From an uncultured Gammaproteobacteria bacterium (GTDB taxonomy: Bacteria > Pseudomonadota > Gammaproteobacteria > SZUA-140), in contig CAMYIG010000001.1 of the NCBI GenBank assembly GCA_947258425.1, positions 866-64,865 of the forward strand: a stretch of DNA of 64,000 nt. Reading direction: 5' to 3'. Positions 1-64,000 of this stretch are shown here, piece by piece (within the stretch, counting starts at the first letter, position 1; each line of letters begins with the position of its first letter). Below the pieces are notes generated by a model. That model did not search any database. It saw nothing but the letters and a program-made list of their open reading frames with translations, and had not been told where the DNA came from. Both the position numbers and the translations under genes were made by a program.

Positions 1-1282
1 CATAACGCCGCAGGCGCAGTGGATAATGCATCTCAAGGCTTTCGATCGGGGTGTTACGGGTATTGGTCATATGTGTCTGCGCCGCGCTAAGACCATCCAC
101 CTCAGCACCTGCCCCCATACCGCCACCGATGGTTTCGTAGTAATCCCACGCCTGTACAGTGCCATTTCGCGTCACTACCCCGCCCATCGCGACATTATTC
201 ATACTGCCGTGGCTCGCGGCCGGTACCTTATGCGGGATCGCCTGCGCCAATGCGCCCATCACGACATCAACAATGCGCGTGCTGGTTTCAACATTGCCAG
301 CCGCCACGGCCGCTGGACGGCGTGCATTTATGAGTGTCCCAGCGGGAATCGACAGGGTGACCGGGCGAAAGCTTCCCGCACACGCGGGCGTCTGCGCTGG
401 CATCAGGCAGCGGAAGACATAAAACGCAGCGGCGGCAGCCACCGACAGTGGACAGTTAATATTCCCCATGACCTGTGGCGCAGTGCCCGCGAAATCGAGG
501 TGCATCCGCCCTTGTTTCGCATGCAGCGCGACCTCAATGCGGATATCTTGCTGCCCCATGCCGTCATCGTCCATCACGTCATCAAAATGGTAACGGCCAT
601 CTGGAATCTCGCGAAGACTGCTTAATGCCAACCGTTCGGCGTAATCGTTGAGCGCAACCAACGCCTCACGAAACGATGCAATCCCCATCAGCTCGATCAG
701 CGCTTCAAGTCGCGCCACACCACAGCGGTTGGCGCTCAGCTGTGCCGAGTAGTCACCGTGAGACTGAAAGCTGTTACGGCTCTGCCCGGTAATCTCGGAT
801 AACACTGCCGCATCGAGCACGCCGCCGCGCACGATGAAAGTCGGCGGGATAATCACCCCTTCTTCTACAAGCGTTTGCGAGATCGGCATCGACCCCGGCG
901 TGGTCGCACCAATGTCTGCGTGGTGCGCGCGATTTGCCACAAAGCCCACCAGCACATCGCCGATAAAAAGCGGCGCGATTAGCGTGACATCGGGCAGATG
1001 TGTGCCACCAAGGTAGGGATCGTTCACCACCACCATATCACCCGCCTGCCATTCAAGCGCCGTGACAATCCCGGACATGGCAAAGGCCATACTGCCAAGG
1101 TGCACCGGAATATGCGCCGCCTGCGCGCACAGCTCGCCCGCAGGATCAAACACTGCACAGGAGAAATCGAGCCGATCTTTGATGTTGGGCGAGAGCGCCG
1201 TAGATTGCAGTACCGCCCCCATTTCCTCACAAATGGCATTAATACGGCTGGCAAAGATACTCAGTGAGATAGAATCCATCAT
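1..1282 (-). CDS. Hydantoinase B/oxoprolinase family protein (HyuB-like), partial: C-terminus runs off the window start
   Basis: Not in the ORF track because it is truncated. My minus-strand translation from the ATG at 1282 gives MMDSISLSIFASRINAICEEMGAVLQSTALSPNIKDRLDFSCAVFD...VVVNDPYLGGTHLPDVTLIAPLF. The DPYxGGTHLPD block is typical of Hydantoinase_B. The listed plus-strand ORFs here are antisense artefacts. Confidence 0.7.
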   Translation of the reverse strand, partial: MMDSISLSIFASRINAICEEMGAVLQSTALSPNIKDRLDFSCAVFDPAGELCAQAAHIPVHLGSMAFAMSGIVTALEWQAGDMVVVNDPYLGGTHLPDVTLIAPLFIGDVLVGFVANRAHHADIGATTPGSMPISQTLVEEGVIIPPTFIVRGGVLDAAVLSEITGQSRNSFQSHGDYSAQLSANRCGVARLEALIELMGIASFREALVALNDYAERLALSSLREIPDGRYHFDDVMDDDGMGQQDIRIEVALHAKQGRMHLDFAGTAPQVMGNINCPLSVAAAAAFYVFRCLMPAQTPACAGSFRPVTLSIPAGTLINARRPAAVAAGNVETSTRIVDVVMGALAQAIPHKVPAASHGSMNNVAMGGVVTRNGTVQAWDYYETIGGGMGAGAEVDGLSAAQTHMTNTRNTPIESLEMHYPLRLRRY

Positions 1283-1388
1283 GCCGCTTATCTTAACAGA
1301 GCAGACAGGCACTGCGAATCACATTGATTTATGCACGATTTAGCGTTAGTTTATGCGCCATCCAGTGATTACAATAAAGGAAACTGAC

Positions 1389-1970
1389 ATGGAACATAAA
1401 CTCCCCGAGCTACCTTATGCAATGAATGCCCTAGAACCTCACATCTCTGCGGAGACACTTGAGTTTCACTACGGCAAACATCATCAGACTTACGTCACCA
1501 ATTTGAATAACCTGATTAAAGGTACTGAATTTGAATCGATGACACTGGAAGAGATCATTCAAAAATCAAGTGGCGGCATGTTTAACAATGCGGCACAGAT
1601 CTGGAATCATTCATTCTACTGGAACTGCCTGAGCCCTAACGGCGGCGGCGAACCTACCGGCGCACTGCTGGATGCGATCAACAGCAGCTTCGGTTCATTC
1701 GACGAATTCAAAACCAAGTTCAGCCAGACCTCCATCACCACCTTCGGTTCTGGTTGGGGTTGGCTGGTCAAAAATAGTGATGGCTCACTGGCACTGGCGA
1801 GTACCAGCAATGCTGGCACCCCAATGACCTCAGATCAAACTGCACTGCTCACCTGCGATGTGTGGGAACACGCCTACTATGTTGATTACCGCAATGCACG
1901 CCCCAAGTATGTCGAGGCGTTCTGGAACCTGGTTAACTGGGAATTTGTAGCGAAGAATTTCGCGGCATAA
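1389..1970 (+). CDS. sodB: Fe-type superoxide dismutase
   Basis: [36 protein letters not shown]...[31 protein letters not shown] is the classic Fe/Mn-SOD signature (metal ligands H, H, D, H; Fe-type context). ATG at 1389 preceded by aaagga. The 1353 start in the track adds 12 unlikely residues. Confidence 0.93.
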
Positions 1971-1983
1971 GCAACACTAAAAA

Positions 1984-2010
1984 ACAGGGGAGGCAGTACG
2001 CCTTCCCTGT
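1984..2010 (+). terminator. Hairpin downstream of sodB (possible terminator, no clear U-tract)
   Basis: acaggggaggc-agtac-gccttccctgt: 11 bp stem with one G.U pair and a 5 nt loop, 14 nt after the sodB stop. No T-run follows, so function is uncertain. Confidence 0.35.
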
Positions 2011-2037
2011 CCTCAATGCTCATTCGTTTACATCGTT

Positions 2038-2583
2038 ATGAATCAAGCCCTACACCTCAGACAAATCGCAGCAGTCACGCCACTTGATGACACCGAGGCA
2101 TCCCACCAACAGGCCATGCTTTCGTTTGTGGAGCGTCATCATGATTTCTACAAAAGAACGCTGACGACAGGCCATGTTACTGGCTCTGCATGGATCATCA
2201 ATCCAGCATGTAGCCATGCGCTGATGCTTCACCACAAGAAACTTGATCGATGGTTACAGCCCGGCGGCCATATTGAAGAGGAGCTTGATATACTCAATAG
2301 CGCCCTGCGTGAGGCGCAGGAAGAGACTGGCATCTCAGATCTTAAGATCGTCAGTGATGCCATTTTTGATCTTGATATTCACGTCATTCCAGCCAATAAG
2401 AAAGAAGCAGAACATCAACATTATGACATTCGTTATCTGTTTGAAGCGGAACTCGATGCAACACCTGCGGTATCCGATGAATCAAACGACGTCAGGTGGT
2501 TTACCCTTGATGAGATCTCAAAAATCAATAGTGACGCATCCATTCAACGGATGATTTTAAAGACGATTACCCTTAAAATATAG
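2038..2583 (+). CDS. NUDIX hydrolase
   Basis: Nudix box GGHIEEELDILNSALREAQEETGI (REUxEExGU present, one-residue spacer variation). Confidence 0.8.
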   Translation: MNQALHLRQIAAVTPLDDTEASHQQAMLSFVERHHDFYKRTLTTGHVTGSAWIINPACSHALMLHHKKLDRWLQPGGHIEEELDILNSALREAQEETGISDLKIVSDAIFDLDIHVIPANKKEAEHQHYDIRYLFEAELDATPAVSDESNDVRWFTLDEISKINSDASIQRMILKTITLKI

Positions 2584-2649
2584 CGTTCAGACCATCAATA
2601 TACTGCTAATTAAGCACTAGAGTCTTGCGTATATCCCTGCCACTCGTAA

Positions 2650-3849
2650 TTAAAAATCGGGTTCGTTTTCTTTCACCAGCTCACGTTGCAATTCGTTTTC
2701 AGCATCTGCATCATCCAGACATTTTGAGATAACACTCAAGCCATCATCCTGCTCTTGCAGATTTTGCAATCCTCCCTCAAGAATGCGGGCATTGAGCCCT
2801 TGCTGTGCCATTAAAAACGCCGCTATCGTGCTGCGCTTGCCAATATCACAACAGACTACATACTCTTTACTCTTATCAAGAATGGATGCCGCCTTCCACA
2901 ACGTCGCCAGCGGCAAGTTGATACTGCCTCGCAGGCTCATTTTTTCAAATGCCGAATGGATTCGAACATCCAGTAACACCGCGCCCTCATCCTGCATCAT
3001 CAACATCTGCTCATATGACACCCGTTTGATGTAAGGGGTTACCAGCAGTGTCATAAACTCACTCTTGGGAATACGCACCAGTGCGCCATCTTCCAGCATT
3101 GTCACGGTGCTACTGTGCGGGGTATCGCCAATCAACGCACTCTCGCCAAATCCGCGCCCAATACCCAGTTCCGCCAGGCGGCTCTTTTTATCGGTTCCCT
3201 TAATAGAGCGGGTCACCACGCAGCTACCCTTTGTAATCACATAATAAAAATCACCCTCATCGCCTTCTTTCACCACGGCTTCACCCGCTTTTACGCAGAT
3301 CTCTTCTAAACGACGGGTCAACACCTGCACATGCGGACTTGGCAGGCGGAAAAAAAGTGGGGAATTTAACACCCACTCAATGCGTGCCGATCTTGAACGA
3401 TTATCTTTACTGCTCTCCATCCGATCTGTTTTATTAACAGCGACCATCGGTGTCGTTTTATTCAGCTTATAGAGCAGCTCAGTCGCCACGGAAAGCAGTG
3501 TCACACTACTCCTGGCCAATGCCGTCACCTCTCGGGGCTTGCTATCTGCGACTGCCTCCAACGCCTCATTACTGCCCGCCTTGATAGTAATCGCGGGATG
3601 CCCTTCCGCAATCAATGCAATTTGACCGGAGAGTAAAAAGACACTCTTACCATCCATATCCCCTTGATTGAAAATACGTCGCCCCGGTGGCAAGCGCTCA
3701 ACCGTGGCTTCATTCGCGATCGATTCCAGCATTTCAGCCGTAAAAGCAGTAAAAGGCTCAAATACGCTGAGATCAACGGTTTCAGGGATTTGATTTTTAT
3801 CTGGAGTTTTCAGGGGCTGCACAACTGCCTCACCGCTCATATTGACCAT
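2650..3849 (-). CDS. Cyclic-nucleotide-binding domain protein (two cNMP-like domains) with C-terminal rhodanese domain
   Basis: Second cNMP domain: VVKEGDEGDFYYVITKGSCVV...FGESALIGDTPHSSTVT. A weaker first domain: IFNQGDMDGKSVFLLSGQIAL. C-terminal rhodanese with active-site loop CCDIGKRS (CxxGxRS), at about 2695-2997. Confidence 0.75.
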   Translation of the reverse strand: MVNMSGEAVVQPLKTPDKNQIPETVDLSVFEPFTAFTAEMLESIANEATVERLPPGRRIFNQGDMDGKSVFLLSGQIALIAEGHPAITIKAGSNEALEAVADSKPREVTALARSSVTLLSVATELLYKLNKTTPMVAVNKTDRMESSKDNRSRSARIEWVLNSPLFFRLPSPHVQVLTRRLEEICVKAGEAVVKEGDEGDFYYVITKGSCVVTRSIKGTDKKSRLAELGIGRGFGESALIGDTPHSSTVTMLEDGALVRIPKSEFMTLLVTPYIKRVSYEQMLMMQDEGAVLLDVRIHSAFEKMSLRGSINLPLATLWKAASILDKSKEYVVCCDIGKRSTIAAFLMAQQGLNARILEGGLQNLQEQDDGLSVISKCLDDADAENELQRELVKENEPDF

Positions 3850-4226
3850 CCTTCATTAAGAAGTTTTTTATATCGAATTGATACCTAAAAAACACCCGAT
3901 TACGGAATAATTAATAAATATCATTAAGTTAAACTTGTTATTTCGCTATTATTGAGGCAATAAACTGTTCTCTGATGAGAAAACGGTGCGCATGTCACCC
4001 ATGATCTCAACCTGACCCGTAAATGATATATCGGCTATTTACCTATAAAAATGAAATATTTGATTCAGCCGCAACTACCCCACCATCGAAAAAACAGGGG
4101 TATTTATCGTAGGTACATACTTTCCGAAACAGTAAAATCCGCTATACTTTCTCGTTTGCTACGAAAGTGGCGGCCGGCATAATCACTGGCTGCCTTTTTG
4201 CTTTATGGAATATGAAGAATTTAACC

Positions 4227-5414
4227 ATGCCTGATTCAATTATGCCGACCTACGCACGTCTGCCAGTCACCTTTAAAAAAGGTGAAGGCGCCTGGCTGTG
4301 GGATACCCATGACCAGCGTTACCTCGATGCACTGAGCGGCATCGGCGTCTGTGGGCTGGGGCACGCCCACCCGGCCGTTGCCGCGACACTCGCTCAACAG
4401 GGCAGCACACTGATCCACACCAGCAACCTTTACCACATCCCACAGCAACAGCAGCTGGCCGATCAACTGATGCGCCTTTCTGGCATGGAGCAGGCCTTCT
4501 TTACCAATTCTGGTGCCGAGTCCTGCGAGGCTGCGATCAAGATTGCCCGGCTTTATGGGCACAATAAGGACATCACCACCCCCACCGTGGTGGTCACCGA
4601 AGGGAGCTTTCACGGGCGCACCCTCGCCACCCTCTCGGCCAGCGGTAGCCGTAAGGTGCAGGCCGGCTTTGAGCCACTAGTTCAGGGCTTTGTGCGCGCT
4701 AAATTTAACGACATCGATGAGCTCCGCGAGATCGCTAAAAACAGCGGTGATACTGTGGCGATTCTAGTCGAACCCATTCAGGGCGAAGGCGGCATCAATG
4801 TGCCCGATGACCACTACCTCACGGCAGTACGTGAACTCTGCGATGAGTATGGCTGGTTGATGATGCTAGATGAGGTTCAGACCGGCATCTGTCGCACCGG
4901 CAAATGGTTTGCATGGCAACACAGTGATATTCGGCCAGATGTCGTCACGCTTGCCAAAGGGCTCGGCAACGGCTTCCCGATTGGCGCATGCCTGGTTTCA
5001 GGCCCGGCGACCAATGTATTGCAGGCGGGTAACCACGGCTCTACCTTTGGGGGGAATCCGCTGGCCTGTAGCGTCGCGCTGACCGTGCTTCAGACAATGG
5101 AAAAAGAACAGCTTGCTGCACGTGCCGAGCAACTCGGCGAGCGCCTCCGCACAAACCTGACACAGGCGTTTGCCGAGGAAACGGGCGTAGCCGCCATTCG
5201 AGGTAAAGGGCTCATGATCGGCGTTGAACTTGATCGCCCATGTGGTGTGCTGCTCAAGGATGCCCTTGAAGCAGGTCTGCTGATCAGCATTCAGGCCGAC
5301 AACGTGATTCGTCTTCTACCACCCCTGATCATCAGCGATGAAGAGGCGGATGAGATCGTGGCGCGTCTGAAGACAATCGTGACAACATTCCTCAAAAAAG
5401 AAGCCCCATTATGA
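4227..5414 (+). CDS. argD: Acetylornithine aminotransferase (class III PLP aminotransferase)
   Basis: [59 protein letters not shown] and [13 protein letters not shown] (PLP lysine). Overlaps argF by 4 nt. Start uncertain (GTG 4167, ATG 4212/4227/4242); 4227 chosen. Confidence 0.85.
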
Positions 5415-6319
5415 TTCGCCATTTCCTCACCCTGAATGACCTGACGCCGGCCGAACTGGAGACGTTAATACAGCGCGCCATCGAATTAAAACGGATGCGG
5501 GCTAATGGCGAAAGCTATGAGCCATTCCGCGGCAAAGTGCTCGGCATGCTGTTTGAAAAGTCGTCCACCCGTACCCGCGTCTCGTTCGAAGCGGGCATGG
5601 CTCACTTCGGCGGCAGTGCGATCTTCCTCTCGCCACGTGATACGCAGTTTGGCCGCGGCGAGCCGGTTGAAGATACCGCCCGCGTGCTATCGCGCATGGT
5701 CGATCTTATTATGATTCGCACCTATGCCCACGAGACCCTGGTTACCTTCGCCGCCCATTCTCAGGTCCCGGTGATCAACGCCCTGTCTGATATGTATCAC
5801 CCCTGCCAGCTCCTCGCGGATATGCAGACCTGGTACGAACAGCGCGGCAGTATTCGCGGCAAACAGGTGGCATGGATCGGCGACGGCAACAATATGTGCC
5901 ACTCTTATATTAATGCCGCGCGTCAATTTGGCTTTCAGTTACGTATCGCATCGCCGCCGGGCTACACCCCCGATGCCACACTGCTTGCGTCACATCAGGA
6001 CTGCGTCACACTCACTCATGACCCGCTCGAAGCGGCCAGCGGAGCGGATCTCATCGTTACCGACGTATGGGCCAGCATGGGCCAGGAAGAAGAAAGCAGC
6101 AAACGCATCCTCGACTTCAAGGCGTACCAGGTCAACAGCCACCTCATGGCTGCCGCTGACAAGGACGCCCTATTTATGCACTGTCTGCCGGCACATCGCG
6201 GCGAAGAGGTCAGCGCGGAGGTCATTGACGGACGCCAGAGCGTGGTATGGGATGAGGCGGAAAATCGCCTGCATGCGCAGAAGGCGCTGATCGAGTTTCT
6301 ACTTAAATTAAGTGCTTAA
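5411..6319 (+). CDS. argF: Ornithine carbamoyltransferase
   Basis: Carbamoyl-phosphate motif [17 protein letters not shown] and [11 protein letters not shown]. Length 302 aa. Confidence 0.92.
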
Positions 6320-6326
6320 ACATCAG

Positions 6327-7373
6327 ATGAGCGCCCTACTCGACATTAAAAACATTGAGTGCCACTACCAGGGCCAGGCGATCATTCGTGAGCTCTCATT
6401 TCATGTTAATCAAGGAGATATCTCCTGCCTGCTCGGCCCCAGTGGTTGCGGAAAAACAACCGCACTACGGGCGATCGCCGGCCTTGAACCTATCCATCAC
6501 GGCAGTATCACACTGCGCGATAGGCAGGTCTCCACTCCCAGCAATATGCTCGCGCCAGAGAAACGCAAACTGGGGATGGTATTTCAGGATTACGCCCTGT
6601 TTCCACATCTCAATGTGTACAACAACATCACCTTTGGCCTGCGCGATATGAATAAAGCTGAGAAGCAGCAACGCGCCGATGAACTCCTGGCACTGGTCAA
6701 TCTTGAGGGTTTCGGCAGACGCTACCCACACGAGCTCTCAGGAGGACAACAGCAACGTATTGCGCTGGCACGAGCCATCGCATCAAAACCCGACCTGTTA
6801 CTGCTCGACGAGCCGTTCTCCAATCTCGATATCGATCTACGAGAAAAACTGGGGCTTGAGATCCGTAATATTCTAAAAAGTCAGGGCATTACCGCTTTGT
6901 TGGTCACTCACGATCAACACGAGGCCTTTGCGCTAGGTGACATGGTTGGCGTCATGAATGAAGGGCATATCCTCCAGTGGGATACCCCGTTCAATCTCTA
7001 CCACGAACCCACCAGTCGCTTCGTCGCCAATTTTATCGGGCAGGGCATTTTCATCAAGGGGACGCTGCTCGCACCCAATTTGGTCAAAACTGATATCGGT
7101 GAAATTCAGGGCGACCGTGCCTACCCATGGCCCCTCCATTCAGATGTCGAGGTGCTGATTCGACCCGACGATATCCTCCCCGAGAGCGATAGTGGCCTAC
7201 GCGCTGAAGTTGTCGATAAGGCCTTCAAAGGGGCCGAAATTATGTACACATTGAAGCTACCCAACGGCAGCCGGGTGCTTTCACTATTTCCAAGTCACCA
7301 CCACCACGCGGTGGGTGAACAAGTTGGGATTCGCATCGCTGCAGACCACCTGGTCGCATTTCCAGCATCGTAA
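6327..7373 (+). CDS. ABC transporter ATP-binding protein (FbpC/PotA-like importer ATPase with C-terminal TOBE-like region)
   Basis: Walker A GPSGCGKTT, signature LSGGQQQR, Walker B LLLLDEPFS and H-loop VTHD. ATG at 6327 preferred over GTG 6312. No permease or binding-protein gene is adjacent. Confidence 0.85.
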   Translation: MSALLDIKNIECHYQGQAIIRELSFHVNQGDISCLLGPSGCGKTTALRAIAGLEPIHHGSITLRDRQVSTPSNMLAPEKRKLGMVFQDYALFPHLNVYNNITFGLRDMNKAEKQQRADELLALVNLEGFGRRYPHELSGGQQQRIALARAIASKPDLLLLDEPFSNLDIDLREKLGLEIRNILKSQGITALLVTHDQHEAFALGDMVGVMNEGHILQWDTPFNLYHEPTSRFVANFIGQGIFIKGTLLAPNLVKTDIGEIQGDRAYPWPLHSDVEVLIRPDDILPESDSGLRAEVVDKAFKGAEIMYTLKLPNGSRVLSLFPSHHHHAVGEQVGIRIAADHLVAFPAS

Positions 7374-7440
7374 ACAGGCAAGCCTGACACCGCAGGAAAA
7401 CTGCCCCCTGGCGGCTACGTAACACCCAACCTTTCAAACA

Positions 7441-7475
7441 AAAAAAACGGTAGGCTGCAGCAGCCTACCGTTTTT
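7441..7475. terminator. Bidirectional rho-independent terminator between the ABC ATPase (+) and cytochrome c4 (-)
   Basis: aaaaaaa-cggtaggctg-cag-cagcctaccg-ttttt: perfect 10 bp stem with a 3 nt loop, flanked by an A-run and a T-run. Confidence 0.85.
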
Positions 7476-7527
7476 CTTTGCTTCCACTGCTCACCTGACC
7501 GAAATCAGGCACTACCACCTAAATAAA

Positions 7528-8178
7528 TTAAGGTAATTGAGCCGAAAGGTAATTAGCAGCGGCGTTCACCTCTCTATCCGAGAGCTTTTTCGCAATATCA
7601 CCCATCATTCCAGCGGGATCATTTGCGCGTGCACCGCTCTTAAAATCCTTCAGCTGCTTGATGATGTAGTCACGATGCTGGCCACCAATTCTTGGAAATA
7701 CCGCGATGTTTGGCGCTTTCCCTTTACCACGATCGCCATGGCAATTCACACAACCATATACACCGGTCTTTGGGTTTCCTTCATAAAACAATTTCTTACC
7801 TTCAGCGGCTAGCTTCTTATCCACAGGTACGAGCGGTTTTTTCGCCATTTTCTGTGCAGCAAAATAAGAACCAATATCCTTGGCATCCTGTAAAGAGGCT
7901 ACCATGGCCGCCATACCCGCCATGGTGTCATTATTGGCGCGATGGCCTTTCTGAAAGTCTCTGATTTGCTTAACGATATACATTTCATACTGCCCAGCAA
8001 GACGAGGAAATGTAGCGTCAGGACTGTTGCCATCACCACCGTGGCAACCGCCACATAATCCAGCCTGCATTTCACCGGCGACTGGGTCACCTACCTTAGC
8101 AGCATGCGCCCCACTAACTAGCACCAGTGACGCCAGCCCCCCCAAAAGTGCTATCAATATGCGTGATTTCTTGATCAT
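7528..8178 (-). CDS. Dihaem cytochrome c4, periplasmic
   Basis: Signal peptide MIKKSRILIALLGGLASLVLVSGAHA. Two CxxCH haem sites (CGGCHG, CVNCHG) in duplicated halves with downstream Met ligands. Confidence 0.88.
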   Translation of the reverse strand: MIKKSRILIALLGGLASLVLVSGAHAAKVGDPVAGEMQAGLCGGCHGGDGNSPDATFPRLAGQYEMYIVKQIRDFQKGHRANNDTMAGMAAMVASLQDAKDIGSYFAAQKMAKKPLVPVDKKLAAEGKKLFYEGNPKTGVYGCVNCHGDRGKGKAPNIAVFPRIGGQHRDYIIKQLKDFKSGARANDPAGMMGDIAKKLSDREVNAAANYLSAQLP

Positions 8179-8333
8179 AAAATGGACCCTTTTATTTTTA
8201 TATTGTGCTCCCCAAACACCATATCACGCACACGAACTCGTTTACACTATCAATCTCTCTGCCTTACGTCAATCCGAAGCTGATCGAAATTACCACAATT
8301 AACGCAATTCCACACCAGGCGATCACCCCATGC

Positions 8334-9332
8334 TCATTTTGATTGCCATAATCCAGTCAATTTGGATTGATGCGACTTCAATCCCCCCTCAAGCACTTCG
8401 ACCTTTTCTTCTAATGTGCACAGTCTTTGCTCCACATCAATCATCTTCTGGTTCACCTTATTATCTGCGCGATTATCCGCCCGACCATCCACATGGCTAG
8501 CCGAGTTCTCTGGCGCATAAGTAACCTCCCCCCGCAACTCAGCGGTCACCGCTTTAACGACTTCACTATCTATTTTATGTAGCTCCTCGAGATACCCAAA
8601 GAGCATCAGTCGATCACATAATGTATTGATTTTTCTTGGTGTACCCAAGGTATAGGCAAAAATTTCATCGTAGGCTGACGCATCAAACTCGGGGTCATTT
8701 TTCCATCCCGCAGCCTCCAGTCGATGAGTGATATACCCTTGAACCTCATCGCGCTCAAGCGCCTTCAGATAATAGGAAGCAATCACACGTTGGCGCAGCT
8801 GCTCCAGCCCTTCAGCCTGCAAGGTCTTAACAAACTCCCGCTGCCCGAGGAGAAAGATCTGCAAAAGCGCAGCGCCACCGGCCTGAAAGTTAGACAGCAT
8901 ACGTAGCTCTTCCAGAGATTTAAGCGGGATATTCTGCACCTCATCAATCACTAGCAAAACCCGTTTACCGAGGCGCGCCTGTTCCACAAAAAAGGTTTCA
9001 AGCGCCTTTAACAGTGATGCCTTGTCGAGCCCTTCATGGGATAGATCAAAAGCAGAGGCGACCATCCGTAACATGTCATCGGCCTCTAACTGCGTCGTCA
9101 CAATTTTGGCGGCAACGAGATTATCCTCGGTCAGATGATCGAACATATTCTGTACCAGCGTCGTCTTGCCGGTGCCAATATCCCCCATGATGACAATAAA
9201 ACCTTCACCCTGCGTAATCCCGTAACGCAAGTAAGACATGCCACGCTTATGGCCACGGCTATTGTAAAAAAAGCGCGCATTTGGGCTCAGCTGAAACGGC
9301 TTGGCATGCAGGTTATAAAATGACTCGTACAT
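8334..9332 (-). CDS. ExeA/MshM-like AAA ATPase; candidate PEP-CTERM-locus secretion ATPase subfamily
   Basis: N-terminus MYESFYNLHAKPFQLSPNARFFY, Walker A GDIGTGKTT, Walker B LLVIDEVQ and a C-terminal coiled-coil tail. Subfamily assignment (TIGR03015-like) is from memory of the family, not a search. Confidence 0.75.
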   Translation of the reverse strand: MYESFYNLHAKPFQLSPNARFFYNSRGHKRGMSYLRYGITQGEGFIVIMGDIGTGKTTLVQNMFDHLTEDNLVAAKIVTTQLEADDMLRMVASAFDLSHEGLDKASLLKALETFFVEQARLGKRVLLVIDEVQNIPLKSLEELRMLSNFQAGGAALLQIFLLGQREFVKTLQAEGLEQLRQRVIASYYLKALERDEVQGYITHRLEAAGWKNDPEFDASAYDEIFAYTLGTPRKINTLCDRLMLFGYLEELHKIDSEVVKAVTAELRGEVTYAPENSASHVDGRADNRADNKVNQKMIDVEQRLCTLEEKVEVLEGGLKSHQSKLTGLWQSK

Positions 9333-9636
9333 AGTATTGTATTAATGGGTTTTAACAAATATCACTTATTCAGTAAAAAAGACAAACAAACGCACTCTGC
9401 TCAACCACATCTCATATTGTTCAAAGAGCAACATAATACAACTAACAGCGTCGTAACGCTCTCTATCATTAATCGCCAGTAGCAAACTATTTAATAGCAA
9501 TTTGGATTACTCAACCGATTTTCAATACACAAAAACCAGCAGACAATGATACCATTTTCGGGGTAATGCCTGAATATGCGCTAGAAATGAGAAGGCGTCG
9601 TCACTCAATCACCAAACGACTGGATATCATACGACC

Positions 9637-10866
9637 ATGCAACACAGACCACAGACAACACCCTCGGCAATACTGCTCATTTTAACGCTACTGGTCACCC
9701 CCGCGTTAGCGTACGCCACAGCGCCCTGTGACGAAAACCATGAAGATATCCCCGCCATTGCGCTTGAAGAAGTTGTCAGCGGCCTGTCACTGCCAGTACA
9801 TATCACCCATGCAAACGATGCAAGTGGGCGATTGTATGTGGTTGAACAGCGAGGAGTGATCAAGATCATTAGTCAGGGGCGCCAAACGCTAAGCGACCCA
9901 TTTCTGGACATCAGAAATCGCGTTGCCAGCGGCGGTGAAAAAGGGTTATTAAGCTTGGCATTCCACCCAGATTATCGTAAAAATGGCTTTTTCTTCGTCA
10001 ACTACACACAAAAAATCGCTGGCAAACTCAACACCGTCATTTCGCGTTTCAGTCGTAATACGAAAGATCGTGCAGACATCAACAGCGAAGTTATCTTGCT
10101 GCGCATTTCACAACCTTACGATAATCACAATGGTGGCCAGCTTGTATTTGGCCAGGATGGCTATCTTTACATCGGTATGGGCGATGGCGGCTCACAAAAT
10201 GACCCGCATAATAACGCACAGAATCCAGCCACACTATTGGGCAGCTTACTCAGAATTGATGTAAACACGAGCGATGATCAAACATCAGTGCCTTATACCA
10301 TCCCACAGAATAATCCATTCGTCGGCAAAAAAGGCTTCCGCGGTGAGACGTGGGGTTATGGCCTGCGCAACCCATGGCGCTTCTCTTTTGATGCGCTCAC
10401 CGGCCAATTATATCTGGCCGATGTTGGGCAAAATGATATGGAAGAGATCAACCTCATTCAACGCGGTGGAAATTATGGCTGGAATATCATGGAGGGAGAT
10501 ATCTGCACACCCGCTGTAAAAGCCCCGTGCCAGCGAGACGGCATGATCCCCCCATTACATACCTATTACCACTCAAAAGGCTACTCCATTACGGGCGGCT
10601 TTGTTTACCGAGGTAAAGAGATCCCTTCACTCTGCGGCACTTATCTTTATGCCGACTATGTCACTCAACGGATATGGGGCATGAGGCACCACGACGGAAA
10701 ACTACTGGCCGAGGCTGAAATCTATCGCCCCTCGCTTACAGACAAAATCGCCCGCAAACTGGGAAAGTACAACCTCAACATCAGTAGCTTTGGCGAGGAT
10801 GAAAACTTCGAACTCTACATCGCGGAACATACATCGGGGAAAGTTTTCAAGATTGTCGCCCAGTAG
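9637..10866 (+). CDS. PQQ-dependent (soluble) sugar dehydrogenase, beta-propeller, secreted
   Basis: Signal peptide, then GLLSLAFHPDY, HNGGQLVFGQDGYLYIGMGDGG, GLRNPWRFSFD and GGNYGWN, all typical of the GSDH/YliI family. Confidence 0.8.
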   Translation: MQHRPQTTPSAILLILTLLVTPALAYATAPCDENHEDIPAIALEEVVSGLSLPVHITHANDASGRLYVVEQRGVIKIISQGRQTLSDPFLDIRNRVASGGEKGLLSLAFHPDYRKNGFFFVNYTQKIAGKLNTVISRFSRNTKDRADINSEVILLRISQPYDNHNGGQLVFGQDGYLYIGMGDGGSQNDPHNNAQNPATLLGSLLRIDVNTSDDQTSVPYTIPQNNPFVGKKGFRGETWGYGLRNPWRFSFDALTGQLYLADVGQNDMEEINLIQRGGNYGWNIMEGDICTPAVKAPCQRDGMIPPLHTYYHSKGYSITGGFVYRGKEIPSLCGTYLYADYVTQRIWGMRHHDGKLLAEAEIYRPSLTDKIARKLGKYNLNISSFGEDENFELYIAEHTSGKVFKIVAQ

Positions 10867-10886
10867 ATACCCCATATCCGCCACCG

Positions 10887-11537
10887 ATGATTAAGGCGCT
10901 TTTTCCCTCACAAGTTGTCACCGTCACGGCAACGCCTGCCATGTGGGATGGCAAACTCTACCCCGAAGAGGCCGCTTTCATCCAGAAAGCGGTCATTAAA
11001 CGGAGACGCGAATTCACTGCTGGTAGACTATGTGCAAAAGCGGCGTTAAAAGCATTGGGGGTCACCGGCTTTCCAGTGCTGTCAGGGGGAGAGCGTGAAC
11101 CACTCTGGCCACCCGGCATCACCGGTAGCATCTCCCATTGCGATGACTATTGCGGAGTCGCACTGGCGCGTCAAGCAACGCTCACAAGCATTGGGCTAGA
11201 CATTGAAACCATTAGACCGTTAGACGACGACCTCGAAGCGATGATCTGCACACCGCAGGAAATAACACGCGCTAACCTATCTCCACCACCCTCAGGCAGC
11301 AATTGGCAAAAATTTATATTCAGTGCCAAAGAGTCTGTCTATAAATCACTGTTTCCAGTCACGCGAATTTACCTGGATTTTCAAGACCTCGACATAACCT
11401 TCGACAGTGACAGGTTGCAATTTTCAGCCACTCTGCTCACCCAGCTTCCAACAGAATATAACCTGCCAGACACCCTGACTGGCCACTTCAGGTACAACGA
11501 AAGTCACATCTTTACCGGAATTTCACTATCCCAATAA
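10887..11537 (+). CDS. 4'-phosphopantetheinyl transferase (EntD/Sfp type)
   Basis: WPPGITGSISHC, GLDIE and FSAKESVYKS motifs. Converges on the end of the NRPS operon (2 nt gap). Confidence 0.85.
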   Translation: MIKALFPSQVVTVTATPAMWDGKLYPEEAAFIQKAVIKRRREFTAGRLCAKAALKALGVTGFPVLSGGEREPLWPPGITGSISHCDDYCGVALARQATLTSIGLDIETIRPLDDDLEAMICTPQEITRANLSPPPSGSNWQKFIFSAKESVYKSLFPVTRIYLDFQDLDITFDSDRLQFSATLLTQLPTEYNLPDTLTGHFRYNESHIFTGISLSQ

Positions 11538-11539
11538 AC

Positions 11540-12142
11540 CTAATATTTACCCAGAATAAGCCGCGCCTCACCCAGTAACATTGAGGGGTCATCCGCTGAT
11601 ACCGCTTTATAGACAGCCATTACATCCACATAATAAGTATTCCCAATCCCCCCTGAGCATGGCGGCAAATAACCGCCTACATCACCGCGATCGCTTCGGT
11701 GAAGTGCCTCAACATAAACGCCTTCCGGCAGGGCAGTGGTCTCAGCCGGAACAGAAGGGAACACAATGGAAGTCGTATCATTCGCCAGCGACATTCCTAT
11801 AACGCCATGGCCACCATTCAGCATCGGCTCGTAAGTTAAATCCCCAAATGCGAGCAGCACAGCATTTGCCTGTAATGGAATGTCAGAAATTAAGAGTGAA
11901 GGACTAGCCCCGCTGCCACCAAAATTGCGGCACTGCTGACCGTCTGGCACCGAGACCCCATCCCATTCTGAATCTGTGAAAGCGACCGCCAGTTGTGCGA
12001 CCTGTTCAGCTGGCGGGTAGGCACTCAATGGCAACTCAGGTTTGGCATCACGTTTAACGTAGAAAATAATGCCGACAAGCAGCCCTATAAAAATGATCGT
12101 GGACAGCAGGTATATCAGTTTATATGACTTATTAATATGCAT
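11540..12142 (-). CDS. Membrane-anchored periplasmic protein, possibly PEBP (YbhB/YbcL)-like
   Basis: N-terminal TM LIYLLSTIIFIGLLVGIIFYV. GGSGASPSLLISDIPLQANAVLLAFGD and GGYLPPCSGGIGNTYYVDVMAVY loosely parallel the YbhB blocks GDNISPxLxWxxVP...D and GYxGxxPPxGxHRYxFxVxAL. Last gene of the NRPS operon. Confidence 0.35.
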   Translation of the reverse strand: MHINKSYKLIYLLSTIIFIGLLVGIIFYVKRDAKPELPLSAYPPAEQVAQLAVAFTDSEWDGVSVPDGQQCRNFGGSGASPSLLISDIPLQANAVLLAFGDLTYEPMLNGGHGVIGMSLANDTTSIVFPSVPAETTALPEGVYVEALHRSDRGDVGGYLPPCSGGIGNTYYVDVMAVYKAVSADDPSMLLGEARLILGKY

Positions 12143-12169
12143 TTAACCAACCCGGGGAGCTCTCAAACC

Positions 12170-13009
12170 TTAGTCTCTATTTAATTCGCGCGCATAAGCT
12201 TGCGCCATCCAGCCACTAATAGTCTCAATTAACTTTTCTTTATCTTTTCTCAGGATATAGGTGTGGTCTGATTCCGGAAAATAATTAACCTGTAGCTGGT
12301 CATTAAAATTCACGGCGCTGAACATATCCTTAAATTGTCCGGCATAATTATAGTCCTCATGGCCGCCACTGTAGACATACAACAGGTTTACTTTGCGCTC
12401 AACCAACTCGCGCAACTCTGCCTCGGTCTGTTGCTTTGGGGGTAATACCCAGAAGTAATCATCCTGACCTGGTCCATCGTCGACACCATCCCCTGAGGGT
12501 GAAATTAGACGTTTAATTCGGTTAAACCATCCACTCAACGAAAACAGACGGGCGCCATAGCGGCGCATCAGAAATGCAGGGGTACGATATGCGTAGCCGT
12601 CAAGAAAAATGGCACCGACCACTCGAGGGTCAATCACAGCCCCCTTATGCGCATTGGCAGCGCCGGTACATAACCCAAACAGGATGAACTTTTTGACGCC
12701 GTATTTACTCGTAAAGAAATCCATTGCAGCCTGAATATCACCAATGATCTGTTCTTCATAAGCACGCGTATCTTTATGCTTCTGGCTATCACCAATCCCA
12801 GATAGATCGAACCGAAAGGATCGCACACCCTGCACTGCTAAACGACGGGCTAATTCAACATGTAACCTAAAGGGGCCGACTCGATGGAGTAAGCCTGCAT
12901 TGAGCATAATAACGGCAGGCAACGTATCGTTAGCGACGGCCTCATCCACTTCGGTCGCAATGCCAACGAGGTCTTTATCCTGCCCAAAAGTAAATACGCG
13001 CTCCATCAC
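12170..13009 (-). CDS. Alpha/beta-hydrolase fold protein with a cysteine nucleophile elbow (GLCTG)
   Basis: AVIMLNAG, FDLSGIGDS, elbow FILFGLCTGAANA, and candidate acid/His residues (GGHED, ESDHTY). Start overlaps the upstream gene stop (ATGA). Candidate exosortase A-associated hydrolase family member. Confidence 0.7.
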   Translation of the reverse strand: MMERVFTFGQDKDLVGIATEVDEAVANDTLPAVIMLNAGLLHRVGPFRLHVELARRLAVQGVRSFRFDLSGIGDSQKHKDTRAYEEQIIGDIQAAMDFFTSKYGVKKFILFGLCTGAANAHKGAVIDPRVVGAIFLDGYAYRTPAFLMRRYGARLFSLSGWFNRIKRLISPSGDGVDDGPGQDDYFWVLPPKQQTEAELRELVERKVNLLYVYSGGHEDYNYAGQFKDMFSAVNFNDQLQVNYFPESDHTYILRKDKEKLIETISGWMAQAYARELNRD

Positions 13010-13788
13010 TTAGCACCCTCCGAAAGCATCATCACAATATCCTGCAATAATGTACTGAGTAGTAGTGCTGATTCGAGTTCTGATAACGCATCCCAATTGC
13101 CAGCGTCATCAATCACGCGGTATTCGACATCGGCACTCTGTAAACAATCGTAAAGCGCTTGATACTCGTCTTTAGCATCAGAACCTACTATAAATACCCG
13201 CTTTGCTTTCGCTAAAAAATCTTTTTTCAGATCTAATGCTTCAATCTCAGAACACATTTCCTCAGAAAATGAAAAACCCAACAGTTCATTTTCGCCTTCG
13301 CCCTGCCGAGGTACGCTAAAACGATCAGGGTCAGCCAACATCTGCTGATGCATAGACTTTTGTGACGCGATGTAGTCTCGTCCACTGACCACGGGATCCC
13401 AGAGCACGAGCTCTTCAATATTCAAAGACTCTATTGAGGACGCAATCACAGCCCCCAGGCGCAACCCCACTAATGACACTCGCGTATTGCCCGACAGGCT
13501 CTTTAACTCTTCCACCGCCATCGAGACATCTTCGCAGCTTTGTGTCAGACGCCACTCTTCTGACGAGCCAGATGAATCACCCGTTCCATAGTAATCAAAT
13601 CGAAGCACATGAAAACCGGCCTTCGCCAGCAGGTCGGCCAGGCGATTAAACATTTTAAATGACCGCATGTATTCCTGGCCGAATGGATAGCAAAGCACAA
13701 CACTCGTATCTCGTAAGTCACGAGATCTTGGCGGGTGATAGATGCCAAACAGCTGCTTATTGGAAGCGCCAAAAAAGAATGGATTCAT
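13006..13788 (-). CDS. Alpha/beta-hydrolase fold protein with Ser replaced by Arg at the elbow (GLRLG)
   Basis: VVLCYPFGQE, FDYYGTGDSSG, elbow VSLVGLRLGAVIA. No obvious C-terminal catalytic His. Candidate second member of the exosortase A-associated hydrolase pair. Confidence 0.65.
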   Translation of the reverse strand: MNPFFFGASNKQLFGIYHPPRSRDLRDTSVVLCYPFGQEYMRSFKMFNRLADLLAKAGFHVLRFDYYGTGDSSGSSEEWRLTQSCEDVSMAVEELKSLSGNTRVSLVGLRLGAVIASSIESLNIEELVLWDPVVSGRDYIASQKSMHQQMLADPDRFSVPRQGEGENELLGFSFSEEMCSEIEALDLKKDFLAKAKRVFIVGSDAKDEYQALYDCLQSADVEYRVIDDAGNWDALSELESALLLSTLLQDIVMMLSEGAK

Positions 13789-13929
13789 TTTTAAATCTCA
13801 AACGCCAAAAAGAAAGTGAGGTGCCACTTATAAAAACCTAAAATAGCACTCATCATAAAAAACCATTATAAGCATAAATACTGTTATCCCGAAACTGACC
13901 TATCATCAAGCATTCAAAAACAAGCACAT

Positions 13930-16900
13930 CTATTTATTGAGCAACCTATTTTTAATTTTATTAAAAAAACCGGGAGATGCCGCAGCTTTTCGCTCAACGT
14001 TCGCTGACGAATCGACCGATCGTTGTTGTTGCCCCCCTGTGTCCTGTATATCAGGCTTACTGTCCACATCAGGAAGCGAATGCGTTGCCGCAATGGCTCC
14101 CAGCGACTCCATCAATAAAACCCTTGGTGAAATCACAACCGCGGTCTCTTTCCGAATGCGTTCAATCACCTTCATCGACAACAATGAGTGCCCACCCAGA
14201 TCAAAAAAATTATCGTGCACACTCACTCGTTCAATACCCAGTGCTTCACACCACACGGTAGCAAGGTATTTTTCTGTCCCTGTTTCAGGGGAGACATACT
14301 CATCATTTTCATAACTATCACCAAAGGGCGCTGGTAAACGTTTCCGATCTAATTTACCGTTCGGTGTCACCGGAAAACCGTCCATTTCAACGATGTGCTG
14401 AGGCACCATATATTCGGGTAACAGGGCACGCAAGTGCGTCCTTATTTCTGTCACTGTGGCGCCTTCGCCTCGCTTATAAATAAGATAGGCCACCAGGCGA
14501 TGATCACCAGGACGATTTTCCCAGACGTTCACTACAGCTCGCTCAATGGCATCATGTTCGCTGAGCGCAGACTCAATCTCACCCAGCTCTATTCTAAAGC
14601 CTCGCACCTTTACCTGATTATCAATACGTCGCATGTACTCAACATTACCATCATCGTGATAGAACGCGAGGTCACCTGTGCGATAGAGTCGACTATTTTC
14701 ATCAAATGGATTTGGAACAAAACGCTCTGCCGTCAATTCTGGGCGATTCAGATAATCGCGCGCAAGGCCAGCGCCACCAATATAAATCTCACCCGGGACA
14801 CCAACAGGCACAGGAAGGAGATGCTCATCAAGCAGATAAATCTGCGTGTTTTCGATCGGTCGACCGATCAATACTGTTGCCTCATCCGCATCACGTTTCA
14901 CTTGATAACGCATCGACCATACTGTCGTTTCTGTCGGGCCATAGAGATTCCATAACTCATCGCATTTTTCAACAAGTTGGCTTGCCAGTTCACGCGGCAT
15001 TGCTTCACCACCGCATAATACCTTCAGGCCTGATGTGCCCTGCCAATCTGATTCCAGTAGTAAACGCCAGGTAATCGGGGTTGCCTGCATAACAGTGATA
15101 TTTTCACTGGCGATAAGCGCCAGTAGACGGGTGCCATCAGAAGCCGCATCACGACTTGCGATGACCGTTGTAGCACCGGTCGTCAGTGGCAAATAGAGTT
15201 CAAGTACTGCAATATCAAAAGAGATAGTGGTCACAGCAAGCAGACGATCAACTTCTGTCAAACCTGGCGCACGCCGCATCGCACAAAGAAAGTTGACCAC
15301 GGCACGGTGCGGCAGCGTCACTCCCTTGGGCTTTCCGGTTGAACCGGATGTATAAATCACGTAAGCAAGATCATCAGATTGACCTTGCTTTAGCGGGTTT
15401 CGATCATCTTCTGCAGCAATCTTCGACCAGTCACTATCGATAAAGACGGTGCGCCCCGCATAACCCGTCAGACGTTCTTTTAACGCCGCCTGAATCACCA
15501 CTAACGGGGCCTGACTATCGCTCAACATATATGCCAGACGTTCTGTTGGATACGCAGGATCAAGCGGCACGTAAGCGCCCCCTGCTTTCAAAATGCCCAA
15601 CAACCCCACCATCATATCCAGTGAGCGCTCAACACATATGCCGATTAGTTGGCCGGGCTCGACACCTGCTTTAATTAAATAATGCGCTAGCTGGTTTGCT
15701 CGCTTATTTAGTTCGGCATAACTTAAATGCTTATCCTCAAAAACGCATGCGGATTTATCGGGAAAACGTTCAACTTGCGCCTCGAAGAGCTCATGCAGCT
15801 TGCTTTCAGCAGGAAACACTACGTTTGTGTTGTTCCACTCATTAATAATAAGTGACCTCTGCTCATCATCAAGTAACGACAGTGTTGCCAATTTTGCATC
15901 AGGTTGCTCAACAACCCGCATGAGCAGCACCTCAAACAGTTTAACCAAACGTTCAATGGTGTGTGCCTCGAATATATCAGCATTATATGCTAGTGCACCT
16001 GAAATTCCATCCGCGCTATCAGACAACATTAAATCAAGGTCAAAATGAGCAGTACCTCTTTCAAATTGATATTCACTCACTTCCACGCCAGACAAAGGAA
16101 AGTTATCGCACAAGGTTTCATTATGAAGCATAAACATCACCTGAAACATTGAGGTATGATTCAATGCTCGATGATGAGGAATCTTCTCCAGAATACTTTC
16201 GAACGGAAGATCCTGATGCGAAAAACAATCGACAGTAGACTCAGCAACATGCTCGACAATATCTCTAAACGTTGAGTCTGATGAAAACTCTGTACGCATC
16301 ACCAGATTATTAGAAAAATCCCCGAACATACTATCTAACTCTGGTCGGCTGCGGACCGTCGGTGACATACCCGTTAAAATATCTTCCTGGTTAGTATAGC
16401 GATACAGCAGACACTGGAATGCAGATAACAGCGACATAAATAAAGTCGAACCTAACGTTCCGCTTAATATTTTAAGTTGCTGGGAAAGCGTCTTCGGCAA
16501 TAAAAACCGATGGGTCCTACCCTTAAATGACATCACTCTTGGCCGCGGATGATCAGTCGGTAGATCAAGCACCGTGTTCGCATCCTGTAGATAGGCTTTC
16601 CAGTACTCCAGCTGGTTATTCACCTCATTAGACGCCAGCCAGTACTTTTCCCATAATGCAAAGTCACGGTACTGCGCAATGAAATTATCACCAGCCCCAT
16701 CGCCTACAGGGTTAGAGCCATCCGTTTTATGCGCGTTATAAGTAGTACTTATCTCGTTAACAAGTAACCGTACAGAAAGACCATCCATTGCGAAATGATT
16801 CGTTGTCATGATGAACACATGCTCATCTTCCGCCAACTGAATAACCAACACCCGTAAGTTAATATCATTGGTAAGATCAAACGGCGTACTAATTTCAGCA

Positions 16901-17325
16901 TTCACCGTTTCGAGCAGTTGACGTTCTTGCGCCTCAGAGGAGATAGCCTTCAAATCATCAACGACCATGCTAAACAGCGTCGATGGCAACAACTTCTGAT
17001 AAAGTTCATCCTCGCCCTCTAAACAGGCAGTTCGTAACACTTCATGACGTTGTACTACCTGCTGAAGACTTTTCTCGAGAATTGTAAGATCTAACTCACC
17101 CTTGAGTCGCACTATAAAAGATTCATTATAAGCAGAGCTTGCAGGATCCATCTGATAGATAAACCAGAAACGTCGTTGCGCTGATGACAAAGGCACCATT
17201 ACATCTTCAGCAACACGTGGCAGCGGTAATTGTTTCAATCCAATCTCGATGTCATCCAGCATTACGTCAAATAATTCGAGCTGATCTGAAGAGAGCGCAT
17301 CCAGCGCTTGATATACATCCTTCAT
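13930..17325 (-). CDS. NRPS3: C-A(Gly-like)-T, no TE/R/terminal C domain
   Basis: - C domain about 15886-17208: LSSAQRRFWF, NHFAMDGLS.
- A domain about 14326-15828: LAYVIYTSGSTGKPKGV, NLYGPTETT, YRTGDL, PNGKLDRK.
- T domain about 14086-14298: FFDLGGHSLL.
- Then a 51 aa tail.
- Hand-derived code DILQLGLVW(K).
- The ATG overlaps the NRPS2 stop (ATGA). Confidence 0.92.
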   Translation of the reverse strand: MKDVYQALDALSSDQLELFDVMLDDIEIGLKQLPLPRVAEDVMVPLSSAQRRFWFIYQMDPASSAYNESFIVRLKGELDLTILEKSLQQVVQRHEVLRTACLEGEDELYQKLLPSTLFSMVVDDLKAISSEAQERQLLETVNAEISTPFDLTNDINLRVLVIQLAEDEHVFIMTTNHFAMDGLSVRLLVNEISTTYNAHKTDGSNPVGDGAGDNFIAQYRDFALWEKYWLASNEVNNQLEYWKAYLQDANTVLDLPTDHPRPRVMSFKGRTHRFLLPKTLSQQLKILSGTLGSTLFMSLLSAFQCLLYRYTNQEDILTGMSPTVRSRPELDSMFGDFSNNLVMRTEFSSDSTFRDIVEHVAESTVDCFSHQDLPFESILEKIPHHRALNHTSMFQVMFMLHNETLCDNFPLSGVEVSEYQFERGTAHFDLDLMLSDSADGISGALAYNADIFEAHTIERLVKLFEVLLMRVVEQPDAKLATLSLLDDEQRSLIINEWNNTNVVFPAESKLHELFEAQVERFPDKSACVFEDKHLSYAELNKRANQLAHYLIKAGVEPGQLIGICVERSLDMMVGLLGILKAGGAYVPLDPAYPTERLAYMLSDSQAPLVVIQAALKERLTGYAGRTVFIDSDWSKIAAEDDRNPLKQGQSDDLAYVIYTSGSTGKPKGVTLPHRAVVNFLCAMRRAPGLTEVDRLLAVTTISFDIAVLELYLPLTTGATTVIASRDAASDGTRLLALIASENITVMQATPITWRLLLESDWQGTSGLKVLCGGEAMPRELASQLVEKCDELWNLYGPTETTVWSMRYQVKRDADEATVLIGRPIENTQIYLLDEHLLPVPVGVPGEIYIGGAGLARDYLNRPELTAERFVPNPFDENSRLYRTGDLAFYHDDGNVEYMRRIDNQVKVRGFRIELGEIESALSEHDAIERAVVNVWENRPGDHRLVAYLIYKRGEGATVTEIRTHLRALLPEYMVPQHIVEMDGFPVTPNGKLDRKRLPAPFGDSYENDEYVSPETGTEKYLATVWCEALGIERVSVHDNFFDLGGHSLLSMKVIERIRKETAVVISPRVLLMESLGAIAATHSLPDVDSKPDIQDTGGQQQRSVDSSANVERKAAASPGFFNKIKNRLLNK

Positions 17326-20300
17326 TTCACGACTCCTTTTTGCTCAACTAAACTGCGCGCGCTCAGTTGGTCACTCACTTCCCCTTTCGACAACTGTTTA
17401 ATCCGTTCAATCAGCCCTATCACACGCGAGTTAACATCCTCTTTAATCGCTACATTATTTTCACCATTCCGATATATTGCGCCACCCAATAGTGAGTGCA
17501 CAAAATAATGCCGCTCTTCAACATCAAACAACGCTCTAACCTTGTCAAAGTTTGCACCACCAATCTGACAAACAGCCAAATCGTGCTCACGCGCAGATTC
17601 ATCAATAAGGTGTGCGATGATCCCTGTTTCGAGTTTAGCCAGATAAGTAGAATACTTACCATAAGATGGCGCAACGGCACCAAGATCAGTGACAAAAAAT
17701 AGTGAAAATGCAGCTTCATCATAGATAGGAGTATTAACATACGGGACATGAATCGCGCGACTGATCTGCGCATCCTTTGTTAACGTGACCAAACGATGTT
17801 CAATGGGATGATAATAATATGTGCCCGCAGGAATGCCTTCGATTCTTCCTGGTTTAACATGCAGATAAACCTGCGTAGCGTAAAGCCCACCAGGGGAGGA
17901 ATAAAGATACTTTGGTTTACCATCCACCTCTATCTGATAAAAACATGACAGAAAATCACTAAACTGATCAAAAGGGATACACTCCAGTGAAAAACGTCGA
18001 TGACTAAAACGGTTCGCATATTTTTTCCTGAACGCTTCATCATCCACTGGTTTTTTGAGTTGTAAAAACTCTTTGCCTTCATCATTTTTTCGTATACCGG
18101 GCTGCGAATTCTTAAATGCCTCTCGCTCCGCGGGGTCGCGTAACTGCTGATATGAGGCAATCAGTGCTTTGACGCCCGAAAGTTCGCCTTCATCCTCGAC
18201 CGTTTTTTCCTTGTTGTCCTGCGCGCTATTGCTACGACAATAATCAGCAATGGCATTGACACTCTGAAGACGAAATATCTCATCCATACGCGGCCGAAAA
18301 CCAAACATCTTCTCCAGTTGATTACCAATCTTCACCATATCAAGCGAATTGGCACCCATTGATATCAGGTTCGCTTCATTCGACAGGTTATCCATTGATA
18401 ACAGCTCACAGATCATCGCATTCAACTGCGTAACAATCTCAGAATTATTAGCGGAGAGTGCGCTCTCTGAAGGACTGTCCTGCGGCTCCGGAAGTGATTT
18501 TCGATCCACTTTTCCGTTACGTGTCAGTGGCAGCTCATCCAGCGTTATAAACATGGCAGGCACCATGTAGTCTGGAAGTCTGCTAGCGAGATGTTCACGC
18601 AATTTATTTTCATCGATGGCATATCCCGGCGCCTTAACGAGATAAGCCAGCAGTCGCTGTTTTCCCGTCTGCGCAACCGTTACAACAGCGCTTATCACTG
18701 ACTCATGCTGTTGCAGTGCAGCCTCTACTTCACCACACTCAATCCGCTGCCCCTGAATCTTTATCTGAAAATCGGTACGGCCGACAAATTGAATATTGCC
18801 ATCGGGGAGGTAACGTCCAAGATCGCCAGTACGGTAAATCCGTTCACCAGTCTCCGGATGTTTTACAAATTTTTCAGCGGTTTTCTGTTCGTCCTGCCAG
18901 TACCCCATCGCAACGCCGATGCCGGCGACACACATCTCACCAGCCACCCAGTCAGGACACGGCGCAAGCGCCTCATCAAGAATATAATAGCGAGTATTCG
19001 CGATCGGCTTTCCGTATGGGATGCTTTTCCACGTGGGGTCAATCTGCTCAACGGGATACCAGATATTCCAGAGTGTCGTCTCCGTCGGCCCACCCACACT
19101 CACCAGTTGCGCACCTGTTTCTTTTTTAAGCCGCGCTGGCAACCCCAGTGGAATCCAGTCCCCCCCCAGAAATGCAGTCCGTAGACTATCGGGCGCGGTA
19201 CCGGGGTGACTCTCTACGTAGCACAGCAGCATATCCATCATTGCCGGTACAGAATTCCAGATGGTGGGCCTAAACTTCTGCATCATATCCACCCAATGAG
19301 CCGGGTCTCGACGCTCTTCTGGATCGGGCATCACGATTGAGCCGCCAGCACCCAGCATGCCAAACATGTCATAAATCGACATGTCATGATGCAGTGCAGT
19401 GACCGCTAATACACGGTCATCCGAACCCACATTAAAACAGCGGTTGGTTTCAACGATGGCATTCACCACGCCTCGATGGTTTAACATCACCCCTTTCGGT
19501 GTTCCGGTCGAACCAGAGGTATAGATGACATAAGCAAGATCATCTGGGGTCTGCAAATGAGCTAATGGCCCATCATCATATTCAGCGATATCATCGCTAT
19601 CCACACATAGCAGGGTTAAACCTTCAGGCCAGTTAATTTTATCAACCAACCACGACTGCGTTAATACTAGTTCAACGCCACTATTTGCTAACAACTTGCA
19701 TAAGCGCTCGCTCGGCTGCAAGGCATCCATTGGCGCATAGGCAGCACCCGACTGCAGCACACCATAGGCCGCAACCGCTTGCTCCCATCCTTTATCCATT
19801 ACAATCGCGACCAGCTTATTCGGCATGGCGTTCAGTTCACGTAAGCGTCTTCCCCAGCGGTTTGCTAACCCCAATAACTCTCTATAATTTAATGTTCGTT
19901 GAGTGGTAATCACGGCATCACTATCACCGGCTGTTTCAGCATGCGCAATAAACAGGTCTTGCAGCAGCCCTTGTGGCACATCGCGCTGATTATCATTGAC
20001 CTGTGCTCGACGTATTTTCTGCGACTCAGGCAGTAATCTCGTCGTAATCTCAAGCCAGCTCGCCTGCCATGCAGATTGATCAGCGGCTAGCCACTCCAGT
20101 AGCTGAATATAGGCATGTCCCATATCCTCCTGCAGCCCATCCGGGAAAAGCTCGCTGACATAGTCCCAGTCAACACCTAAGACACCCTTATATTCATAAA
20201 TATGATTATCAAGCCAGACCTGCGGCGTCTGATTAACGGCAAAAGTGACATTACCAATCAATCTTGCCGCATTAACGGTATACGCACTCGTGCCATCGGG

Positions 20301-21503
20301 GGCCTGTGGTGCACCGGTAAACACCACCGGTTTCAGACTCTCAGAACCACTCTTACCCTGCGTTGAAAGCTCTCTCAAAATATCTACGCCAGTAAAATAG
20401 TTATGATCCAGGTCATTCCATAACTGCTGCTGCACCACTTTCGCCTCATCGAGAAAATGGGCCTTGTCACCAATATCGATATCCAGCAGGCTAAATGAAG
20501 CGGCCTCACCGACAATGTTGTTGACCTGAGGGTCGAGTGGAAAACGATTAAACTGAGGGATATTCAGACAGAAATTTCGACTTTGACTCCACATCGCAAT
20601 CACATAAGCGTATGCCGTTAGCAAAACCACAATGGGGGTGACACCACTTTGATTGCAGTGCTGTTTAATACTGTTCCAGCTAGTTGCGCCCAGTTTAAGG
20701 CCTAGCCGGGTAAAGCGTCCCTCGTCAACTTCCTGAGGTGTTTTGGCAAGCGGCAGATCTGGTGCTGCAGACATGCGATCAATGCGTTGCTTCCAGTAAT
20801 CGGCATCTGCTTTAAATTTACTTGATTTTTTTAACGCGCGCTCAGCAAATACATAATCTCTAAATGTCAGATTAAGCGGGGGCAATGGCTCATCAGGACG
20901 ATGATAAAGCTGCGCCCATTCGGTGAAAATCACCGTCAAACTCCAGCCATCTACAATCAGCGCATCGAAACCGATATGCAGCCGTAACAGTCCATCTCTC
21001 AATTGTGCCGCAGTAATGGTAAACAGTGGCCACTGGTCTGAAGGTAGCACCTGATGTGAAATATTGTATCGCAGCTCCGCCAACTTCTTCTCGCGCGCAC
21101 CTTCATCGTGCTGCGTAAGGTCGACATAATCTATTTTATAGTCGGGTGTCTCCTCTAAAATCCGCTGATCACCATCGCGACTGATCACAACCCGCATCAT
21201 TTCATGCCGCACTATAAGCTTACAAAACGCCTCATTTAAACGCGCATAGTCAAGTTCATCTTCAATTTCATGATAAGCATAGCCCGCGACTTTACCCATC
21301 TCAAATGCGCCACTGCGTCCAATCCAGTACGCCTGCTGAAGTTCAGTCAACGGAAAAGGATCATAACGCTGGGCAGGGTTCGCCGTGATTTTATCAGATG
21401 CGATGTCAATCTTTTCAGCCGCCTGCTTCTGCGCAAGCTTCTTGATTAATAAAGCTCGCTTTTCAGGAGTAAGCCCTTCTAGCCGTTTTTTAAGGTCTGT
21501 CAT
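17322..21503 (-). CDS. NRPS2: Cy-A(Cys-like)-T-Ox (heterocyclisation plus FMN-type oxidase, thiazole-forming architecture)
   Basis: - Cy domain about 20034-21362: FPLTELQQAYWIGR, and DALIVDGWS (DxxxxD in place of HHxxxDG).
- A domain about 18489-19976: LAYVIYTSGSTGTPKGV, HHDMSIYD, IWNSVPAMM, LGGDWIP, VGGPTETT.
- T domain about 18234-18446: ISMGANSLD.
- C-terminal nitroreductase/SagB-like Ox domain about 17469-18056: YSSPGGLYATQVYLHV...CQIGG. Confidence 0.9.
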   Translation of the reverse strand: MTDLKKRLEGLTPEKRALLIKKLAQKQAAEKIDIASDKITANPAQRYDPFPLTELQQAYWIGRSGAFEMGKVAGYAYHEIEDELDYARLNEAFCKLIVRHEMMRVVISRDGDQRILEETPDYKIDYVDLTQHDEGAREKKLAELRYNISHQVLPSDQWPLFTITAAQLRDGLLRLHIGFDALIVDGWSLTVIFTEWAQLYHRPDEPLPPLNLTFRDYVFAERALKKSSKFKADADYWKQRIDRMSAAPDLPLAKTPQEVDEGRFTRLGLKLGATSWNSIKQHCNQSGVTPIVVLLTAYAYVIAMWSQSRNFCLNIPQFNRFPLDPQVNNIVGEAASFSLLDIDIGDKAHFLDEAKVVQQQLWNDLDHNYFTGVDILRELSTQGKSGSESLKPVVFTGAPQAPDGTSAYTVNAARLIGNVTFAVNQTPQVWLDNHIYEYKGVLGVDWDYVSELFPDGLQEDMGHAYIQLLEWLAADQSAWQASWLEITTRLLPESQKIRRAQVNDNQRDVPQGLLQDLFIAHAETAGDSDAVITTQRTLNYRELLGLANRWGRRLRELNAMPNKLVAIVMDKGWEQAVAAYGVLQSGAAYAPMDALQPSERLCKLLANSGVELVLTQSWLVDKINWPEGLTLLCVDSDDIAEYDDGPLAHLQTPDDLAYVIYTSGSTGTPKGVMLNHRGVVNAIVETNRCFNVGSDDRVLAVTALHHDMSIYDMFGMLGAGGSIVMPDPEERRDPAHWVDMMQKFRPTIWNSVPAMMDMLLCYVESHPGTAPDSLRTAFLGGDWIPLGLPARLKKETGAQLVSVGGPTETTLWNIWYPVEQIDPTWKSIPYGKPIANTRYYILDEALAPCPDWVAGEMCVAGIGVAMGYWQDEQKTAEKFVKHPETGERIYRTGDLGRYLPDGNIQFVGRTDFQIKIQGQRIECGEVEAALQQHESVISAVVTVAQTGKQRLLAYLVKAPGYAIDENKLREHLASRLPDYMVPAMFITLDELPLTRNGKVDRKSLPEPQDSPSESALSANNSEIVTQLNAMICELLSMDNLSNEANLISMGANSLDMVKIGNQLEKMFGFRPRMDEIFRLQSVNAIADYCRSNSAQDNKEKTVEDEGELSGVKALIASYQQLRDPAEREAFKNSQPGIRKNDEGKEFLQLKKPVDDEAFRKKYANRFSHRRFSLECIPFDQFSDFLSCFYQIEVDGKPKYLYSSPGGLYATQVYLHVKPGRIEGIPAGTYYYHPIEHRLVTLTKDAQISRAIHVPYVNTPIYDEAAFSLFFVTDLGAVAPSYGKYSTYLAKLETGIIAHLIDESAREHDLAVCQIGGANFDKVRALFDVEERHYFVHSLLGGAIYRNGENNVAIKEDVNSRVIGLIERIKQLSKGEVSDQLSARSLVEQKGVVK

Positions 21504-21641
21504 ATGCTATTAATTTTTTTATTGAATACTTTTTTAGCTTAATACCATCATCATAATCATCAGTTAAATACAGGATTTAAACCGAATACAACGACAGCGA
21601 TTATCACAATCAACATGCAAAAGTGAGGATAATATTCTTTA

Positions 21642-24600
21642 TCATTCGTCTTCAAGCTCACCCAATAGCGCAAGCAACTCATCTTCGTTTACATTCTCCA
21701 GCATCATCTGTTCAATCTTGCTGGAAAAATCGACCAATCGAGGCGAAAGAAAGATCGCTTGAAGTGGAATATCAATCGCAAAGTCCTGTCGGATGCGTGT
21801 AATCAACTGCACCGCGATCAACGAATGCCCGCCAATCTCGAAGAAATTATCGTACAACCCCACCTGCTTGAGCCCCAGTAACGCCTGTAAAATAGTAGCG
21901 ACCTGAATCTCAACTTCGCTAGCAGGTGCGACATATTCTGCCTGAGTATCAATATTCCCTTGCTCCGGCACTGGGAGTTTTTTACGATTAATTTTTCCAT
22001 TCGGTAATAATGGCAATCCCGCTAGCACGACGTAATTTACGGGCACCATAAATTCAGGTAAATGTTGTCCCAGATAGTTGCGTAGCGCATTGATATTGAT
22101 GTCAGTGCCTGTGTCTGGCACCACATACGCAACAAGCTTTTTATTCCCGGGCTCATCTTCTCGCAGTAGCACAAGCGCGTCATTCACTTCGGTATTCTCT
22201 AACAGAAGCTTCTCGATCTCACCCAGCTCAATCCGATAGCCATGTAGCTTGACCTGATGGTCGATGCGCCCCATGAACTCCAGCCGCCCATCACGACCCA
22301 TGCAGACCAGGTCGCCCGTTCGATACATACGGTCATTTAAATCACCACTCACACTGTTTTTTACAAACTTTTCAGCAGTGAGCTCGGGGCGATTCAGATA
22401 ACCCCGTACCACGCCGTCACCGGCAATTACCAGTTCACCCGGCACACCCAGCGGCTGAAGTTGCATATTGTTATCCAGCACATAGGTCTGTGTATTCGCA
22501 ATCGGGGAGCCCAATGGAATATCTGCGTCTGCCTCATGTAAATGATACGTGGTTGACCAGATCGTCGTCTCAGTCGGCCCGTACATATTCGTCACTTGAC
22601 CTTTCACCAATGAACGCAGCTTTACTGCCAACTGACTCGAAAAGGCTTCACCGCCCACCATCATATGAGACAAGCATCCCAGTGCGTGATGCATCTGCTG
22701 GTCTGATGCCAGCATATTGGCCATCGTTGGCGTACATTGAAAATGCGTGACGTTGTGTCGCTCGATAAGTGCAGCGATGGAATAATCCTTATCCGCCCCA
22801 TCAGACTGCGGCGGGTTAGCCGCCTCCTTCACCTGGCTTAGATAATGGAGGTGGGCCAGTACTTTTTCGGTCTCGATGCCAAAATCGATCAGACAACCGA
22901 TCTCATCCACCCCTATTTCCTTGAGTTGATCTGCACGTTCAACGCATCGTTCAACATTCCCAAAGAGCCCGCTGTGGTTATAATAGCGATCAAACGCGAA
23001 GGCCAGCAGGCTATCTCTATCCTCATCAGAAATATTATTAAAAAACTCATCCATGGTCTGCTCTGTACCCTCGGATACCTGCTTCCACGCCGGGCTATGC
23101 CACGCGGCCGCTTTCACCAGAGAAACTGCACTTTCCAGATAGTCCATCATCGGCTGCTGTGCAACATCACGCACCTGCGCCTCATCATCGCCGATGAAGG
23201 TGTGTAGCATTAATGTGACTTGCCCATCACCTGCATGACCGGCCTCTTTCCAGGCGCTACGATAGAGCCGAATATTCTCTGCCACCTTTTCAATATCCTG
23301 TCCGAGCAGGTGCGTCAGCACATGTGCACCAATTGATCCAGCCTGTCGGAAGGTGTCAGGATTCACCGCAACCGTTACCCAAATTGGTAACTTTTCCTGA
23401 ATAGGTCTAGGGTAGGTGCGGACTTCAACATCGCCTTTCGGCCCCGCAAACGTGACAGCCTCACCTTTCCATAATTGCTGGATAGTCTCAACGGAATCAA
23501 ACATGATCTCTTTTGCGCGCGCATGATTCTCAGGCTTGATCACAAAATCATTCGGCTGCCAGCCGGGCGCAATCGAAAGCCCCGCACGGCCATTGGAAAG
23601 GTTATCCACCACCGACCACTCTTCTGCGATGCGAATAGGGCTATGCAGTGGCACCACACAACTGCCCGCACGAATACCGATGTTTTGCGTAGTGGCCGCC
23701 AGTGCGGCACCGATGACTGAGGGGTTAGGGTACAGTCCGCCAAAGGCACCGAAATGTCGCTCAGGTGTCCATAGCGCTTCGAAGCCATTTTTGTCGGCGT
23801 ATTTAGCGCTTTCGAGCAGTAACTTATACTTATCTGCCTCGCGAGATGCCTCGTCTTTTACAAAATTCCAGTAAAAAAGACTAAAGGCAATCGGCTGAGC
23901 GGGGTATCGTGTCGCCACTTCCCCAGCCTTCAGGTCATCACCGGCGTAGAGCACCAGTTTAAACCCTCGACAGAGACTCCAGAAAATCTCAAGCACGGAG
24001 ATATCAAACGATATACTGGTCACAGCCAACCACACACCCGGGGAATCATGCGCAATGCGCTCATCCATGCCTGCGAAGAAATTCACCACATTACGGTGTT
24101 CGACCATCACCCCTTTGGGACGCCCGGTCGAGCCCGAAGTATATATCACATAAGCCAGACTCGATGACGCGCACGGGATTTCAAGATTATTATCGCTCTC
24201 GACATCGATTCGACTTCGCTCAAGATCAACCTGCAACAACTTTTCACCGGGCAGATAATTTGCGTAATCAGACTGGGTAACTACCAACGCCAGCTCTGCG
24301 TCATCGGCCATATAAACCAAACGATCTTTGGGATAAGTGGGATCCAGTGGCACATAGGCCGCGCCTGTTTTCCACGTTGCCAATAGCGCGATCACCATAT
24401 CAAAGGAACGATCCAACATCACACCGACCAGATCATCTACACCCACGCCATGTTTTACCAGATAGTGCGCCAGCTGATTTGCGCGAGCATTCAACTCATG
24501 ATAACTGAGGCTGTCATTGTGAAATGCCAGCGCGGATGTATCCGGTGTAGACACTACTTGTTGTTCAAACAGCTGAAATACACATCGATTTTCAGGGTAT

Positions 24601-27600
24601 GCAGTGGCAGTACCCGTGGCTATTTTTAATATGGCCTGTTGCTCTTCTCTCGGTAAAATCGGCACACTCGCTACCGGCGTATTGAGATCTTCAACCATGA
24701 CCTCCAGCACTTTTAGATAGTGCGCCAGCATACTTTCCATACGCGCTTGCGAGAAAAGGTCGGTGCAATATTCAAGTACCGCCTCCAGTCCAGAGGGACG
24801 CTCCCACATATAAAGGGTCATGTCATATTTTGAAGTACCACTATGAGTGTCCAGCTGTATCGTCCGCATGCCGGGAAGATTCATCACCGATTCATGCTCA
24901 AGCGCATCAAAAATAAACATCACCTGAAAAACCGGTGCATAACGTAAATCACGCTCTGGATTGAGCGCCTCAACCAATTTATCGAATGGCAATCCCTGAT
25001 GCGCAAAATCTGCAATGGTCGTCTTACGCACGCGGGCGATCAACTCTCTCAGTGAAACATCGCCTGATAGATCACAACATAAAGGGAGTGAGTTCATAAA
25101 CAGTCCGAGCATCGCTTCGGTCTCGAGCGGCTCGCGGTTCGCGACCGCAGTACCGACCACAAAATTCTCCTGTGATGAGTAGCGGTGGAGCAGTAATTGA
25201 TAGGCCGCCAACAGCAGCATAAATAGACTGGAACGCTCCTGTTGCGCAATGATATTAAGTCGCTGATGTAGCGCAGACGGTATCTTCAGGGTCACAGAAC
25301 TGCCATTAAATTGCTGCACGGACGAGCGTGGGAAATCAGTTGGTAACTCCAGTACCGGCGGCATCTGCTTTAACCGAGGCAGCCAGTAATCAATCTCCGC
25401 CTGAAGACGATCATCGGCCATATAAGTACTTTGCCAGGCAGTATAGTCAGCGTAATCGGCTGAGAGCTGAGGTAATTGCGGTTCAACGCCACTCACCATC
25501 GCACCATATACCTGCTCGAGCTCGCTTGCCAGCAGACGCACTGACCAGCCGTCAAACACGATGTGATGGATCACAAACGTCATCACATATTTTGATGGTG
25601 CCAGTTTGATAATATTGCAGCGCCACAACGGTCCCTGTTCGATATCGAACAGAGTGTGCGCCTCATTTGTGATCAACTTATCTATTTCCGCCTGCGGATC
25701 TGACGCCTGACTCAAGTCATGCATGAATACCGGCAAGTCGACCTGACCCGCTATCACCTGTGTCGGCGCGCCCCCTTTCACTGAAAACGTGGTACGCATT
25801 GAAGCGTGGCGCTTAACGATTACCGCCATCGCTTGTTTAAAGAGCTCGGGATCAAAATCACCATCGATCTTAAATGCATAAGGGATGTTATAGAGTGCGC
25901 CCACCTGCTCCATTTGCTCAAAAAACCAGATGCGACTCTGCATAAATGAAAGCGGGATATCGCCAGCATGTTCTTTTTTGTGTAGCACTGGTTGTGTCAC
26001 GGCCACATCCGTTACTGCCGATGACGAGATATATTTCGCAAGTTCAGCAATGGTGGGGGAGTTAAAGAGTGCAGTAATAGAAAGCTGCACACCGAACTCA
26101 CGCCGCAACCGGGCGACCATCTGCGCGGCCAGCAGGGAGTGGCCACCGGCATGAAAAAAATTAGCGTTCACACCTACTCTCTCTACACCCAAAAGGGCCT
26201 GCCATATCGCTGCGATCCTGGTTTCTGTATCGCCTGTCGGTGCAACATAATCACGATCTTCGAACAGGTCCGCGTACCGAGGATGGGGTAGCGCCTTTTT
26301 ATCCACCTTGCCATTCGCCGTTAAAGGAATCTCCGCAACAAAGACAAAATGCTGTGGAACCATATGGACAGGCAGACCATTGGCGACATAATCACGTAGT
26401 GCATCGACCTGTAGGCTGTCAGACTTTTTAACCACATACGCCACCAGGCGCTGGTCACCCACACCCAATTCAATGACATTCAATGCAACCTGCTTAACCT
26501 CGGGGTACGCAATGAGAAGCGATTCGATCTCACCAAGTTCTATTCTAAAGCCGCGCAATTGCACCTGGTCGTCAATTCGCCCTAGGTATTCCAGTTCATT
26601 ATTGGAGAGGCGGCGCGCTAAATCGCCAGTACGATACAGTCGGATGACAGTGCCGTTTTCTAACGTGTGGTTAATAAAACGTTCTGCGGTCAAGTCAGGC
26701 CGATTCAAATAGCCCTTCGATAGACCATCGCCGGCAACATACAGCTCCCCTTTCTGCCCATCGATAACAGGCTTCATCGCGTCATCAAAAAGATAGAGTT
26801 TCAGGTCTGGAATGGCCCGGCCAATCAGACTCCCCTTCGGGTGATCCACATCATCACGAGAAATGGGACGATACGTCACGTGCACGGTTGTTTCGGTGAT
26901 ACCGTACATATTAATCAATTGCGGGGCGTTGTCTCCGTGACGGGAAATCCACGGTTTTAAAGCGGCCAGGTTGAGCGCTTCACCGCCGAAGATCACATAA
27001 CGTAACGCCAGTGTATCTGCTGTGTGTCGCTCTTCATCCACCAGCTGTAGCTGCTGGAATGCTGAGGGGGTTTGATTCAGGACGGTGACCCCTTGCGATA
27101 TCAGCAGGGTATAAAACAATTCCGGGGTGCGTGCTGTTTCCGCTGACACAATCACCAGGCTGCCACCGTAGCTCAGCGCGCCCCAAATCTCCCACACAGA
27201 AAAATCAAAGGCATATGAGTGAAACAGGGTCCAGACATCATCCACACCAAAATCAAACCAGTGGTTAGTGGAATCAAAAAGCCGGGATACATTTTTATGA
27301 GTTACCTGCACTCCTTTGGGTGCCCCGGTAGAGCCCGAGGTATAGATGACATAGGCAAGGTGCTCGTCAGTCACCGCTACAGCAGGATTTTCTACTGTCG
27401 ATGAACCCTTCTCCATCGCATCAATCAATAAAATTTTAGCCGAACAGGCGGGTAAATTTTCGACCAGCGTCTGCTGCGTTACCAGTACAGCAGGTTTGGC
27501 ATCATTCAGGGTGTAGGCAATACGGGAAGCGGGGTAATTCGGGTCAACCGGCACATAGGCAGCGCCTGCCTTTAAAATACCCAAAATACCGATCACTGTA

Positions 27601-27815
27601 TCAAATGAGCGCGAAACACATAACCCAACCAGTGAACCCGGCGTGACCTCCTGTGTGATAAGCGCATTGGCGAGCTGGTTTGCCTGAGCATTAAGCTCAC
27701 CATAGGTAAGCTGGCGATCCTCCCAGATCAAGGCCGTCTTATCAGGATTACGTTGCGCATTGAGTTCAAAGCGCTGGTAACAGGTCGAAAGAGTAGTCAC
27801 ACAATCACCATTCAC
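21642..27815 (-). CDS. NRPS1: A(Thr-like)-T-C-A(Gly-like, split by a luciferase-like monooxygenase domain)-T
   Basis: - A1 about 26271-27788: LAYVIYTSGSTGAPKGV, AFDFSVWE, NMYGITETT.
- T1 about 26031-26243: FFHAGGHSLL.
- C about 24666-25973: HHIVFDGWS.
- A2 about 21966-24593: LAYVIYTSGSTGRPKGV, SFDISVLE ... NMYGPTETT, YRTGDL, PNGKINRK.
- T2 about 21726-21938: FFEIGGHSLI.
- Starts directly with an A domain (loading module). Confidence 0.92.
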   Translation of the reverse strand: MNGDCVTTLSTCYQRFELNAQRNPDKTALIWEDRQLTYGELNAQANQLANALITQEVTPGSLVGLCVSRSFDTVIGILGILKAGAAYVPVDPNYPASRIAYTLNDAKPAVLVTQQTLVENLPACSAKILLIDAMEKGSSTVENPAVAVTDEHLAYVIYTSGSTGAPKGVQVTHKNVSRLFDSTNHWFDFGVDDVWTLFHSYAFDFSVWEIWGALSYGGSLVIVSAETARTPELFYTLLISQGVTVLNQTPSAFQQLQLVDEERHTADTLALRYVIFGGEALNLAALKPWISRHGDNAPQLINMYGITETTVHVTYRPISRDDVDHPKGSLIGRAIPDLKLYLFDDAMKPVIDGQKGELYVAGDGLSKGYLNRPDLTAERFINHTLENGTVIRLYRTGDLARRLSNNELEYLGRIDDQVQLRGFRIELGEIESLLIAYPEVKQVALNVIELGVGDQRLVAYVVKKSDSLQVDALRDYVANGLPVHMVPQHFVFVAEIPLTANGKVDKKALPHPRYADLFEDRDYVAPTGDTETRIAAIWQALLGVERVGVNANFFHAGGHSLLAAQMVARLRREFGVQLSITALFNSPTIAELAKYISSSAVTDVAVTQPVLHKKEHAGDIPLSFMQSRIWFFEQMEQVGALYNIPYAFKIDGDFDPELFKQAMAVIVKRHASMRTTFSVKGGAPTQVIAGQVDLPVFMHDLSQASDPQAEIDKLITNEAHTLFDIEQGPLWRCNIIKLAPSKYVMTFVIHHIVFDGWSVRLLASELEQVYGAMVSGVEPQLPQLSADYADYTAWQSTYMADDRLQAEIDYWLPRLKQMPPVLELPTDFPRSSVQQFNGSSVTLKIPSALHQRLNIIAQQERSSLFMLLLAAYQLLLHRYSSQENFVVGTAVANREPLETEAMLGLFMNSLPLCCDLSGDVSLRELIARVRKTTIADFAHQGLPFDKLVEALNPERDLRYAPVFQVMFIFDALEHESVMNLPGMRTIQLDTHSGTSKYDMTLYMWERPSGLEAVLEYCTDLFSQARMESMLAHYLKVLEVMVEDLNTPVASVPILPREEQQAILKIATGTATAYPENRCVFQLFEQQVVSTPDTSALAFHNDSLSYHELNARANQLAHYLVKHGVGVDDLVGVMLDRSFDMVIALLATWKTGAAYVPLDPTYPKDRLVYMADDAELALVVTQSDYANYLPGEKLLQVDLERSRIDVESDNNLEIPCASSSLAYVIYTSGSTGRPKGVMVEHRNVVNFFAGMDERIAHDSPGVWLAVTSISFDISVLEIFWSLCRGFKLVLYAGDDLKAGEVATRYPAQPIAFSLFYWNFVKDEASREADKYKLLLESAKYADKNGFEALWTPERHFGAFGGLYPNPSVIGAALAATTQNIGIRAGSCVVPLHSPIRIAEEWSVVDNLSNGRAGLSIAPGWQPNDFVIKPENHARAKEIMFDSVETIQQLWKGEAVTFAGPKGDVEVRTYPRPIQEKLPIWVTVAVNPDTFRQAGSIGAHVLTHLLGQDIEKVAENIRLYRSAWKEAGHAGDGQVTLMLHTFIGDDEAQVRDVAQQPMMDYLESAVSLVKAAAWHSPAWKQVSEGTEQTMDEFFNNISDEDRDSLLAFAFDRYYNHSGLFGNVERCVERADQLKEIGVDEIGCLIDFGIETEKVLAHLHYLSQVKEAANPPQSDGADKDYSIAALIERHNVTHFQCTPTMANMLASDQQMHHALGCLSHMMVGGEAFSSQLAVKLRSLVKGQVTNMYGPTETTIWSTTYHLHEADADIPLGSPIANTQTYVLDNNMQLQPLGVPGELVIAGDGVVRGYLNRPELTAEKFVKNSVSGDLNDRMYRTGDLVCMGRDGRLEFMGRIDHQVKLHGYRIELGEIEKLLLENTEVNDALVLLREDEPGNKKLVAYVVPDTGTDININALRNYLGQHLPEFMVPVNYVVLAGLPLLPNGKINRKKLPVPEQGNIDTQAEYVAPASEVEIQVATILQALLGLKQVGLYDNFFEIGGHSLIAVQLITRIRQDFAIDIPLQAIFLSPRLVDFSSKIEQMMLENVNEDELLALLGELEDE
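22821..23903 (-). other. Luciferase-like monooxygenase (MOx) domain inserted into the second A domain of NRPS1, between the A4 and A5 cores
   Basis: About 360 aa between SFDISVLE (A4 region) and VTHFQCTPT/MVGGEAF/NMYGPTETT: FSLFYWNFVKDE...ESAKYADKNGFEALWTPERHFGAFGGLYPNPSV...GRAGLSIAPGWQPNDF...MLHTFIGDDEAQ...GVDEIGCLIDFG. This is a TIM-barrel LLM-like sequence. Confidence 0.8.
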
Positions 27816-27882
27816 ATTTTTATATTAGCATTGATTTCAGCCTGTTTAAGTTCAGACCCTGTTGGACAACAAATAACATTAA

Positions 27883-28617
27883 TTAGTGCGGTGAGTTACT
27901 AGACCGCCAGAATGTCACGGCCTGTGACATCCCCTCAAATACATGAAATCCCGGATATTGTTCAACATTCCATGTATCATATTTTTCTAGCCAACCGACC
28001 GATGCAAGTACTTTATCGTGCACTGGTGTGACATACACCAGTCGAAAAGCACGAGGATTCTTATCCAGCGAGCAGCGAATCGCCGCAAGTACTTCTAACA
28101 CTGTAATTTCCCCAAAGGGGTTGAACATAAACACGACGGTTACATCGTCAAAATCATACGCCTGAGCCAACCCTTCACGAAGCTCGATGTCAGCCTTCCG
28201 CCCGCGCAATTTCTGAGCATTTAAACGCGCAATGGGTAAAAAACTGCTGTTATATTCAAGCCCAATCACGCGCCCAACGTCTGTTCGCGCAGCGACGCTG
28301 AGTGTTCGCCCTTTACCACATCCCAGATCGACAAAGACATCTCGAGCATCTAAAGCGAGATGTTTCATGATGTCATGCAACAACAGGTACGGCGTTGCTT
28401 CATAACGAAAGCCGTCCTGTGGCATACCGATATCAACGATTGCCTCGGTATTGATCCCTAAATAGCGCTCCCAAAACTTGTCATGGAGTCTTATTTCATA
28501 GGGTGCAGCCCCAATTGCCTCACCCTTTCTAAAAATATAACGCGCCAGAAGAACATCTTTGTTTTTGATAATGAATCTGGGTAACTTCACAAAAAGAAGT
28601 TTCAGCTGGTTTAACAA
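27883..28617 (-). CDS. Class I SAM-dependent methyltransferase, first gene of the NRPS operon
   Basis: Motif I VFVDLGCGKGR, post-I VIGLEYN, motif II-like VVFMFNPF. Located 67 nt upstream of NRPS1 on the same strand. Confidence 0.75.
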   Translation of the reverse strand: MLNQLKLLFVKLPRFIIKNKDVLLARYIFRKGEAIGAAPYEIRLHDKFWERYLGINTEAIVDIGMPQDGFRYEATPYLLLHDIMKHLALDARDVFVDLGCGKGRTLSVAARTDVGRVIGLEYNSSFLPIARLNAQKLRGRKADIELREGLAQAYDFDDVTVVFMFNPFGEITVLEVLAAIRCSLDKNPRAFRLVYVTPVHDKVLASVGWLEKYDTWNVEQYPGFHVFEGMSQAVTFWRSSNSPH

Positions 28618-29254
28618 TGCTTCCGCCTTATTTTTTCTGTTTTATAATTAACATGGTCGCATGATCACAGCCAGAAGTGGACATCACAATACCCATCTTT
28701 AAATAACTAAAATGACTCAAAATTGATTTCACCTCGGATAAACATTACTTTATGACACAGCAACGTGGCCCCAAAACTGGATAAAGTCACAAACATTCCC
28801 CATCATTCTATCGTCGACTCACTCATAAAGCTTTAAATATAGTGGGACAACAATTAAACTCACTACCCTTTATCTACAGTCAACGACAGTGAGGAGATAT
28901 CCCTGCCTCTGAACAATCGTAACCCATTATTCTCATGATGAATATAGGGGAATTACCTCTGGTGATTAAACTTAATTAAATCTACTGCAAACCAGTTAAA
29001 ACTGATTATTCGGATTCACAATATGATATGTACTGCCACGCTTCGCAACACATGAACAAACGATCATAAGATACCTGCCCATTTAAATAACTACTGCAAT
29101 ATATAATCTCACCAAATCCGGGGCAACGACCCCTAATTGATTATACCGCGATATCCCACTTTTTAATCAATACGATGCCCGATGAGTTAAGTAATTACCA
29201 TCTCAAGACATGCTATTATTGGCCGCTGACTAAACTGGTCTTAACCTTACAATA

Positions 29255-30481
29255 ATGATAAACACTCAGGCACCAATGGCACATATCCCAACACACGAAT
29301 TCACTGTAGAGATATTGCGTTCAACAAAAGAGATCGAACAAATCACACCAGAATGGCAGGATTTTATTGCGACGCAGATCCGAGAAAAAAATATCCATCA
29401 AGACCCTTACGTAATACAGTCAAGATTAGCGACAGTTGAAGGCGTCACTGTATATAAACCACTGATTATAACCCTTCGAAATAATCATCAGATTATCGCT
29501 ATAGCACCTTTCTATAGCAATAAATCTAAATTTGACCTTAAGCTGGGTATCGTCAAGCTATTCTCTCTCCCAATCAATAAATTGCAGTTATTCGGTGATA
29601 GCGTGCTCATTCACAAAGATTATCAGCCAGCTGAGTGCCTCGATAAGATATTTGATACGCTAAGGGCGTTTAACAATGATTTTGATATTATTTCTATCAA
29701 TAGCACTCACGTGCCAGGAACCCTCTGGGACTATTTTGAAAGTGAGCAATGTTGCAAACAGAATATAAAGTTAGTGCCTGCCAGCAAAAAAATGGAGGTC
29801 AACAGGCAAATAAAAATGGCTGATAGCCTGGATGATTACCTGGGCGCGATGAAGAAAAAGACCCGCTACAATCTCAAACGCACTGCAAAAAAGCTTTCTG
29901 AACTCGATGACGGGACAATTAAGACCATTGAAGTCAGACAGCCAGATGACGTAAAGCAGTTTCTCCAGGACCTCGACACTATCTATAATTGCACATGGCA
30001 ATCAGGTACATTTGGTAAAAAAATAAGAAACACTGCTGCTGGCATCGCTTTCTTTGAAAATATAGCGGCTAAAGGATGGCTGAGATCTTATATACTCAAA
30101 AGTGACAAGACGCCTATTGCCTTCATCCTTGGCTATCAATACAACGGTATTTATTACTATGATGAGATCGGGCATGACCTCAGCTGGCGTAAAGAGAACC
30201 CGGGGAATGCACTTAATCTACACATGATGGAATTTCTTCATGCAAGCGATACCCCTGATATCGTCGATTTTGGGTATGGAGAAAATGACTATAAACGCAT
30301 CTTCGGTAACCTGGAGTTTGATGCTCGAAAAATATACCTTATAAAAACCTCACCCAATTACGGTGCCTGCTTGCTCCGCGCCCACCAACTGCTCGATTCA
30401 ATATACCTTACGCTACATACTATGGCCGTTAAGTATAAACTTGACGACTATTTGAGAAAGCTCACCAAAAAAAGAGCCTGA
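29255..30481 (+). CDS. FemAB/CelD-like GNAT-fold acyltransferase (candidate PEP-CTERM-locus FemAB-related protein)
   Basis: 408 aa. KKKTRYNLKRTAKKL, GWLRSYILKSDKTPIAFILGYQYNGIYYYDEIGHD and DFGYGENDYKRIFGN are typical of the BioF2-like/FemAB-like acetyltransferase fold. Position in an XrtA locus fits. Confidence 0.6.
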   Translation: MINTQAPMAHIPTHEFTVEILRSTKEIEQITPEWQDFIATQIREKNIHQDPYVIQSRLATVEGVTVYKPLIITLRNNHQIIAIAPFYSNKSKFDLKLGIVKLFSLPINKLQLFGDSVLIHKDYQPAECLDKIFDTLRAFNNDFDIISINSTHVPGTLWDYFESEQCCKQNIKLVPASKKMEVNRQIKMADSLDDYLGAMKKKTRYNLKRTAKKLSELDDGTIKTIEVRQPDDVKQFLQDLDTIYNCTWQSGTFGKKIRNTAAGIAFFENIAAKGWLRSYILKSDKTPIAFILGYQYNGIYYYDEIGHDLSWRKENPGNALNLHMMEFLHASDTPDIVDFGYGENDYKRIFGNLEFDARKIYLIKTSPNYGACLLRAHQLLDSIYLTLHTMAVKYKLDDYLRKLTKKRA

Positions 30482-30821
30482 CCAAGGCCTCAGAGAGCAG
30501 TAACGCTGCGAATTCCTCTCGGCGTCGGTTAAATTCAAGGCATACCTTAGACATCCCAAGTATGGGCCTCCTGTCGCCCGCTAAAAACTATCAATTCAAT
30601 ACTACAAAAGCTAAAAATCGACAAAGGTTACCTCCGTCTCATCCGGGTTGTGATGGACCTAACAAAATCCAACTCCCAGTCTAAGAATACGTTCCGTAAG
30701 CCGAATTATAGTGACATGGTAGCCAACGTTTTCACGCTACCCCTGAATAAGCGCAAGGAAAGAAAAACAGCATCTGTTTTTACTTCAGGTCACCAGAGTC
30801 GTATAGCGGAGTTTACTTTCC

Positions 30822-32942
30822 ATGAGCACACAGCAACAAGCCACCAATAGCACATGCTCTAAAACCCCCTTAAGCAAGCTCTCAGGGCTTTTTTCACTAG
30901 GTCTTTGCATATTAATCGCGGGTTGTGGCGGCGGCGGCTCATCATCTGAGAATGATTCTGCAGCCAGCACCACCACTAGCAGTATCTCTACAACCACAGT
31001 AGTCCTGCCGGTTATTAGTGCGCTGATTAATAACACTTCGGATGATGCTGAAGAATCTGTTGCTAACGGAGAAATGGACCTCATGAGCAGTGATATTGAA
31101 CTGATTAATGAGACTAATGGTGTGGGCGACCAGCTGGTTGGCTTACGTTACGCACTTCTGGTGCCAGACAACAGCACCATTACAAATGCATATATACAGT
31201 TTACTACAGATGAAGTGTCAACAGGCACCAGCAATTTAGTAATTAAAGGTGAAAATGCTATCGATGCTGCTGGCTTCACAACGACTAACTACAACATCTC
31301 TTCAAGGCAGACAACGAATACATCCGTGAACTGGACACCCCCAGACTGGAACGAAGTCGGTGAAAGTAATAATGCACAACGCACACCCGATCTGAGCACG
31401 ATCATTCAGGAAATCATTGAATTACCTAACTGGCAGATCAACAACCATATTGCCTTTATTATCAGCGGCAGTGGCACACGTACTTCTGTGTCACATAATG
31501 GCTCCCCAGTATTTGCACCAAAACTTCATGTGGAATACACAACATCACTAGCACCAGTACTCAACGATAGTATTCCAGTCGCATATCCAGACACATTGAC
31601 CACACCAGCGAATACCCCTGCAACGATTAATATCCTAACCAACGACCAGGGCATTGCTGATACACCTGTTTCTATCAGCATCAGCAGTGCGCCTTCAAAT
31701 GGCAATGTAGTGATTGGACAAAACGGTGCCATTACATACACACCTAATGGCGGTTATTCAGGTGCCGATTTGATCACTTACCAAATAACTGATGCAGATG
31801 GTGATACTGACACCGCTACTATTACGATTAATGTAACACCCACTGCCGTTGATTATATTCCAGTCGCCAATAGCGACAGCATTAGCCTCGATATCAACAC
31901 CGCTGCTTCTATAAATGTACTCACTAATGATACCGGGCTTGAAAATGGCGGCATCGTTGTGAGCATCAATAGCACTGCCTCAAACGGCACCATATCCATT
32001 GGTCAAAATGGCAACCTGACATATACCCCCAATAACAACTACATCGGGAATGATGGCTTTAGTTACAGAATCACCGATATTGATGGTGATACTAGCAGCG
32101 CCAGTGTCAATGTCACCGTGAGTGACATCGATCACTTTCCAGTCGCTAACGACGATAGCATCATGACTAACACCAACATTGCTGGCGCTATAAACATACT
32201 CACAAATGACACCGGCCTGGAAGATGGCAGCATTACCGTTAGCATTAATAGCGCACCAGCCAATGGTAATGTCTCAATCGGACAAAATGGACTGCTATCA
32301 TATACCCCAAATAATAATTACACAGGTAACGATGCATTTAGCTATGTGATTACAGATGCTGATGGCGACAGTGATAACGCAACCGTCAACATCACCGTTA
32401 CTTCAAATGATATCGATTACACGCCTGTTGCCAACACAGATAATGCCACCACACAAACCGTCACTCCCGTTACCATCGCGGTACTGAGTAATGACACGGG
32501 CATAGAAGATGGGCCAATCACAGTGTCGATTACAAGTGCGCCCTCTTATGGCAGTGTTGTCATCGAATCAGACAACACCGTTACTTACACCCCAAATGCA
32601 GGTCACTTCGGCCCTGATAGCTTTATCTATACCATTACTGATACTGACAGTGATAATGCAGCAGCCAACGTTGCGATCACGGTGGTATGCACATCCGGAA
32701 TCTGCACTAAAACCATTCGAGTTTCATGGAACGCTAACCCCGAGTCTGATCTCTCCGGTTATTACATCCATCATGGGACTCAATCAGGTGTTTATACCGA
32801 TAAAATATGGGTAGGTAACGTCACTTCGTATGACTATGAAACATCTGACTTAACCGGCCATTTCTTTGCCATATCTGCCGCAAATACGGCAAGTGATGAA
32901 TCCGGCCTGTCCAGTGAAGTCTCCATATCATTAGCGCTTTAA
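30822..32942 (+). CDS. Surface lipoprotein with four tandem ~95-aa Ig/cadherin-like repeats and a C-terminal FN3-like domain
   Basis: Lipobox LIAGC, then a G/S/T-rich linker and an uncharacterised ~180 aa N-terminal module. Four repeats of the type PVANxDxxxTxxxxxxxINxLTNDTGxEDGxIxVSIxSAPxNGxVxIxxNGxxTYTPNxxYxGxDxFxYxITDxDGDxxxAxVNxTV. C-terminal VSWNANPESDLSGYYIHHGTQSGVY...ISAANTASDESGLSSEV. Confidence 0.8.
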   Translation: MSTQQQATNSTCSKTPLSKLSGLFSLGLCILIAGCGGGGSSSENDSAASTTTSSISTTTVVLPVISALINNTSDDAEESVANGEMDLMSSDIELINETNGVGDQLVGLRYALLVPDNSTITNAYIQFTTDEVSTGTSNLVIKGENAIDAAGFTTTNYNISSRQTTNTSVNWTPPDWNEVGESNNAQRTPDLSTIIQEIIELPNWQINNHIAFIISGSGTRTSVSHNGSPVFAPKLHVEYTTSLAPVLNDSIPVAYPDTLTTPANTPATINILTNDQGIADTPVSISISSAPSNGNVVIGQNGAITYTPNGGYSGADLITYQITDADGDTDTATITINVTPTAVDYIPVANSDSISLDINTAASINVLTNDTGLENGGIVVSINSTASNGTISIGQNGNLTYTPNNNYIGNDGFSYRITDIDGDTSSASVNVTVSDIDHFPVANDDSIMTNTNIAGAINILTNDTGLEDGSITVSINSAPANGNVSIGQNGLLSYTPNNNYTGNDAFSYVITDADGDSDNATVNITVTSNDIDYTPVANTDNATTQTVTPVTIAVLSNDTGIEDGPITVSITSAPSYGSVVIESDNTVTYTPNAGHFGPDSFIYTITDTDSDNAAANVAITVVCTSGICTKTIRVSWNANPESDLSGYYIHHGTQSGVYTDKIWVGNVTSYDYETSDLTGHFFAISAANTASDESGLSSEVSISLAL
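31572..32690 (+). repeat. Four in-frame coding tandem repeats (periods 285, 279 and 285 nt)
   Basis: Repeat units begin at about 31572, 31857, 32136 and 32421 (att/ttt/acg cc[at] gt[ct] gc...). The units are clearly diverged at DNA level (by eye about two-thirds identical). Confidence 0.8.
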
Positions 32943-33018
32943 ACAAAGCATAAATAGCTATCCATATCGCACCAGTGATTTAGTACTAAAAAGCACCAAC
33001 TACGTCAGGAAGATTACA

Positions 33019-34614
33019 ATGAAAGTTACATCAAAATTCAGATTACTACTACCCACAGCACTGCTTATAATGCTTGGAAGTAACAACTGTCTTGCTGCCG
33101 ATTATTATGTTGCCATAACCGGAAGTGATACTGCCGGTCAGGGCACTACTGGCTCACCGTGGGGTACGATTGGCTACGGTATCAATCAATTAGCATCGGG
33201 TGACACACTGATCGTCAAAGCTGGCACTTATCTCGGAAGAGAAAACTTCATCAATTCTCGACTATCCGCTCTACCTAGCGGAACACCCGGCAACTACACT
33301 ACGATTAAAGCAGAGTCGCCATTAACCGCAGTCATTAGAAACAGTGGTTCCATTAATTACTATGACAATTTACTGCGCCTCGAAGGGAACTATATTCACG
33401 TTGATGGCTTCGTAATTGATATGATCAATCAACGCGAACCAGAATACAATGCAGAAGTCACAGGTAATTATAACAAGATCACGCAGAGCCTGTTTCGCAG
33501 AGAAGGCGATGTGAATGAATTTGGTGGCTGGGTATCAATACTAGGGGACTATAATCTTGTTGAAGACAGCGCCGGAGTAGGTGCAGCACGATACGGTTTT
33601 TATACCGGCGGGCCGACTTCATCTGCCAGCCAAAATATTTTTCGCCGCATCGTCGCACGCGTTGATTACTCCAACTCACTACAACCCAAATCAGCGTTTG
33701 CCGCCTACGGAAATAATGATGGCCACAACATGCATGATGTCTTATTCCAGAACTGCATTGCTATCGACGGACGCCGTGGCCCTACAGGCTCAGAAGAGAC
33801 TTACGGGGGCTTTTATTTCCCTAAAAACGCCGCCAATGTCACAGTTCAAGGCAGCATCGTGCTCAATAATGAAGCTGCACATGCGGGCTATTTTGCAAAA
33901 GAATTACACGGCGAAAATATTCGCCTGGAACACTCGATTGCCTGGGATGTGTATGGCACCTCCTATATTGCAGGAGTACGTATTAACGGCGCGGGCGGGC
34001 CCTACTTTGGCATGGATCATATGACCATTGGTGAGTCACCTGTCGCCTATTATAATCAGGACAGCGCGCAACAACGTGTCATGACTAATTCCTTATTACA
34101 CAATAACGGCGCACGCTCTAATGGATCAGATTATGGTTGGACGAGCGCAACACACAATGCATTTTCCCCCGCTCCGCAGGCCACTGGTAGTAACTCAGTA
34201 ACAGGGAATGTAGACCTGAAATATATTCTGCGCGCAGAATCAGACAGTGCACTTGTGGGGGCCGCCAGCGATAGCGGTAACATTGGTGCAGATGTTACAC
34301 AACAATATGGCGTATCAGGGACTTTATGGGGGGAACCCGGTTATGATCAACGTACTACTAATAACCTCTGGCCCTGGAATCATGAAGACACCATTAAACA
34401 GTGGTTCAGCGTTACCAATAATCCGCCAGCAGGCAATGTGCCTAGCACTAACAACACCATCCGTGGGTTTACTGTTGCAAACGATCAGTTTGGTAAAAGC
34501 ATGACCTTAACCCGCTATATCTGGCAATACCTGGGGAATGAAATCCCAGCTGGCATCTATACGATATCATCAATTTCTACACCAACGGGAGCCTCTGCCA
34601 CCAAACTCCCATAG
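33019..34614 (+). CDS. Secreted right-handed beta-helix protein (possible polysaccharide lyase/depolymerase)
   Basis: Signal peptide ending NNCLA-ADYYV. N-terminus YYVAITGSDTAGQGTTGSPWGTIGYGINQLASGDTLIVKAGTY is typical of pectate-lyase-fold proteins. Function inferred from fold and locus only. Confidence 0.55.
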   Translation: MKVTSKFRLLLPTALLIMLGSNNCLAADYYVAITGSDTAGQGTTGSPWGTIGYGINQLASGDTLIVKAGTYLGRENFINSRLSALPSGTPGNYTTIKAESPLTAVIRNSGSINYYDNLLRLEGNYIHVDGFVIDMINQREPEYNAEVTGNYNKITQSLFRREGDVNEFGGWVSILGDYNLVEDSAGVGAARYGFYTGGPTSSASQNIFRRIVARVDYSNSLQPKSAFAAYGNNDGHNMHDVLFQNCIAIDGRRGPTGSEETYGGFYFPKNAANVTVQGSIVLNNEAAHAGYFAKELHGENIRLEHSIAWDVYGTSYIAGVRINGAGGPYFGMDHMTIGESPVAYYNQDSAQQRVMTNSLLHNNGARSNGSDYGWTSATHNAFSPAPQATGSNSVTGNVDLKYILRAESDSALVGAASDSGNIGADVTQQYGVSGTLWGEPGYDQRTTNNLWPWNHEDTIKQWFSVTNNPPAGNVPSTNNTIRGFTVANDQFGKSMTLTRYIWQYLGNEIPAGIYTISSISTPTGASATKLP

Positions 34615-34903
34615 GTATGGATTTTAGTTTTCACTAGTTAATTAAAACTATTATCTGCGTTACTCTACGCTCTGGTCATACGTTTGTCGTAACTTAGGGT
34701 GTTTACGGCCAGGGCAATCATACCAAGACTCACACTGAAACTCAGTCCTGAAACGCTCTCCAGTATAATGTTATTCACTTGTAGTAGTGGCGAGGTGACC
34801 CGAAAGCGCAAATCATCATCAATGATTCAAACCACATCATGGATTTCAGCAGCCCACAGAAAGGGCTTATTATCTGTGACAACCAGGTCTTATTTGGAAC
34901 TTC

Positions 34904-36070
34904 TTAACTGGATACCGGAAATGGCCTTGGGATCACATAGTCACGGTAATCGCTCGGCTCACCTGTCTCGCCTGCCTCAGCGGCTTTAACGATGTTATAC
35001 GCCTCTCTTGCAGTCACATAATGCAGCGCATAGTCAGTGCCATCGTTATATCTATTTTCTAAATGCTGACACATTCGCTCCAGTGCCCCGCCAAATAAAA
35101 AGTCCGCATTAAGTTCTGTTGCGCCGTGCGTATGAACCTTAACGAAGACCCACTCTGGTCGCCCCTTGACATGAATATCCTGTTCCACCCATTGATCTAT
35201 TCTTCTCTCAAAAGGCAGCTCGGTCGGAGTGACATCGCCATTTTCTACCTTCGGCCAGATACCCAGTTTTCGATGTTTCCAGTCGAGTGTTAATGGCCCC
35301 TGAAATATCATCAGGTCACCACATTCAGGCTTGCCAACCTCAACCCGAACGCCGATATCATGTGATTTCGGCTTATCAGGATCATCCGTCGCATAATAGA
35401 TCTCATTCATTGCCTGAGTCTGAGTGTCACTGGGTGCTGAGGGCAGCGTGTAGTCCACATAGCAACCTAACTCTTTTAGGATCGTTATTTCGTTATTCAG
35501 CCCGCACCATTTTCCGTCTGCTCGCGCATTATCCAGCGCCCAGTTTCCATGGATAAATGCGAATCTGGGCTTTCCATCCACCATAGGCACTAAGCCATGT
35601 CGTTCAGATAGCATGTCAAGAAAGCCGTTTATTTTATCTTTAAATTCCTGTTCCGTATCACCATCGTGGTGAATGTGAATATCCACTTCGCCATAGCCAT
35701 CACGGCATAGCTGTTCGATCAAATTCATATGACCAATGCGATACTCTTCCTCGGGACAGAAGAAAGAATGCGTGGGCGGCTTGCCATCGGCATCACTGAA
35801 CTTTGATGCGATCTTTGGATACTCCTCATACCATCGATCCACACGATTTTGCGCATGCGTTTCATCGACACCACCGGCCAGCGGCTCATAATGATCGACA
35901 AAACAGAACATCACATGCTTCTTGCCAGTGTAGGTAGACTTCTTCCGCTCAAACACACCTCTAACATAACTCACTATCCATATATCTATTTGGCGCTGTT
36001 GTAAACCGACATAAAACACCACTAGTGCAGCTAGCATCCCTAATAAAATAGTGATAAAGATCGTCATCAT
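34904..36070 (-). CDS. Membrane-anchored protein of unknown function, His-rich metal-hydrolase/deacetylase-like motifs; last gene of the EPS operon
   Basis: N-terminal TM. HVMFCFVDHYEP, VDIHIHHDGDTEQEF, FAFIHGNWALDN and FVKVHTHGATE suggest a metal-dependent hydrolase/deacetylase-like barrel, but I cannot assign a family. Confidence 0.3.
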   Translation of the reverse strand: MMTIFITILLGMLAALVVFYVGLQQRQIDIWIVSYVRGVFERKKSTYTGKKHVMFCFVDHYEPLAGGVDETHAQNRVDRWYEEYPKIASKFSDADGKPPTHSFFCPEEEYRIGHMNLIEQLCRDGYGEVDIHIHHDGDTEQEFKDKINGFLDMLSERHGLVPMVDGKPRFAFIHGNWALDNARADGKWCGLNNEITILKELGCYVDYTLPSAPSDTQTQAMNEIYYATDDPDKPKSHDIGVRVEVGKPECGDLMIFQGPLTLDWKHRKLGIWPKVENGDVTPTELPFERRIDQWVEQDIHVKGRPEWVFVKVHTHGATELNADFLFGGALERMCQHLENRYNDGTDYALHYVTAREAYNIVKAAEAGETGEPSDYRDYVIPRPFPVSS

Positions 36071-36073
36071 GGG

Positions 36074-37243
36074 TTATCGTCTCTCCGCCTGTTCAACAAG
36101 CTCAAGAAACTGTTCGCCAATTTTCTCCCATGTATATTTTTCCATCGTCACCTGATAGCCTTTCATTGCCTTCCCATGCGCCTCTTCTTTATGCTCAACG
36201 ACGTGCTCAATCACATCAATCAATTCCTTTGCGGTATCTGCATAATAAAGGAAGTCTTCGTCAATATGTTTTAATTCATGTAGCCGCGTACTGATCACCG
36301 GTTTTTTTTGACTAAGGTATTCAAATAACTTGATCGGACAGGCTCGGTGTGAGACTGGGATCGGTGTGAAAATATTCAGGCAGACATCCATCTTATGAAT
36401 ATACTTAAAGACATCAATATGCGGTACACCCCCCGTTAGCTCCACATTCATTAACCCGCGAGTTTCGACCTTCTGCTTCACCGTCTGCCAGTCCCGGCCC
36501 GTCCCTACCAGTAAAAAATGGATATTCGGTAGCGCCTTCGCAGCCTCCAGAATAACGTCAAAATCGATAAAGTATTCAAAGGCGCCAATAAACCCGACGA
36601 CAGGTACCCCTTCCGCTGCGTTAATAGCGACAGGCTTATCGCCACCTGACTCATCAACAATCGATTTTCTAGCGCCCACACCATTAGGCAGCACATGCAC
36701 ATTTCCACTCGCGAGCGTTGCCAGTTCATGCGAGACAGATAGCGTTAACGAAGCGTTTTTCATCATTTTATCGAGCATCTTACCCGCCAGACCCAGCGCC
36801 AGTGGATTGCTAAACTTACCCAGTTCAACGCCCAGCATATCGACATAATCGTCGGCAAAATCGAAGACCTGAACAACATTTCCGCGCAGTGAGCTGAACT
36901 GAAATTGCGGAATGTTATAGAGCAAAACTACATCGATTTTATTTGTCTTCAGATATTGTTTTGCATAACGGTAGGCGCAATAAGAAAAAATTGCTTTTTT
37001 TGCCAGTTTCTCGAAAGGTAGCTTTAGCTTCCAGAGCTTTTGGTTAATCGGCACATCGCGTACTATGACATTAGCCTGATCAACCACCTCTATTTCCTGG
37101 TAATTAGTCTCAGCCGACTCTAATGAAGGCGGTTGTAACACATGGACCTCATGCCCCATCTCGGCCAGTGCAGAGAGCAGTGAATGGTATCGGGTCCAGT
37201 TAACCGCATGCCAGCGGGCCATGTACGGAAATAATATTTTCAC
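36074..37243 (-). CDS. Glycosyltransferase, GT-B fold (GT4-like)
   Basis: VVGFIGAFEYFIDFDVILEAAK...FLLVGTGRD...IKLFEYLSQKKPVIST (EX7E-like region). Confidence 0.75.
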   Translation of the reverse strand: MKILFPYMARWHAVNWTRYHSLLSALAEMGHEVHVLQPPSLESAETNYQEIEVVDQANVIVRDVPINQKLWKLKLPFEKLAKKAIFSYCAYRYAKQYLKTNKIDVVLLYNIPQFQFSSLRGNVVQVFDFADDYVDMLGVELGKFSNPLALGLAGKMLDKMMKNASLTLSVSHELATLASGNVHVLPNGVGARKSIVDESGGDKPVAINAAEGVPVVGFIGAFEYFIDFDVILEAAKALPNIHFLLVGTGRDWQTVKQKVETRGLMNVELTGGVPHIDVFKYIHKMDVCLNIFTPIPVSHRACPIKLFEYLSQKKPVISTRLHELKHIDEDFLYYADTAKELIDVIEHVVEHKEEAHGKAMKGYQVTMEKYTWEKIGEQFLELVEQAERR

Positions 37244-37244
37244 C

Positions 37245-38381
37245 TTATACTCCCAGACGTGCTGCTAATACATCGATTATTTTTGTCGCCGCATTCCCAT
37301 CACCATAGGGATTTTCATTAGCGACCATCTGTTCATAATACTGTTTATCATTCAGCAGGCGCGTAATTTCATCAATAATTTTATGCTGATCTGTGCCTAC
37401 AAGCTTAGCAGTCCCAGCCTCAATGCCCTCGGGTCGTTCTGTAGTTTCACGAAGGACAAGAATCGGTTTCTTCAATGAAGGCCCCTCTTCCTGAACGCCA
37501 CCAGAGTCGGTCACAAGGATTTCAGCCTTACTCATTAAATGAGAAAAGTTTACATAATCCATCGGTTCAATCAGGTAAATATTATCCTGAGACGAAAGCA
37601 TACCCTCAGCCTGTTTTCTCACATTAGGATTAGGATGAACGGGGAAGATGATGGAAACATCCGGAAATTTCTCGGCGATCTCAATAATAGCGCTAAACGT
37701 TCTCATCATGGGTTCACCAAAACTCTCTCTTCGGTGGCTTGTCAGTAGAATAAAACGACCATTGATCGCTTCACATACCGTATCAGACAGAATACTGCTG
37801 AAGTCCGGTTGCCGATTCTGCAACACCCACTGGATCGCATCAATGGATGTATTTCCTGTGACAATCACATCATCTGCAGGCACGTTCTCCGCCAGTAAAT
37901 TTTGAGCTGATTGGTCTGTCGGGGCAAAGTGAAGATTCGCAATAGCACCGCTCAATTTGCGGTTCACCTCTTCCGGAAATGGAGAATATTTCTGATGTGT
38001 TCTAAGCCCTGCCTCGACATGGGCTACGGGAATACGCCGATAAAAAGCCGCCAGCGCACCGATAAATGTAGAGGTTGTATCACCCTGCACGATCACATAA
38101 TCTGGTTCATACGAATCTAGCACGGGCTTGATACCACTTAATGCGTCAATTGTGACATCAAACAAGTCCTGATTATCACGCATAATATTCAAATCATAAT
38201 CTGGAGTCATAGAGAATATCTTCAGCGACTGATCCAGCATATCGCGATGCTGCGCTGTAACCAGTACCTTCACTTCAAACGTATCTGCGCGCCTCTTTAG
38301 CTCATGAAAGATCGGGGCTAATTTGATAACCTCCGGGCGTGTCCCAAATATCAACAGTATTTTTTTCAGCGCCATTACCAT
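37245..38381 (-). CDS. wecB: UDP-N-acetylglucosamine 2-epimerase (non-hydrolysing)
   Basis: KKILLIFGTRPEVIKLAPI, VLVTAQHRDMLDQ, VIVQGDTTSTF, VAHVEAGLRT, LVTDSGGVQEE and NPYGDGNAA. Confidence 0.92.
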   Translation of the reverse strand: MVMALKKILLIFGTRPEVIKLAPIFHELKRRADTFEVKVLVTAQHRDMLDQSLKIFSMTPDYDLNIMRDNQDLFDVTIDALSGIKPVLDSYEPDYVIVQGDTTSTFIGALAAFYRRIPVAHVEAGLRTHQKYSPFPEEVNRKLSGAIANLHFAPTDQSAQNLLAENVPADDVIVTGNTSIDAIQWVLQNRQPDFSSILSDTVCEAINGRFILLTSHRRESFGEPMMRTFSAIIEIAEKFPDVSIIFPVHPNPNVRKQAEGMLSSQDNIYLIEPMDYVNFSHLMSKAEILVTDSGGVQEEGPSLKKPILVLRETTERPEGIEAGTAKLVGTDQHKIIDEITRLLNDKQYYEQMVANENPYGDGNAATKIIDVLAARLGV

Positions 38382-39331
38382 TAATCCTCAATATGCATGC
38401 CACGCTCGATGTATTCTTGATACGTCACGACCTCAAGCTCATCATCCACTAACAGATCCAGCATCTCTTCAAAACCAGGAATCTTTTTAATATCCATCGG
38501 GTCCATATAAATATTGATGTACGAACCGGTCTGTTTTCCCATCTCGATCAGATCTTTAAAAAGCCCCAGATAATCCTCTGGCCCGCGATGGATTAATCGA
38601 TGAGATAATCTTTGTGCATTTAATGAATGCCAGGTATCGAAAACGGTAAATGGATGTTTGGGACAGGTGCTGAGTGGAATTTCAATAATCCCGTCACTCG
38701 CCATATATGGCAGCCCTGATGTGGTTGTATTTGTCAGCCAGGTCGATGAAGAGTAGGTATAATTCAGCTCTTTAAGAATTGAATAGATCTCGTCAGTAAA
38801 CAGGTTTTTAAAGTGCGGAATGCGTAGTCCAGTCGGCTCAACACCTAACACTCGCTGACATATCTCATGACACCGCGCGACCTCTTCCACCTTTTCATCA
38901 CGCGAGATATCTTTAAACTTTCGTCCTGGATTTAATAACTCGTTATCAGGGTGGGAATAGGTGTGGTTCATCAACTCATGCCCACCCAATAATACCGATT
39001 CATGCTCTTTGGGGTAGTCTTCTATCCAATGTCCCACTGCTGCAAAGGTTGCCTTAAAAGGATAAGGCTCCATCATCTTGACGATATCGGGTAACGCCTC
39101 AACATCCTCTGGATAATCACAATCAAAAGATAATGTGAAACAAGCCTTCTTCCCGTTCCACAATGACCTGCCTTTATTAACATTATAAATGGATCTGACA
39201 AACGCCTTAGGAAAGGTAAATGTAATCAGTCCAATCAGTGGAAGATTGTGATTTTGTGTTGAAATCCATCGATAAAGTCCACTTGGAATTTTCACAGTAG
39301 CGCCCCTGTATTTATTGCTTATCAAGCGCAA
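38381..39331 (-). CDS. Polysaccharide deacetylase (CE4/NodB-like, divergent)
   Basis: CFTLSFDCDYPED (variant of TFDDG), GHELMNHTYSHP (H-S/T-x-x-H motif) and RIPHF. Confidence 0.65.
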   Translation of the reverse strand: MRLISNKYRGATVKIPSGLYRWISTQNHNLPLIGLITFTFPKAFVRSIYNVNKGRSLWNGKKACFTLSFDCDYPEDVEALPDIVKMMEPYPFKATFAAVGHWIEDYPKEHESVLLGGHELMNHTYSHPDNELLNPGRKFKDISRDEKVEEVARCHEICQRVLGVEPTGLRIPHFKNLFTDEIYSILKELNYTYSSSTWLTNTTTSGLPYMASDGIIEIPLSTCPKHPFTVFDTWHSLNAQRLSHRLIHRGPEDYLGLFKDLIEMGKQTGSYINIYMDPMDIKKIPGFEEMLDLLVDDELEVVTYQEYIERGMHIED

Positions 39332-40493
39332 AGTTCAACGAAACCTTTGCATTATTAAACCAGTTATGGGTTTCAACCACATGTTGTCTTGCAGCAACAC
39401 CCATCTGATGAGTTAGTTCATCACTCGACAGGAGTTTACTTAAACATTTCTCCAGTGAAGCGACATCTTTTTTATTGAAAATCAGCCCTTGTTTGCCATC
39501 TTCAATGGCATCCAGTAGTGGCCCGTAATCCGGCCCAACCACAGGCTTGCACATGGACATGTATTCAAAAATCTTCATCGGTGAGCCATAGTCATTTGAA
39601 TCCGGCATCACGCCAATCGTGAACGCAGACATATAGTGGGGAAGTTCAGCATGGTTCACCTTGCCAGCAAAAATGACATTCGCTAACAAACCTAATCGCT
39701 CCACCTGCACCTCAATTTTCTCACGTTCAGGACCATCGCCAATCAGCAACAACATAGTCTCTGGATTATTTTCCACAACCTTAGCAAAGGCGTTAACGAG
39801 TAAATCCAGACCATGCCAGGGATAAAATCCGCCGACAAAACCAACCACTTTTTTCCCGGCTAAAGAGGTACCCTTTACCTCCGCAATAGCGGGAATATCT
39901 GGAGAGAATTTATCCGGATAGGCCGCATTTGGTACCACCAGAATTTTCTCCTCGCTCATTCCGTAATCATTTATCAGGTGCGCTTTTAAATGGCTAGAGA
40001 CAGCAATTAAGGTCGTCGCCTGACAAAATATTAGCTTATCGACCCATTTCGCCAGCGGCATTAGTAATGCACTCCTTTTACGTACTAAAGCAGTTTTCGC
40101 GGTATAATTCACCTCGATAATCAACGGTACTTTCCATATCCGGGAATAGAGCGCCCCCGCTACCGCGAATATAGCGTAACGCTCATAAATTGCGCCATAA
40201 CTTTTGCCTCTCGACGCGCTTCTCACATTAGCGATCGCAATAGCATTGTAGGCAATCTCAGCCAACTCAAAAACAGCAGAAGGTGAGTACTGGCTAATTA
40301 CTTTAAACAATCGGCTTTTAAACGATGGTCGCTGTTCACTTGCGACTGCTGGCTGATCAGATTGCCTGTCACCACCCACCGGAGAGACAACATTAACTTC
40401 ATGCCCAAGTGCCGTCAGGCCATCGATAATGCCCCAGATATGCACACCTTCGACACCGCCCCCCTGGGTTCTATGCAGATAAAGTATATTCAT
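39312..40493 (-). CDS. Glycosyltransferase family 4
   Basis: MNILYLHRTQGGGVEGVHI...VVGFVGGFYPWHGLDLLV...LLLIGDGPE...SPMKIFEYMSMCKPVVG. Confidence 0.8.
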   Translation of the reverse strand: MNILYLHRTQGGGVEGVHIWGIIDGLTALGHEVNVVSPVGGDRQSDQPAVASEQRPSFKSRLFKVISQYSPSAVFELAEIAYNAIAIANVRSASRGKSYGAIYERYAIFAVAGALYSRIWKVPLIIEVNYTAKTALVRKRSALLMPLAKWVDKLIFCQATTLIAVSSHLKAHLINDYGMSEEKILVVPNAAYPDKFSPDIPAIAEVKGTSLAGKKVVGFVGGFYPWHGLDLLVNAFAKVVENNPETMLLLIGDGPEREKIEVQVERLGLLANVIFAGKVNHAELPHYMSAFTIGVMPDSNDYGSPMKIFEYMSMCKPVVGPDYGPLLDAIEDGKQGLIFNKKDVASLEKCLSKLLSSDELTHQMGVAARQHVVETHNWFNNAKVSLNFALDKQ

Positions 40494-40535
40494 AAAATTT
40501 CAGACTTAATGCACCATCGCTCACTGTTCATCCCT

Positions 40536-41177
40536 TCACCCTTTCAATAATTCCGAGACTGTCACTGACTGCAGCCCACTCGCCGCGAGCTGATCTAATA
40601 ATGATTTGAGTGCCAATGGGGTATATGGTGTCTTATCGTGCAAAAGAGCAATATCACCAGCGATTAGTGGATGTTGCTCAAAAAAATCCGTAATCTCATC
40701 AGCAGAGGTTACTTTATAGTCCTCTGGATCCACATTCCATAATATGGCTTTCTGCCTTTTAGCTAAAATATACCGAAGTAATCCCAATGTAATCACCCCT
40801 TTAGGCGGCCGAAAAAGTGACCGGCTCTCAGGCGCCTGGTCGTCAGACCTAAGTAGCTCCCACACATCATCAAGTTCATCGCTTATCGCATGGTAGCCCA
40901 ATAAGCTGAACTCGGGGTGCGTCATAGAATGGTTACCTAATTCATGGCCTCGTGCTTCAATCATTTTCGTTATTTCAGGATATTTCTTAACCTGCTCTCC
41001 CACTACGAAAAATGTTGCCTTCATACCCGCCTCATCCAGCACATCCAGCACCTGTTCTGTATAGGGGTGGAATGGACCGTCATCAAAGGTCAGCGCGACC
41101 TTTTCAGCACCTGTTGTTGAACGGCAAACAAGAAAATGAGACAAGATAACTTCTTTTACCCATTTCTTAAGGTTCAT
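40536..41177 (-). CDS. Polysaccharide deacetylase (CE4/NodB)
   Basis: VALTFDDGPFHPYTEQVLDVLDEAGMKATFFVVG, GHELGNHSMTHP, RPPKG and LLHD. ATG at 41177 (MNLKKW...) preferred over the longer ORF start at 41249, which would lie deep inside the upstream gene. Confidence 0.85.
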   Translation of the reverse strand: MNLKKWVKEVILSHFLVCRSTTGAEKVALTFDDGPFHPYTEQVLDVLDEAGMKATFFVVGEQVKKYPEITKMIEARGHELGNHSMTHPEFSLLGYHAISDELDDVWELLRSDDQAPESRSLFRPPKGVITLGLLRYILAKRQKAILWNVDPEDYKVTSADEITDFFEQHPLIAGDIALLHDKTPYTPLALKSLLDQLAASGLQSVTVSELLKG

Positions 41178-42387
41178 AACCGTTATCCTGTAATTGATCA
41201 AAAACCTTGATATACGCTTGCGCAGTACTATCCCAGTTCGCCCAGGCAACGGTCTCGGTGATCGCTAGCGGGTCCCACTGTTTATGGATAACATCAAATA
41301 ACCCCTGAGCAAGCTCATTGGCATCTTCTTTCTGCACCAACAGACCGTTACTACGATTAACCAATTCAGGAATCCCGCCAACATTTGATGCTATCGCCGG
41401 TAACCCACATGCAAACGCTTCAATCAAAACACTTGGGCGTCCCTCCATGCGGCTGGGCAGGCACAGGGCATCAGACACCTTCATCCAACGATGAATCTCA
41501 TCGTGCTGCATCGTGCCTAAAAAACTAACACTCTCAGAAAGATTATTATCTCGCACATAATTCTCTAGTAATTGACGCTGTGGGCCATCGCCAATCAAAT
41601 GGGTATAAAAATTGAGCATACCCTTATTTTTCAACAACAATAAAGATTCCAGTAAAACATCAAGCCCCTTTACCTCATGGAGCCTGCCTACGAATAGCAG
41701 AAATTTTTTATCATGATCCAGGTTCAACATTGACCGAAGACGCAATTTTTCTTCTGCAATAAAATTGAATCGATTGGAATCCACACCATCTGATATAAAA
41801 ATACCTTTTTCTTTCGGCAAGCCTATTTCAATCACTCGATCCAATAACGCCTGACTCTTCGTTGTTACCATTCTGGATTTCGTAAACGCCCACCGTAACT
41901 GCGGCTTACTCCACCAGATATTGCTATAGACATTGATGTCAGAACCCAGCGTCGTCTGCACAACAGGAATTTTTAGTAAGATGCCTAGCAACGTCGCAGC
42001 GATTCCCGCAGGATAAATAAAATGCGCGTTGATTACATCAAGCCCTTTTTCATCGCGGATACGCTTCAGCACACGATAGCTTCCTAATACCATCCACAAT
42101 GCCTGAATAGCACGAAATACAACTGGCACATATAAATACTTCGGATAGTAAATCGTTATACCGTCACGTTCATCACACTCGGGGAGTCCAATAAATTCGG
42201 ACCACGCACGATTATTACGTAGAAATGTCAGATTGGGGCACCACGGGACTGGGCACACGACGGTTACATCTGAATATTTCTGTAGCGCCTTAACAAGCTC
42301 CACATTAAAAGTGCCACCCGCGATATCATTCCGGGTCGGAAACTCCCGGGTGAAAATAACAATTTTTTTATTATTCTGAGATTCCAT
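41167..42387 (-). CDS. Glycosyltransferase family 4
   Basis: KKIVIFTREFP..., LLFVGRLHEVKGLDVLL, LIGDGPQR, LPSRMEGRPSVLIEAFACGLPAIASNVGGIPE. Confidence 0.85.
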   Translation of the reverse strand: MESQNNKKIVIFTREFPTRNDIAGGTFNVELVKALQKYSDVTVVCPVPWCPNLTFLRNNRAWSEFIGLPECDERDGITIYYPKYLYVPVVFRAIQALWMVLGSYRVLKRIRDEKGLDVINAHFIYPAGIAATLLGILLKIPVVQTTLGSDINVYSNIWWSKPQLRWAFTKSRMVTTKSQALLDRVIEIGLPKEKGIFISDGVDSNRFNFIAEEKLRLRSMLNLDHDKKFLLFVGRLHEVKGLDVLLESLLLLKNKGMLNFYTHLIGDGPQRQLLENYVRDNNLSESVSFLGTMQHDEIHRWMKVSDALCLPSRMEGRPSVLIEAFACGLPAIASNVGGIPELVNRSNGLLVQKEDANELAQGLFDVIHKQWDPLAITETVAWANWDSTAQAYIKVFDQLQDNGYEP

Positions 42388-42390
42388 ACA

Positions 42391-43533
42391 TCAAGCACCG
42401 GAACGATAAGCTTTTTCATAAAGCGAACTATAACGAGTAATCATAGCACTTTTACTAAAATGACTTTCGACGACGGCCCGACCCTCATTTCCCATCGCCT
42501 CTCTTTTTTTCTCATCTTCCACTAATTCAAGCACTTTCAGAGACATCGTATCAGCATCGCCAACCGGCGTAAGTAGCCCACTAACATGATTCTTTACCAA
42601 CTGAGGATTTCCACCCACATCTGTGGCTATTACTGGTAATGCACTACTCATTGCTTCGAGAATACTTAGGCTCATCCCTTCGCTTATTGAGGAGACCATA
42701 TAGATATCCATCGCGCAATAATAGGGGCTCACATCTTCCTGCTCACCTGCAAAAATAACATTATTTTCTACCTTGGCACTCCTTACAAACTGCTCCAGTT
42801 CTTCACGCAGAATGCCATCTCCTACAATGATGAGCTTTATATCACTTCTGAGGTTTGTAATTAATGCTAACGCGGCAATCATTGTCTTATGATCTTTGAC
42901 TGGCACCAGCCGACCAATCGTACCTAATACAATGTCACTGTTATTAATTCCCAGACTTTCACGAACTTGACCGCCAACAACCGCATCCTTTGCAAATCGT
43001 TTAGTATCTACGCCATTCGGTACTACCTGAATATTGTTACTGTCGATACCAGAATCTTCAATCATCACTTTTCTGACCTGATCTGATACAGTCACCACGC
43101 TATCTGTAAAGTAGGTCAAACATCTCTCCAATATAAAGCGATGTTTCTTTTTTGCTGTTTCATTGGAGTGCGCCGTATACACTACCCGTGTACCACGACA
43201 AAGTAGAGCGGCAACTACAGAATACAGCCACGCGGAATAGTTATTGCTATGAACAACGTGAATTTTCTGTTCTTTTATAAATCGAATTAATTTGAAAAAT
43301 AAAAAAAGATCTATCCCTTCTTTTTTATCAAACACATGCACAGGCACTTTTGCCCTCTGTAGGTCTTGCTCTAAAACACCACCACCCTCGAATACCGCAA
43401 CCTGCACTGAATATTTATCATTTTCAAGGCCCGAAACCATTTCAACGATCATCCGCTCGATACCACCCATGCCCATTGAGTGATTAACAAACAGCAAATT
43501 AATTTTCTGTGAGGAAACCACCGATTTGCTCAT
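42391..43533 (-). CDS. Glycosyltransferase family 4
   Basis: INLLFVNHSMGMGGIERM, LGTIGRLVPVKDH, IIVGDGILRE, VSSISEGMSLSILEAMSSALPVIATDVGGNPQ. Confidence 0.85.
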   Translation of the reverse strand: MSKSVVSSQKINLLFVNHSMGMGGIERMIVEMVSGLENDKYSVQVAVFEGGGVLEQDLQRAKVPVHVFDKKEGIDLFLFFKLIRFIKEQKIHVVHSNNYSAWLYSVVAALLCRGTRVVYTAHSNETAKKKHRFILERCLTYFTDSVVTVSDQVRKVMIEDSGIDSNNIQVVPNGVDTKRFAKDAVVGGQVRESLGINNSDIVLGTIGRLVPVKDHKTMIAALALITNLRSDIKLIIVGDGILREELEQFVRSAKVENNVIFAGEQEDVSPYYCAMDIYMVSSISEGMSLSILEAMSSALPVIATDVGGNPQLVKNHVSGLLTPVGDADTMSLKVLELVEDEKKREAMGNEGRAVVESHFSKSAMITRYSSLYEKAYRSGA

Positions 43534-44792
43534 ATAATTTCCTTAACCGCTGCCAACCAAATCATAAATATCAAGCCAAACATGCCCGATATAATTATCA
43601 ATAAATCCTTTTTTGATAATGAAACCACTGGAACTTGATCCGATTCTTTACGTGCAACCAGATATGCAGCCGCAGACAAACCCAGCACAAAATAGAGCAG
43701 GTCAAGTTCCATTACGACAAAAAACGTAGTGGCCAGGTAACCTATTAGCGCCGCTGTTAGCATTCCATTTGCAGCCACTATTCGCCCATCAAGTCCCTCT
43801 ACCTGCTTGCTTACATAGTAATTACCTTTAAAGCTAAACCACAAAATTGCAGTAAAACAGAAAAACCCAAGCAATCCTAACTCTGCAAAATTCTGCACAT
43901 AATTATTATGAGCGATCAGCTTCAATTCAGAGGCCGCAGCAAACTGCCCTCGTCCAATACCTAATAATGGGTTATCGACCAACATTTCGAGCCCTTGCTC
44001 CCATAGCCATACCCGCTCACCGGCAGATGACTCCGAAGAACTCACTTCGCTCATTCTAGAAGGTCCGACAAGTACGATCGCAGAAATGACAGCAACACCT
44101 AACAGTACCGCCTTCCAGAGCTTAAAATAACTTTTAAAATAAAAAATAAGTGCGCAAATCACGGCAAGTACTGCGCCTCTTGAATTTGTGAAATATATCG
44201 CGTACATAAACAGCCCAAAAAGTCCCATACCAAACAACTTTACACCCAGCGAATTAGTCTTTCTTGCGAATAGATCGATAGACATTGCTGCCGAGATAAC
44301 AAATAGCAGCCCATACACATTTGGGCCGTCCCAATCGCCATACCAACGCACTCGTATTTCGGTATAGCCAGGATAAGAAGTAAGTCCACCCCAGCTTTCA
44401 CCGGTAAGCGCTTGCAAAATCGCCTGATACGCAAGGAATATCGACATCAAAAATACCATGTAAACAACTGATATTAATTTTTCTTTGGTATTTACTAGCC
44501 ATACGACCATAATAAAAACTAATACGCGTTTAAGAAAAATAATAAACTGCTCTATCGCGGTCCCTGCATCCACAGAAATAAATGTAGACAGAAAAATAAC
44601 CACTAAATAGAAAACAAGTAATTTAATTTGTGGGATCTGGAATTCTGAAGGGTTTTGTGAATAATTCATAAACCCAATCACTAACCCCAGTGGGATCAGA
44701 ATATCATTCGTGGGCATCCCCATGAGTGACGGCACCCAATCCTGAGGCCTCACATATAGCGAGACCAGATATAAAAATATAATTATGCGCAC
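43530..44792 (-). CDS. O-antigen ligase/polymerase-like (Wzy_C) integral membrane protein; candidate exosortase A-associated O-glycosylation ligase
   Basis: About 10-12 predicted TM segments. FTNSRGAVLAVI loop and a large periplasmic loop with ERVWLWEQGLEML..NPLLGIGRGQF are typical of the Wzy_C/O-antigen ligase family. Confidence 0.7.
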   Translation of the reverse strand: MRIIIFLYLVSLYVRPQDWVPSLMGMPTNDILIPLGLVIGFMNYSQNPSEFQIPQIKLLVFYLVVIFLSTFISVDAGTAIEQFIIFLKRVLVFIMVVWLVNTKEKLISVVYMVFLMSIFLAYQAILQALTGESWGGLTSYPGYTEIRVRWYGDWDGPNVYGLLFVISAAMSIDLFARKTNSLGVKLFGMGLFGLFMYAIYFTNSRGAVLAVICALIFYFKSYFKLWKAVLLGVAVISAIVLVGPSRMSEVSSSESSAGERVWLWEQGLEMLVDNPLLGIGRGQFAAASELKLIAHNNYVQNFAELGLLGFFCFTAILWFSFKGNYYVSKQVEGLDGRIVAANGMLTAALIGYLATTFFVVMELDLLYFVLGLSAAAYLVARKESDQVPVVSLSKKDLLIIISGMFGLIFMIWLAAVKEII

Positions 44793-44829
44793 TGAATAGT
44801 ACCCCGCGCATCCATTCCAACCATCACCA

Positions 44830-46293
44830 TCACAAAAACTTTTCCTTCAATGATGAGGCTCGAACAGCTAACTCTTTAAACATCCCCCTTACCTTGCTAT
44901 CAATCAGGTACAACACCAGCACAAATCCGAGAATCAGACCCGTTTTCACAACAATACCCCAAATTATTTCTGCCGGAACAAGAAACAGGCTAAGCACATA
45001 GAAAGTTATTGCGACTAACGTGACAATGAGCGACCTTACATGCAGGTATGACACAGGGTAAATTTTCTGCGACACGTAGAACGTAAGAAAAGAGAAAATG
45101 ACACCAGAAATAATAAACATGGTTGCCGCGCCGTACACTCCCATCAACTGGATGAGGATAAAATTTCCGGCCACATCAATCACGAAAACAACCATACTGA
45201 TATACAATATATATTTGGTCTTTTTCTGATATAAAAGACCGGTTTGATAGCAATATGACATTTCTCGAGCGGCCACACCCACTAACAAAAGTGGGACAAC
45301 TGAACTTGCAGTCCAAAACGCCTCGCTCGAAGCTATCACTAAAACATCTGATGCAAATAAAGATATGCCTAGCGCAACAAAAGAAACCGCTACGACAAAA
45401 TAATGGGTGACGACTATCTGAATATCCTTAGCATCATCCTGATTCATTATTGAAAATCTAAATGGACCGTAGACCCTCTGAAATGGTTCTACCAGCATAA
45501 ATCTCAATAACAGACCAAACTTCATTGCAAGCCCGTAAACACCAACGGCTTCTAATGATGCATAGGTACGCAACATCACTTGCCCAACATTAATCATCAG
45601 CACCATCACAATAGCGCTACCCGCAAATGGTACGCTGTACTTTATGACTGGAATGGCCTTGGCAAGATCAAAACTGAAGCCACAGTGTCTAATCACGTAG
45701 AAAATTAATATTGTACCAACCAGCCCAGCACATATTAAATTAGCTTTTAATACACCAACAATTCCTTCTTCCCAATAGGCCACAAACAACACACTAAAGA
45801 CCAACTGTGTTATCAACTTTGCAATGGATAATAAAACATAAAAAATAGAGAGTTCTTTTGCTCTGAGGTATGCATAACCGATTTCTGAACTTAACTCGAT
45901 CACTATAATAACTAAAACAAGCTGTAATGCTTTCTCATACCCACTATCACCGAGCAAAAGCACTGTCATTTCTGGCACCCAGCTAGCCAGCAATAGAACC
46001 CCAGCAATGGACAACCCTAATGATGTAAATAGATTTGTGGTAATAACAGCATTACGATCTTTTTTACTTTCGTAATCAAAATAGAATCTTAATGTTGCAT
46101 GTGATAACCCAGCGCCAAGCAGTACCGATAGCGTTGCACTACTCGCGTAGAGTAGCTCTAGTGCGCCATACTCTGATAGTGAAAGATAATGCGTATATAA
46201 AGGAAGTAAGACGAAAGCCCCAAGCCTGTTAATTGCATTGCCAATCCAGTATATCGCACCGTGATGAAGCAGACGCTGTATGTCCTTCTTCAT
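44830..46293 (-). CDS. Polysaccharide flippase (Wzx/MOP superfamily)
   Basis: 487 aa, highly hydrophobic with about 12-14 TM segments. N-terminus LLHHGAIYWIGNAINRLGAFVLLPLYTHYLSLSEYG is typical of Wzx/polysaccharide biosynthesis proteins. Confidence 0.75.
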   Translation of the reverse strand: MKKDIQRLLHHGAIYWIGNAINRLGAFVLLPLYTHYLSLSEYGALELLYASSATLSVLLGAGLSHATLRFYFDYESKKDRNAVITTNLFTSLGLSIAGVLLLASWVPEMTVLLLGDSGYEKALQLVLVIIVIELSSEIGYAYLRAKELSIFYVLLSIAKLITQLVFSVLFVAYWEEGIVGVLKANLICAGLVGTILIFYVIRHCGFSFDLAKAIPVIKYSVPFAGSAIVMVLMINVGQVMLRTYASLEAVGVYGLAMKFGLLLRFMLVEPFQRVYGPFRFSIMNQDDAKDIQIVVTHYFVVAVSFVALGISLFASDVLVIASSEAFWTASSVVPLLLVGVAAREMSYCYQTGLLYQKKTKYILYISMVVFVIDVAGNFILIQLMGVYGAATMFIISGVIFSFLTFYVSQKIYPVSYLHVRSLIVTLVAITFYVLSLFLVPAEIIWGIVVKTGLILGFVLVLYLIDSKVRGMFKELAVRASSLKEKFL

Positions 46294-46294
46294 A

Positions 46295-48130
46295 TCAGTA
46301 CGGTTTATTATTAGAATTGTTATTTTCTTGGATATCTATTGCTTCGATCATTCGAATAAGTACTTCTTTAATGTTCTCGCGCGCAAAATCAGGATGGGAC
46401 TTTAATCCTGATGAAACTCTATCGCGTAGATGAGTTAACCAAAACAAACACTTAAGCGGAAATAAAAGTTCTGTGGGCAGCGCATACTTAGCGCATGCCA
46501 TTTCAATAAGATCTTTATAAAAAACGTCTGTTTTTCCAGGAAGCAGAATATTTTTATATACATCAGCCAACGACTGCCCTGTTTCAGATGAAATCCTGTA
46601 CAGAATCAGCGTATAGATATCCAGTAGTGGCATGCCATTCTTTTCAGACATATCCCAGTCGATAATTCCGCCAAGCTGGCCATCATCTAAAAAGAGAATA
46701 TTACCTAGCTTATAATCACCGTGAGACCTGACAAATGGAATATTTTTATCCTTAAAGGCCCCAAACAAAAACTCACCTATTATAGACAGCAGGGGCTTCA
46801 CATCATCATCACATAAGGCTGCCAATGGTGATATTGCGCCAACAATAAATTGATTAATTAATATTTCATCGAACGCTCTATTTTTTACTCCATTCATTTG
46901 CATATCAATAAAAAGCTCGCAAGATTGCATTATCATCAACTCTGCTTTCTCACCAAAGCCGTCTAACTCCTTCCCTCGTATTTTCTCTTCAATGATATAA
47001 CCCTTAGACTCTTGAACTTTATCTACGTAAAGTCTTGGAACAAAGCCTGAAAATATTTCATTTGATAATGCCTTAAGTGCATCAGCATTTCGCTGTACTG
47101 CCATTAAACCTTCAGACGTCCTTGGATGGCGCACGACAATATCTCGATCATTTTCATCCTCAGGGCCGACTATCAGAATGGTAACGCCAGAGTTCCCAGC
47201 AACAATTTTCTTTACAACTACGCGGCCTACCCCCCAATTAAGCATTACACCTATCCGCTCAGACTCAATAACTTCATCAATGACTCGCTTATGAGATACC
47301 CGAGAAGCAATCAGCATAAAGGATGGCCAAAGATTTGATGGTAAAAAGCGATGTTTTATATACTGCTTAATTTTATAGAATGCGCTCATGCAGTACACAC
47401 TCAAATCGCCTAAACTACCATTTTTCACAAACACGGGAAGCGGCATAAAACTAGATGTGTAATAAAAATCGCCAATATACTTATCTATAATACTATATTG
47501 CTGGCAGGATAAAATCCGCTTTAAACGCTTAACGGGGACTCCATTCAATTCTTTATCACGTGAAACCCCATGCAAATTGTGCAACCAATCTCGATAGTTT
47601 TGAGCATTATTATCGATAATAACGAGTGAACCATTCAGAGATAACAAAGCCTTACTGTTAGCTACAAATATGCGGTAGCGGTCACATACGCTCATCTCAC
47701 TTTGAAATGAACGGCTATTACTTACATGCAACAATATAACAAGTGAAACAGCTTCAGCGGCTATAGGTAGTGGCTTAGACAAATCAGCCTGCACTGGAAT
47801 CACATTATCCACTGATTTTTTCAGTGCCTCACGCTTTACCTTCATCAACGCATTCACATCACTATGAATGGCAATTACAGTTAAAAAATGCGGTGCAAGT
47901 TTACATGAGATATTTCCATCCGTATCATCGATCACTAACGCAACACTCTGGTTCTTCACATAATGTGGTAACAGCGGCAACCAGAAGGCGTGATCCGCGT
48001 TCGACTTCCCTAATAAATCTTTATACTGCGAAAAGCTCTCCGATTGATCCAGCATTGAACGTAGTGAATCCTGACAATCAGTTATGTCACCACTAGAATC
48101 GCAATAATTTTCTGGATAACTCTCTTTCAC
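46295..48130 (-). CDS. Two-domain protein: degenerate Rossmann/methyltransferase-like N-half plus protein-kinase-like phosphotransferase (APH/ChoK-like) C-half
   Basis: C-half: FVRSHGDYKLGNILFLDDGQLGGIIDWDMS (HGDxxxxN...IDWD catalytic/Mg loop of APH/choline-kinase-like enzymes). N-half: SVALVIDDTDGNIS...VIAIHSD...VSLVILLHV resembles a class I MTase fold but lacks the GxGxG motif. Confidence 0.55.
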   Translation of the reverse strand: MKESYPENYCDSSGDITDCQDSLRSMLDQSESFSQYKDLLGKSNADHAFWLPLLPHYVKNQSVALVIDDTDGNISCKLAPHFLTVIAIHSDVNALMKVKREALKKSVDNVIPVQADLSKPLPIAAEAVSLVILLHVSNSRSFQSEMSVCDRYRIFVANSKALLSLNGSLVIIDNNAQNYRDWLHNLHGVSRDKELNGVPVKRLKRILSCQQYSIIDKYIGDFYYTSSFMPLPVFVKNGSLGDLSVYCMSAFYKIKQYIKHRFLPSNLWPSFMLIASRVSHKRVIDEVIESERIGVMLNWGVGRVVVKKIVAGNSGVTILIVGPEDENDRDIVVRHPRTSEGLMAVQRNADALKALSNEIFSGFVPRLYVDKVQESKGYIIEEKIRGKELDGFGEKAELMIMQSCELFIDMQMNGVKNRAFDEILINQFIVGAISPLAALCDDDVKPLLSIIGEFLFGAFKDKNIPFVRSHGDYKLGNILFLDDGQLGGIIDWDMSEKNGMPLLDIYTLILYRISSETGQSLADVYKNILLPGKTDVFYKDLIEMACAKYALPTELLFPLKCLFWLTHLRDRVSSGLKSHPDFARENIKEVLIRMIEAIDIQENNNSNNKPY

Positions 48131-48176
48131 ACCCTATCCTATAAACAATTATTTACCAGAAAGCATTAGCTTTAAA

Positions 48177-49205
48177 TTACATAAAAATTGATGGCAAGGA
48201 GAGCATCGCGGCAAACTCTTCCCTTGACTGATATCTTTCTACATGAAGCCGCTTGAGTGCATATTTTTCATAACATACGAACGAGTTAGTACCATTTACA
48301 TAACTAGTAGAAAACTCATACCCACACTGCTCTGCCATCTTCAACGCTCTTTTATCAAAAGCATTTTTGCCGCCCACAGGATATGCAAGTACCTGGCAAG
48401 GTTTGGCTAGCTGATCTTCAAGTACATTTTTTGAGTGTTCTATCTCGTAATATAATTCATCATCATCTAAATTAGAAAAAATTGGATGCGTGACTGAATG
48501 AGAGCCAAATTCGATATTACTTGCGGACATCTCTTTTACTTGCTCCCAGGTTAATGGAGCACTCTGGGAAAACTTTTCTTTGTTTTTTACAAACCCCGTT
48601 TGATGCTCAAGAATTTCTATAGTAGTAATCCTGGAGCTATTAGGTATTTCTTTCAGGCGTTGTAACAAAGTTTTCAGTAGTAATTTACGTTGATTACGGT
48701 CACTGTTTAGCTCAAGCACTAAATCTGCACTGTGAAGATCAATCATCATATTATCCGCGCAAAGAATCATATACGCGACCCAATCAAACCAGAATGGTTT
48801 AGTGCCACCGATATAATCCGTTGAGATAAAAATGGTTGCCGGCACATTACATTTTTTTAATATAGGAAACGCCACTGTATAGTTATCATCAAAGCCGTCG
48901 TCAAACGTAACAATGAGTGGCCGCGGCGGCATCTGCATCCTTCCTGCGGTTATTTCCACGAGATCGAAAAAAGTTATAGGATTGTAGTGTTTTTTAACAA
49001 AAGTCATTTGCCATTCGAAATCATCACTGGATGCACTAATCAGATCTAAATCAAACTTGTATTCTGTATCATCAGCAAGGTCTACTATTCTATGGTAGGC
49101 TAAAATCATTAACTCGCTTACATATCTCGATCGCAGTCCTGCAATAACTGGCAAAAGCCCTAAAGCGCTTAATGCCCGCCCTGCGAATGCTTTTTTACTA
49201 CCCAC
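48177..49205 (-). CDS. Polysaccharide deacetylase (CE4), candidate PEP-CTERM-locus subfamily
   Basis: LIVTFDDGFDDNYTVAFPILKKCNVPATIFI, FGSHSVTHP and AYPVGG. Positioned directly after the OM barrel gene, as in XrtA loci. Confidence 0.85.
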   Translation of the reverse strand: MGSKKAFAGRALSALGLLPVIAGLRSRYVSELMILAYHRIVDLADDTEYKFDLDLISASSDDFEWQMTFVKKHYNPITFFDLVEITAGRMQMPPRPLIVTFDDGFDDNYTVAFPILKKCNVPATIFISTDYIGGTKPFWFDWVAYMILCADNMMIDLHSADLVLELNSDRNQRKLLLKTLLQRLKEIPNSSRITTIEILEHQTGFVKNKEKFSQSAPLTWEQVKEMSASNIEFGSHSVTHPIFSNLDDDELYYEIEHSKNVLEDQLAKPCQVLAYPVGGKNAFDKRALKMAEQCGYEFSTSYVNGTNSFVCYEKYALKRLHVERYQSREEFAAMLSLPSIFM

Positions 49206-49294
49206 TTATTTATTAATCCAGTTTGTCATTCTAGCTTTCCTATCAACTAGCCCATTAAAATATTTACAACCAACAGCACCACTAATTCTTAAAC

Positions 49295-50842
49295 TCACAG
49301 AATCAGAACTAACTGCATGCGAATAACATTTTCTTTATAGTCATTTATAACAAAATTAGAATCTCGCTCTGTATATCTATATTCAATAGTGCCTGTCAGG
49401 CGCTGCGTTATTTCATTAGCCATCTCAATTGACGCAGTTCGTGCCCAGTCAATTCTAATTCCATCCCTAAACTTCTCTTTCATCCACTCATGGTTAAAAC
49501 CTAATGTCGTACGAATACCTACGCGTAACGAGATATCAATGTCTGCACTCAGCCTATTTTCTTTATCCTGCACGATTTGATACTCAAGCTTCCTTTCGTC
49601 AACATTAAACTCCCAAACGAGTTTACGCCCGGTATATTTATAACCTATAGATGATGTTTTACGAACAAATGCCTCAGCATTCAATTCGGCATTCAATCCC
49701 AGTCGAGAAACAGAAAGCCCTTCGTCCGATTCAAAAACTTGCTGTCCAATTTGAGACTTCGATGTTGTACTAACGTCTTCGTTATACCGCGCTCGCCATC
49801 TTGTCCGATCTATTTCTCTGTCATATATAAGCAGGTATGTGTCACCAAAAAACCGCTCGCCAGCCCGCGCTTCTACTCTTGTATACCTGTCTAACTGCCA
49901 TCCAAACCCGACATTCCAGAACTCACCATCTAAATCAATCTCCGACTCAGGCATAACCATTCCGAAATCAACTTCTTCATAGCCCCCACCCGTCAATAGC
50001 TCAAGACGTCGCGTAGCCTGCCACCGTAAATCGTAGATCAGTACTTTGAATCTGGAATCTACAGCTGATTTATGATCTATTTTTTCATCGCTATAACCCA
50101 GCGCCCAAAAAAAACGATCCCGCTTAACACGGTTATTTACATCTATGCTAAATTTACTTGTATCTACATCAGCGATATCATTCTCAGTCCTTACTACATC
50201 TGCATCGTAACGTGTTTCAACAACAATACCGGCGCCATATACATAGCGCCAACTGGGGCTAGCGCCAAGCGTAAAAACATTTCTCCGATCTTCTGTAGAA
50301 GAAAGGTTTTCTCTAAGTATCGGCTCCTCATCTCCCAAAACTTGCTGAAAATAACTACCCCTCATATCAACCAAAAATTGATCGGGGATGACTTCATAAG
50401 CTGCATTGGTTCTAAACTGATGAAACGTTGCGTTACGACTACGCTCTTTTGAAAAATACAGGTTTTGCATATTATAGTTAAGAAAGAAATTAGACCTTCC
50501 CCACTCATTCTCTATAGCAACACCAGGCATCACTTCAGTAATATACTCTTCGGTAACGCTGTCTCCCTGTGCAAGACTTACATTATCGGTATAGATCTCA
50601 CTTAATGAGACCTGAGGTGTAATCATCCAGTTTGCAGCAAGAGTATTAGAAAAAAACAATAGCGGAAGTACAAAAACAAAAGACGTGGATAGCCTTTTCT
50701 TCGCCGAGGAAAAATAACTTGAAGCCTTGCTTGCACTCGATATTTTTAACGGCATGATTGATAATATTCTCAGTATCATTTGCTTAATATATATAGCGGC
50801 TACCCGCAAAAGAAACGTATAAACAGACCTCCTATTATTCAC
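49295..50842 (-). CDS. Outer-membrane beta-barrel protein (candidate PEP-CTERM system-associated OMP family)
   Basis: Signal-like segment TSFVFVLPLLFFSNTLAANW, alternating beta-strand pattern and a C-terminal aromatic-rich end (RMQLVLIL). The true start is probably internal (Met at 50779 or 50755). Confidence 0.65.
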   Translation of the reverse strand: MNNRRSVYTFLLRVAAIYIKQMILRILSIMPLKISSASKASSYFSSAKKRLSTSFVFVLPLLFFSNTLAANWMITPQVSLSEIYTDNVSLAQGDSVTEEYITEVMPGVAIENEWGRSNFFLNYNMQNLYFSKERSRNATFHQFRTNAAYEVIPDQFLVDMRGSYFQQVLGDEEPILRENLSSTEDRRNVFTLGASPSWRYVYGAGIVVETRYDADVVRTENDIADVDTSKFSIDVNNRVKRDRFFWALGYSDEKIDHKSAVDSRFKVLIYDLRWQATRRLELLTGGGYEEVDFGMVMPESEIDLDGEFWNVGFGWQLDRYTRVEARAGERFFGDTYLLIYDREIDRTRWRARYNEDVSTTSKSQIGQQVFESDEGLSVSRLGLNAELNAEAFVRKTSSIGYKYTGRKLVWEFNVDERKLEYQIVQDKENRLSADIDISLRVGIRTTLGFNHEWMKEKFRDGIRIDWARTASIEMANEITQRLTGTIEYRYTERDSNFVINDYKENVIRMQLVLIL

Positions 50843-50845
50843 TTC

Positions 50846-51718
50846 TTAGCGACGGCGGTTATCTACCCCATAACCATAATGGTCAGAGCTTTTTACGTGG
50901 TCACATTTATTCAATAACAACCCAACAGCTTTATCTTTTCCTAAAAGCTTCAGTGCATTTTTCACATCTGACTGCTTACTTTCCTCTGCCGCTACAACCA
51001 TGACAACCTGCCCAACCATCTCAGACAACACTACCGCTTCATTGGTTACAAGCAGCGGTGGAGCATCAAATATCACAATTCTATCGTTATAGCGCGATGC
51101 AAATTCAGCCATCAATTTCTTCATATTATTACTTGAAAGCAGCTCAACTGAATGAGGGTGGTGGCGGCCAGAAATCATCACTTTTAGATTAGGAATATCT
51201 GTTTCACAAATCAGGCCATCTAGCACAGAAGCCTCATCAAGCAAATAATCTACAAGCCCCGCCCCACCATCAGCATTCAATAACCGACTAATTGAAGGCC
51301 TCCCAAGATCAACATCCACCAGTAGTACTTTTTTGTCACGCTCCATCGCAATGCTTTTTGCAAGATTAATCGCGGTGAATGTTTTTCCTTCACCAGAAAG
51401 CGCACTCGTCACCATAATTAGATTGCCATTCTTAACAGGGGCAGTTTCAAACCCTGACGCATTATTGATTAATGGTCTTTTAATCCGTCTAAACTGCTCA
51501 GTAATGATGACGCCATCTTCACCATGTCCCATCACTTTATCAGACTTACTCCATATCAATACTTTATTACCGGACGATTGCGCCTGACTTGTTTTAACCC
51601 CGCCATCTACTTGTTGCTTGTCATGGTCAGGCATAGAGGAGGCACTTTCATCACTACGTTTTTTTCTAGCTTTATTATCAGTAATTTTATCAATTGCTTT
51701 CTCGATAATGCTCATCAC
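50846..51718 (-). CDS. Tyrosine-autokinase-like P-loop ATPase (CpsD/CapB/BY-kinase catalytic domain)
   Basis: Walker A VTSALSGEGKTFTAINLA, Walker A' VLLVDVDLGRPS, Walker B IVIFDAPPLL and a C-terminal HYGYG tyrosines. Confidence 0.85.
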   Translation of the reverse strand: MMSIIEKAIDKITDNKARKKRSDESASSMPDHDKQQVDGGVKTSQAQSSGNKVLIWSKSDKVMGHGEDGVIITEQFRRIKRPLINNASGFETAPVKNGNLIMVTSALSGEGKTFTAINLAKSIAMERDKKVLLVDVDLGRPSISRLLNADGGAGLVDYLLDEASVLDGLICETDIPNLKVMISGRHHPHSVELLSSNNMKKLMAEFASRYNDRIVIFDAPPLLVTNEAVVLSEMVGQVVMVVAAEESKQSDVKNALKLLGKDKAVGLLLNKCDHVKSSDHYGYGVDNRRR

Positions 51719-53292
51719 TAACCACCTATTCCTGTAGATACAATTGACATTAGAGCGTCAACATCAAATAAGGCAATAGCCAATACGATTAGGTATGAAG
51801 CAAACAAGCCAATGCACGCAACAATAAATACTGACAATGATAATTTTTGCGCCCTTTTTTCAGAGCCAGGAACTATCTTTGTCACTGATCCTAATGCCGT
51901 AGCACCTTCTATCTGAGACAGATCATCTTCCGTAATAAAGGTCGCCTTTAACATTCCAAATAATATCGCCAGTCCAACACCGCCGCCAATGCCCAGGAAC
52001 AAAACCATAGTGATGAACAGTCCTCGATGAGGCCAAACGGGCACCAGTGGAACTGCGGGAGGATCGATGATACGAAATTGCACGTCATCAACGCTTTGAG
52101 ACGCTTCTCTTGAAATTTTAGCCGACTCACGTCTAACTACTAACGCCTCATAATTTTGCTTATTAATAGTATAGTCTCGATTAAGTTTTGCGAGCTCAGC
52201 CTCTACCCGAGGCACAACATCGACCAGTTTTCTCAACCCCGCCACTCGGCGTTCATGCTCTACGACACGCACTTTCAACACTGAAACATCCGCTTCTGCA
52301 CGACCTAACGAGATTTTTAATTCCTGAAAAATCGGGTTATCTGCGTCACCGTCCGCCCATTGTGTCAGTTTCCGCGACTCAAGCTTGCCATCTCTTTGTG
52401 CTTTTAACTGCTCTATTGTCCGCTTCGCAGCAATCACATCAGGATGCTTGTCAGTAAACTGCAATAACAAACCATCCAGCGTCACTTCAAGCCCACTAAT
52501 CCGGCTATCAATGTCATTGACCCCTTGCACCATCCTGTCTTGCGTCAGCGGGATATCTCCATCAATTTGGCGCTGAAGCTCATCTCTTCTTCTTTCAGCT
52601 TCTCGTAAATCAAGCTTTGCTCGTTCCAGACCTTCCATGCCAATTCTTAAACGATCAAAATAGCCACCCGCTTCTGTCGGCATAAAACCAACATTTTTCC
52701 TTTTAAATACTTTTAGCCGTTCTTCTGCTTCTTCTAATTTCGCCTCATATTCGTCAATTTGCTGATCTAAAAACACTTCCGTTCTGCTTGTGTCTTTACG
52801 CGCTGTCATCAGGGTCGTTTCGACAAAAAGAGCCAGCAACTTTTCGACTACATTTTTTGCTAGAAGCGGGTTTTTATCCTGATATGAAATTACATATATT
52901 CCATCACCAGACGAGCCCTTCACATTTATTTTCTCACTCAGCCTGTTTATCACTCTCTCCAGATCTTCCGGGGTTTTTACCTCCAGATCTAACGCAGATT
53001 CCTTAACAATTTTTTCAAGATTTGGACGACTTAATAAGGTCCTACGGGTTGTCAGCGCCACTGCTGAACGCACATCACTATCAACTGCAATACCTCGCAA
53101 CACTGGCTGCAACATCGATTGAGTGTCGAGATAAACTCTCGTCATCGCCTCATACCGATCTGGCAAGACATAAACAACGCCCCAGCCTACCGCACAGATG
53201 ACCGCTGCTGTGACAATCGCAAGCCAGCGTCGTATCCAGGCAAGATGTGCCATTCGCGTATACTTCTTAAACTCCTCAAATGCGCCACTCAT
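51718..53292 (-). CDS. Polysaccharide chain-length determinant (PCP/GumC/Wzz family)
   Basis: N-terminal TM, PDRYEAMTRVYLD, a long coiled-coil periplasmic region, a proline-rich IDPPAVPLVPVWPHR motif before the C-terminal TM. Confidence 0.85.
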   Translation of the reverse strand: MSGAFEEFKKYTRMAHLAWIRRWLAIVTAAVICAVGWGVVYVLPDRYEAMTRVYLDTQSMLQPVLRGIAVDSDVRSAVALTTRRTLLSRPNLEKIVKESALDLEVKTPEDLERVINRLSEKINVKGSSGDGIYVISYQDKNPLLAKNVVEKLLALFVETTLMTARKDTSRTEVFLDQQIDEYEAKLEEAEERLKVFKRKNVGFMPTEAGGYFDRLRIGMEGLERAKLDLREAERRRDELQRQIDGDIPLTQDRMVQGVNDIDSRISGLEVTLDGLLLQFTDKHPDVIAAKRTIEQLKAQRDGKLESRKLTQWADGDADNPIFQELKISLGRAEADVSVLKVRVVEHERRVAGLRKLVDVVPRVEAELAKLNRDYTINKQNYEALVVRRESAKISREASQSVDDVQFRIIDPPAVPLVPVWPHRGLFITMVLFLGIGGGVGLAILFGMLKATFITEDDLSQIEGATALGSVTKIVPGSEKRAQKLSLSVFIVACIGLFASYLIVLAIALFDVDALMSIVSTGIGG

Positions 53293-53341
53293 CTTAACTT
53301 GCCTTTAGTATTAATATTAATGTACAGCCGTAAAATAGGCA

Positions 53342-53983
53342 TTAAAACCATGATTCCGGAATAATTAATATGTCACCAGGTCTCATTTCAACATTGGCAG
53401 AAATTTCCCCACCTGACATCAAGTCTTCAATCTTGACACGAAACTCTCTTCGTTCGCCGTCAATTTCACGAACAATATGAGCCTTATTGCCGGCGGCAAA
53501 CTCGGTTAATCCACCCACTGCAATCATCACATCTAGTAGTGTCATTGCCTCACGATATGGAAGCGCCTGAGGCTGTGCCGCAGCCCCTACCACTCTGATT
53601 TGCTGGTTATAAGGGCCGCCAAAGCCACTCACAATCACAGTAACAACAGGCTCTTTTATATATTTCGATAGCACACCCTCGATGTCTCGAGCCAACTGGG
53701 TGGGGGTTTTACCAATGGCGACCATATCCTCAACAAGTGGACTGGACACTGTCCCATTTGGACGTACCGGCACCGTGATAGAAACATCGGGATTACGCCA
53801 AACAAAAATATTTATCGTGTCACCCGGACCGATCAGGTATTCAGAGTGAGTCCTATCAGAACTCACACCGTCTAATGCCGGTGTTGGGAGCGACGTAGTC
53901 GATGCACAACCCACCAGTAAAACGGGTACAAAAAGAAACCCGGTAATGGCCCTTGCGCAAGATTTAAGTGAAAACATTTTCAC
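53342..53983 (-). CDS. Polysaccharide export outer-membrane lipoprotein (Wza/EpsE-like), first gene of the EPS operon
   Basis: Lipobox LLVGCAS. YLIGPGDTINIFVWRNPDVS (Poly_export PES motif), GTVSSPLVEDMVAIGKTPTQL and an SLBB-like C-terminal part. Confidence 0.85.
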   Translation of the reverse strand: MKMFSLKSCARAITGFLFVPVLLVGCASTTSLPTPALDGVSSDRTHSEYLIGPGDTINIFVWRNPDVSITVPVRPNGTVSSPLVEDMVAIGKTPTQLARDIEGVLSKYIKEPVVTVIVSGFGGPYNQQIRVVGAAAQPQALPYREAMTLLDVMIAVGGLTEFAAGNKAHIVREIDGERREFRVKIEDLMSGGEISANVEMRPGDILIIPESWF

Positions 53984-54351
53984 GTAATAGCCCTTCCTTA
54001 GTTCAAATTTGGTTAACCCGTTATTATAAATGAAATATCGTCATAATATACGAGCACTTTAACTACTCGCTCATTAAATCAGTCTAGCGTCGCACCTAAT
54101 TTAGCCAATTGACCCCTTCAATAATTATCGATAATAATATGTTTTATCGGGTACCAATATGCTGCAGCACTTTCAATCTATCGGCACAAGCTGGGGATCA
54201 AGCAAAAAATATAAATCAACACGCCAATTTCCATTCTTTGTTCATGGTCATTAGGTTTTTTAGTATACTTAATGTCGGATTATTTTACAGGCCATTAAAG
54301 ATAATTATCACAATAAATTTTATTTTGATAGATATCAACTAGTTATATTTA

Positions 54352-54367
54352 TGGCACGGTTAGTGCT
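54352..54367 (+). promoter_or_regulatory. Sigma-54 (-24/-12) promoter for the PEP-CTERM protein gene
   Basis: TGGCAC-ggtta-GTGCTT against the consensus TGGCAC-N5-TTGCW. GG/GC spacing is correct, and the element sits about 40 nt upstream of the ATG at 54407. A sigma-54 activator (prsR) is encoded nearby. Confidence 0.6.
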
Positions 54368-54406
54368 TAGAGTAAAGTAGATGTAAAATAATCGAGGATT
54401 TATCAA

Positions 54407-54970
54407 ATGAACAAAGTTTTTGCAGCAGCCCTGATACTACTATTAATAGTTGCAGGAAATGCACACGCAACATTATCAAACCCATACAGCTATACTCCAG
54501 AGGATCTGCAGACATTTTCACTGCAGCAGGATGCCCCTGGCGGTAGCGCACAAGCTTTTTATGGCATTTTCCCAGATGGCACCTTCACCACAATATGGGA
54601 TCGTTCAAATACAGGTGGAACGGCATATATTGGTGCGAGCGGCACCAAAGACCTGAGCGCTTTTGACGGCATAAGCTTGAATATTACCAATAGCTCATTT
54701 GCACCGATCTCAGCAGCACTCTATGTAGTCGAAGACGCCATGATCTATATAGGTAGCATCATTGAGCTGGATGACAATGAGACAGGCATCATGAAACTCG
54801 CTTTTGGTGGTCCAAGCCAGTCAACGACGATGGATGACCAGTACGGCTTCTTTACCGCACAGACTACAGGCTATATGACCCATGCAAAAGTGCCTGAGCC
54901 AGCAACCATCGCGATGATGGGACTTGGCCTGATCGGCCTGGGATTCATGGCAAGACGTAGAAACAGCTAA
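54407..54970 (+). CDS. PEP-CTERM sorting-domain protein (predicted XrtA substrate)
   Basis: Signal peptide MNKVFAAALILLLIVAGNAHA. C-terminus VPEPATIAMMGLGLIGLGFMARRRNS gives the VPEP motif, a TM helix and a basic cluster (54890-54967). Confidence 0.9.
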   Translation: MNKVFAAALILLLIVAGNAHATLSNPYSYTPEDLQTFSLQQDAPGGSAQAFYGIFPDGTFTTIWDRSNTGGTAYIGASGTKDLSAFDGISLNITNSSFAPISAALYVVEDAMIYIGSIIELDDNETGIMKLAFGGPSQSTTMDDQYGFFTAQTTGYMTHAKVPEPATIAMMGLGLIGLGFMARRRNS

Positions 54971-54997
54971 CAACAAAAAGGTGCCTAAGCACCATTG

Positions 54998-55033
54998 GCC
55001 CTCAGATAGCGAACCTATCTGAGGGCTTTTTTT
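54998..55033 (+). terminator. Rho-independent terminator after the PEP-CTERM gene
   Basis: gccctcagatag-cgaac-ctatctgagggc followed by ttttttt: perfect 12 bp stem with a 5 nt loop. Confidence 0.9.
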
Positions 55034-55042
55034 ATTCTCCAT

Positions 55043-57322
55043 TCACAAGCTATCACGTAACGCTTTAGCTAGCGCGTAGCTTGAGAACGAACCCGGTTTT
55101 GCAACTAGCAACTCATCCAGCAGATCTCTTGCTTTGTCAGCATCACCTGTTTTCGCATAACCTGCTGCCAGATGATACTGTATATCAGGCATCTTTGGTG
55201 CCCGCTCATGCGCATCCTCAAGTAAAGACAGACCTCGCTTCAATCGCCCTTCTTGAACCAGGATCCAGCCAAGCGTATCCAGAACCGAAGCATTCTCTTT
55301 ATTTAGCGCATAAGCACGCTCAGCAAATGACAATGCACGCTTATCACCAGCTTGTGAAAAAAACCAGGCAAGATCATTCAGGGCGATCAAATTTTCCGGA
55401 TCATTTTCGAGCAGTATTAAATAATGCCTGATTGCAGAGTCACTATCATTCAACTGGTTATAGCCCCCCACCAGCACTAACCGAGCTCTGGCGTCATCTG
55501 TAAACTCATCAAGCCACTGCTCAAGAAATGCCTGTGCCTGTGCAAGCTGATTAGCCTGTGCATAGGTCCGATGCACTTTGATCGCGATCGTACTCCGCCG
55601 TTCTTTTTGTAGTCCCATTTTATACTCAGCAAGGGCATCACTGTATCTCTTCTCCGACATCATCAAGTCGCCTGCCAGCTCAAATCCAACCGCGACATCA
55701 GGCGCCGCGTTCTTTACACCTTCAGCGACTTTTAATGCACTATCCACCTTGCCTTCACTAAGTTCAAGACGTACCAGATTGATCGCAGCAGGAAAATAAT
55801 CACCTTTAAGCTCCAATGCACGTTTCAGATATTGACGCGCATCATTATTATTACCCTTATTTAAATAAACTGTACCAAGCAAATGGTTAAAAACCGGTTG
55901 ATCTGGTGAACTGGAAACCATTTTCTTAGCAACTACAAGCGCTTGATCAAGGCGTTTCTCGCGCAGATAAAGCATCACCAGCAATACGCCTGCACGATCT
56001 GTGCGTTTCTCTAGCCCCTTCGCGTTTTCTAGCTCATTAATTGCAGCTTCAACGTGACCCTGCTTTAAATAGGACACCGCCAGCTCAGTTCTTGCAAAAT
56101 GATTATCCGGATCGTTATCAATCGCGGATCTGAGATAACGAACACCATTTTCAACATCGCCACTATAATTAGAAGCCGCCCCTATCAGTGCAAGTAACTG
56201 AGCATCAGTAGACGCATTCTTAAGTGCAGGGGAAAGCAGGTCAACCACCCCCTCGTGGTGTTGCTGCTGAAGCCGCAACGATGCCAGCATCTTACGTGCA
56301 GTAGTATTGTCAGGTTGTAAAATGACATAACGACTCAATAACTGGTCAGCTTGTTCCAAATTACCCATCGCATAATTGACCGCACCTAACATCAACATGG
56401 TCGGTTCATGCTCAGGCGCGAGTTGCTGAACAATTATCAGATATTTGCGTGCCGTATCGAGGTCACCACTTTCATATGCTATTTTTGCACGCATAAAATT
56501 GGGTAGTGGATGTTGAGGCAGAAGCGCTATAAGCTCATCGACTACCGCGAGTGCCTCTTCGTTCTTTTGCTGTGCATTCAATACGCCTACCAGGCCTAAG
56601 CGTGCCTGCACTGAATACTGACTAGACACTTGCTTAGGTTCATTTAACAAAACAAATTTATAGCTATTCTCAGCCACAGAAAAATTCGCGTTGATAGTGG
56701 CTACTTTTCCTTTTAGAAGCAAGGCCTCCGCATTTTTATCATCGATAGCCAATAAATTATCAATATATTGCGATGCCTGACCAATCTTATCCTCTAATAA
56801 ACTTAACCTCGCCAAACCAATATTTGCAAAAGCTGATTGACTGTTAATCTTTAATGCGGCGCTAAAATCAGCTCGTGCCTCATTAAATTTCTGAGAACCC
56901 AGTAGCGCTTCACCCCTTAGTGCGAGTAAATCAGACTTTGACTTTTTCGACAGGTCCTGATCGATGCTAATTTCATCCAATAATTGAGTGTATTTTTTCT
57001 GTATTAATAATGACCGCGAAAGTAATATTACAACATCGTCATTACCTGACGTCTGCATACCCAGCACTCGTCGAAGTTCTCGTTCACCACTTTCACCGTC
57101 ACCGGTATCAACATAGATAGCACCTAACAGATATCGCGCACGCACACTTGACTCATCTTGCTGGAGAACATTCTTTAGCTCAATCACTGCTGAACGATAG
57201 TTTTTCTCCTGAAAAAATACTTCGGCTCGCTGCATATGCTCAGCCGGATCCAGACTTGCTTTCTCACAGGCCGCGACCAAAAAAATCAAAAAGACAAGAC
57301 ACCAGAAACGTTTTTTCTTCAT
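55043..57322 (-). CDS. prsT: PEP-CTERM system TPR-repeat lipoprotein
   Basis: Lipobox FLVAAC. 759 aa of continuous TPR repeats. Immediately downstream of xrtA. Confidence 0.8.
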   Translation of the reverse strand: MKKKRFWCLVFLIFLVAACEKASLDPAEHMQRAEVFFQEKNYRSAVIELKNVLQQDESSVRARYLLGAIYVDTGDGESGERELRRVLGMQTSGNDDVVILLSRSLLIQKKYTQLLDEISIDQDLSKKSKSDLLALRGEALLGSQKFNEARADFSAALKINSQSAFANIGLARLSLLEDKIGQASQYIDNLLAIDDKNAEALLLKGKVATINANFSVAENSYKFVLLNEPKQVSSQYSVQARLGLVGVLNAQQKNEEALAVVDELIALLPQHPLPNFMRAKIAYESGDLDTARKYLIIVQQLAPEHEPTMLMLGAVNYAMGNLEQADQLLSRYVILQPDNTTARKMLASLRLQQQHHEGVVDLLSPALKNASTDAQLLALIGAASNYSGDVENGVRYLRSAIDNDPDNHFARTELAVSYLKQGHVEAAINELENAKGLEKRTDRAGVLLVMLYLREKRLDQALVVAKKMVSSSPDQPVFNHLLGTVYLNKGNNNDARQYLKRALELKGDYFPAAINLVRLELSEGKVDSALKVAEGVKNAAPDVAVGFELAGDLMMSEKRYSDALAEYKMGLQKERRSTIAIKVHRTYAQANQLAQAQAFLEQWLDEFTDDARARLVLVGGYNQLNDSDSAIRHYLILLENDPENLIALNDLAWFFSQAGDKRALSFAERAYALNKENASVLDTLGWILVQEGRLKRGLSLLEDAHERAPKMPDIQYHLAAGYAKTGDADKARDLLDELLVAKPGSFSSYALAKALRDSL

Positions 57323-57339
57323 CCTATTCCCCTTGAATA

Positions 57340-58929
57340 CTAGTTATCACGTCGCGTATATTCTGCATTTAACTGTCCATTCAGCTCATCAAGCCGCACA
57401 CTTATATGCGGCATCATCTGCCTATAAAACAGCGCCAACTCCCTCCGAGCAGAATCAGCACCCTGATCGCTATCTATAGATATTGAAACCACCATTGCAC
57501 TTCTATTTGAAATGATCGCGCCCCAGATATCCAGTAGCTTGGCGGTGATTTGACTGGTCGTAGATATCCCCGCGACATTGTACCAATACCAGATTACTTT
57601 TTCTTTCGATGAGCGAAACTCAACTTCAACCACCTGTTGACTTTCAAAATCGCTGACTAAAATATGTCGCACACCACCTGGTACAACAACCTCATTGGCG
57701 CCCGTAAAAAAACCATTTTCTGAATTGATTAACTCCGCCCCCTGTCGTTGATGCGCATAGTATGCAACATACAACATGACTGACTCATCGCCCTTGTGAT
57801 ATTTTGCGGCGAGTACTTTGTCCGCGCCATGAAATAAGGGGCGCCAGCCATCATCAATATACTCAGGACCAATCCATTTTTCAGCCCCTTTAGGAAACAC
57901 TAAATCGACAGAAGAAAATGTATTAGGCAACGACAGGGCTTGTGACTCTACATTCTTTATCACTACAAAAAAAATAATTAACCCCGTTAGCACGCCGCCA
58001 TATAAATATTGCTTACGCAGGGGTAATACTTCATCTCTAACATTTCTCGGCTTAAATTTAGTTTCACTAATAATGCCTGTCTTTTGTTTTTCTTTAGGCA
58101 TCAGTATCCATAATAAAGGATACATCAACCCTGCGTATAACGCCCACCCAAGGCCTTCATGATCCTCGACCATCCAGTGTTGCATATCGGTCAGGTGTCC
58201 AATCCAGATGATGATCAACACCCGCAACCAGTTTAATGCAATCGACCAAAAAACGATGATCGAAAACACCATCAAACGTTTACGATTACCCTCGAAAAAA
58301 ACATATACGTAAAGAGAACCTAATGCCATAGATGCGAGTAAGAACCTAAGCCCGCCACATACCTCTTCGATTAAAAATCGTCCTTCAGGTATTGTCAGAT
58401 AGTACCCCTCCATTAGCGTTGGAATACCCTGAAACTGCAGTACTTTATATGCAACCACTGCCGTCATATCCTGCAGTATAGACGCGACTGGGTCCCATAT
58501 AGGTGTTGCGAAAATAAGATAGCTCAGCGGAAAGAAAAGCACGCGGCCAGTTTGATTTCCAAAAACAGCCCATATCAGCGCAGGAAACATCATGATAAAA
58601 CTTACATATTCTACCGTCATCACGCCAACAAGCCTTGAAACCAACCAGAGTAGCGATAACGCTATTAACACACTCAAGCCAAGCTTCGATGGTACAGGCA
58701 CGATATCACCAAGCAGCATCCTACGCTGCCAAATCAAATACGCGCTTACTATGACCACAAGAAAACCGTAGCTGTATTGGCTGGACTCCCACCAAAAAGT
58801 AACGACCGAAGCAGCAGTATCGGAAAATAATGTCGCTAATACTAATATTAAAACAACACTGGAAACTAGCGGGACAGTCCATAGTGAGTGGCCAGACTCA
58901 ACTCCCCCTCTAGCCCCCGTTTTATCCAT
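57340..58929 (-). CDS. xrtA: Exosortase A with fused C-terminal EpsI-family domain
   Basis: Polytopic core with the exosortase catalytic-type residues: Cys191 in EEVCGGLRFL (codon 58357-58359), Arg236 in LNWLRVL, His257 in EDHEGLGW. After an extra TM, a periplasmic domain (about 57343-58032) with VMLYVAYYAHQRQGAELINSEN typical of EpsI. Confidence 0.88.
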   Translation of the reverse strand: MDKTGARGGVESGHSLWTVPLVSSVVLILVLATLFSDTAASVVTFWWESSQYSYGFLVVIVSAYLIWQRRMLLGDIVPVPSKLGLSVLIALSLLWLVSRLVGVMTVEYVSFIMMFPALIWAVFGNQTGRVLFFPLSYLIFATPIWDPVASILQDMTAVVAYKVLQFQGIPTLMEGYYLTIPEGRFLIEEVCGGLRFLLASMALGSLYVYVFFEGNRKRLMVFSIIVFWSIALNWLRVLIIIWIGHLTDMQHWMVEDHEGLGWALYAGLMYPLLWILMPKEKQKTGIISETKFKPRNVRDEVLPLRKQYLYGGVLTGLIIFFVVIKNVESQALSLPNTFSSVDLVFPKGAEKWIGPEYIDDGWRPLFHGADKVLAAKYHKGDESVMLYVAYYAHQRQGAELINSENGFFTGANEVVVPGGVRHILVSDFESQQVVEVEFRSSKEKVIWYWYNVAGISTTSQITAKLLDIWGAIISNRSAMVVSISIDSDQGADSARRELALFYRQMMPHISVRLDELNGQLNAEYTRRDN

Positions 58930-58938
58930 AAAAACTGC

Positions 58939-60312
58939 TCACTTTAATCCGTGTCTTTCTAATAAGGTGTACAGCGTCGGACGACTCACACCAAGCAACT
59001 CCGCCATCTGAGAGATATTATTACCACACACCCCCATCGCTCTACGAAGTGCCTGTAGTTCTGCTGCATGTTTAATCTCACGTAAGTTAAGCTGGATATC
59101 AGCATCAGCCGTTATCGATTCTAAATCAAGATCTTCGGCAGTAATGTGACTTTCATCTGCCATGATCACCGCCCGCTTAACACGATTTTCTACTTCTCTA
59201 ACATTACCCGGCCATAGGTGAGCTTCTATCTCAACCAGCGCATCTCTGGAAAACCCTTTTATATTCTTATTGTTCTCTCGATTAAAACGCTCCAGAAAGG
59301 TTCTAGCGAGCAATAGCGCATCATCTGATCGCTCACAAAGCGGTGGGATTTTGATTGTCATTTCGCTAATCCGATAATATAAATCTTCTCTAAACCGTCC
59401 ATCACTCACCTGGCCTTCCAGATTCTGGTGTGTTGCACAGACAACTCGCACATCGACAGGAATTTCATCTCGTCCCCCAATGCGCTCAATCACTCTTTCT
59501 TGTAAAAAACGTAATAATTTTGCTTGCAGCGGCTGACCAAGATCACCTATCTCATCAAGAAAAAGCGTACCGCCGTGTGCACACTCAATCTTGCCCAGCG
59601 TCTGCTTAGCCGCCCCGGTAAAAGCACCTTTCTCATAACCAAAAAGCTCACTTTCTAAAAGATTCTCTGGAATCGCAGCACAATTTATTGCAACAAAACG
59701 CTTGCTGGCGCGATCACTCATATCGTGTAATGCACGCGCAAGCAACTCCTTTCCTGTGCCGCTATCACCAAGTAGTAATGTAGTGATATCTGTCGGCGCA
59801 ACCTTTTCGATCGTCTTACAGATTTTCTGCATAACATCACTTGCGAAAACGATCCCGCCAAATGTAGTTTCAAAACCCTGCTTTAATAACATCTTATTTT
59901 GCAGTTCAAGCGCCCTAAGGTAAGCTGCGCGATCAACGACAAACTTCAATGTATCCGGTTTCACCGGTTTCTGATAAAAATCATACGCACCGAGACCAAT
60001 GGCTCTCATTGCATTTTTATCATCATCATTACCTGTCACAACAATTACTTTTGCACTCGCATCATGCTCAATGATCTCAGTCAGCGCAGCAAGCCCTTCA
60101 CTTGCATTTTCTGGGTCAGGCGGTAAACCCAAATCAAGCGTGATCACATCTGGACAATGTTCAGTTAACTGTTTGATGCCTTCCGCACGATCAGCGGCAA
60201 CGATCACTTCATAGCCATCAAAACACCAACGCATCTGACTCTGCAAACCAGGGTCGTCTTCAATCACTAACACCTTTTTCAAAGCCTGCTTCGATACTGC
60301 CACAGTAGTCAC
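58939..60312 (-). CDS. prsR: Sigma-54-dependent response regulator (NtrC family), PEP-CTERM-box regulator
   Basis: Receiver domain (VLVIEDD...DVITLDLGLPP), AAA+ sigma-54 interaction domain (GDSGTGKE, GAFTGA, ESELFGYEKGAFTGA, RFREDLYYR) and a C-terminal Fis-type HTH. Confidence 0.88.
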   Translation of the reverse strand: MTTVAVSKQALKKVLVIEDDPGLQSQMRWCFDGYEVIVAADRAEGIKQLTEHCPDVITLDLGLPPDPENASEGLAALTEIIEHDASAKVIVVTGNDDDKNAMRAIGLGAYDFYQKPVKPDTLKFVVDRAAYLRALELQNKMLLKQGFETTFGGIVFASDVMQKICKTIEKVAPTDITTLLLGDSGTGKELLARALHDMSDRASKRFVAINCAAIPENLLESELFGYEKGAFTGAAKQTLGKIECAHGGTLFLDEIGDLGQPLQAKLLRFLQERVIERIGGRDEIPVDVRVVCATHQNLEGQVSDGRFREDLYYRISEMTIKIPPLCERSDDALLLARTFLERFNRENNKNIKGFSRDALVEIEAHLWPGNVREVENRVKRAVIMADESHITAEDLDLESITADADIQLNLREIKHAAELQALRRAMGVCGNNISQMAELLGVSRPTLYTLLERHGLK

Positions 60313-60315
60313 CTT

Positions 60316-62400
60316 TTATTTAGTTTGCTCATTATAACGAGGTATCTTGATAAAAAACCTCGTCCCACGCTGAAGTTGACTATCGACGGCTATGGTTCCA
60401 TCCAGACCACTAATAAACTCTCGGGCCTCATAAACACCTATTCCCATTCCAGCATTTCCCTTAGTTGTGTCAAACGGACGAAAGAGGCGTTCACGTATAA
60501 ACACTTCATCCATACCACTGCCACTATCTTCTATCGTAATATTAGCCCAATCGTTACTTGACGCTAATCGAATTTCTACACTACCGTTTTCGTCTGTGGC
60601 TTCTTGCGCATTTTGTACCAGATGTTCAATCACAGACAGCATTCTGTCATATTCAGCTAAAATTAAAATCTCATCGTCGCATCCAACCACCCTCGGAACA
60701 GGCTGAGTGACTGACCTGTTCTCAACCGCACTTTTTAATAATGAACCCAACCTCACTACAGCTTTACCACTTGAAAAGGTACTTTCGCCCTTTAACTGCG
60801 ATAGCATTCGATTCATTTTTCCTACCGAATTATTAACAGTCCCAAGTGCGTCATCAATAAATTCTGGCTTATTCTTGAACTTTTTTGCGTTCTCGACCAC
60901 CAATGACAGCTGACCAACCACATTTTTAAGGTCATGCACAACATAAGCGGACAAACGATTAAAGGCCTCAAACTGACGTGCGTCTAATAACGCCTGATTT
61001 GCTTCGAGTAATGCTAGGTAACTGGCAAGTTCGCGCCCCGCGATCCTTAACAGATCGATATCTTCCCAGTTGAAATGGTCTCCACCACGTGATTTAGCCA
61101 ACACAACAAAACCGAAAATCTCTGTTTTTTTCATTAGTGGAACAATAAGCCAGACATCCTGTAGTTCACTTAGCCATGCGGGTAACTTAAGACCGCGATA
61201 TAAACTTGTGTCAATCTTATACTCATTCAAGTTCACTACCCATTGCCATTTTTCCATAAACATCACCAGTGAGCTATTTCTATCCTCTATTGCATGCTCA
61301 GGGAGCCCCATATCCCAGCCACTTACGGGCTTATACCCTTTATCATGTTCACTATATAACCATAGTCCCCCACCCGAACTTTCCACGATATCTGCAATCG
61401 CTTTAATTGCGCGCACACGCAACTGTTCGTCTGTCCCCCCCATAGAAAGCGCTCGAATAAATGTTATCCACTGTTCACGGTAATCGTATTTATATGCAAA
61501 GAAATTCTTCGCCAAGTAGACCTTTAGGTATGCACGTATTTGCCCAGAAAACATTAATACAAGCAATAAAATCAGAGCGCCCATAACAAAAACGACCTGA
61601 ATAACCCCGCCCCAGTCACCCCCAAAAAACTGTATGTAATAGCCAGCTACCGCCATTATCAGCAAGTATATACCGGCACTTATTATCGACACTGTATGAA
61701 AAACAACTCGATGTGATACCGCCTCATTGATCGCCCAATTACGATTTCGCTGCATTGAGATTGCAATCAAAGGCATAGCAAGTGCGCTTACAACTCCTCG
61801 CGCATTCCAGAAATCAGGATTAATAGACCCAAAGAGCAATGCCTCTGAATAGAGAAACAGGTCGTATACAAACATACTGCCGACCCCCAAACATAGAAAC
61901 TTATATACCCATCGTTCATCTGCCCAAATATTTCGAGCCAGCTGTTCTACCAGGACCAGCCCCGCTACCGCTAAAATGACATGTCCAAATAAAGCGGAAT
62001 ACCCCCCCATAAAACTTAAAGGCATAGCACCTACGACCGCGAGATATAAATACCTAAAGAAAAGAGCAAGCGCACAAACACCACATATCAGGGCAAGTAC
62101 AATTAGTTTCAGATTGAAACCCTTACCTCGCTCATCAGAGTTCCGTACCAACTGCACCAACCAGAAGAAGAGCGTTAGCCATGCCACATTTTTGGCAATC
62201 TCGAGCAAAGGGAAAACTGAGGATATAGCTGCGAATGCAGCCTGATATGCGCCAGCCGCCGACCACAAAGTAGTGACGCCTAGTGTTATCGCAAGAATAA
62301 TGCCGCCTGAGCGTTGACGCCAGCCGAACAACGAAATAATTGTTAACAGCAGGAATAACGCCGCCGAAATAGAGTAACTTGCTGCGCCTACATTCAACAT
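60316..62400 (-). CDS. prsK: XrtA/PEP-CTERM system sensor histidine kinase
   Basis: About 10 N-terminal TM segments, a central GAF-like region, the H-box AYVVHDLKN, and the HATPase N/G boxes (LVQNAQEAT, EDSGSGMD, GMGIGVYE). Adjacent to prsR with a 3 nt gap. Confidence 0.85.
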   Translation of the reverse strand: MLNVGAASYSISAALFLLLTIISLFGWRQRSGGIILAITLGVTTLWSAAGAYQAAFAAISSVFPLLEIAKNVAWLTLFFWLVQLVRNSDERGKGFNLKLIVLALICGVCALALFFRYLYLAVVGAMPLSFMGGYSALFGHVILAVAGLVLVEQLARNIWADERWVYKFLCLGVGSMFVYDLFLYSEALLFGSINPDFWNARGVVSALAMPLIAISMQRNRNWAINEAVSHRVVFHTVSIISAGIYLLIMAVAGYYIQFFGGDWGGVIQVVFVMGALILLLVLMFSGQIRAYLKVYLAKNFFAYKYDYREQWITFIRALSMGGTDEQLRVRAIKAIADIVESSGGGLWLYSEHDKGYKPVSGWDMGLPEHAIEDRNSSLVMFMEKWQWVVNLNEYKIDTSLYRGLKLPAWLSELQDVWLIVPLMKKTEIFGFVVLAKSRGGDHFNWEDIDLLRIAGRELASYLALLEANQALLDARQFEAFNRLSAYVVHDLKNVVGQLSLVVENAKKFKNKPEFIDDALGTVNNSVGKMNRMLSQLKGESTFSSGKAVVRLGSLLKSAVENRSVTQPVPRVVGCDDEILILAEYDRMLSVIEHLVQNAQEATDENGSVEIRLASSNDWANITIEDSGSGMDEVFIRERLFRPFDTTKGNAGMGIGVYEAREFISGLDGTIAVDSQLQRGTRFFIKIPRYNEQTK

Positions 62401-62535
62401 TCAATTATCATCGGCGATGAGAAAACCCTAAAATGGCAAAATATTATAAATTATGAACATCAAAATATAGCGCACTTACACGCAGTCCGTGACATTCCAG
62501 ACAGGACTCGCCTCATCAGTGAAACCAGTTAACGA

Positions 62536-63927
62536 CTACCTGCCACCTTTACCCCACAAAACTGCACCTGCCGTTTGAAACAGAATGACAAGATCGAGAA
62601 AGACGCTGTAATTTTTCACATAATAAAGATCAAACTGTAATTTTTCACGTGAATCTTTTTCAGAGTCGCCATAGGGATAACATATCTGCGCCCACCCCGT
62701 AATACCCGGTTTCAAACGATGGCGTTCTGAGTAATATGGAATATTTTCAGATAACTTCTCAACAAACTCTGGTCGCTCTGGGCGCGGCCCGACAAAACTC
62801 ATATCGCCCTTCAATACATTTACTATCTGCGGAAGCTCATCGATGCGAAGCTTTCTTATCAGGGTACCCACTCGCGTCACTCGACTATCATTCTTTGTTG
62901 CCCACTGAGCCTTACCATCGCCTTCTGCATCTACTCGCATGCTGCGAAATTTTAACACCTGAAAAAGTTTCCAGTTTTCACCAACCCGTACCTGCTTATA
63001 GAGAACAGGCCCACGGTCTTCCAGATAAATAGCAATCACTGTAATAACAATAGCAGGGGACGAGATCAGCAATAAAAGCAGACTGGCCCCAACATCAAAA
63101 ATTCGCTTTATATAGACCCTTAAAATGCCATATTTGAAGCCATCAGAGAAAATAAGCCAACTCGGATTCAAGATGTCCAACATAATCTTACCCGTTTGCC
63201 GCTCAAAAAAACTGAGGAGATCCAGCACCTCCACGCCACTCATACGACAATCGACAATCTCGTGCATCGGGAAATTTTTCCGCCGGTCATCAATCGCCAC
63301 AATGATTTCATCAACCTGATATTGCTGTGCAAGCTCCAACAAGGTCATATCATGCGGCACTATCTTCTCATCCACAACGCTACGTTCCCCAGGAAACCTA
63401 ACGTAGCCTACGATCGTAAACCCACGCTGATCTGTTTTACGACGAAGTAAACTGTTGATTGCGGTCGCACGCTTACCTGTGCCCAGCACCAGTATCCGCT
63501 TATTCATTGCCTCCTTATCAACCAGCTTATAAAACACCAGCCGAACGATAACCACGCCAACTAAAGCGACCAGAAATGAAATGGCAAACTCACCTCGCCC
63601 TAAAATTAACGTGGGAAAAATATAGAAAAAGATACTAATTAATACAAAGCCGAAGAGCAGACCACCCATCACTCTCATCAACATACCGCCAAAACCATCT
63701 CTGAGATTACGCTGATAAAGCCCCATGACGGTCATGGAGCTCAGCATCACAAAGGTATATTGTGCTGCCTTAAGAAAAAAGACCCCGCCACCAACACTAA
63801 CGTGTTCTTCATCGATAAAACGTATCGTGGCACCAATATAGACTGATGCCAGCAGAATACAGGCCTCAAGCAACCCCAACATCAAAAATGAAACAGGAAT
63901 ATAGTGCCGAAAAATTCTTACCATCAT
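62536..63927 (-). CDS. Polyprenyl-phosphate sugar phosphotransferase (EpsB/WcaJ-type priming transferase, PEP-CTERM-associated type)
   Basis: N-terminus MVRIFRHYIPVSFLMLGLLEA and four TM segments. C-terminal bacterial sugar transferase domain: KRIFDVGASLLLL, RVGENWKLFQVLKFRSM, DELPQIVNVLKGDMSFVGPRPERPEF, KPGITGWAQ. Confidence 0.88.
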   Translation of the reverse strand: MMVRIFRHYIPVSFLMLGLLEACILLASVYIGATIRFIDEEHVSVGGGVFFLKAAQYTFVMLSSMTVMGLYQRNLRDGFGGMLMRVMGGLLFGFVLISIFFYIFPTLILGRGEFAISFLVALVGVVIVRLVFYKLVDKEAMNKRILVLGTGKRATAINSLLRRKTDQRGFTIVGYVRFPGERSVVDEKIVPHDMTLLELAQQYQVDEIIVAIDDRRKNFPMHEIVDCRMSGVEVLDLLSFFERQTGKIMLDILNPSWLIFSDGFKYGILRVYIKRIFDVGASLLLLLISSPAIVITVIAIYLEDRGPVLYKQVRVGENWKLFQVLKFRSMRVDAEGDGKAQWATKNDSRVTRVGTLIRKLRIDELPQIVNVLKGDMSFVGPRPERPEFVEKLSENIPYYSERHRLKPGITGWAQICYPYGDSEKDSREKLQFDLYYVKNYSVFLDLVILFQTAGAVLWGKGGR

Positions 63928-64000
63928 ATTTTTATTACCTTAATCGGATTAATCACATATCGGACATTTACGTAAAATGCTTTACGATTAAATCATCACG

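Follow-up and report, generated by a model that had tools for sequence, protein, structure and literature searches.

The window, a stretch of 64,000 nucleotides, carries at 10.9–28.6 kb an NRPS block that appears to belong functionally to the exosortase A (XrtA)/EPS locus in which it lies. The block consists of genes for an Sfp-type PPTase, a methyltransferase, three NRPS, two alpha/beta-fold proteins (hyd2 and hyd1) and a small membrane-anchored protein, and it is flanked by an XrtA-system ATPase on one side and by an entire XrtA/PrsKRT/EPS locus on the other (Table 1). We favor, with some reserve, a model in which this four-module NRPS line serves the XrtA/EPS locus as a functional accessory and represents an enlarged version of the XrtA-associated carrier-protein cassette. 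The comparative data suggest that the peptide is passed to the cell-surface polysaccharide machinery and not simply released.

Table 1. Features of the NRPS block and of the flanking XrtA/EPS genes.
Feature	Position	Strand	Basis or remark
XrtA/PEP-CTERM system-associated ATPase	8334..9332	-	TIGR03015, 363 bits (cut-off 324.5)
Sfp-type 4'-phosphopantetheinyl transferase (PPTase)	10887..11537	+	Pfam 4PPT_N and ACPS; convergent with block
200-aa protein, one N-terminal TM helix (anchor)	11540..12142	-	TM helix read from sequence
hyd1, alpha/beta hydrolase with Cys114 (G-x-C-x-G), Asp137, His249	12170..13009	-	TIGR03100 (below cut-off)
hyd2, alpha/beta-fold, Arg at nucleophile position (G-L-R-L-G)	13006..13788	-	TIGR03101 (below cut-off)
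Candidate sigma-54 -24/-12 element TGGCACctcacTTTCT	13811..13826	-	23 nt upstream of hyd2 start; weak
NRPS3: C-A4(Gly)-T4, last module	13930..17325	-	Pfam; no TE, R or terminal C domain
NRPS2: Cy-A3(Cys-like)-T3-Ox, thiazole-forming module	17322..21503	-	Pfam/NCBIfam; Ox of nitroreductase type
NRPS1: A1(Thr)-T1-C-A2(Gly, split by MOx)-T2	21642..27815	-	Pfam/NCBIfam
FMN luciferase-like monooxygenase (MOx)	22827..23885	-	Inserted between A4 and A5 of A2
Class I SAM-dependent methyltransferase	27883..28617	-	Pfam Methyltransf_25/11; first gene of same-strand block
FemAB-like GNAT (Acetyltransf_6)	29255..30481	+	Pfam PF13480, E 1.4e-20; divergent from methyltransferase
EPS biosynthesis/export block	34904..53983	-	NCBIfam/Pfam
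Sigma-54-like element	54352-54367		Promoter-like site ahead of PEP-CTERM gene 54407..54970
PEP-CTERM protein, C-terminus VPEPATIAMMGLGLIGLGFMARRRNS	54407..54970	+	TIGR02595 and PepA-like matches; C-terminus read directly
PrsT, XrtA-EpsI fusion, PrsR, PrsK, EpsB_2 priming transferase	55043..63927	-	All above NCBIfam cut-offs

Organization of the block and its surroundings

The seven minus-strand open reading frames, the convergent PPTase and the XrtA genes on both flanks had been recognized in a first-pass annotation, and our searches agree: Pfam assigns the PPTase to the Sfp type, and NCBIfam cut-offs are exceeded by TIGR03015, XrtA, PrsK, PrsR, PrsT, EpsB_2, the chain-length determinant, the tyrosine kinase, the export protein, the TIGR03016 outer-membrane protein and a PEP-CTERM protein. 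The EPS block comprises glycosyltransferases, WecB, three deacetylase-family genes, a Wzy-like protein and a flippase, together with an OMP, a tyrosine kinase, a chain-length determinant and an export protein. Five of its genes (unk388, GT_stp3, deAc_b, GT_TuaC, GT_stp2) are syntenic with Rhodanobacteraceae loci that bear hyd2-hyd1.

That the minus-strand genes form a single operon, as proposed earlier, is plausible and no more: they share one strand and overlap in part, but gaps of 67 bp (methyltransferase/NRPS1), 138 bp (NRPS1/NRPS2) and 141 bp (NRPS3/hyd2) separate others. The ATGA overlap at 17322–17325 (minus strand) was read correctly, whereas the one claimed for 13006–13009 reads GTGA, with the ATG start at 13006 creating a TGATG overlap. 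Terminator signals within the block were not above chance. Two sigma-54 matches with at most one mismatch are present in the window, both intergenic and correctly oriented; in the element upstream of hyd2 the -12 GC reads TC. Their number equals chance expectation, and by count the evidence for co-regulation is no better than that.

Homologs of the 200-aa protein, which matched nothing in Pfam and NCBIfam, are limited to the same MAG lineage (L001, L002), and the methyltransferase has just weak homologs (E about 1e-12) in two Rhodanobacter-type EPS loci (L060, L088). A PPTase gene lies downstream of hyd1 in 16 of 86 other loci, or 18 of 88 if the window's own lineage (L001/L002) is counted.

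The NRPS line and its predicted product

Pfam and NCBIfam searches yielded the domain order A-T-C-A(MOx)-T, Cy-A-T-Ox and C-A-T across the three NRPS. Four carrier domains were found, and the seven carrier-protein-dependent steps counted previously fit solely as four loadings plus three condensations. NRPS1 displays the motifs HHIVFDG (C) and GGHSL (T); the C motif of NRPS3, NHFAMDG, retains the catalytic His. Stachelhaus codes were recomputed by MAFFT alignment to a GrsA segment. The result (A1 DFWNIGMVHK, A2 DILQMGMIWK, A3 DMYNFGVLWK, A4 DILQLGLVWK) is identical to the earlier assignment of Thr, Gly, Cys-like and Gly.

The codes and the Cy and Ox domains agree with the Thr-Gly-(thiazole)-Gly peptide of the first-pass annotation, which, however, overlooked a monooxygenase in the first Gly module and did not recognize the alpha/beta pair as occupying the release position. 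The monooxygenase (TIGR04020, 484 bits versus a cut-off of 244; NRPS1 residues 1311–1663) has an insertion point that was read from the A-domain alignment. MtaG and MelG show the same layout, a monooxygenase inside an A domain (PMC11411415). By analogy, the actual product is probably not the plain tetrapeptide because the monooxygenase would alpha-hydroxylate the first Gly and might cut off Thr.

The Gly(MOx) plus Cy-A-T-Ox dyad is also found in three clusters with an ordinary TE (L094–L096), one of which (L095) contains an ABC transporter; this peptide chemistry is therefore not specific for EPS loci. Moreover, Cy-A-T-Ox proteins of the NRPS2 type are often annotated as pyochelin-synthetase-like. 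Both findings fit a possible though appreciably less probable explanation, namely that an independent cluster for a small thiazole peptide (e.g., a metallophore or a signal) merely sits beside the EPS locus, the alpha/beta pair serving as a trans thioesterase that frees the acid and unlinked transporters exporting it. Yet Pfam and NCBIfam scans of the block revealed no transporter, no TonB receptor (both as reported before) and no regulator. In addition, the XrtA-system ATPase is located on the far side of the NRPS genes, which therefore lie inside the XrtA gene set and not beside it.

The hyd2-hyd1 pair at the release position

The lack of a thioesterase, a reductase and a terminal C domain was upheld, PF00975 giving no match in the block. 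The release position appears to be taken by hyd2 and hyd1. Among curated families these are related to none but the exosortase A system-associated hydrolase models, hyd2 to hydrolase 2 and hyd1 to hydrolase 1, as expected for the pair; this argues against an independent cluster, even though all hyd1 and hyd2 scores are below the curated cut-offs of these XrtA-associated families. For hyd2, TIGR03101 (hydr2_PEP; 104 bits versus 203) is the best and nearly sole family match. Of 84 homologs, 83 have Arg in place of the nucleophile, and the alignment contains no conserved His; in 11 loci hyd2 is fused 10–25 residues behind a T domain ([C]-A-T-hyd2), the usual TE site. From these sequence features hyd2 is presumed to be a non-catalytic partner at the thioesterase position.

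By its sequence hyd1 (TIGR03100 hydr1_PEP, 81 bits versus 168) is presumed to be the catalytic off-loading enzyme, with Cys conserved in 87, His in 86 and Asp in 84 of 87 homologs. Its AF2 model (pLDDT 86) has a generic alpha/beta hydrolase fold, and its Foldseek neighbors are ordinary esterases and lipases, as an independent cluster with simple release would also lead one to expect. The two genes lie side by side in 85 of 88 loci and occur in several hundred species at the least; their products are joined in a single polypeptide in Shinella, Azospirillum, Mycetohabitans and C. metallidurans CH34 (several of these being plasmid or chromid records).

Distribution of the pair in EPS loci

EPS markers lie no more than 10 kb away in 43 of 80 species-level loci, while the housekeeping genes flanking the window's locus are not conserved in hyd-pair loci. 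The majority of NRPS-linked loci (32 of 44) show no EPS marker in the visible 10 kb, which speaks for an independent cluster but is an upper bound on EPS absence because the NRPS genes fill most of one flank. Against such a cluster stand EPS loci in Rhodanobacter, Luteibacter and Dyella that contain the pair and no NRPS, although these form a single Lysobacterales clade in the hyd1 tree and thus count roughly as one evolutionary event. Against it stand also single-strand arrays such as that of cultured Variovorax paradoxus VAI-C, where PKS/NRPS, PPTase, hyd2, hyd1, Wza, Wzc, sugar transferase, glycosyltransferases and flippase genes follow head to tail.

In the hyd1 tree, about nine distinct clades, one of them with the cultured Variovorax, combine NRPS genes with EPS or exosortase genes. 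The arrangements include C-A-T-hyd2, hyd1, EpsB2, export, chain-length determinant and kinase (L061, L065); EpsB2 with hyd1 flanked by the TIGR03015 ATPase in two Kangiellaceae loci (L040, L083); and, beside a WcaJ-type priming transferase, the same NRPS line as in the window (L015: A(MOx)-T, Cy-A-Ox, C-A-T, hyd2, hyd1, PPTase). A Shinella plasmid EPS locus combines the fused pair with an ACP, a near-canonical TIGR03098 ligase and a TIGR03099 decarboxylase. The exosortase/EPS connection first suggested for the NRPS genes is thus supported by the pair families, the NRPS-free EPS loci and the recurrence in several unrelated lineages; being guilt by association, this supports a functional link but does not prove it.

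Exosortases of differing subtypes directly adjoin the pair in some loci: XrtA in the window, XrtW in L009, and in L069, another of the NRPS combinations (exosortase, PrsT, A-T-hyd2, hyd1), an unassigned enzyme that comes closest to the XrtD, XrtW and XrtA models but reaches none of their cut-offs. One may therefore consider that exosortase A, after cleaving PEP-CTERM proteins, transfers them to the NRPS product, or to a lipid- or glycan-borne moiety installed by hyd1, as nucleophilic acceptor, much as sortases use the lipid II peptide bridge. The A-T loading module lacks an N-capping domain, which could leave the product with a free amine, and a FemAB-like GNAT gene is adjacent in the window and downstream of hyd1 in 14 other loci, mostly of Luteibacter EPS type. 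We nevertheless judge this role improbable: many hyd-pair loci (Variovorax, Shinella, Rhodanobacteraceae) have no exosortase gene in their 10–12 kb flanks, and the N-terminal Thr may be removed by the monooxygenase step. Least probable, if only slightly so, is that a mobile biosynthetic island entered the EPS locus recently and shares no function with it, for although the NRPS genes exceed the EPS block in GC content (0.45–0.51 versus 0.39–0.46) and the block splits the TIGR03015 ATPase from the remaining XrtA gene set, its GC is within the range counted for the housekeeping flank (0.47–0.55), its borders showed neither a transposase nor an integrase nor a tRNA, and like adjacency is repeated in unrelated lineages.

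Proposed pathway and relation to known systems

Taking the block as an accessory of the XrtA/EPS locus, we propose that the PPTase, judged by its family, primes the four T domains and that Thr and Gly would be loaded by A1 and A2, as their codes predict. The monooxygenase embedded in A2 may then, by the reaction put forward for MtaG/MelG, alpha-hydroxylate the N-acylglycyl thioester, whereupon either hydroxyglycine is retained or N-C cleavage occurs with loss of threoninamide, leaving a glyoxylyl thioester. Motifs and domains predict that Cy-A3-T3-Ox adds Cys and converts it to a thiazole (alternatively, Ser to an oxazole) before C-A4-T4 would add the terminal Gly. In place of a thioesterase, the hyd2/hyd1 pair would perform release: hyd2, devoid of a nucleophile, probably docks the last carrier domain, and the Cys of hyd1 probably accepts the chain as a thioester and hands it to water or to an acceptor provided by the neighboring polysaccharide genes. 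Judged by gene neighborhood only, the likeliest acceptor would be a lipid-linked EPS repeat unit, through either a hydroxyl or an amino group freed by de-N-acetylation, but hyd1 could also simply hydrolyze the thioester.

Our literature search retrieved no description of an XrtA locus with a multimodular NRPS, in line with the first-pass annotation. However, other public genomes also carry the NRPS variant, and a simpler cassette composed of AMP-ligase, ACP, hydrolase 1 and hydrolase 2 is already named as XrtA-associated in NCBIfam/TIGRFAMs.

Results

By itself, the NRPS of the window is a moderately interesting oddity; what it exposes is a widespread, uncharacterised release pair, hyd2/hyd1, by which thiotemplate enzymes are connected with polysaccharide loci. 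The seven minus-strand open reading frames which the first-pass annotation had recognised in the NRPS block are all present where it had placed them. One of the two ATGA overlaps that it had reported was borne out (17322-17325), and the other (13006-13009) reads GTGA, 13006 being the first position of an ATG. Organization of the block in a single operon, as had been assumed, is no more than plausible in view of three intergenic gaps of 67-141 bp; a scan of the block for terminators and promoters gave no signal above chance.

Features of the window and their positions
Feature	Position	Strand	Length	Description
Housekeeping-flank protein	2650-3849			Two cyclic-nucleotide-binding domains and a rhodanese domain
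XrtA/PEP-CTERM ATPase	8334-9332			
PPTase	10887-11537	+		Sfp-type; ends three bases from the block
NRPS block	11540-28617	-		Seven genes
200-aa protein		-	200 aa	One N-terminal membrane helix; no Pfam or NCBIfam family match
hyd1	12170-13009	-	279 aa	Alpha/beta-fold protein
hyd2	13006-13788	-	260 aa	Alpha/beta-fold protein
Sigma-54-like site	13811-13826	-		Intergenic, 23 nt upstream of hyd2
NRPS3		-	1131 aa	C-A-T
NRPS2		-	1393 aa	Cy-A-T and nitroreductase-type oxidase
NRPS1		-	2057 aa	A-T-C-A-T; second A domain split by FMN luciferase-like monooxygenase (MOx)
Methyltransferase	27883-28617	-		Class I (Pfam, NCBIfam)
Pel9A-like protein	33019-34614			Secreted beta-helix protein
Syntenic run	34904-44792			388-aa membrane protein (unk388), GT4, deacetylase, GT4, GT4, Wzy-like
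APH-type protein	46295-48130		611 aa	C-terminal APH-type kinase domain only
Sigma-54-like site	54352-54367	+		Intergenic, 40 nt upstream of PEP-CTERM gene
PEP-CTERM protein	54407-54970			
Exosortase	57340-58929		529 aa	XrtA-EpsI fusion

The first condensation domain has a normal HHxxxDG motif and the last one reads NHFAMDG; NRPS2 carries the DxxxxD motif of cyclisation domains, and the serine is present in all four carrier domains. NRPS3 stops after its T domain. In keeping with the first-pass annotation, Pfam detected neither a thioesterase (PF00975) nor a reductase nor a terminal condensation domain anywhere in the block. The methyltransferase was considered as a gene common to EPS loci and dropped, its homology to the methyltransferases of Rhodanobacter loci being too weak (E about 1e-12).

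The hyd2/hyd1 pair

Each of the two alpha/beta-fold proteins matches its corresponding NCBIfam model for exosortase A system-associated hydrolases better than any other model by a wide margin, hyd2 that of hydrolase 2 (TIGR03101; 104 bits, cut-off 203) and hyd1 that of hydrolase 1 (TIGR03100; 81 bits, cut-off 168). With scores about half of the cut-offs, below which all relatives examined also fall, the pair represents a sister subfamily rather than an equivalog. It is thus not classed with TIGR03100/03101, to which it is nevertheless most closely related and whose paired layout it shares; its genes are neighbours and lie in the same window as XrtA.

The active-site signatures of the two proteins are different. 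In hyd1 homologues a G-x-C-x-G motif is invariant (87/87) and is accompanied by Asp137 (84/87) and His249 (86/87), whereas hyd2 homologues have G-x-R-x-G, with the arginine in 83 of 84, and no conserved histidine. Judged by these signatures, hyd1 looks like a hydrolase or transacylase with a cysteine nucleophile and hyd2 like a partner that lost its nucleophile. A Cys-x-Pro motif of hyd2 (C33, P35), located in the region which forms the oxyanion hole of active alpha/beta hydrolases, is conserved in at least 90% of the homologues. Comparison of a hyd1 AF2 model (pLDDT 86; Foldseek) and of a sequence profile with the PDB returned only generic esterase/lipase folds and no clue to the acceptor.

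The two genes lie side by side in 85 of 88 loci; in the window, the stop codon of one overlaps the start codon of the other. Fused forms, with both proteins in one chain, occur in Shinella, Azospirillum, Mycetohabitans and Cupriavidus metallidurans CH34. Fusion of hyd2 to an NRPS module ([C]-A-T-hyd2) was observed in 11 of the 80 species-level loci, where hyd2 follows 10-25 residues past the last carrier domain, the usual position of a thioesterase domain. The last module before hyd2 is frequently Gly- or Ser-specific in other loci.

Genomic neighbourhood of the pair

A database search with hyd1 yielded 1417 relatives; when each species was represented by one genome, at least 583 stretches encoding them were found. 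From these, 80 species-level loci were retained (individual loci are denoted here by L-numbers), and the six-frame open reading frames of all loci were searched with the window's own proteins. An A-domain, NRPS or PKS gene is located within 10 kb in 44 of the 80 loci, the usual order being C-A-T, hyd2, hyd1 and, in many cases, a PPTase gene next to them. At least one EPS marker was present in 43 loci, 12 of which also have NRPS genes and 31 of which do not; five loci have neither. As an internal control, the housekeeping flank genes of the window were not conserved near hyd1.

In the hyd1 tree, the EPS-only loci, which are from Rhodanobacter, Luteibacter and Dyella, constitute one Lysobacterales clade. 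The gene order in these loci is export protein, chain-length determinant, kinase, outer membrane protein, hyd2 and hyd1. Next comes either a FemAB-like GNAT gene or a run of genes (unk388, GT, deacetylase, GT, GT) syntenic with window 34.9-43.5 kb, and this run occurs with no NRPS in view in L023, L028, L052, L060, L063, L064, L067, L068, L071, L074, L076, L081 and L084.

Loci having both NRPS and EPS genes are found in about nine different clades of the same tree. Two Kangiellaceae loci (L040, L083) encode EpsB2, A-T-hyd2, C-A-T, hyd2, hyd1 and a TIGR03015 ATPase above cut-off, and two others (L061, L065) C-A-T-hyd2, hyd1, EpsB2, export protein, chain-length determinant and kinase. An Acidobacteriaceae locus (L069) combines an exosortase and a PrsT-like protein with A-T-hyd2 and hyd1, and in L009 hyd2 and hyd1 are accompanied by an exosortase W above cut-off. 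The line found on an alphaproteobacterial chromosome (L015), A(MOx)-T / Cy-A-Ox / C-A-T / hyd2 / hyd1 / PPTase, is arranged as in the window and adjoins a WcaJ-type priming transferase gene. In Variovorax paradoxus VAI-C, one strand carries PKS/NRPS, PPTase, hyd2, hyd1, Wza, Wzc and sugar transferase genes and, further along the same run, those for GDP-fucose synthase, glycosyltransferases and a flippase. An EPS locus on a Shinella plasmid combines the fused pair and an ACP with an AMP-ligase (score 567; TIGR03098 cut-off 592) and a PLP decarboxylase (score 413; TIGR03099 cut-off 478), and its near-canonical ligase and decarboxylase thus tie the superfamily to the named XrtA-associated cassette. 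Cultured carriers of the pair include Variovorax paradoxus, Luteibacter, Rhodanobacter, Dyella and Cupriavidus metallidurans CH34.

XrtA and EPS genes of the window

At the level of the locus, the window contains a bona fide XrtA system. Exosortase A, PrsK, PrsR and PrsT exceed their cut-offs (TIGR03109, 234/208; TIGR02916, 764/300; TIGR02915, 684/503; TIGR02917, 595/312), and the PEP-CTERM protein (TIGR02595, 27 vs 16) ends in VPEPATIAMMGLGLIGLGFMARRRNS as read directly from its C terminus. EpsB_2, the export protein, the chain-length determinant, the tyrosine kinase, the TIGR03016 outer membrane protein and the TIGR03015 ATPase likewise score above their NCBIfam cut-offs. The exosortase, a fusion that passes the XrtA model narrowly, scores 228 on the exosortase W model (cut-off 425), which nearly equals its XrtA score. 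The window therefore has the exosortase, Prs, PEP-CTERM and system-specific EPS genes of an XrtA/PEP-CTERM type 1 EPS system. Neither a canonical TIGR03098 ligase nor a TIGR03099 decarboxylase is encoded in the 64 kb, and the NRPS A domains match TIGR03098 far below cut-off.

Because the ATPase gene is located on one side of the NRPS and all other genes of the system on the opposite side, the NRPS lies inside the XrtA gene set. Mobility genes are absent and the GC content is within the range of the contig; accordingly, a horizontal-transfer island was rejected, and an accidental insertion of the block, whose position inside the gene set would then carry no functional meaning, is the least probable of the explanations considered.

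Between the NRPS and the glycosyltransferase block are genes for a FemAB-like GNAT, a tandem-95-repeat lipoprotein and the Pel9A-like secreted beta-helix protein. The latter has a 659-bit homologue in L007 (11531-13123; 701 kb contig), where it adjoins a different NRPS-PKS cluster terminated by hyd2/hyd1, which suggests either a related organism or a conserved partnership. The APH-type protein, encoded between flippase and deacetylase genes of the EPS block, has no NCBIfam match. The housekeeping flank encodes one protein that unites cyclic-nucleotide-binding and rhodanese domains.

Scanning the window for sigma-54-type -24/-12 elements at one mismatch or fewer gave two matches, both in the right orientation; the hyd2 site has TC rather than GC at -12. 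Their use as evidence for co-regulation by PrsR was set aside since the total count equals chance expectation.

Specificity codes and the Gly(MOx)-thiazole dyad

After removal of the monooxygenase insert, the four A domains were aligned with MAFFT to a GrsA reference segment, whose own code emerged as the textbook DAWTIAAICK. The codes obtained, DFWNIGMVHK (Thr), DILQMGMIWK (Gly-like), DMYNFGVLWK (Cys-like) and DILQLGLVWK (Gly), are identical to those assigned in the first-pass annotation. The Thr-Gly-thiazole-Gly peptide deduced there is consistent with these codes, but the MOx domain had been missed, and its presence in the second A domain makes a plain peptide of this kind an unlikely product. 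The insert (TIGR04020; 484 bits, cut-off 244) spans approximately residues 1295-1677 of NRPS1 and lies between A4 and A5 of the domain.

For MtaG and MelG, alpha-hydroxylation of a glycyl residue has been proposed to lead to N-C cleavage, by which the chain would end in an amide while an alpha-keto acid stays bound to the carrier (PMC11411415). As in these C-A-MOx-A-T-TE proteins of myxothiazol and melithiazol synthesis, a luciferase-like monooxygenase interrupts a Gly-specific A domain of the window between A4 and A5. Unlike them, the module of the window is internal, the second of four, rather than terminal and TE-linked, and feeds a cyclisation module. By analogy with the MtaG/MelG proposal, the module is predicted to alpha-hydroxylate its glycyl residue.

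Thiazole-forming Cy-A-T-Ox modules are represented by epothilone EpoB and by those of bleomycin and of the myxothiazol MtaC/D type. NRPS2 has all components of such a module, namely a DxxxxD cyclisation domain, a Cys-like code and an FMN nitroreductase-type oxidase after the carrier domain, but differs from known examples in that its predicted upstream partner is hydroxylated glycine. Its nearest full-length homologues are only 50-56% identical and uncharacterised, and each of them follows an A(MOx)-T gene.

The resulting dyad, X-A(MOx)-T followed by Cy-A-T-Ox, is kept across several phyla (L094, L095, L096, L097, L007, L026). Unit X corresponds to a formylation domain in L094, L097, L007 and L026, to a C domain in L095 and L096, and to the Thr loading module in the window. 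Since three dyad clusters finish in ordinary thioesterases, the dyad is a conserved building block independent of hyd2/hyd1; two such clusters continue with three glycosyltransferase genes (L095) or with CapD-like, WecB-like and glycosyltransferase genes (L096). The variation of X (formyl, C-delivered acyl, Thr) suggests that the N-acyl group on the hydroxylated glycine may be interchangeable, sacrificial or dispensable. As the relatives have upstream only a formyl group or an acyl group supplied by a C domain, the part retained might be the glyoxylyl or hydroxyglycyl moiety rather than the amide, and a dispensable N-acyl group would fit an MtaG-like cleavage leaving a glyoxylyl unit.

Discussion

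The active-site signatures of the pair, its substitution for the thioesterase in many NRPS/PKS lines and its presence in EPS loci across phyla led us to hypothesize that thiotemplate products are transferred to surface polysaccharide. Based on the observed domain order, codes, motifs, pair signatures and neighbourhood statistics, we propose the following route for the window. The PPTase would prime the four carrier domains; Thr and Gly would be joined and Gly hydroxylated by MOx; Cys would be added and converted to a thiazole, and Gly would be added last. Probably, hyd2 docks to the last carrier domain where a thioesterase would sit, and hyd1 takes the chain on Cys114 and hands it to an acceptor. 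In view of the neighbourhood evidence this acceptor would belong to the EPS pathway. Since these loci are rich in deacetylase-family genes, the simplest candidate is a hydroxyl group or a free amine of a sugar on the lipid-linked repeat unit.

A functional link between NRPS and EPS is the reading to which we incline, if only slightly. Plain hydrolytic release of a free metabolite is a less probable outcome. That the NRPS product itself serves as the exosortase acceptor appears improbable.

Beyond the link between NRPS and EPS, it is tempting to speculate, with considerable reserve, that hyd2/hyd1 constitute a widespread off-loading device, so far unrecognised and consisting of a pseudo-thioesterase and a Cys transacylase, which transfers carrier-bound aminoacyl, peptidyl or lipopeptidyl chains to EPS precursors or an exosortase acceptor. 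If so, bacteria of many phyla would decorate their EPS with non-ribosomal peptides, and in the case of the window, the four-module NRPS would supply, under an XrtA system, a hydroxyglycine- or glyoxylyl-thiazole-glycine unit for this decoration. The hypothesis makes the role of the exosortase A-associated ligase, ACP and hydrolase genes testable in cultured bacteria, and for genome mining it flags a large class of NRPS/PKS lines whose products may never occur as free metabolites.

The XrtA-associated cassette defined in NCBIfam/TIGRFAMs comprises acyl-CoA ligase TIGR03098, PLP decarboxylase TIGR03099, a carrier protein, TIGR03100 and TIGR03101; we know of no functional test of it. The window resembles this cassette in combining an adenylating enzyme and a carrier with two subsequent, mutually related alpha/beta-fold proteins in an XrtA/EPS locus. 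By contrast, it lacks the decarboxylase, four NRPS modules equipped with MOx, Cy and Ox domains take the place of the single ligase and ACP, and its hyd subfamily is also associated with exosortase W or with no visible exosortase gene.

In D-alanylation by the Dlt system, adenylation by DltA and loading of the carrier DltC precede transfer to teichoic acid by DltB and DltD. The mechanism proposed here would be similar in that a carrier is loaded and dedicated proteins then transfer the acyl group to a cell-surface polymer, whereas the Dlt transfer proteins are unrelated and place one amino acid on teichoic acids of Gram-positive bacteria; the two systems are analogous only.

The amino acid:[carrier protein] ligase clusters of Alpha- and Betaproteobacteria (aaRS-like ligase, ACP, acyl-CoA dehydrogenase) end, in Azospirillum and Mycetohabitans, in a fused hyd2-hyd1 gene, but have no NRPS modules and adjoin a GH2 glycosidase gene instead of an EPS export set. 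On plasmids of Azospirillum lipoferum 4B (L089) and Mycetohabitans rhizoxinica (L092), a run of genes for ACP, acyl-CoA dehydrogenase, amino acid-[ACP] ligase, DUF1839 and GH2 glycosidase ends in the fused gene, whose product has the cysteine elbow (GLCAG / GICSG) in both; of the two, the motif scan found the arginine elbow (GLRAG) in the Mycetohabitans protein only.

Our literature search retrieved no paper on an NRPS in an exosortase locus, on a characterisation of the hyd proteins, or on formylation plus a MOx module in this arrangement, which agrees with the earlier statement that no described XrtA locus is known to carry a multimodular NRPS; exosortase-associated hydrolases are not mentioned in Haft 2006. 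A linkage of N-acyl amino acid synthases with PEP-CTERM/exosortase systems has been reported (Craig, Cherry and Brady 2011, J Bacteriol 193:5707, as cited in PMC8776678 and PMC11631085). These enzymes are GNAT-like, use acyl-ACP, form other products and involve neither an NRPS nor a hydrolase pair. Like the window, however, they represent carrier-protein-dependent, small-molecule acyl-amino-acid genes tied to exosortase systems, and this linkage, as relayed by the two citing articles, is the closest published precedent.

Follow-up and report, generated by a model that had tools for sequence, protein, structure and literature searches.

Two overlapping genes in an exopolysaccharide/exosortase locus close a peptide-assembly-line operon, in the usual place of the thioesterase (TE), and probably unload its product. 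They lie in the 64,000-nucleotide stretch of gammaproteobacterial DNA that we analyzed as a whole (the window), and we call the upstream protein ArgP and the downstream protein CysP. We estimate a probability of about 0.55 for the explanation that fits best, namely, that the missing TE of a four-module NRPS is replaced by a two-part chain-release module made up of ArgP and CysP. Within this module ArgP is predicted to be a noncatalytic adaptor subunit in the TE position and CysP the catalytic subunit. Judging from homologues and their gene neighborhoods, the Arg/Cys pair is widespread.

Results

An overlapping gene pair with nonserine nucleophile elbows

An earlier note on this DNA had described a translationally coupled pair of alpha/beta-fold proteins at 12170-13788. 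Both open reading frames lie exactly there on the minus strand, joined by a GTGATG overlap (Table 1). The junction reads ...GCT AAG TGA TGG..., and the TGA of ArgP overlaps CysP by 4 nt if the latter starts at GTG, or by 1 nt with the alternative ATG start at 13006, which gives a protein of 278 aa and corresponds to the NCBI call. A GGAGGG sequence is found ~10 nt 5′ of the CysP start; together with the stop/start overlap, this argues for translational coupling of ArgP and CysP. Overlaps of -4 or -1 nt recur in 52 of 75 related pairs. Inspection of the N termini by eye revealed no signal peptide in either protein.

Table 1 Location of the gene pair, of its key codons, and of the surrounding NRPS and XrtA genes in the window
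Feature	Position	Strand	Properties	Basis
XrtA/PEP-CTERM system-associated ATPase	8334..9332	minus		TIGR03015, 363.3 bits (cut-off 324.5)
Sfp-type 4′-phosphopantetheinyl transferase (PPTase)	10887..11537	plus	primes carrier domains	Pfam 4PPT_N, ACPS
CysP (downstream protein)	12170..13009	minus	279 aa from GTG, alpha/beta-hydrolase fold, Cys114 elbow (GLCTG), His249	ORF
His249 codon CAC of CysP	12263..12265	minus	within ESDHTY	sequence read, conservation
Cys114 codon TGT of CysP	12668..12670	minus		sequence read
ArgP stop/CysP start overlap GTGATG	13004..13009	minus	ArgP TGA inside CysP start	
ArgP (upstream protein)	13006..13788	minus	260 aa, alpha/beta-hydrolase fold, Arg110 at elbow (GLRLG), no catalytic His	ORF
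Arg110 codon CGC of ArgP	13459..13461	minus	nucleophile-elbow position	sequence read, alignments
Terminal NRPS module C-A-T	13930..17325	minus	1131 aa	Pfam Condensation, AMP-binding, PP-binding (residues 1020-1079)
NRPS module Cy-A-T-Ox	17322..21503	minus	1393 aa, predicted thiazole or oxazole formation	
NRPS A-T-C-A(luciferase-like monooxygenase insert)-T	21642..27815	minus	2057 aa, loading module and module 2	Pfam
SAM-dependent methyltransferase	27883..28617	minus	head of NRPS operon	Pfam Methyltransf_25/11
XrtA/PEP-CTERM exopolysaccharide system	34904..63927	minus		NCBIfam matches above curated cut-offs

The elbow motifs VSLVGLRLGAVIA of ArgP and FILFGLCTGAANA of CysP were both found as previously given. 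Profile alignments with solved serine hydrolases matched Arg110 and Cys114 with the Ser of GLSMG in 9pjb and 7q4h, and the AlphaFold (AF2) models showed strand 103-109, R110, and helix 111-117 in ArgP (pLDDT 92.1) and strand 108-113, C114, and helix 115-126 in CysP (pLDDT 90.2). Structure models and alignment thus place both residues on the strand-turn-helix elbow, in agreement with the claim that neither elbow carries a serine. In Pfam, ArgP scored above the gathering threshold for Hydrolase_4 (36.8 bits; cut-off, 27) and above the cut-off for Acyl_transf_2/LuxD (PF02273; 24.8 bits; cut-off, 20.3). CysP matched Abhydrolase_1 (34.4 bits; cut-off, 25.8) and Hydrolase_4 (29.8 bits). The thioesterase family PF00975 was absent from the matches at E ≤ 1 for both proteins. 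Among the 50 PDB matches listed by Foldseek were feruloyl esterases and TTL lipase, at about E 1e-12.

Analysis of 145 representatives of clusters at 50% identity showed R at the Arg110 position in 141, G in 3, and K in 1, and never Ser, Cys, or Asp; among genomic ArgP domains, R was present in 74 of 75. Arg is not universal, Gly being found in the Shinella and Rhizobium fusions, and these Gly and Lys replacements indicate that the constant feature of the ArgP elbow is the absence of a nucleophile. The catalytic His reported as missing from the C-terminal half of the upstream protein is missing throughout the family, whose alignment has no conserved His column in that half; Trp232 is conserved near the expected place of the His loop. 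ArgP, in which Arg takes the place of the nucleophile and no His is conserved, therefore lacks a catalytic triad. Nevertheless, a near-invariant Cys33 adjoins the elbow, so that ArgP may not be inert.

Neither Cys114 nor His249 varies among 87 CysP homologues or in TIGR03100-type, Variovorax, and Azospirillum relatives, and His249 aligns with the GDH(T) His of 9pjb. Of the acid and His partners proposed earlier, the His of ESDHTY is therefore retained. In contrast, the GGHED stretch is not conserved; the family consensus in its place is SGGxxxxYNY, which rules out its acid as a family feature. Asp137, located after strand 130-136 of the CysP model, is only a candidate for the acid.

The Cys elbow had also been likened to those of PHA synthases and dienelactone-type hydrolases. 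CysP shares a GxCxG-type elbow and a C-terminal His with these enzymes, and a second subunit is likewise part of class III PhaC. This kinship was not borne out: CysP reached 19.2 bits against DLH (PF01738), in the elbow region only and below the gathering score of 21, no PhaC family appeared in the NCBIfam or Pfam tables for ArgP and CysP, and neither PhaC nor dienelactone hydrolase was among the 50 Foldseek matches listed.

A large sister family of TIGR03100 and TIGR03101

The best NCBIfam matches were TIGR03101 for ArgP (103.9 bits; cut-off, 202.75; profile positions 2-143 of 266) and TIGR03100 for CysP (81.4 bits; cut-off, 168.45; positions 6-159 of 274), i.e., about half of each curated cut-off and confined to the N-terminal half of each model. 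The earlier note had identified the pair with these two families while naming scores below both cut-offs as grounds for giving up that assignment, and both scores are below. What stands is the relationship, supported by the best matches, the shared gene order, and the XrtA locus; the assignment to the families themselves does not. By sequence comparison, ArgP and CysP belong to a large sister family outside both equivalog families. This family comprises 1,024 clusters at 50% identity (E ≤ 1e-30), has matches in hundreds of species-representative genomes from many phyla, and is covered by no curated model. All of 131 family representatives match TIGR03101 (best E value, 1.8e-38), and none reaches its cut-off.

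The order of ArgP and CysP is that of the hydrolase-2-like and hydrolase-1 genes in Sphingomonas-type XrtA loci, and ArgP displays a membership trait in overlapping a distantly related second hydrolase, CysP, with XrtA in the window. We sampled 40 sequences, Sphingomonas-centered and closely related to a TIGR03100 protein named by PGAP; NCBI calls many of the 40 "hydrolase 1, exosortase A system-associated." The elbow Cys (G-N-C-D-A) was present in all 40 and the aligned His in 39, the remaining sequence being gapped. Cys114 and His249 of CysP share alignment columns with this Cys and His (GNCDA...DSHS). Against TIGR03100, a Sphingomonas-type protein (L095) scored 197.8 bits, versus 81.4 for CysP. 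The partners of two TIGR03100-type proteins carry an elbow Arg (SIRGG and SIRSG) with a TIGR03101 score of only 33-38 bits. The Arg and Cys/His pattern extends to fused Arg-Cys proteins and to pairs of the Sphingomonas type in which the second gene scores above the TIGR03100 cut-off. For TIGR03101 sequences above the cut-off, plasmid tblastn searches (ArgP, CysP, and TIGR03100-type queries), an exhaustive search of representatives, and inspection of neighbors of TIGR03100-type proteins all returned subthreshold relatives only. The window pair resembles TIGR03100/TIGR03101 in gene order and XrtA location, shares the elbow Cys and C-terminal His of TIGR03100-type relatives and the elbow Arg of their partners, and differs by its low scores and by an NRPS in place of ACP, ligase, and decarboxylase.

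The pair follows a TE-less NRPS within an XrtA locus

The window contains a complete XrtA/PEP-CTERM system, in keeping with the earlier description of an exosortase locus. Its main block encodes PrsT, XrtA-EpsI, PrsR, PrsK, and the TIGR03013 priming transferase, along with glycosyltransferases, deacetylases, Wzx-like and O-antigen-ligase-like proteins, an outer-membrane protein, a tyrosine kinase, a chain-length determinant, and an export protein. Curated cut-offs were passed by XrtA (233.9 bits; cut-off, 208), PrsK, PrsR, PrsT, TIGR03013, the chain-length determinant, the tyrosine kinase, the export and outer-membrane proteins, and the ATPase of the XrtA system. The position of the TIGR03015 ATPase gene sets the block formed by the NRPS and the pair inside the XrtA locus.

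The terminal NRPS protein stops ~50 aa past its T domain, with no Pfam match thereafter, and the Pfam scan detected no TE, reductase, or terminal C domain in the four modules. The 2057-aa NRPS protein, which carries the luciferase-like monooxygenase insert, matched TIGR04020 with 484 bits. No promoter- or terminator-like site was listed in the 141-nt gap between NRPS and ArgP, and a promoter/terminator scan of 11400-14100 gave counts no better than those of shuffled sequences.

An AMP-forming ligase and a PLP decarboxylase had been named as usual neighbors of such hydrolase pairs. They are indeed seen in Sphingomonas-type loci, along with an ACP: the set of ACP, TIGR03098 ligase, and TIGR03099 PLP decarboxylase is present in two Sphingomonas loci (L010 and L095), and a set resembling it occurs in Shinella (L093). 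Among the window ORFs scanned there was neither a decarboxylase nor a stand-alone ACP, and TIGR03098 matched NRPS A domains only, below its cut-off. The proposal that an NRPS has replaced the ligase therefore holds for the window, where a TE-less four-module NRPS is found instead of ACP, ligase, and decarboxylase, but not as a one-off event, since NRPS/PKS adjacency is recurrent.

Related loci link the pair to carrier proteins and to exopolysaccharide genes

The ArgP/CysP pair is kept in 75 of 80 related loci, and 3 others (L040, L047, and L064) have an orphan CysP, for which relaxed thresholds revealed no ArgP either. Fusions of ArgP to CysP, with the domains in the order of the genes, occur in 6 of the 145 representatives and also in Azospirillum, Mycetohabitans, Caballeronia, Shinella, Rhizobium, and B. 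cenocepacia. These fusions strongly back the idea, advanced earlier, of a catalytic Cys and a noncatalytic Arg protein acting together.

NRPS/PKS genes adjoin family members in 37-39 of the 80 loci, immediately upstream of the pair and often with overlapping stop and start. In 11 loci ArgP is fused to the assembly line itself (C-A-T-ArgP) and begins 9-26 aa after the last T domain. Where the upstream NRPS/PKS gene is separate, it ends 0-68 aa past its carrier domain and lacks a TE (28 of 28 loci). A PPTase is encoded within 10 kb in 12 of the 80 loci; in L003 and L005 its gene neighbors the pair. We found three carrier-loading systems beside the module: NRPS/PKS with PPTase; ACP, AMP-ligase, and PLP decarboxylase; and ACP with an amino acid-[ACP] ligase.

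XrtA-type genes are present within 10 kb in 35 of the 80 loci, and in 30 of these the pair is located between tyrosine kinase/outer-membrane protein genes and glycosyltransferase genes. These 30 XrtA-embedded loci have no NRPS nearby, and a crude carrier-domain HMM detected no carrier protein within 10 kb. This rules out that a carrier protein always adjoins the pair and suggests that carrier-bound donors may not be universal. No exopolysaccharide (EPS) gene was found in the 10-kb flanks of 25 NRPS-adjacent loci, flanks that the NRPS itself fills in large part. In Kangiellaceae, the genes for a single C-A-T-ArgP module and CysP immediately precede the XrtA genes for the priming transferase and for export, and fused homologues are found in EPS clusters of Variovorax and Shinella and in Bep-type loci of B. 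cenocepacia. Not every XrtA locus has the pair: the Vibrio alfacsensis and Alteromonas mediterranea XrtA plasmids have none annotated up to 20 kb from their XrtA genes.

Discussion

According to the two-part release module, ArgP would be a catalytically dead alpha/beta-hydrolase paralogue, held directly behind the last T domain physically or by docking, that acts as an adaptor binding the carrier protein and its substrate. In the putative heterodimer, Cys114 of CysP, activated by His249, would attack the peptidyl-S-pantetheine thioester to form a peptidyl-S-Cys intermediate, which would then be resolved by an acceptor. Since ArgP and CysP both appear to be cytoplasmic proteins, and since the family keeps its association with polysaccharide loci even without an NRPS, the acceptor is most likely, though with less certainty, an intermediate of the XrtA-dependent exopolysaccharide in the cytoplasm, which would react through a hydroxyl or an amino group; a lipid-linked repeat unit and an activated sugar are candidates, with water (simple hydrolysis) as the fallback. 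We infer transfer instead of hydrolysis, and the module is probably an off-loading acyl-transferase/thioesterase that feeds polysaccharide modification. Of the acceptors suggested earlier, EPS and PEP-CTERM protein are unlikely in their mature or exported forms because neither ArgP nor CysP has a signal peptide.

NRPS/PKS TE domains share the alpha/beta-hydrolase fold with the pair. Like a type I TE, ArgP stands directly behind the last carrier domain with no other release domain present, and the trans-acting fungal DcsB (PDB 7d78/7d79) was among the fold matches. Unlike in TEs, the function would be split over two polypeptides: the protein in the TE position has Arg for Ser/Cys and no His, and the Cys-His residues are on the separate CysP. 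A parallel may also be drawn with LuxD, which takes an acyl group from acyl carrier protein. ArgP exceeds the Pfam threshold of this family and gave a fold match to 1tht at E 2e-11; however, LuxD is a single active Ser-His-Asp enzyme.

The missing TE of the window NRPS would also be explained if the pair were a split trans-acting thioesterase that simply frees the peptide by hydrolysis as a secondary metabolite, its position in the XrtA locus having no mechanistic meaning. The fusion of ArgP at the TE position in 11 loci, the lack of a TE in every upstream assembly line, the 25 plus 8 NRPS/PKS loci without an EPS gene within 10 kb, and the esterases, lipases, and thioesterases that are the closest solved folds among the matches listed are all compatible with this reading, to which we nonetheless grant a modest chance. 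It does not explain why 30 loci hold the pair in XrtA EPS operons without an NRPS or carrier protein within 10 kb, why fused homologues belong to EPS clusters, or why the Kangiellaceae module directly precedes XrtA priming and export genes; in addition, an acyl-enzyme formed on Cys points more often to transfer than to hydrolysis, a consideration from general enzymology that is suggestive only. Those same 30 loci, and the Bep cluster with Bcam1334 and no obvious carrier system, would suit an EPS enzyme unrelated to the NRPS, such as an esterase/de-O-acylase or an acyl-CoA-dependent O-acyltransferase acting on the polysaccharide, with the NRPS a separate neighbor. We consider this improbable, given the NRPS/PKS genes immediately upstream in nearly half of the loci, the 11 covalent T-ArgP fusions, and the ACP and ligase that are always found in TIGR03100-type and Shinella loci; moreover, proteins without signal peptides cannot act on exported EPS.

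Type II TEs are stand-alone alpha/beta hydrolases encoded beside NRPS genes, and the pair might likewise have a proofreading role, freeing T domains from acyl groups that are mis-primed or have stalled, while release occurs by another route. This is very improbable, as neither the window NRPS nor any of the 28 related assembly lines has another release domain, ArgP is fused specifically behind the terminal T domain, PF00975 is unmatched in the Pfam scan, and type II TEs are not built from two proteins, one of them a dead subunit. Returning to the release module, a bolder version of it is that the module grafts peptide, aminoacyl, or acyl groups made by NRPS, PKS, or ACP systems onto the lipid-linked XrtA repeat unit. 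ArgP would then be a new NRPS terminal domain that hands the chain to a Cys transferase, and the resulting peptide-decorated EPS might even provide exosortase A with its nucleophilic acceptor for PEP-CTERM proteins. This version is speculative, and we regard its chance of being right as small.

If the release module is correct, an Arg domain in the TE position that recruits a Cys-His enzyme represents a new way to end an NRPS/PKS assembly line, one that would be missed by genome-mining tools seeking TE, R, or terminal C domains. For exosortase biology, it offers a testable role for hydrolase 1/2, namely, to transfer acyl or peptidyl groups to a glycan intermediate in the cytoplasm, and Cys114, His249, Arg110, and Cys33 are named as targets for mutation. 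A curated model for this large family would improve annotation.

Literature searches combining exosortase, nonribosomal peptide, hydrolase, and exopolysaccharide yielded nothing, and the 2006 PEP-CTERM paper makes no mention of hydrolase 1/2. The only family member that we found mentioned is Bcam1334, a TIGR03100-like hypothetical protein (hydrolase) in the B. cenocepacia Bep EPS cluster needed for biofilm (PMC3584217). The B. cenocepacia gene identified here encodes a ~595-aa Arg-domain/Cys-domain fusion (GVRAG ... GICSG ... DHS), and from the gene order in PMC3584217 we infer that it is Bcam1334. It differs from the window pair in uniting both domains in one protein and in that no adjoining carrier-protein system was seen. 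Located in an experimentally studied biofilm-polysaccharide cluster, where it is followed by a glycosyltransferase gene, this fused homologue provides a workable genetic system.

The gene pair and its locus

The window holds a complete XrtA (exosortase A)/PEP-CTERM system, which fits the earlier note's reading of the region as an XrtA locus, with all members above the curated cut-offs: XrtA-EpsI, PrsK, PrsR, PrsT, the TIGR03013 priming transferase, the export protein, the chain-length determinant, the tyrosine kinase, the outer-membrane protein and the ATPase. Between the ATPase gene and a glycosyltransferase block lies an NRPS operon comprising a methyltransferase, A-T-C-A(luciferase-like monooxygenase insert)-T and C-A-T, followed by ArgP, an alpha/beta-hydrolase-fold protein, its partner CysP, and a membrane-anchored orphan; an Sfp-type PPTase is encoded on the opposite strand. 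No thioesterase, reductase or terminal condensation domain was present in the window NRPS, and the window ORFs that were scanned yielded neither a PLP decarboxylase nor a stand-alone ACP or small ligase. The orphan had no Pfam or NCBIfam match and, among the loci examined, occurs only in two MAGs with genes identical to those of the window.

ArgP and CysP are real genes. More than 1,400 homologues of each were found in a 90%-clustered protein collection, and two metagenome-assembled genomes at NCBI (GCA_945787585.1 and GCA_947259125.1) carry identical copies of both. Their junction reads ...GCT AAG TGA TGG..., with the ArgP stop inside the CysP start codon region and GGAGGG approximately 10 nt upstream. 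The motifs reported in the earlier note, VSLVGLRLGAVIA and FILFGLCTGAANA, were found in the sequence exactly as written.

Coordinates of the features discussed (window positions unless a locus is named)
Feature	Position	Strand	Remarks
ATPase of the XrtA system	8334-9332
200-aa orphan, N-terminal membrane anchor	11540-12142	minus	27 nt downstream of CysP
CysP	12170-13009	minus	279 aa; NCBI start is the ATG one codon on, 278 aa (database protein P0001)
His249 codon of CysP, within ESDHTY	12265-12263	minus	sequence read
Cys114 codon of CysP	12670-12668	minus	sequence read
ArgP	13006-13788	minus	260 aa
Arg110 codon of ArgP	13461-13459	minus	sequence read
Residues 44-48 of ArgP	13645-13659	minus
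Cys33 codon of ArgP	13690-13692	minus
Terminal NRPS gene	13930-17325	minus
C-terminal NRPS peptide	13933-13971	minus	GFFNKIKNRLLNK
408-aa protein, PF13480 (Acetyltransf_6, GNAT) domain	29255-30481	plus	just beyond NRPS operon
PPTase homologue, Dyella MAG	L074 2914-3684	minus	just upstream of XrtA export gene
1,103-aa "alpha/beta fold hydrolase," Rhizobium sp. NLR16a plasmid p3	L094 9574-12885

An arginine and a cysteine at the nucleophile elbow

The family profiles of both proteins matched solved serine hydrolases of the Hydrolase_4/feruloyl-esterase group (9pjb, 7q4h, 8b4u). In these alignments the Ser of GLSMG fell on Cys114 of CysP and on Arg110 of ArgP, and the His of the GDH(T) motif fell on His249 of CysP. 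In the AlphaFold models (pLDDT 92.1 for ArgP and 90.2 for CysP), Arg110 is placed between strand 103-109 and helix 111-117, Cys114 between strand 108-113 and helix 115-126, and His249 in a loop past strand 239-244. Two independent lines, sequence alignment and structure prediction, thus locate Arg and Cys at the elbow, as first read from the sequence. Foldseek matches in the PDB included esterases, lipases, the acyl-ACP transferase LuxD (1tht) and the trans-acting thioesterase DcsB; the likeness of CysP to PHA synthases or dienelactone hydrolases suggested earlier was not borne out, neither type being among the 50 PDB matches listed.

ArgP lacks both nucleophile and His, and CysP has an invariant Cys-His pair at the canonical positions. 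Cys114 and His249 were invariant in 87 aligned CysP homologues, and they recur in a homologue from Variovorax as well as in a fusion protein of Azospirillum, there in the C-terminal domain. The GGHED motif put forward as the source of the acid is not conserved in CysP homologues, and Asp137, past strand 130-136 and at least 90% conserved in the family, is replaced by Asn in a Sphingomonas TIGR03100 protein (read by eye), so that Asp137 is at most a candidate acid.

An exhaustive HMMER search with ArgP retrieved 9,502, 5,440 and 1,024 clusters (50% identity) at E values of ≤1e-3, ≤1e-10 and ≤1e-30, respectively. The elbow residue was Arg in 141 of the 145 best cluster representatives, Gly in 3 and Lys in 1, and never Ser, Cys or Asp; among 75 domains from species-representative genomes it was Arg in 74 and Lys in 1. 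The family alignment contains no conserved His column in the C-terminal half, which upholds the earlier claim that the upstream protein has no C-terminal catalytic His. Trp232 is conserved near the place expected for the His loop, and Asp131 is part of a WDP motif located past strand 123-130. Directly past strand 28-33, an LCxP motif contributes the near-invariant Cys33, which is co-conserved with Arg110 in 138 of the 145 representatives. ArgP is without a classical triad and may perform other chemistry; the seemingly dead subunit may have a role requiring the Cys33 thiol. At positions 44 and 48, the window protein has Phe and Asn where the family has His (93%) and Arg (85%), a substitution shared with database protein P0121, which is 89 to 90% identical to it.

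Recurrence of the pair in other genomes

CysP relatives were encoded in at least 563 stretches in a scan of species-representative genomes, and the best 80 of these loci were annotated by local BLAST and HMM. They span Gammaproteobacteria, Myxococcota, Acidobacteriota, Gemmatimonadota, Planctomycetota, Bacteroidota and others. The two alpha/beta-fold proteins are paired, translationally coupled and repeatedly fused together: an ArgP domain is found directly upstream of CysP in 75/80 loci, where 25 pairs show a stop/start overlap of -4 nt and another 27 one of -1 nt. Among the five remaining loci, two are interrupted by contig ends and three (L040, L047 and L064) encode an orphan CysP; relaxing the HMM thresholds brought up no ArgP domain upstream of these, and neither NRPS nor XrtA genes could be recognised within 10 kb.

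NRPS and/or PKS genes immediately precede the pair in 37 to 39 of the 80 loci. ArgP is repeatedly fused behind the terminal carrier domain of assembly lines that otherwise have no release function. In the 11 C-A-T-ArgP fusions it begins 9 to 26 residues past the T domain, the exact thioesterase position, and where the upstream NRPS/PKS gene is separate, it ends 0 to 68 residues past a carrier domain (28/28 cases). Single-module C-A-T-ArgP proteins of approximately 1,340 to 1,380 aa followed by CysP were found in L028 and L059, where an acyl-CoA-dehydrogenase-like (ACAD-like) gene comes first, in L043, and in the Kangiellaceae loci L071 and L075, where the XrtA genes for the priming transferase, export, chain length and kinase come directly after them. 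In Variovorax, two NRPS genes and then a PPTase gene precede the Arg protein and the Cys protein, in that order, and Wza/Wzc and a sugar transferase come next.

XrtA-type genes lie within 10 kb in 35/80 loci. In 30 of these (Luteibacter, Dyella, Rhodanobacter and relatives) the EPS operon itself contains the pair: genes for export, chain length, the kinase and a porin-like protein come first, then ArgP and CysP, then more EPS genes. In these loci NRPS/PKS genes are absent, and no carrier protein could be detected within 10 kb. The PPTase homologue of the Dyella MAG, which likewise has no carrier protein within 10 kb, hints at a carrier system elsewhere in such genomes. Weak relatives (~20% identity) of the window's 408-aa GNAT protein follow ArgP-CysP in the Luteibacter and Dyella XrtA operons.

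On plasmids and chromids a single fusion protein of approximately 600 aa joins the two domains, with their order unchanged. The Azospirillum and Mycetohabitans fusions adjoin an ACP, an ACAD-like gene, an amino acid-[ACP] ligase, DUF1839 and a GH2 mannosidase; Cupriavidus CH34 has a candidate fusion in a like neighbourhood, by ORF pattern only. The Shinella fusion adjoins EPS genes, an ACP, an AMP-ligase and a PLP enzyme, and the Caballeronia fused gene is beside none of the neighbours named so far. The B. cenocepacia fused gene, upstream of a glycosyltransferase, very likely corresponds to Bcam1334 in the Bep biofilm-polysaccharide cluster, described only as a TIGR03100-like hypothetical hydrolase (PMC3584217). 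The N-domain elbow is Gly rather than Arg in the Shinella and Rhizobium fusions; the constant theme is a first domain without nucleophile followed by a Cys-His second domain. The module recurs beside three different carrier-protein loading systems and beside polysaccharide genes.

A Woeseiaceae MAG locus (L027) has both forms: an Arg-Cys fusion of the amino acid-[ACP] ligase type, accompanied by an ACP, an ACAD-like gene, DUF1839 and GH2, is immediately followed by a split ArgP/CysP pair adjoining an NRPS. The Rhizobium protein of 1,103 aa carries an unexplained N-terminal extension of ~520 aa ahead of its Gly-elbow and Cys domains; its gene is part of an amino acid-[ACP] ligase cluster with flanking GT4 glycosyltransferases.

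Relation to the exosortase-associated hydrolases

The pair had been assigned to TIGR03101 and TIGR03100 (hydrolases 2 and 1, exosortase A system-associated). These models are indeed the best hits, in the same order, but strict membership does not hold: ArgP scored 103.9 bits against TIGR03101 (cut-off 202.75; profile positions 2-143 of 266) and CysP 81.4 bits against TIGR03100 (cut-off 168.45; positions 6-159 of 274). The same best hits, all below cut-off, were obtained for every relative tested (the Rhodanobacter and Variovorax pairs, the partner in L003, and the Azospirillum and Shinella fusions), and 0/131 ArgP-family representatives reached the TIGR03101 cut-off. The window pair therefore belongs to a large family that is sister to the exosortase-associated pair and has no curated model.

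A Sphingomonas parapaucimobilis plasmid and one metagenome contig provided reference loci that have the accessory gene set. The order in these is ACP, hydrolase-2-like gene and hydrolase 1, with a divergent AMP-ligase and PLP decarboxylase, beside XrtA export genes. Like the window pair, they combine a Cys/His hydrolase 1 with an Arg-elbow partner (SIRGG, SIRSG). Among 40 sampled relatives of a protein that PGAP names "hydrolase 1, exosortase A system-associated," all had the elbow Cys (GNCDA) and 39 the His, one being gapped. No sequence passing TIGR03101 itself was obtained; the Arg elbows in the reference loci are those of hydrolase-2-like partners.

A proposed two-part off-loading module

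We consider it somewhat better than an even bet (probability about 0.55) that ArgP and CysP form a two-part off-loading module acting on the T-bound product. ArgP would dock the carrier domain and/or bind pantetheine phosphate or an anionic acceptor via Arg110, and CysP would accept the chain as a thioester on Cys114 and then hand it on. The acceptor would be cytoplasmic (a lipid-linked repeat unit, an activated sugar or water), because the donor is cytoplasmic and no signal peptide was seen in the N-termini of either protein, read by eye. If the pair off-loads, transfer to a glycan-pathway acceptor is roughly twice as probable as plain hydrolysis. The EPS-embedded loci favour a glycan; no carrier protein was detected within 10 kb in those loci, and a carrier-bound donor may not apply everywhere.

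The "hydrolase 1/2" genes of XrtA loci are recorded as hypothetical equivalogs in TIGRFAMs/NCBIfam; in the literature searched they were mentioned only in a table (PMC3584217), and not in the 2006 PEP-CTERM paper. Neither the Cys and Arg elbows nor the pseudo-TE fusion nor the sister family linked to NRPS/PKS was found described in that literature. The pair bears on NRPS chain release and on the open question of exosortase-associated chemistry, and offers clear experimental handles. N-acyl amino acid synthases, reportedly linked to exosortase loci by Craig et al. in 2011 (cited in PMC6602434), provide a precedent for acyl-amino-acid chemistry in such loci, although the enzyme differs.

The terminal NRPS gene of the window continues for approximately 50 residues past its T domain and ends in a basic amphipathic peptide, which may serve as a docking peptide for ArgP/CysP. 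Comparable tails (LLGKIKTKIRM, LIGRLKSKVFSK, ILSKIRNLFAK, GIKRIFKKIFKS and others) close the terminal NRPS genes of the related loci L017, L018, L020, L048, L069, L084 and L089.

Follow-up and report, generated by a model that had tools for sequence, protein, structure and literature searches.

A two-part alpha/beta-hydrolase-fold unit as candidate trans release system of an NRPS line ending in a bare carrier domain

The NRPS assembly line described here ends in a bare carrier domain followed by a tail of 51 residues, and directly downstream of its last gene two different alpha/beta-hydrolase-fold proteins are encoded, here called hyd2 and hyd1. The best reading of these data, to which we give somewhat better than even chances, is that the hyd2/hyd1 pair, recruited by the tail, acts in trans to release the chain. 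The line is collinear with four modules, A-T-C-A(MOx)-T / Cy-A-T-Ox / C-A-T, and has no built-in release domain. Its finished chain would stay bound by a thioester to the last carrier domain until it is taken off by this two-protein unit, which is probably co-transcribed with NRPS3. Within the unit hyd2, having an Arg instead of a nucleophile, would act as an adaptor beside the carrier domain, and hyd1 would load the chain onto the Cys of its Cys114-His249-Asp137 set and then hydrolyse it or hand it to an acceptor. The tail may be a flexible tether whose end forms a short helix, basic and amphipathic, that keeps the acidic hyd2, and hyd1 through hyd2, on the last carrier domain, a role that would be met covalently by the carrier-hyd2 fusions of other organisms. 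We infer that the proteins form a complex, that Cys114 is the catalytic residue and that the tail docks. Release in trans, which the sequence-only reading had considered compulsory, is likewise suggested by the domain content rather than required by it.

The assembly line ends without a release domain

The window, that is the whole stretch of 64,000 nucleotides that was analysed, encodes the line on the minus strand.

21642..27815, minus strand: NRPS1, 2057 aa, A-T-C-A(luciferase-like monooxygenase insert)-T (Pfam; NCBIfam TIGR04020, 484 bits)
17322..21503, minus strand: NRPS2, 1393 aa, Cy-A-T-Ox with a nitroreductase-type oxidase (Pfam)
13930..17325, minus strand: NRPS3, 1131 aa, C-A-T plus tail (Pfam, NCBIfam)
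14089..14268, minus strand: terminal carrier (T/PCP) domain, residues 1020-1079 of NRPS3 (Pfam PP-binding, 3e-13)
13789..13929, minus strand: spacer between NRPS3 and hyd2, 141 nt, AT-rich (32% GC)

NRPS1 comprises the loading module and module 2, the stop codon of NRPS2 overlaps the start codon of NRPS3 (ATGA), and NRPS3 is the last module by collinearity. Pfam places Condensation at residues 43-492, AMP-binding at 514-859, AMP-binding_C at 916-991 and PP-binding at 1020-1079 of NRPS3, with the phosphopantetheine serine of FFDLGGHSLL at Ser1047 (14185-14187), and finds no further match after residue 1079. The domain matches and the ORF coordinates thus bear out what had been read from the letters, namely that NRPS3 stops after a bare T domain and a 51-aa tail. 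The companion claim that none of the three NRPS proteins holds a TE, R or C_T domain survives as well: neither Pfam nor NCBIfam detects Thioesterase, NAD_binding_4 (R) or a second C domain in NRPS1, NRPS2 or NRPS3, and phmmer with nine TE-domain C-termini as queries found no TE-like sequence in any of the six frames of the window. Release in cis by a PF00975-type TE after the last carrier is therefore not a property of this line; an R domain (NAD_binding_4 or SDR-type reductase) is missing from the just 51 residues that follow the carrier domain, and a C_T domain is missing from NRPS3, whose single Condensation domain is the one at residues 43-492.

Could the bare carrier end be an artefact, a frameshift or truncation having removed a release domain? 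This is extremely improbable. NRPS3 orthologues from two other assemblies, P0002 (1131 aa, 91% identical over the whole protein) and P0361 (1132 aa), end at the same place, so that the same stop position is found in three independent assemblies, and the same architecture recurs in dozens of distant loci. Just 141 nt lie between NRPS3 and hyd2, and this spacer (13789-13929), for which it had already been claimed that no ORF with a release domain is present, contains no ORF of at least 100 aa and no promoter-like or terminator-like match. Pfam and NCBIfam, the negative six-frame phmmer search and the orthologue ends together rule out both an overlooked TE, R or C_T domain and a frameshift. The genes of NRPS3, hyd2 and hyd1 lie close together or overlap, and no terminator-like match separates one from the next.

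An Arg-elbow protein and a Cys-His-Asp protein

13006..13788, minus strand: hyd2, 260 aa, alpha/beta-hydrolase fold, proposed adaptor subunit
12170..13009, minus strand: hyd1, 279 aa, alpha/beta-hydrolase fold, proposed catalytic off-loading subunit

The start of hyd1 overlaps the stop of hyd2. Both proteins have the alpha/beta-hydrolase fold, and their AF2 models (pLDDT 90 for hyd2 and 87 for hyd1) have core beta strands from residue 2 onwards, without an extra N-terminal domain. In hyd2 the nucleophile elbow position (G-L-R-L-G in the window) is occupied by Arg110 (13459-13461), an Arg in 82 of 82 aligned hyd2 sequences, and the C-terminal half of this 82-sequence alignment contains no conserved or His-rich column for a catalytic His, so that hyd2 has neither the elbow nucleophile nor the catalytic His of a competent alpha/beta hydrolase. 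It retains a near-invariant Cys33 as well as a conserved pocket, and therefore non-canonical catalysis by hyd2 may occur. In hyd1 Cys114 (12668-12670) lies within a G-L-C-S/T-G elbow (G-L-C-T-G in the window) and is a Cys in 77 of 77 sequences; His249 (12263-12265) is a His in all 77, and Asp137 (12599-12601) is conserved in 83-90%. The model of hyd1 has the Cys at the strand-turn-helix elbow and the His past the last strand. Judged by the alignment and the secondary structure of the model, hyd1 has the Cys-His-Asp residues expected of a competent alpha/beta hydrolase. By their residues the two proteins are not interchangeable, hyd2 having an Arg elbow and no canonical triad, hyd1 having Cys-His-Asp.

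The pair accompanies carrier-terminated lines across phyla

A profile search with hyd2 in species-representative genomes yielded at least 560 relatives, and 3729 cluster representatives from many phyla were found at E <=1e-30. For comparison of loci a sample of 80 was taken from the at least 560 relatives, again from many phyla. Across these phyla the gene order is kept: hyd1 follows immediately after hyd2 in 77 of the 80 loci, and a carrier-terminated NRPS or PKS lies directly upstream of hyd2-hyd1 in 65; a further six have a carrier-terminated synthase elsewhere in the locus. No TE-like domain was found in these hyd2-hyd1 loci. Carrier domain and hyd2 are fused in L070, L073 and three Kangiellaceae loci, as well as in P0374, P0409, P0417, P0432, P0455, P0469 and P0480. 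Fusions of hyd2 with hyd1 occur in P0372 and in an Azospirillum protein of 611 aa, whose operon also encodes an ACP and an amino acid-[ACP] ligase. Judging from such neighbourhoods, the pair appears to serve NRPS, PKS, A-T didomain and aaRS-like ligase/ACP systems. The earlier proposal that the two downstream alpha/beta-fold proteins are the release candidates is strengthened by the 65 of 80 loci and the more than 10 carrier-hyd2 fusions, which make them by far the best ones. P0435, in which hyd2 is joined to a 350-aa domain, was examined as a possible relative of the Acetyltransf_6 protein of the window and dropped, as no similarity was found. Searches of the literature for the hyd2-hyd1 pair and the TIGR accessions found no description of the pair, and within the literature searched the unit is widespread and apparently undescribed.

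It could be imagined that hyd2 and hyd1 are not release enzymes at all but edit mis-primed carriers in the manner of type II thioesterases, or tailor the product, with release occurring spontaneously (e.g. by cyclisation) or by an enzyme encoded elsewhere. The closest solved relatives of both proteins are generic esterases, which would suit such a role, and a type II TE may lie in the genome beyond the 64-kb window. Nevertheless, this explanation is quite improbable, given that the pair is bound to a carrier-terminated line end in the 65 loci, is fused in more than 10 cases and resides in loci lacking a TE-like domain. Moreover, a Cys nucleophile with an obligatory Arg-elbow partner is unlike the Ser-using type II TEs, and neither hyd1 nor hyd2 matches PF00975 at E <=0.01.

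The tail of NRPS3: docking element or membrane helix

13972..14085, minus strand: tail linker, residues 1081-1118, 38 residues, polar, fast-evolving
13933..13971, minus strand: tail end motif GFFNKIKNRLLNK at the extreme C-terminus, residues 1119-1131, conserved, basic and moderately amphipathic

The tail, THSLPDV...NRLLNK, comprises NRPS3 residues 1081-1131 (13933-14085) and is followed by the stop codon at 13930-13932; the sequence-only reading described it correctly, coordinates included, as a polar linker that closes with a basic amphipathic segment. Of the 38 linker positions 14 differ from P0002, and an indel sets the linker apart from that of P0361, whereas GFFNKIKNRLLNK differs at only 1 of 13 positions from either orthologue. 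By these counts against P0002 (14/38 versus 1/13) the end of the tail is conserved by more than chance. A linker with a basic motif of this type is found at 49 of 65 (about 75%) carrier ends directly before hyd2, at 2 of 37 other carrier-ending synthases of the same loci and in none of 24 unrelated NRPS proteins, counts that were made with a motif rule written post hoc, after the data had been seen, and that include many phylogenetically related loci. The two other bearers (L022, L043) are carrier-ending; both stand beside the pair with the genes arranged differently, and neither is followed by a synthase gene. Other carrier-ending synthetases are essentially free of the motif. It is dispensable, since the hyd2-hyd1 pair is kept without it in 15 of the 65 unfused loci, which belong to at least nine separate lineages. 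All 12 direct carrier-hyd2 fusions examined lack it in linker and C-terminus alike.

What does the tail do? Docking and membrane association had both been proposed, and the data lean in two directions, the fusions to docking and the sequence pattern to a membrane helix like those of MinD and FtsA. It is possible, though doubtful, that the pair releases the chain while the tail is not a docking element but a MinD/FtsA-type membrane anchor. The last carrier would then be kept at the cytoplasmic membrane, on its inner face, and release, export or transfer of the product would take place there. The motif is conserved as a pattern only, and this pattern of hydrophobic and basic residues closely resembles the membrane helices of the two proteins: E. 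coli MinD ends KKGFLKRLFGG and FtsA ends GSWIKRLNSWLRKEF, and tails related to GFFNKIKNRLLNK end RKGLLGKLFGR (L040), TSFVGKLKSWLQR (L068) and SLFSKIKNIFGN (L020). MinD and FtsA both satisfy the motif rule used for the tails, and the position is the same, since GFFNKIKNRLLNK occupies residues 1119-1131 of 1131 at the extreme C-terminus, behind a flexible, fast-evolving linker that is variable and of low complexity. The many losses of the motif with the pair kept would also fit an anchor, as would the basic character of hyd1 on average (mean charge +4). Charge can also be read in favour of docking, the tail end being +4 and the hyd2 proteins acidic (mean -6). In the alignments of hyd2 and hyd1 the tail-less or fused systems exhibit just one or two marginal columns with relaxed conservation; because no column clearly loses conservation in these systems, no tail-binding site is visible on hyd2 or hyd1, and this again is compatible with an anchor. 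Charge does not differ between motif-bearing and tail-less systems. On the other hand, such a helix is absent from all 12 of the fusions, and no tail-less locus has a compensating basic motif or helix on hyd1 or hyd2 as substitute. The amphipathicity of GFFNKIKNRLLNK is moderate and not above that of shuffled sequences: its hydrophobic moment of 0.55 (E. coli MinD 0.38-0.56, FtsA 0.78) is reached by 25% of shuffles of the same composition and does not discriminate. The protein context differs from that of MinD and FtsA, membrane binding by the tail is putative, and a literature search found no paper joining a membrane-targeting helix and an NRPS.

Comparison with known release and docking systems

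Stand-alone alpha/beta hydrolases and type II thioesterases also act as release enzymes in trans. The carrier-protein-dependent alpha/beta hydrolases GrgF (6lzh), DcsB (7d78), LuxD (1tht) and RhlA (8ik2) are single-subunit enzymes with a Ser nucleophile; hyd2 and hyd1 differ from them, with an identity of only 12-18%, and none of the four is known to have an Arg-elbow partner.

SurE is a PBP-type off-loading cyclase that acts in trans on TE-less assembly lines (PMC10835440). Such trans release systems resemble the present case in their carrier-terminated line and in a separately encoded enzyme, next to the last synthetase gene, that takes off the chain (here the putative role of the pair). In contrast to them, the hyd2/hyd1 unit is two-part, consisting of an Arg-elbow protein without canonical triad and a Cys-His-Asp hydrolase, it has neither the beta-lactamase fold of SurE nor a PF00975 match, and it is used by NRPS, PKS, A-T didomain and aaRS-like ligase/ACP systems.

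For recruitment by a tail, docking of a SLiM to a beta-hairpin offers a comparison, as described for chain release in enacyloxin biosynthesis and for other PCP-to-C junctions in the review PMC9113145 (citing Kosol et al. 2019). In those systems the carrier continues into a disordered C-terminal extension, and the motif at its end, shorter than 15 residues, brings in the following enzyme or the one that releases the chain. The NRPS3 tail has the same layout, with a putative role in recruitment and binding. Unlike the partners in SLiM docking, hyd2 and hyd1 have no N-terminal alpha-beta-beta-alpha-alpha docking domain, and the NRPS3 motif differs in being basic and amphipathic.

The best curated matches are hydr2_PEP (TIGR03101) for hyd2 (1e-29, 103.9 bits versus a cutoff of 202.75) and hydr1_PEP (TIGR03100) for hyd1 (6e-23, 81.4 bits versus a cutoff of 168.45), both at about half the cutoff and both restricted to the N-terminal halves (hyd2 residues 3-143 for TIGR03101), in a comparison made with the family profiles. 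The likeness lies in two different alpha/beta hydrolases that obligatorily occur side by side, and here too the two genes overlap and an XrtA/PEP-CTERM system is present in the same genome, with XrtA in the window. Unlike hydr2_PEP and hydr1_PEP of exosortase A loci, however, 75 of the 80 related loci have no XrtA markers within 10 kb. In L051 and L052 a second set of A-T, hyd2 and hyd1 adjoins an exosortase gene; it was considered as a canonical exosortase A cassette and rejected, as it too scores below the NCBIfam cutoffs.

Wider meaning and genomic context

Genome-mining tools often take lines that end in a bare carrier as incomplete. The bare carrier end described here may be the signature of a large two-part release family, and recognition of the Arg-elbow adaptor, the Cys-His-Asp enzyme and the tail motif would allow annotators to call such lines complete. 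A Cys nucleophile tends to favour transfer over hydrolysis, and therefore the release chemistry may be unusual. A short portable tail, be it for recruiting a release unit or for anchoring a line to the membrane, would serve engineering.

The neighbourhood of the line includes the following features.

11540..12142, minus strand: 200-aa protein with an N-terminal hydrophobic segment, no family match (Pfam, NCBIfam)
10887..11537, plus strand: Sfp/EntD-type 4'-phosphopantetheinyl transferase, predicted primer of the carrier domains
8334..9332, minus strand: XrtA/PEP-CTERM system-associated ATPase (TIGR03015, 363 bits versus a cutoff of 324), context
34904..63927, minus strand: XrtA/PEP-CTERM exopolysaccharide locus, context

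The exopolysaccharide locus contains genes for PrsK, PrsR, XrtA-EpsI, PrsT, an export protein, a chain-length determinant, a Tyr kinase and an outer-membrane protein; several proteins of the window, XrtA, PrsK, PrsR and PrsT among them, exceed their NCBIfam cutoffs. An unlikely but far-reaching extension would be that hyd2/hyd1 is not a hydrolase but a general transferase of acyl or peptidyl chains held on carrier proteins, which here passes the peptide via Cys114 to a membrane-proximal acceptor of the XrtA/PEP-CTERM system. The acceptor could then be an exopolysaccharide repeat unit, a lipid or a sorted protein, and the moved chain a thiazole-containing peptide. The NRPS, here and in the Kangiellaceae, would stand in for the simple ligase and ACP that the exosortase A cassette has, and the tail would keep the last carrier domain at the acceptor site. 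If true, the long-unexplained ligase, ACP, hydrolase-1 and hydrolase-2 genes of PEP-CTERM loci would receive their first function. Homology of the hydrolase pair, together with a cluster embedded in an exosortase A locus, offers a handle on the role of those genes, a question open since 2006. The 200-aa protein is found only in the closest orthologous locus, L001, and is therefore placed outside the conserved unit.

The terminal carrier domain and its missing release domain

Because NRPS1 begins with an A domain and NRPS3 with a C domain, NRPS3 is the last module by ordinary collinearity. The genes concerned are (domains from Pfam and NCBIfam):

21642-27815, minus strand: NRPS1, A-T-C-A-T
17322-21503, minus strand: NRPS2, Cy-A-T-Ox
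13930-17325, minus strand: NRPS3, C-A-T
13006-13788: hyd2, alpha/beta-fold protein, nucleophile elbow G-L-R-L-G
12170-13009: hyd1, alpha/beta-fold protein, elbow G-L-C-T-G

The NRPS3 carrier domain (residues 1020-1079 in Pfam, Ser1047 within FFDLGGHSLL) is followed by 51 residues at 13933-14085, exactly the bare carrier and tail of the sequence-only reading, whose observation is confirmed. That reading had also seen no TE, R or C_T domain, and Pfam and NCBIfam agree, detecting in NRPS1, NRPS2 and NRPS3 neither a thioesterase or reductase domain nor a second condensation domain. An overlooked TE, for which it had allowed, was found neither by these profiles nor by phmmer with nine TE-domain C-termini as queries in any frame of the window. 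It had also seen no ORF with a release domain in the spacer between NRPS3 and hyd2 (13789-13929, 141 nt, 32% GC), which contains no ORF of at least 100 aa and matches neither a promoter-like nor a terminator-like pattern. Four-base overlaps join NRPS2 to NRPS3 and hyd2 to hyd1. Truncation of NRPS3 was considered and rejected, since two further assemblies give orthologues, P0002 (91% identical over the full protein) and P0361, that end where NRPS3 ends; this comparison shows the ORF end to be genuine.

A MupA/Atu3671-type luciferase-like monooxygenase interrupts the second A domain of NRPS1 (module 2, residues about 1311-1663; TIGR04020, 484 bits). It sits in a non-terminal module, whereas the known examples, MtaG and MelG, are terminal. 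Many loci with the hyd2/hyd1 pair also contain C-A(MOx)-T modules.

The hyd2/hyd1 pair

Both proteins have the alpha/beta fold (Pfam Hydrolase_4, Abhydrolase_1/6), and their top curated matches are hydr2_PEP for hyd2 (TIGR03101, 1e-29) and hydr1_PEP for hyd1 (TIGR03100, 6e-23), with scores about half of the family cutoffs; these families comprise the hydrolases that occur in pairs at exosortase A loci, and hyd2 and hyd1 form a pair related to them. The elbow Arg of hyd2 is present in 82 of 82 relatives and Cys33, at the end of strand 3, in 79 of 82, and their alignment shows no conserved His in the C-terminal half. Cys33 (13690-13692, minus strand) lies beside the invariant Arg110. Rather than being a dead enzyme, hyd2 may have a non-canonical active site. 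In hyd1 the elbow Cys (77/77 relatives) and His249 are invariant and Asp137 is found in 83-90%. In confident AlphaFold2 models of hyd1 and hyd2 (pLDDT 87 and 90) the Cys or Arg, respectively, occupies a strand-turn-helix elbow, and the His of hyd1 follows the last strand. Alpha/beta hydrolases with a Cys nucleophile, PHA synthase for example, act as acyltransferases, and by this analogy transfer instead of hydrolysis is a live option for hyd1, to be taken as a lead. Next after hyd1 lies a 200-aa protein (11540-12142, minus strand) that matches no family and has a hydrophobic segment at its N-terminus; it is shared only with the closest orthologous locus (L001).

With a hyd2 profile, species-representative genomes yield at least 560 relatives, and a set of 1.84 billion proteins yields 3729 cluster representatives at E <=1e-30. 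Eighty loci were fetched, from Gemmatimonadota, Myxococcota including Corallococcus, Kangiellaceae, Acidobacteriota, Nitrospinota, Zixibacteria and others. hyd1 follows hyd2 immediately in 77 of them, and a carrier-terminated megasynthase, either NRPS or PKS (e.g., KS-AT-KR-DH-T), lies directly upstream in 65 and elsewhere in the locus in 6, the remaining loci being mostly ended by contig edges. Intermediate orthologues (hyd2 59% identical in L084, 49% in L087) keep the same order, with a PPTase adjoining.

Moreover, the parts occur fused. Carrier domains are joined to hyd2 in L070 and L073 and in P0374, P0409, P0417, P0432, P0455 (ER-KR-ACP-hyd2), P0469, P0470 (identical to the L070 fusion over the C-terminal 420 residues) and P0480 (KS-AT-ACP-hyd2); three Kangiellaceae loci carry an additional, divergently transcribed (C)-A-T-hyd2 gene; and hyd2 is fused to hyd1 in P0372 and in a 611-aa Azospirillum protein, which keeps both G-L-R-L-G and G-L-C-A-G and is annotated solely as 'alpha/beta fold hydrolase'.

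L008 2761-6159, minus strand: second NRPS, (C)-A-T-hyd2, hyd2-like elbow G-F-R-F-G
L018 2601-6056, minus strand: the same
L020 2595-6053, minus strand: the same
L089 8158-9993: 611-aa hyd2-hyd1 fusion, Azospirillum brasilense plasmid NZ_CP059452.1

The fusion order carrier, hyd2, hyd1 is the gene order, a correspondence in favour of a complex in which hyd2 is the middle member. Together with the 65 of 80 loci and a search that found no TE-like domain in any of these loci, the fusions support and sharpen the proposal that release occurs in trans through the two downstream alpha/beta-fold proteins.

The Kangiellaceae fusion gene adjoins a tailed C-A-T gene with stand-alone hyd2 and hyd1, so that one hyd1 may serve two hyd2 units. 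The operon of the Azospirillum fusion encodes an ACP, an acyl-CoA dehydrogenase family protein, an amino acid-[ACP] ligase, a DUF1839 protein and a GH2 enzyme, which ties the pair to aaRS-like carrier-loading systems as well. In P0488 (1851 aa) and P0406 (C-A-T-C-hyd2) a C domain, not a carrier domain, precedes hyd2; P0488 keeps a tail-like GGLFNWVRKSFNK between T and the following C domain and looks like a tailed synthetase fused to a C-hyd2 protein. In P0435 (622 aa) hyd2 is joined to a domain of about 350 aa without a Pfam match, and P0435 is not similar to the Acetyltransf_6 protein of the window (29255-30481).

Trans release from TE-less lines and docking tails on carrier domains are already known as kinds. 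This line would differ in its obligatory pair of a hydrolase-fold protein with an Arg elbow and a hydrolase with Cys-His-Asp, in the use of that pair by NRPS, PKS, A-T and aaRS-like ligase/ACP systems, in the homology of the pair, through below-cutoff profile matches, to the unexplained exosortase A pair, and in the basic tail motif. The literature searched holds no description of the pair and names TIGR03100 once in passing. Every mechanistic step is inferred, from sequences, predicted structures and genome comparisons. The finding suggests a large family of two-part units for off-loading, so far uncharacterised, that go with a recognisable tail on the last carrier domain.

The C-terminal tail of NRPS3

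Residues 1081-1118 differ from P0002 at 14 of 38 positions and from P0361 by an indel, and the last 13 residues (GFFNKIKNRLLNK) show one difference in each orthologue; the tail therefore consists of a fast-evolving linker and a conserved end. Terminal carrier domains before hyd2 mostly bear a tail of 27-58 residues, a variable low-complexity linker followed by a short basic-hydrophobic end such as LFSKIKNIFGN, KGLLGKLFGR, GLSGRLLRAVKR, LAQRLFNKLRRNLPGRSD, TSFVGKLKSWLQR or RGLFGKLKNPFFKKK.

Ends positive by the motif rule (last 18 residues: net charge >=+2, >=4 hydrophobic residues, i/i+3/i+4 pattern), a rule drawn up post hoc with the data already seen
Carrier ends directly before hyd2: 49/65
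Other carrier-ending synthases in the same loci: 2/37 (L022, L043)
Unrelated NRPS homologues with carrier end: 0/24
All long ORFs of the loci: 9%

The two exceptional synthases adjoin the pair in a different gene order, with no further synthase gene after them, and tails at internal junctions are unlike the motif, being Arg-rich (RRQAMxRRRR) or acidic. Judged by these counts, the motif marks specifically those carrier ends that the pair serves. On the hyd2 tree the tail-less loci are spread over at least 9 separate lineages, so the motif is old and has been lost many times. In Gemmatimonadota-type loci (L003, L006, L007, L013, L015, L026 and others) the NRPS preceding the terminal PKS ends in an Arg-rich tail, e.g., RRQAMMRRRRG, a separate recurrent junction motif with a probable docking role.

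What does the tail do? We give docking to the pair about an even chance. The specificity of its motif for carrier ends which the pair serves, the absence of this motif from both linker and C-terminus in all 12 direct carrier-hyd2 fusions and the charges (hyd2 acidic, mean -6; tail end +4) speak for docking, and there is precedent in short C-terminal motifs of carrier domains that recruit downstream or releasing enzymes (PMC9113145), although the partner in that system has a beta-hairpin docking domain, which the models of hyd2 and hyd1 both lack. That the tail instead anchors the synthetase to the membrane is possible but doubtful. In favour of an anchor, the tail ends closely resemble those of E. 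coli MinD (KKGFLKRLFGG) and FtsA (GSWIKRLNSWLRKEF), both taken from the genome, the motif is conserved as a pattern only, it is frequently lost while the pair is kept, and at most one or two marginal hyd2 or hyd1 columns are relaxed where the tail is absent. The hydrophobic moment of the tail end does not discriminate. Some other function is quite unlikely.

Genomic context

The NRPS cluster sits inside an XrtA/PEP-CTERM exopolysaccharide locus, which is complete, the cluster lying between the ATPase gene and the remainder (two neighbouring genes are listed after it):

8334-9332, minus strand: XrtA-associated ATPase
34904-63927, minus strand: PrsK, PrsR, XrtA-EpsI, PrsT, export protein, chain-length determinant, Tyr kinase, outer-membrane protein
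54407-54970, plus strand: PEP-CTERM protein
30822-32942, plus strand: 706-aa protein, four Big_9/cadherin-like repeats
33019-34614, plus strand: 531-aa protein, N-terminus weakly like pectate lyase PelN

In a Kangiellaceae genome (L008) the NRPS cluster is embedded likewise, although its hyd2 is only 39% identical. XrtA markers lie within 10 kb in only 5 of the 80 related loci, so that, leaving aside homology with the curated PEP-associated families, the link is lineage-specific. GC content is 48% in the NRPS cluster (11540-28617), 43% in the XrtA locus (34904-63927) and 52% in the left flank (1-9332), and from this contrast the NRPS block could have been inserted. The genes for the 706-aa and 531-aa proteins lie in the interval that separates the NRPS cluster from the XrtA locus.
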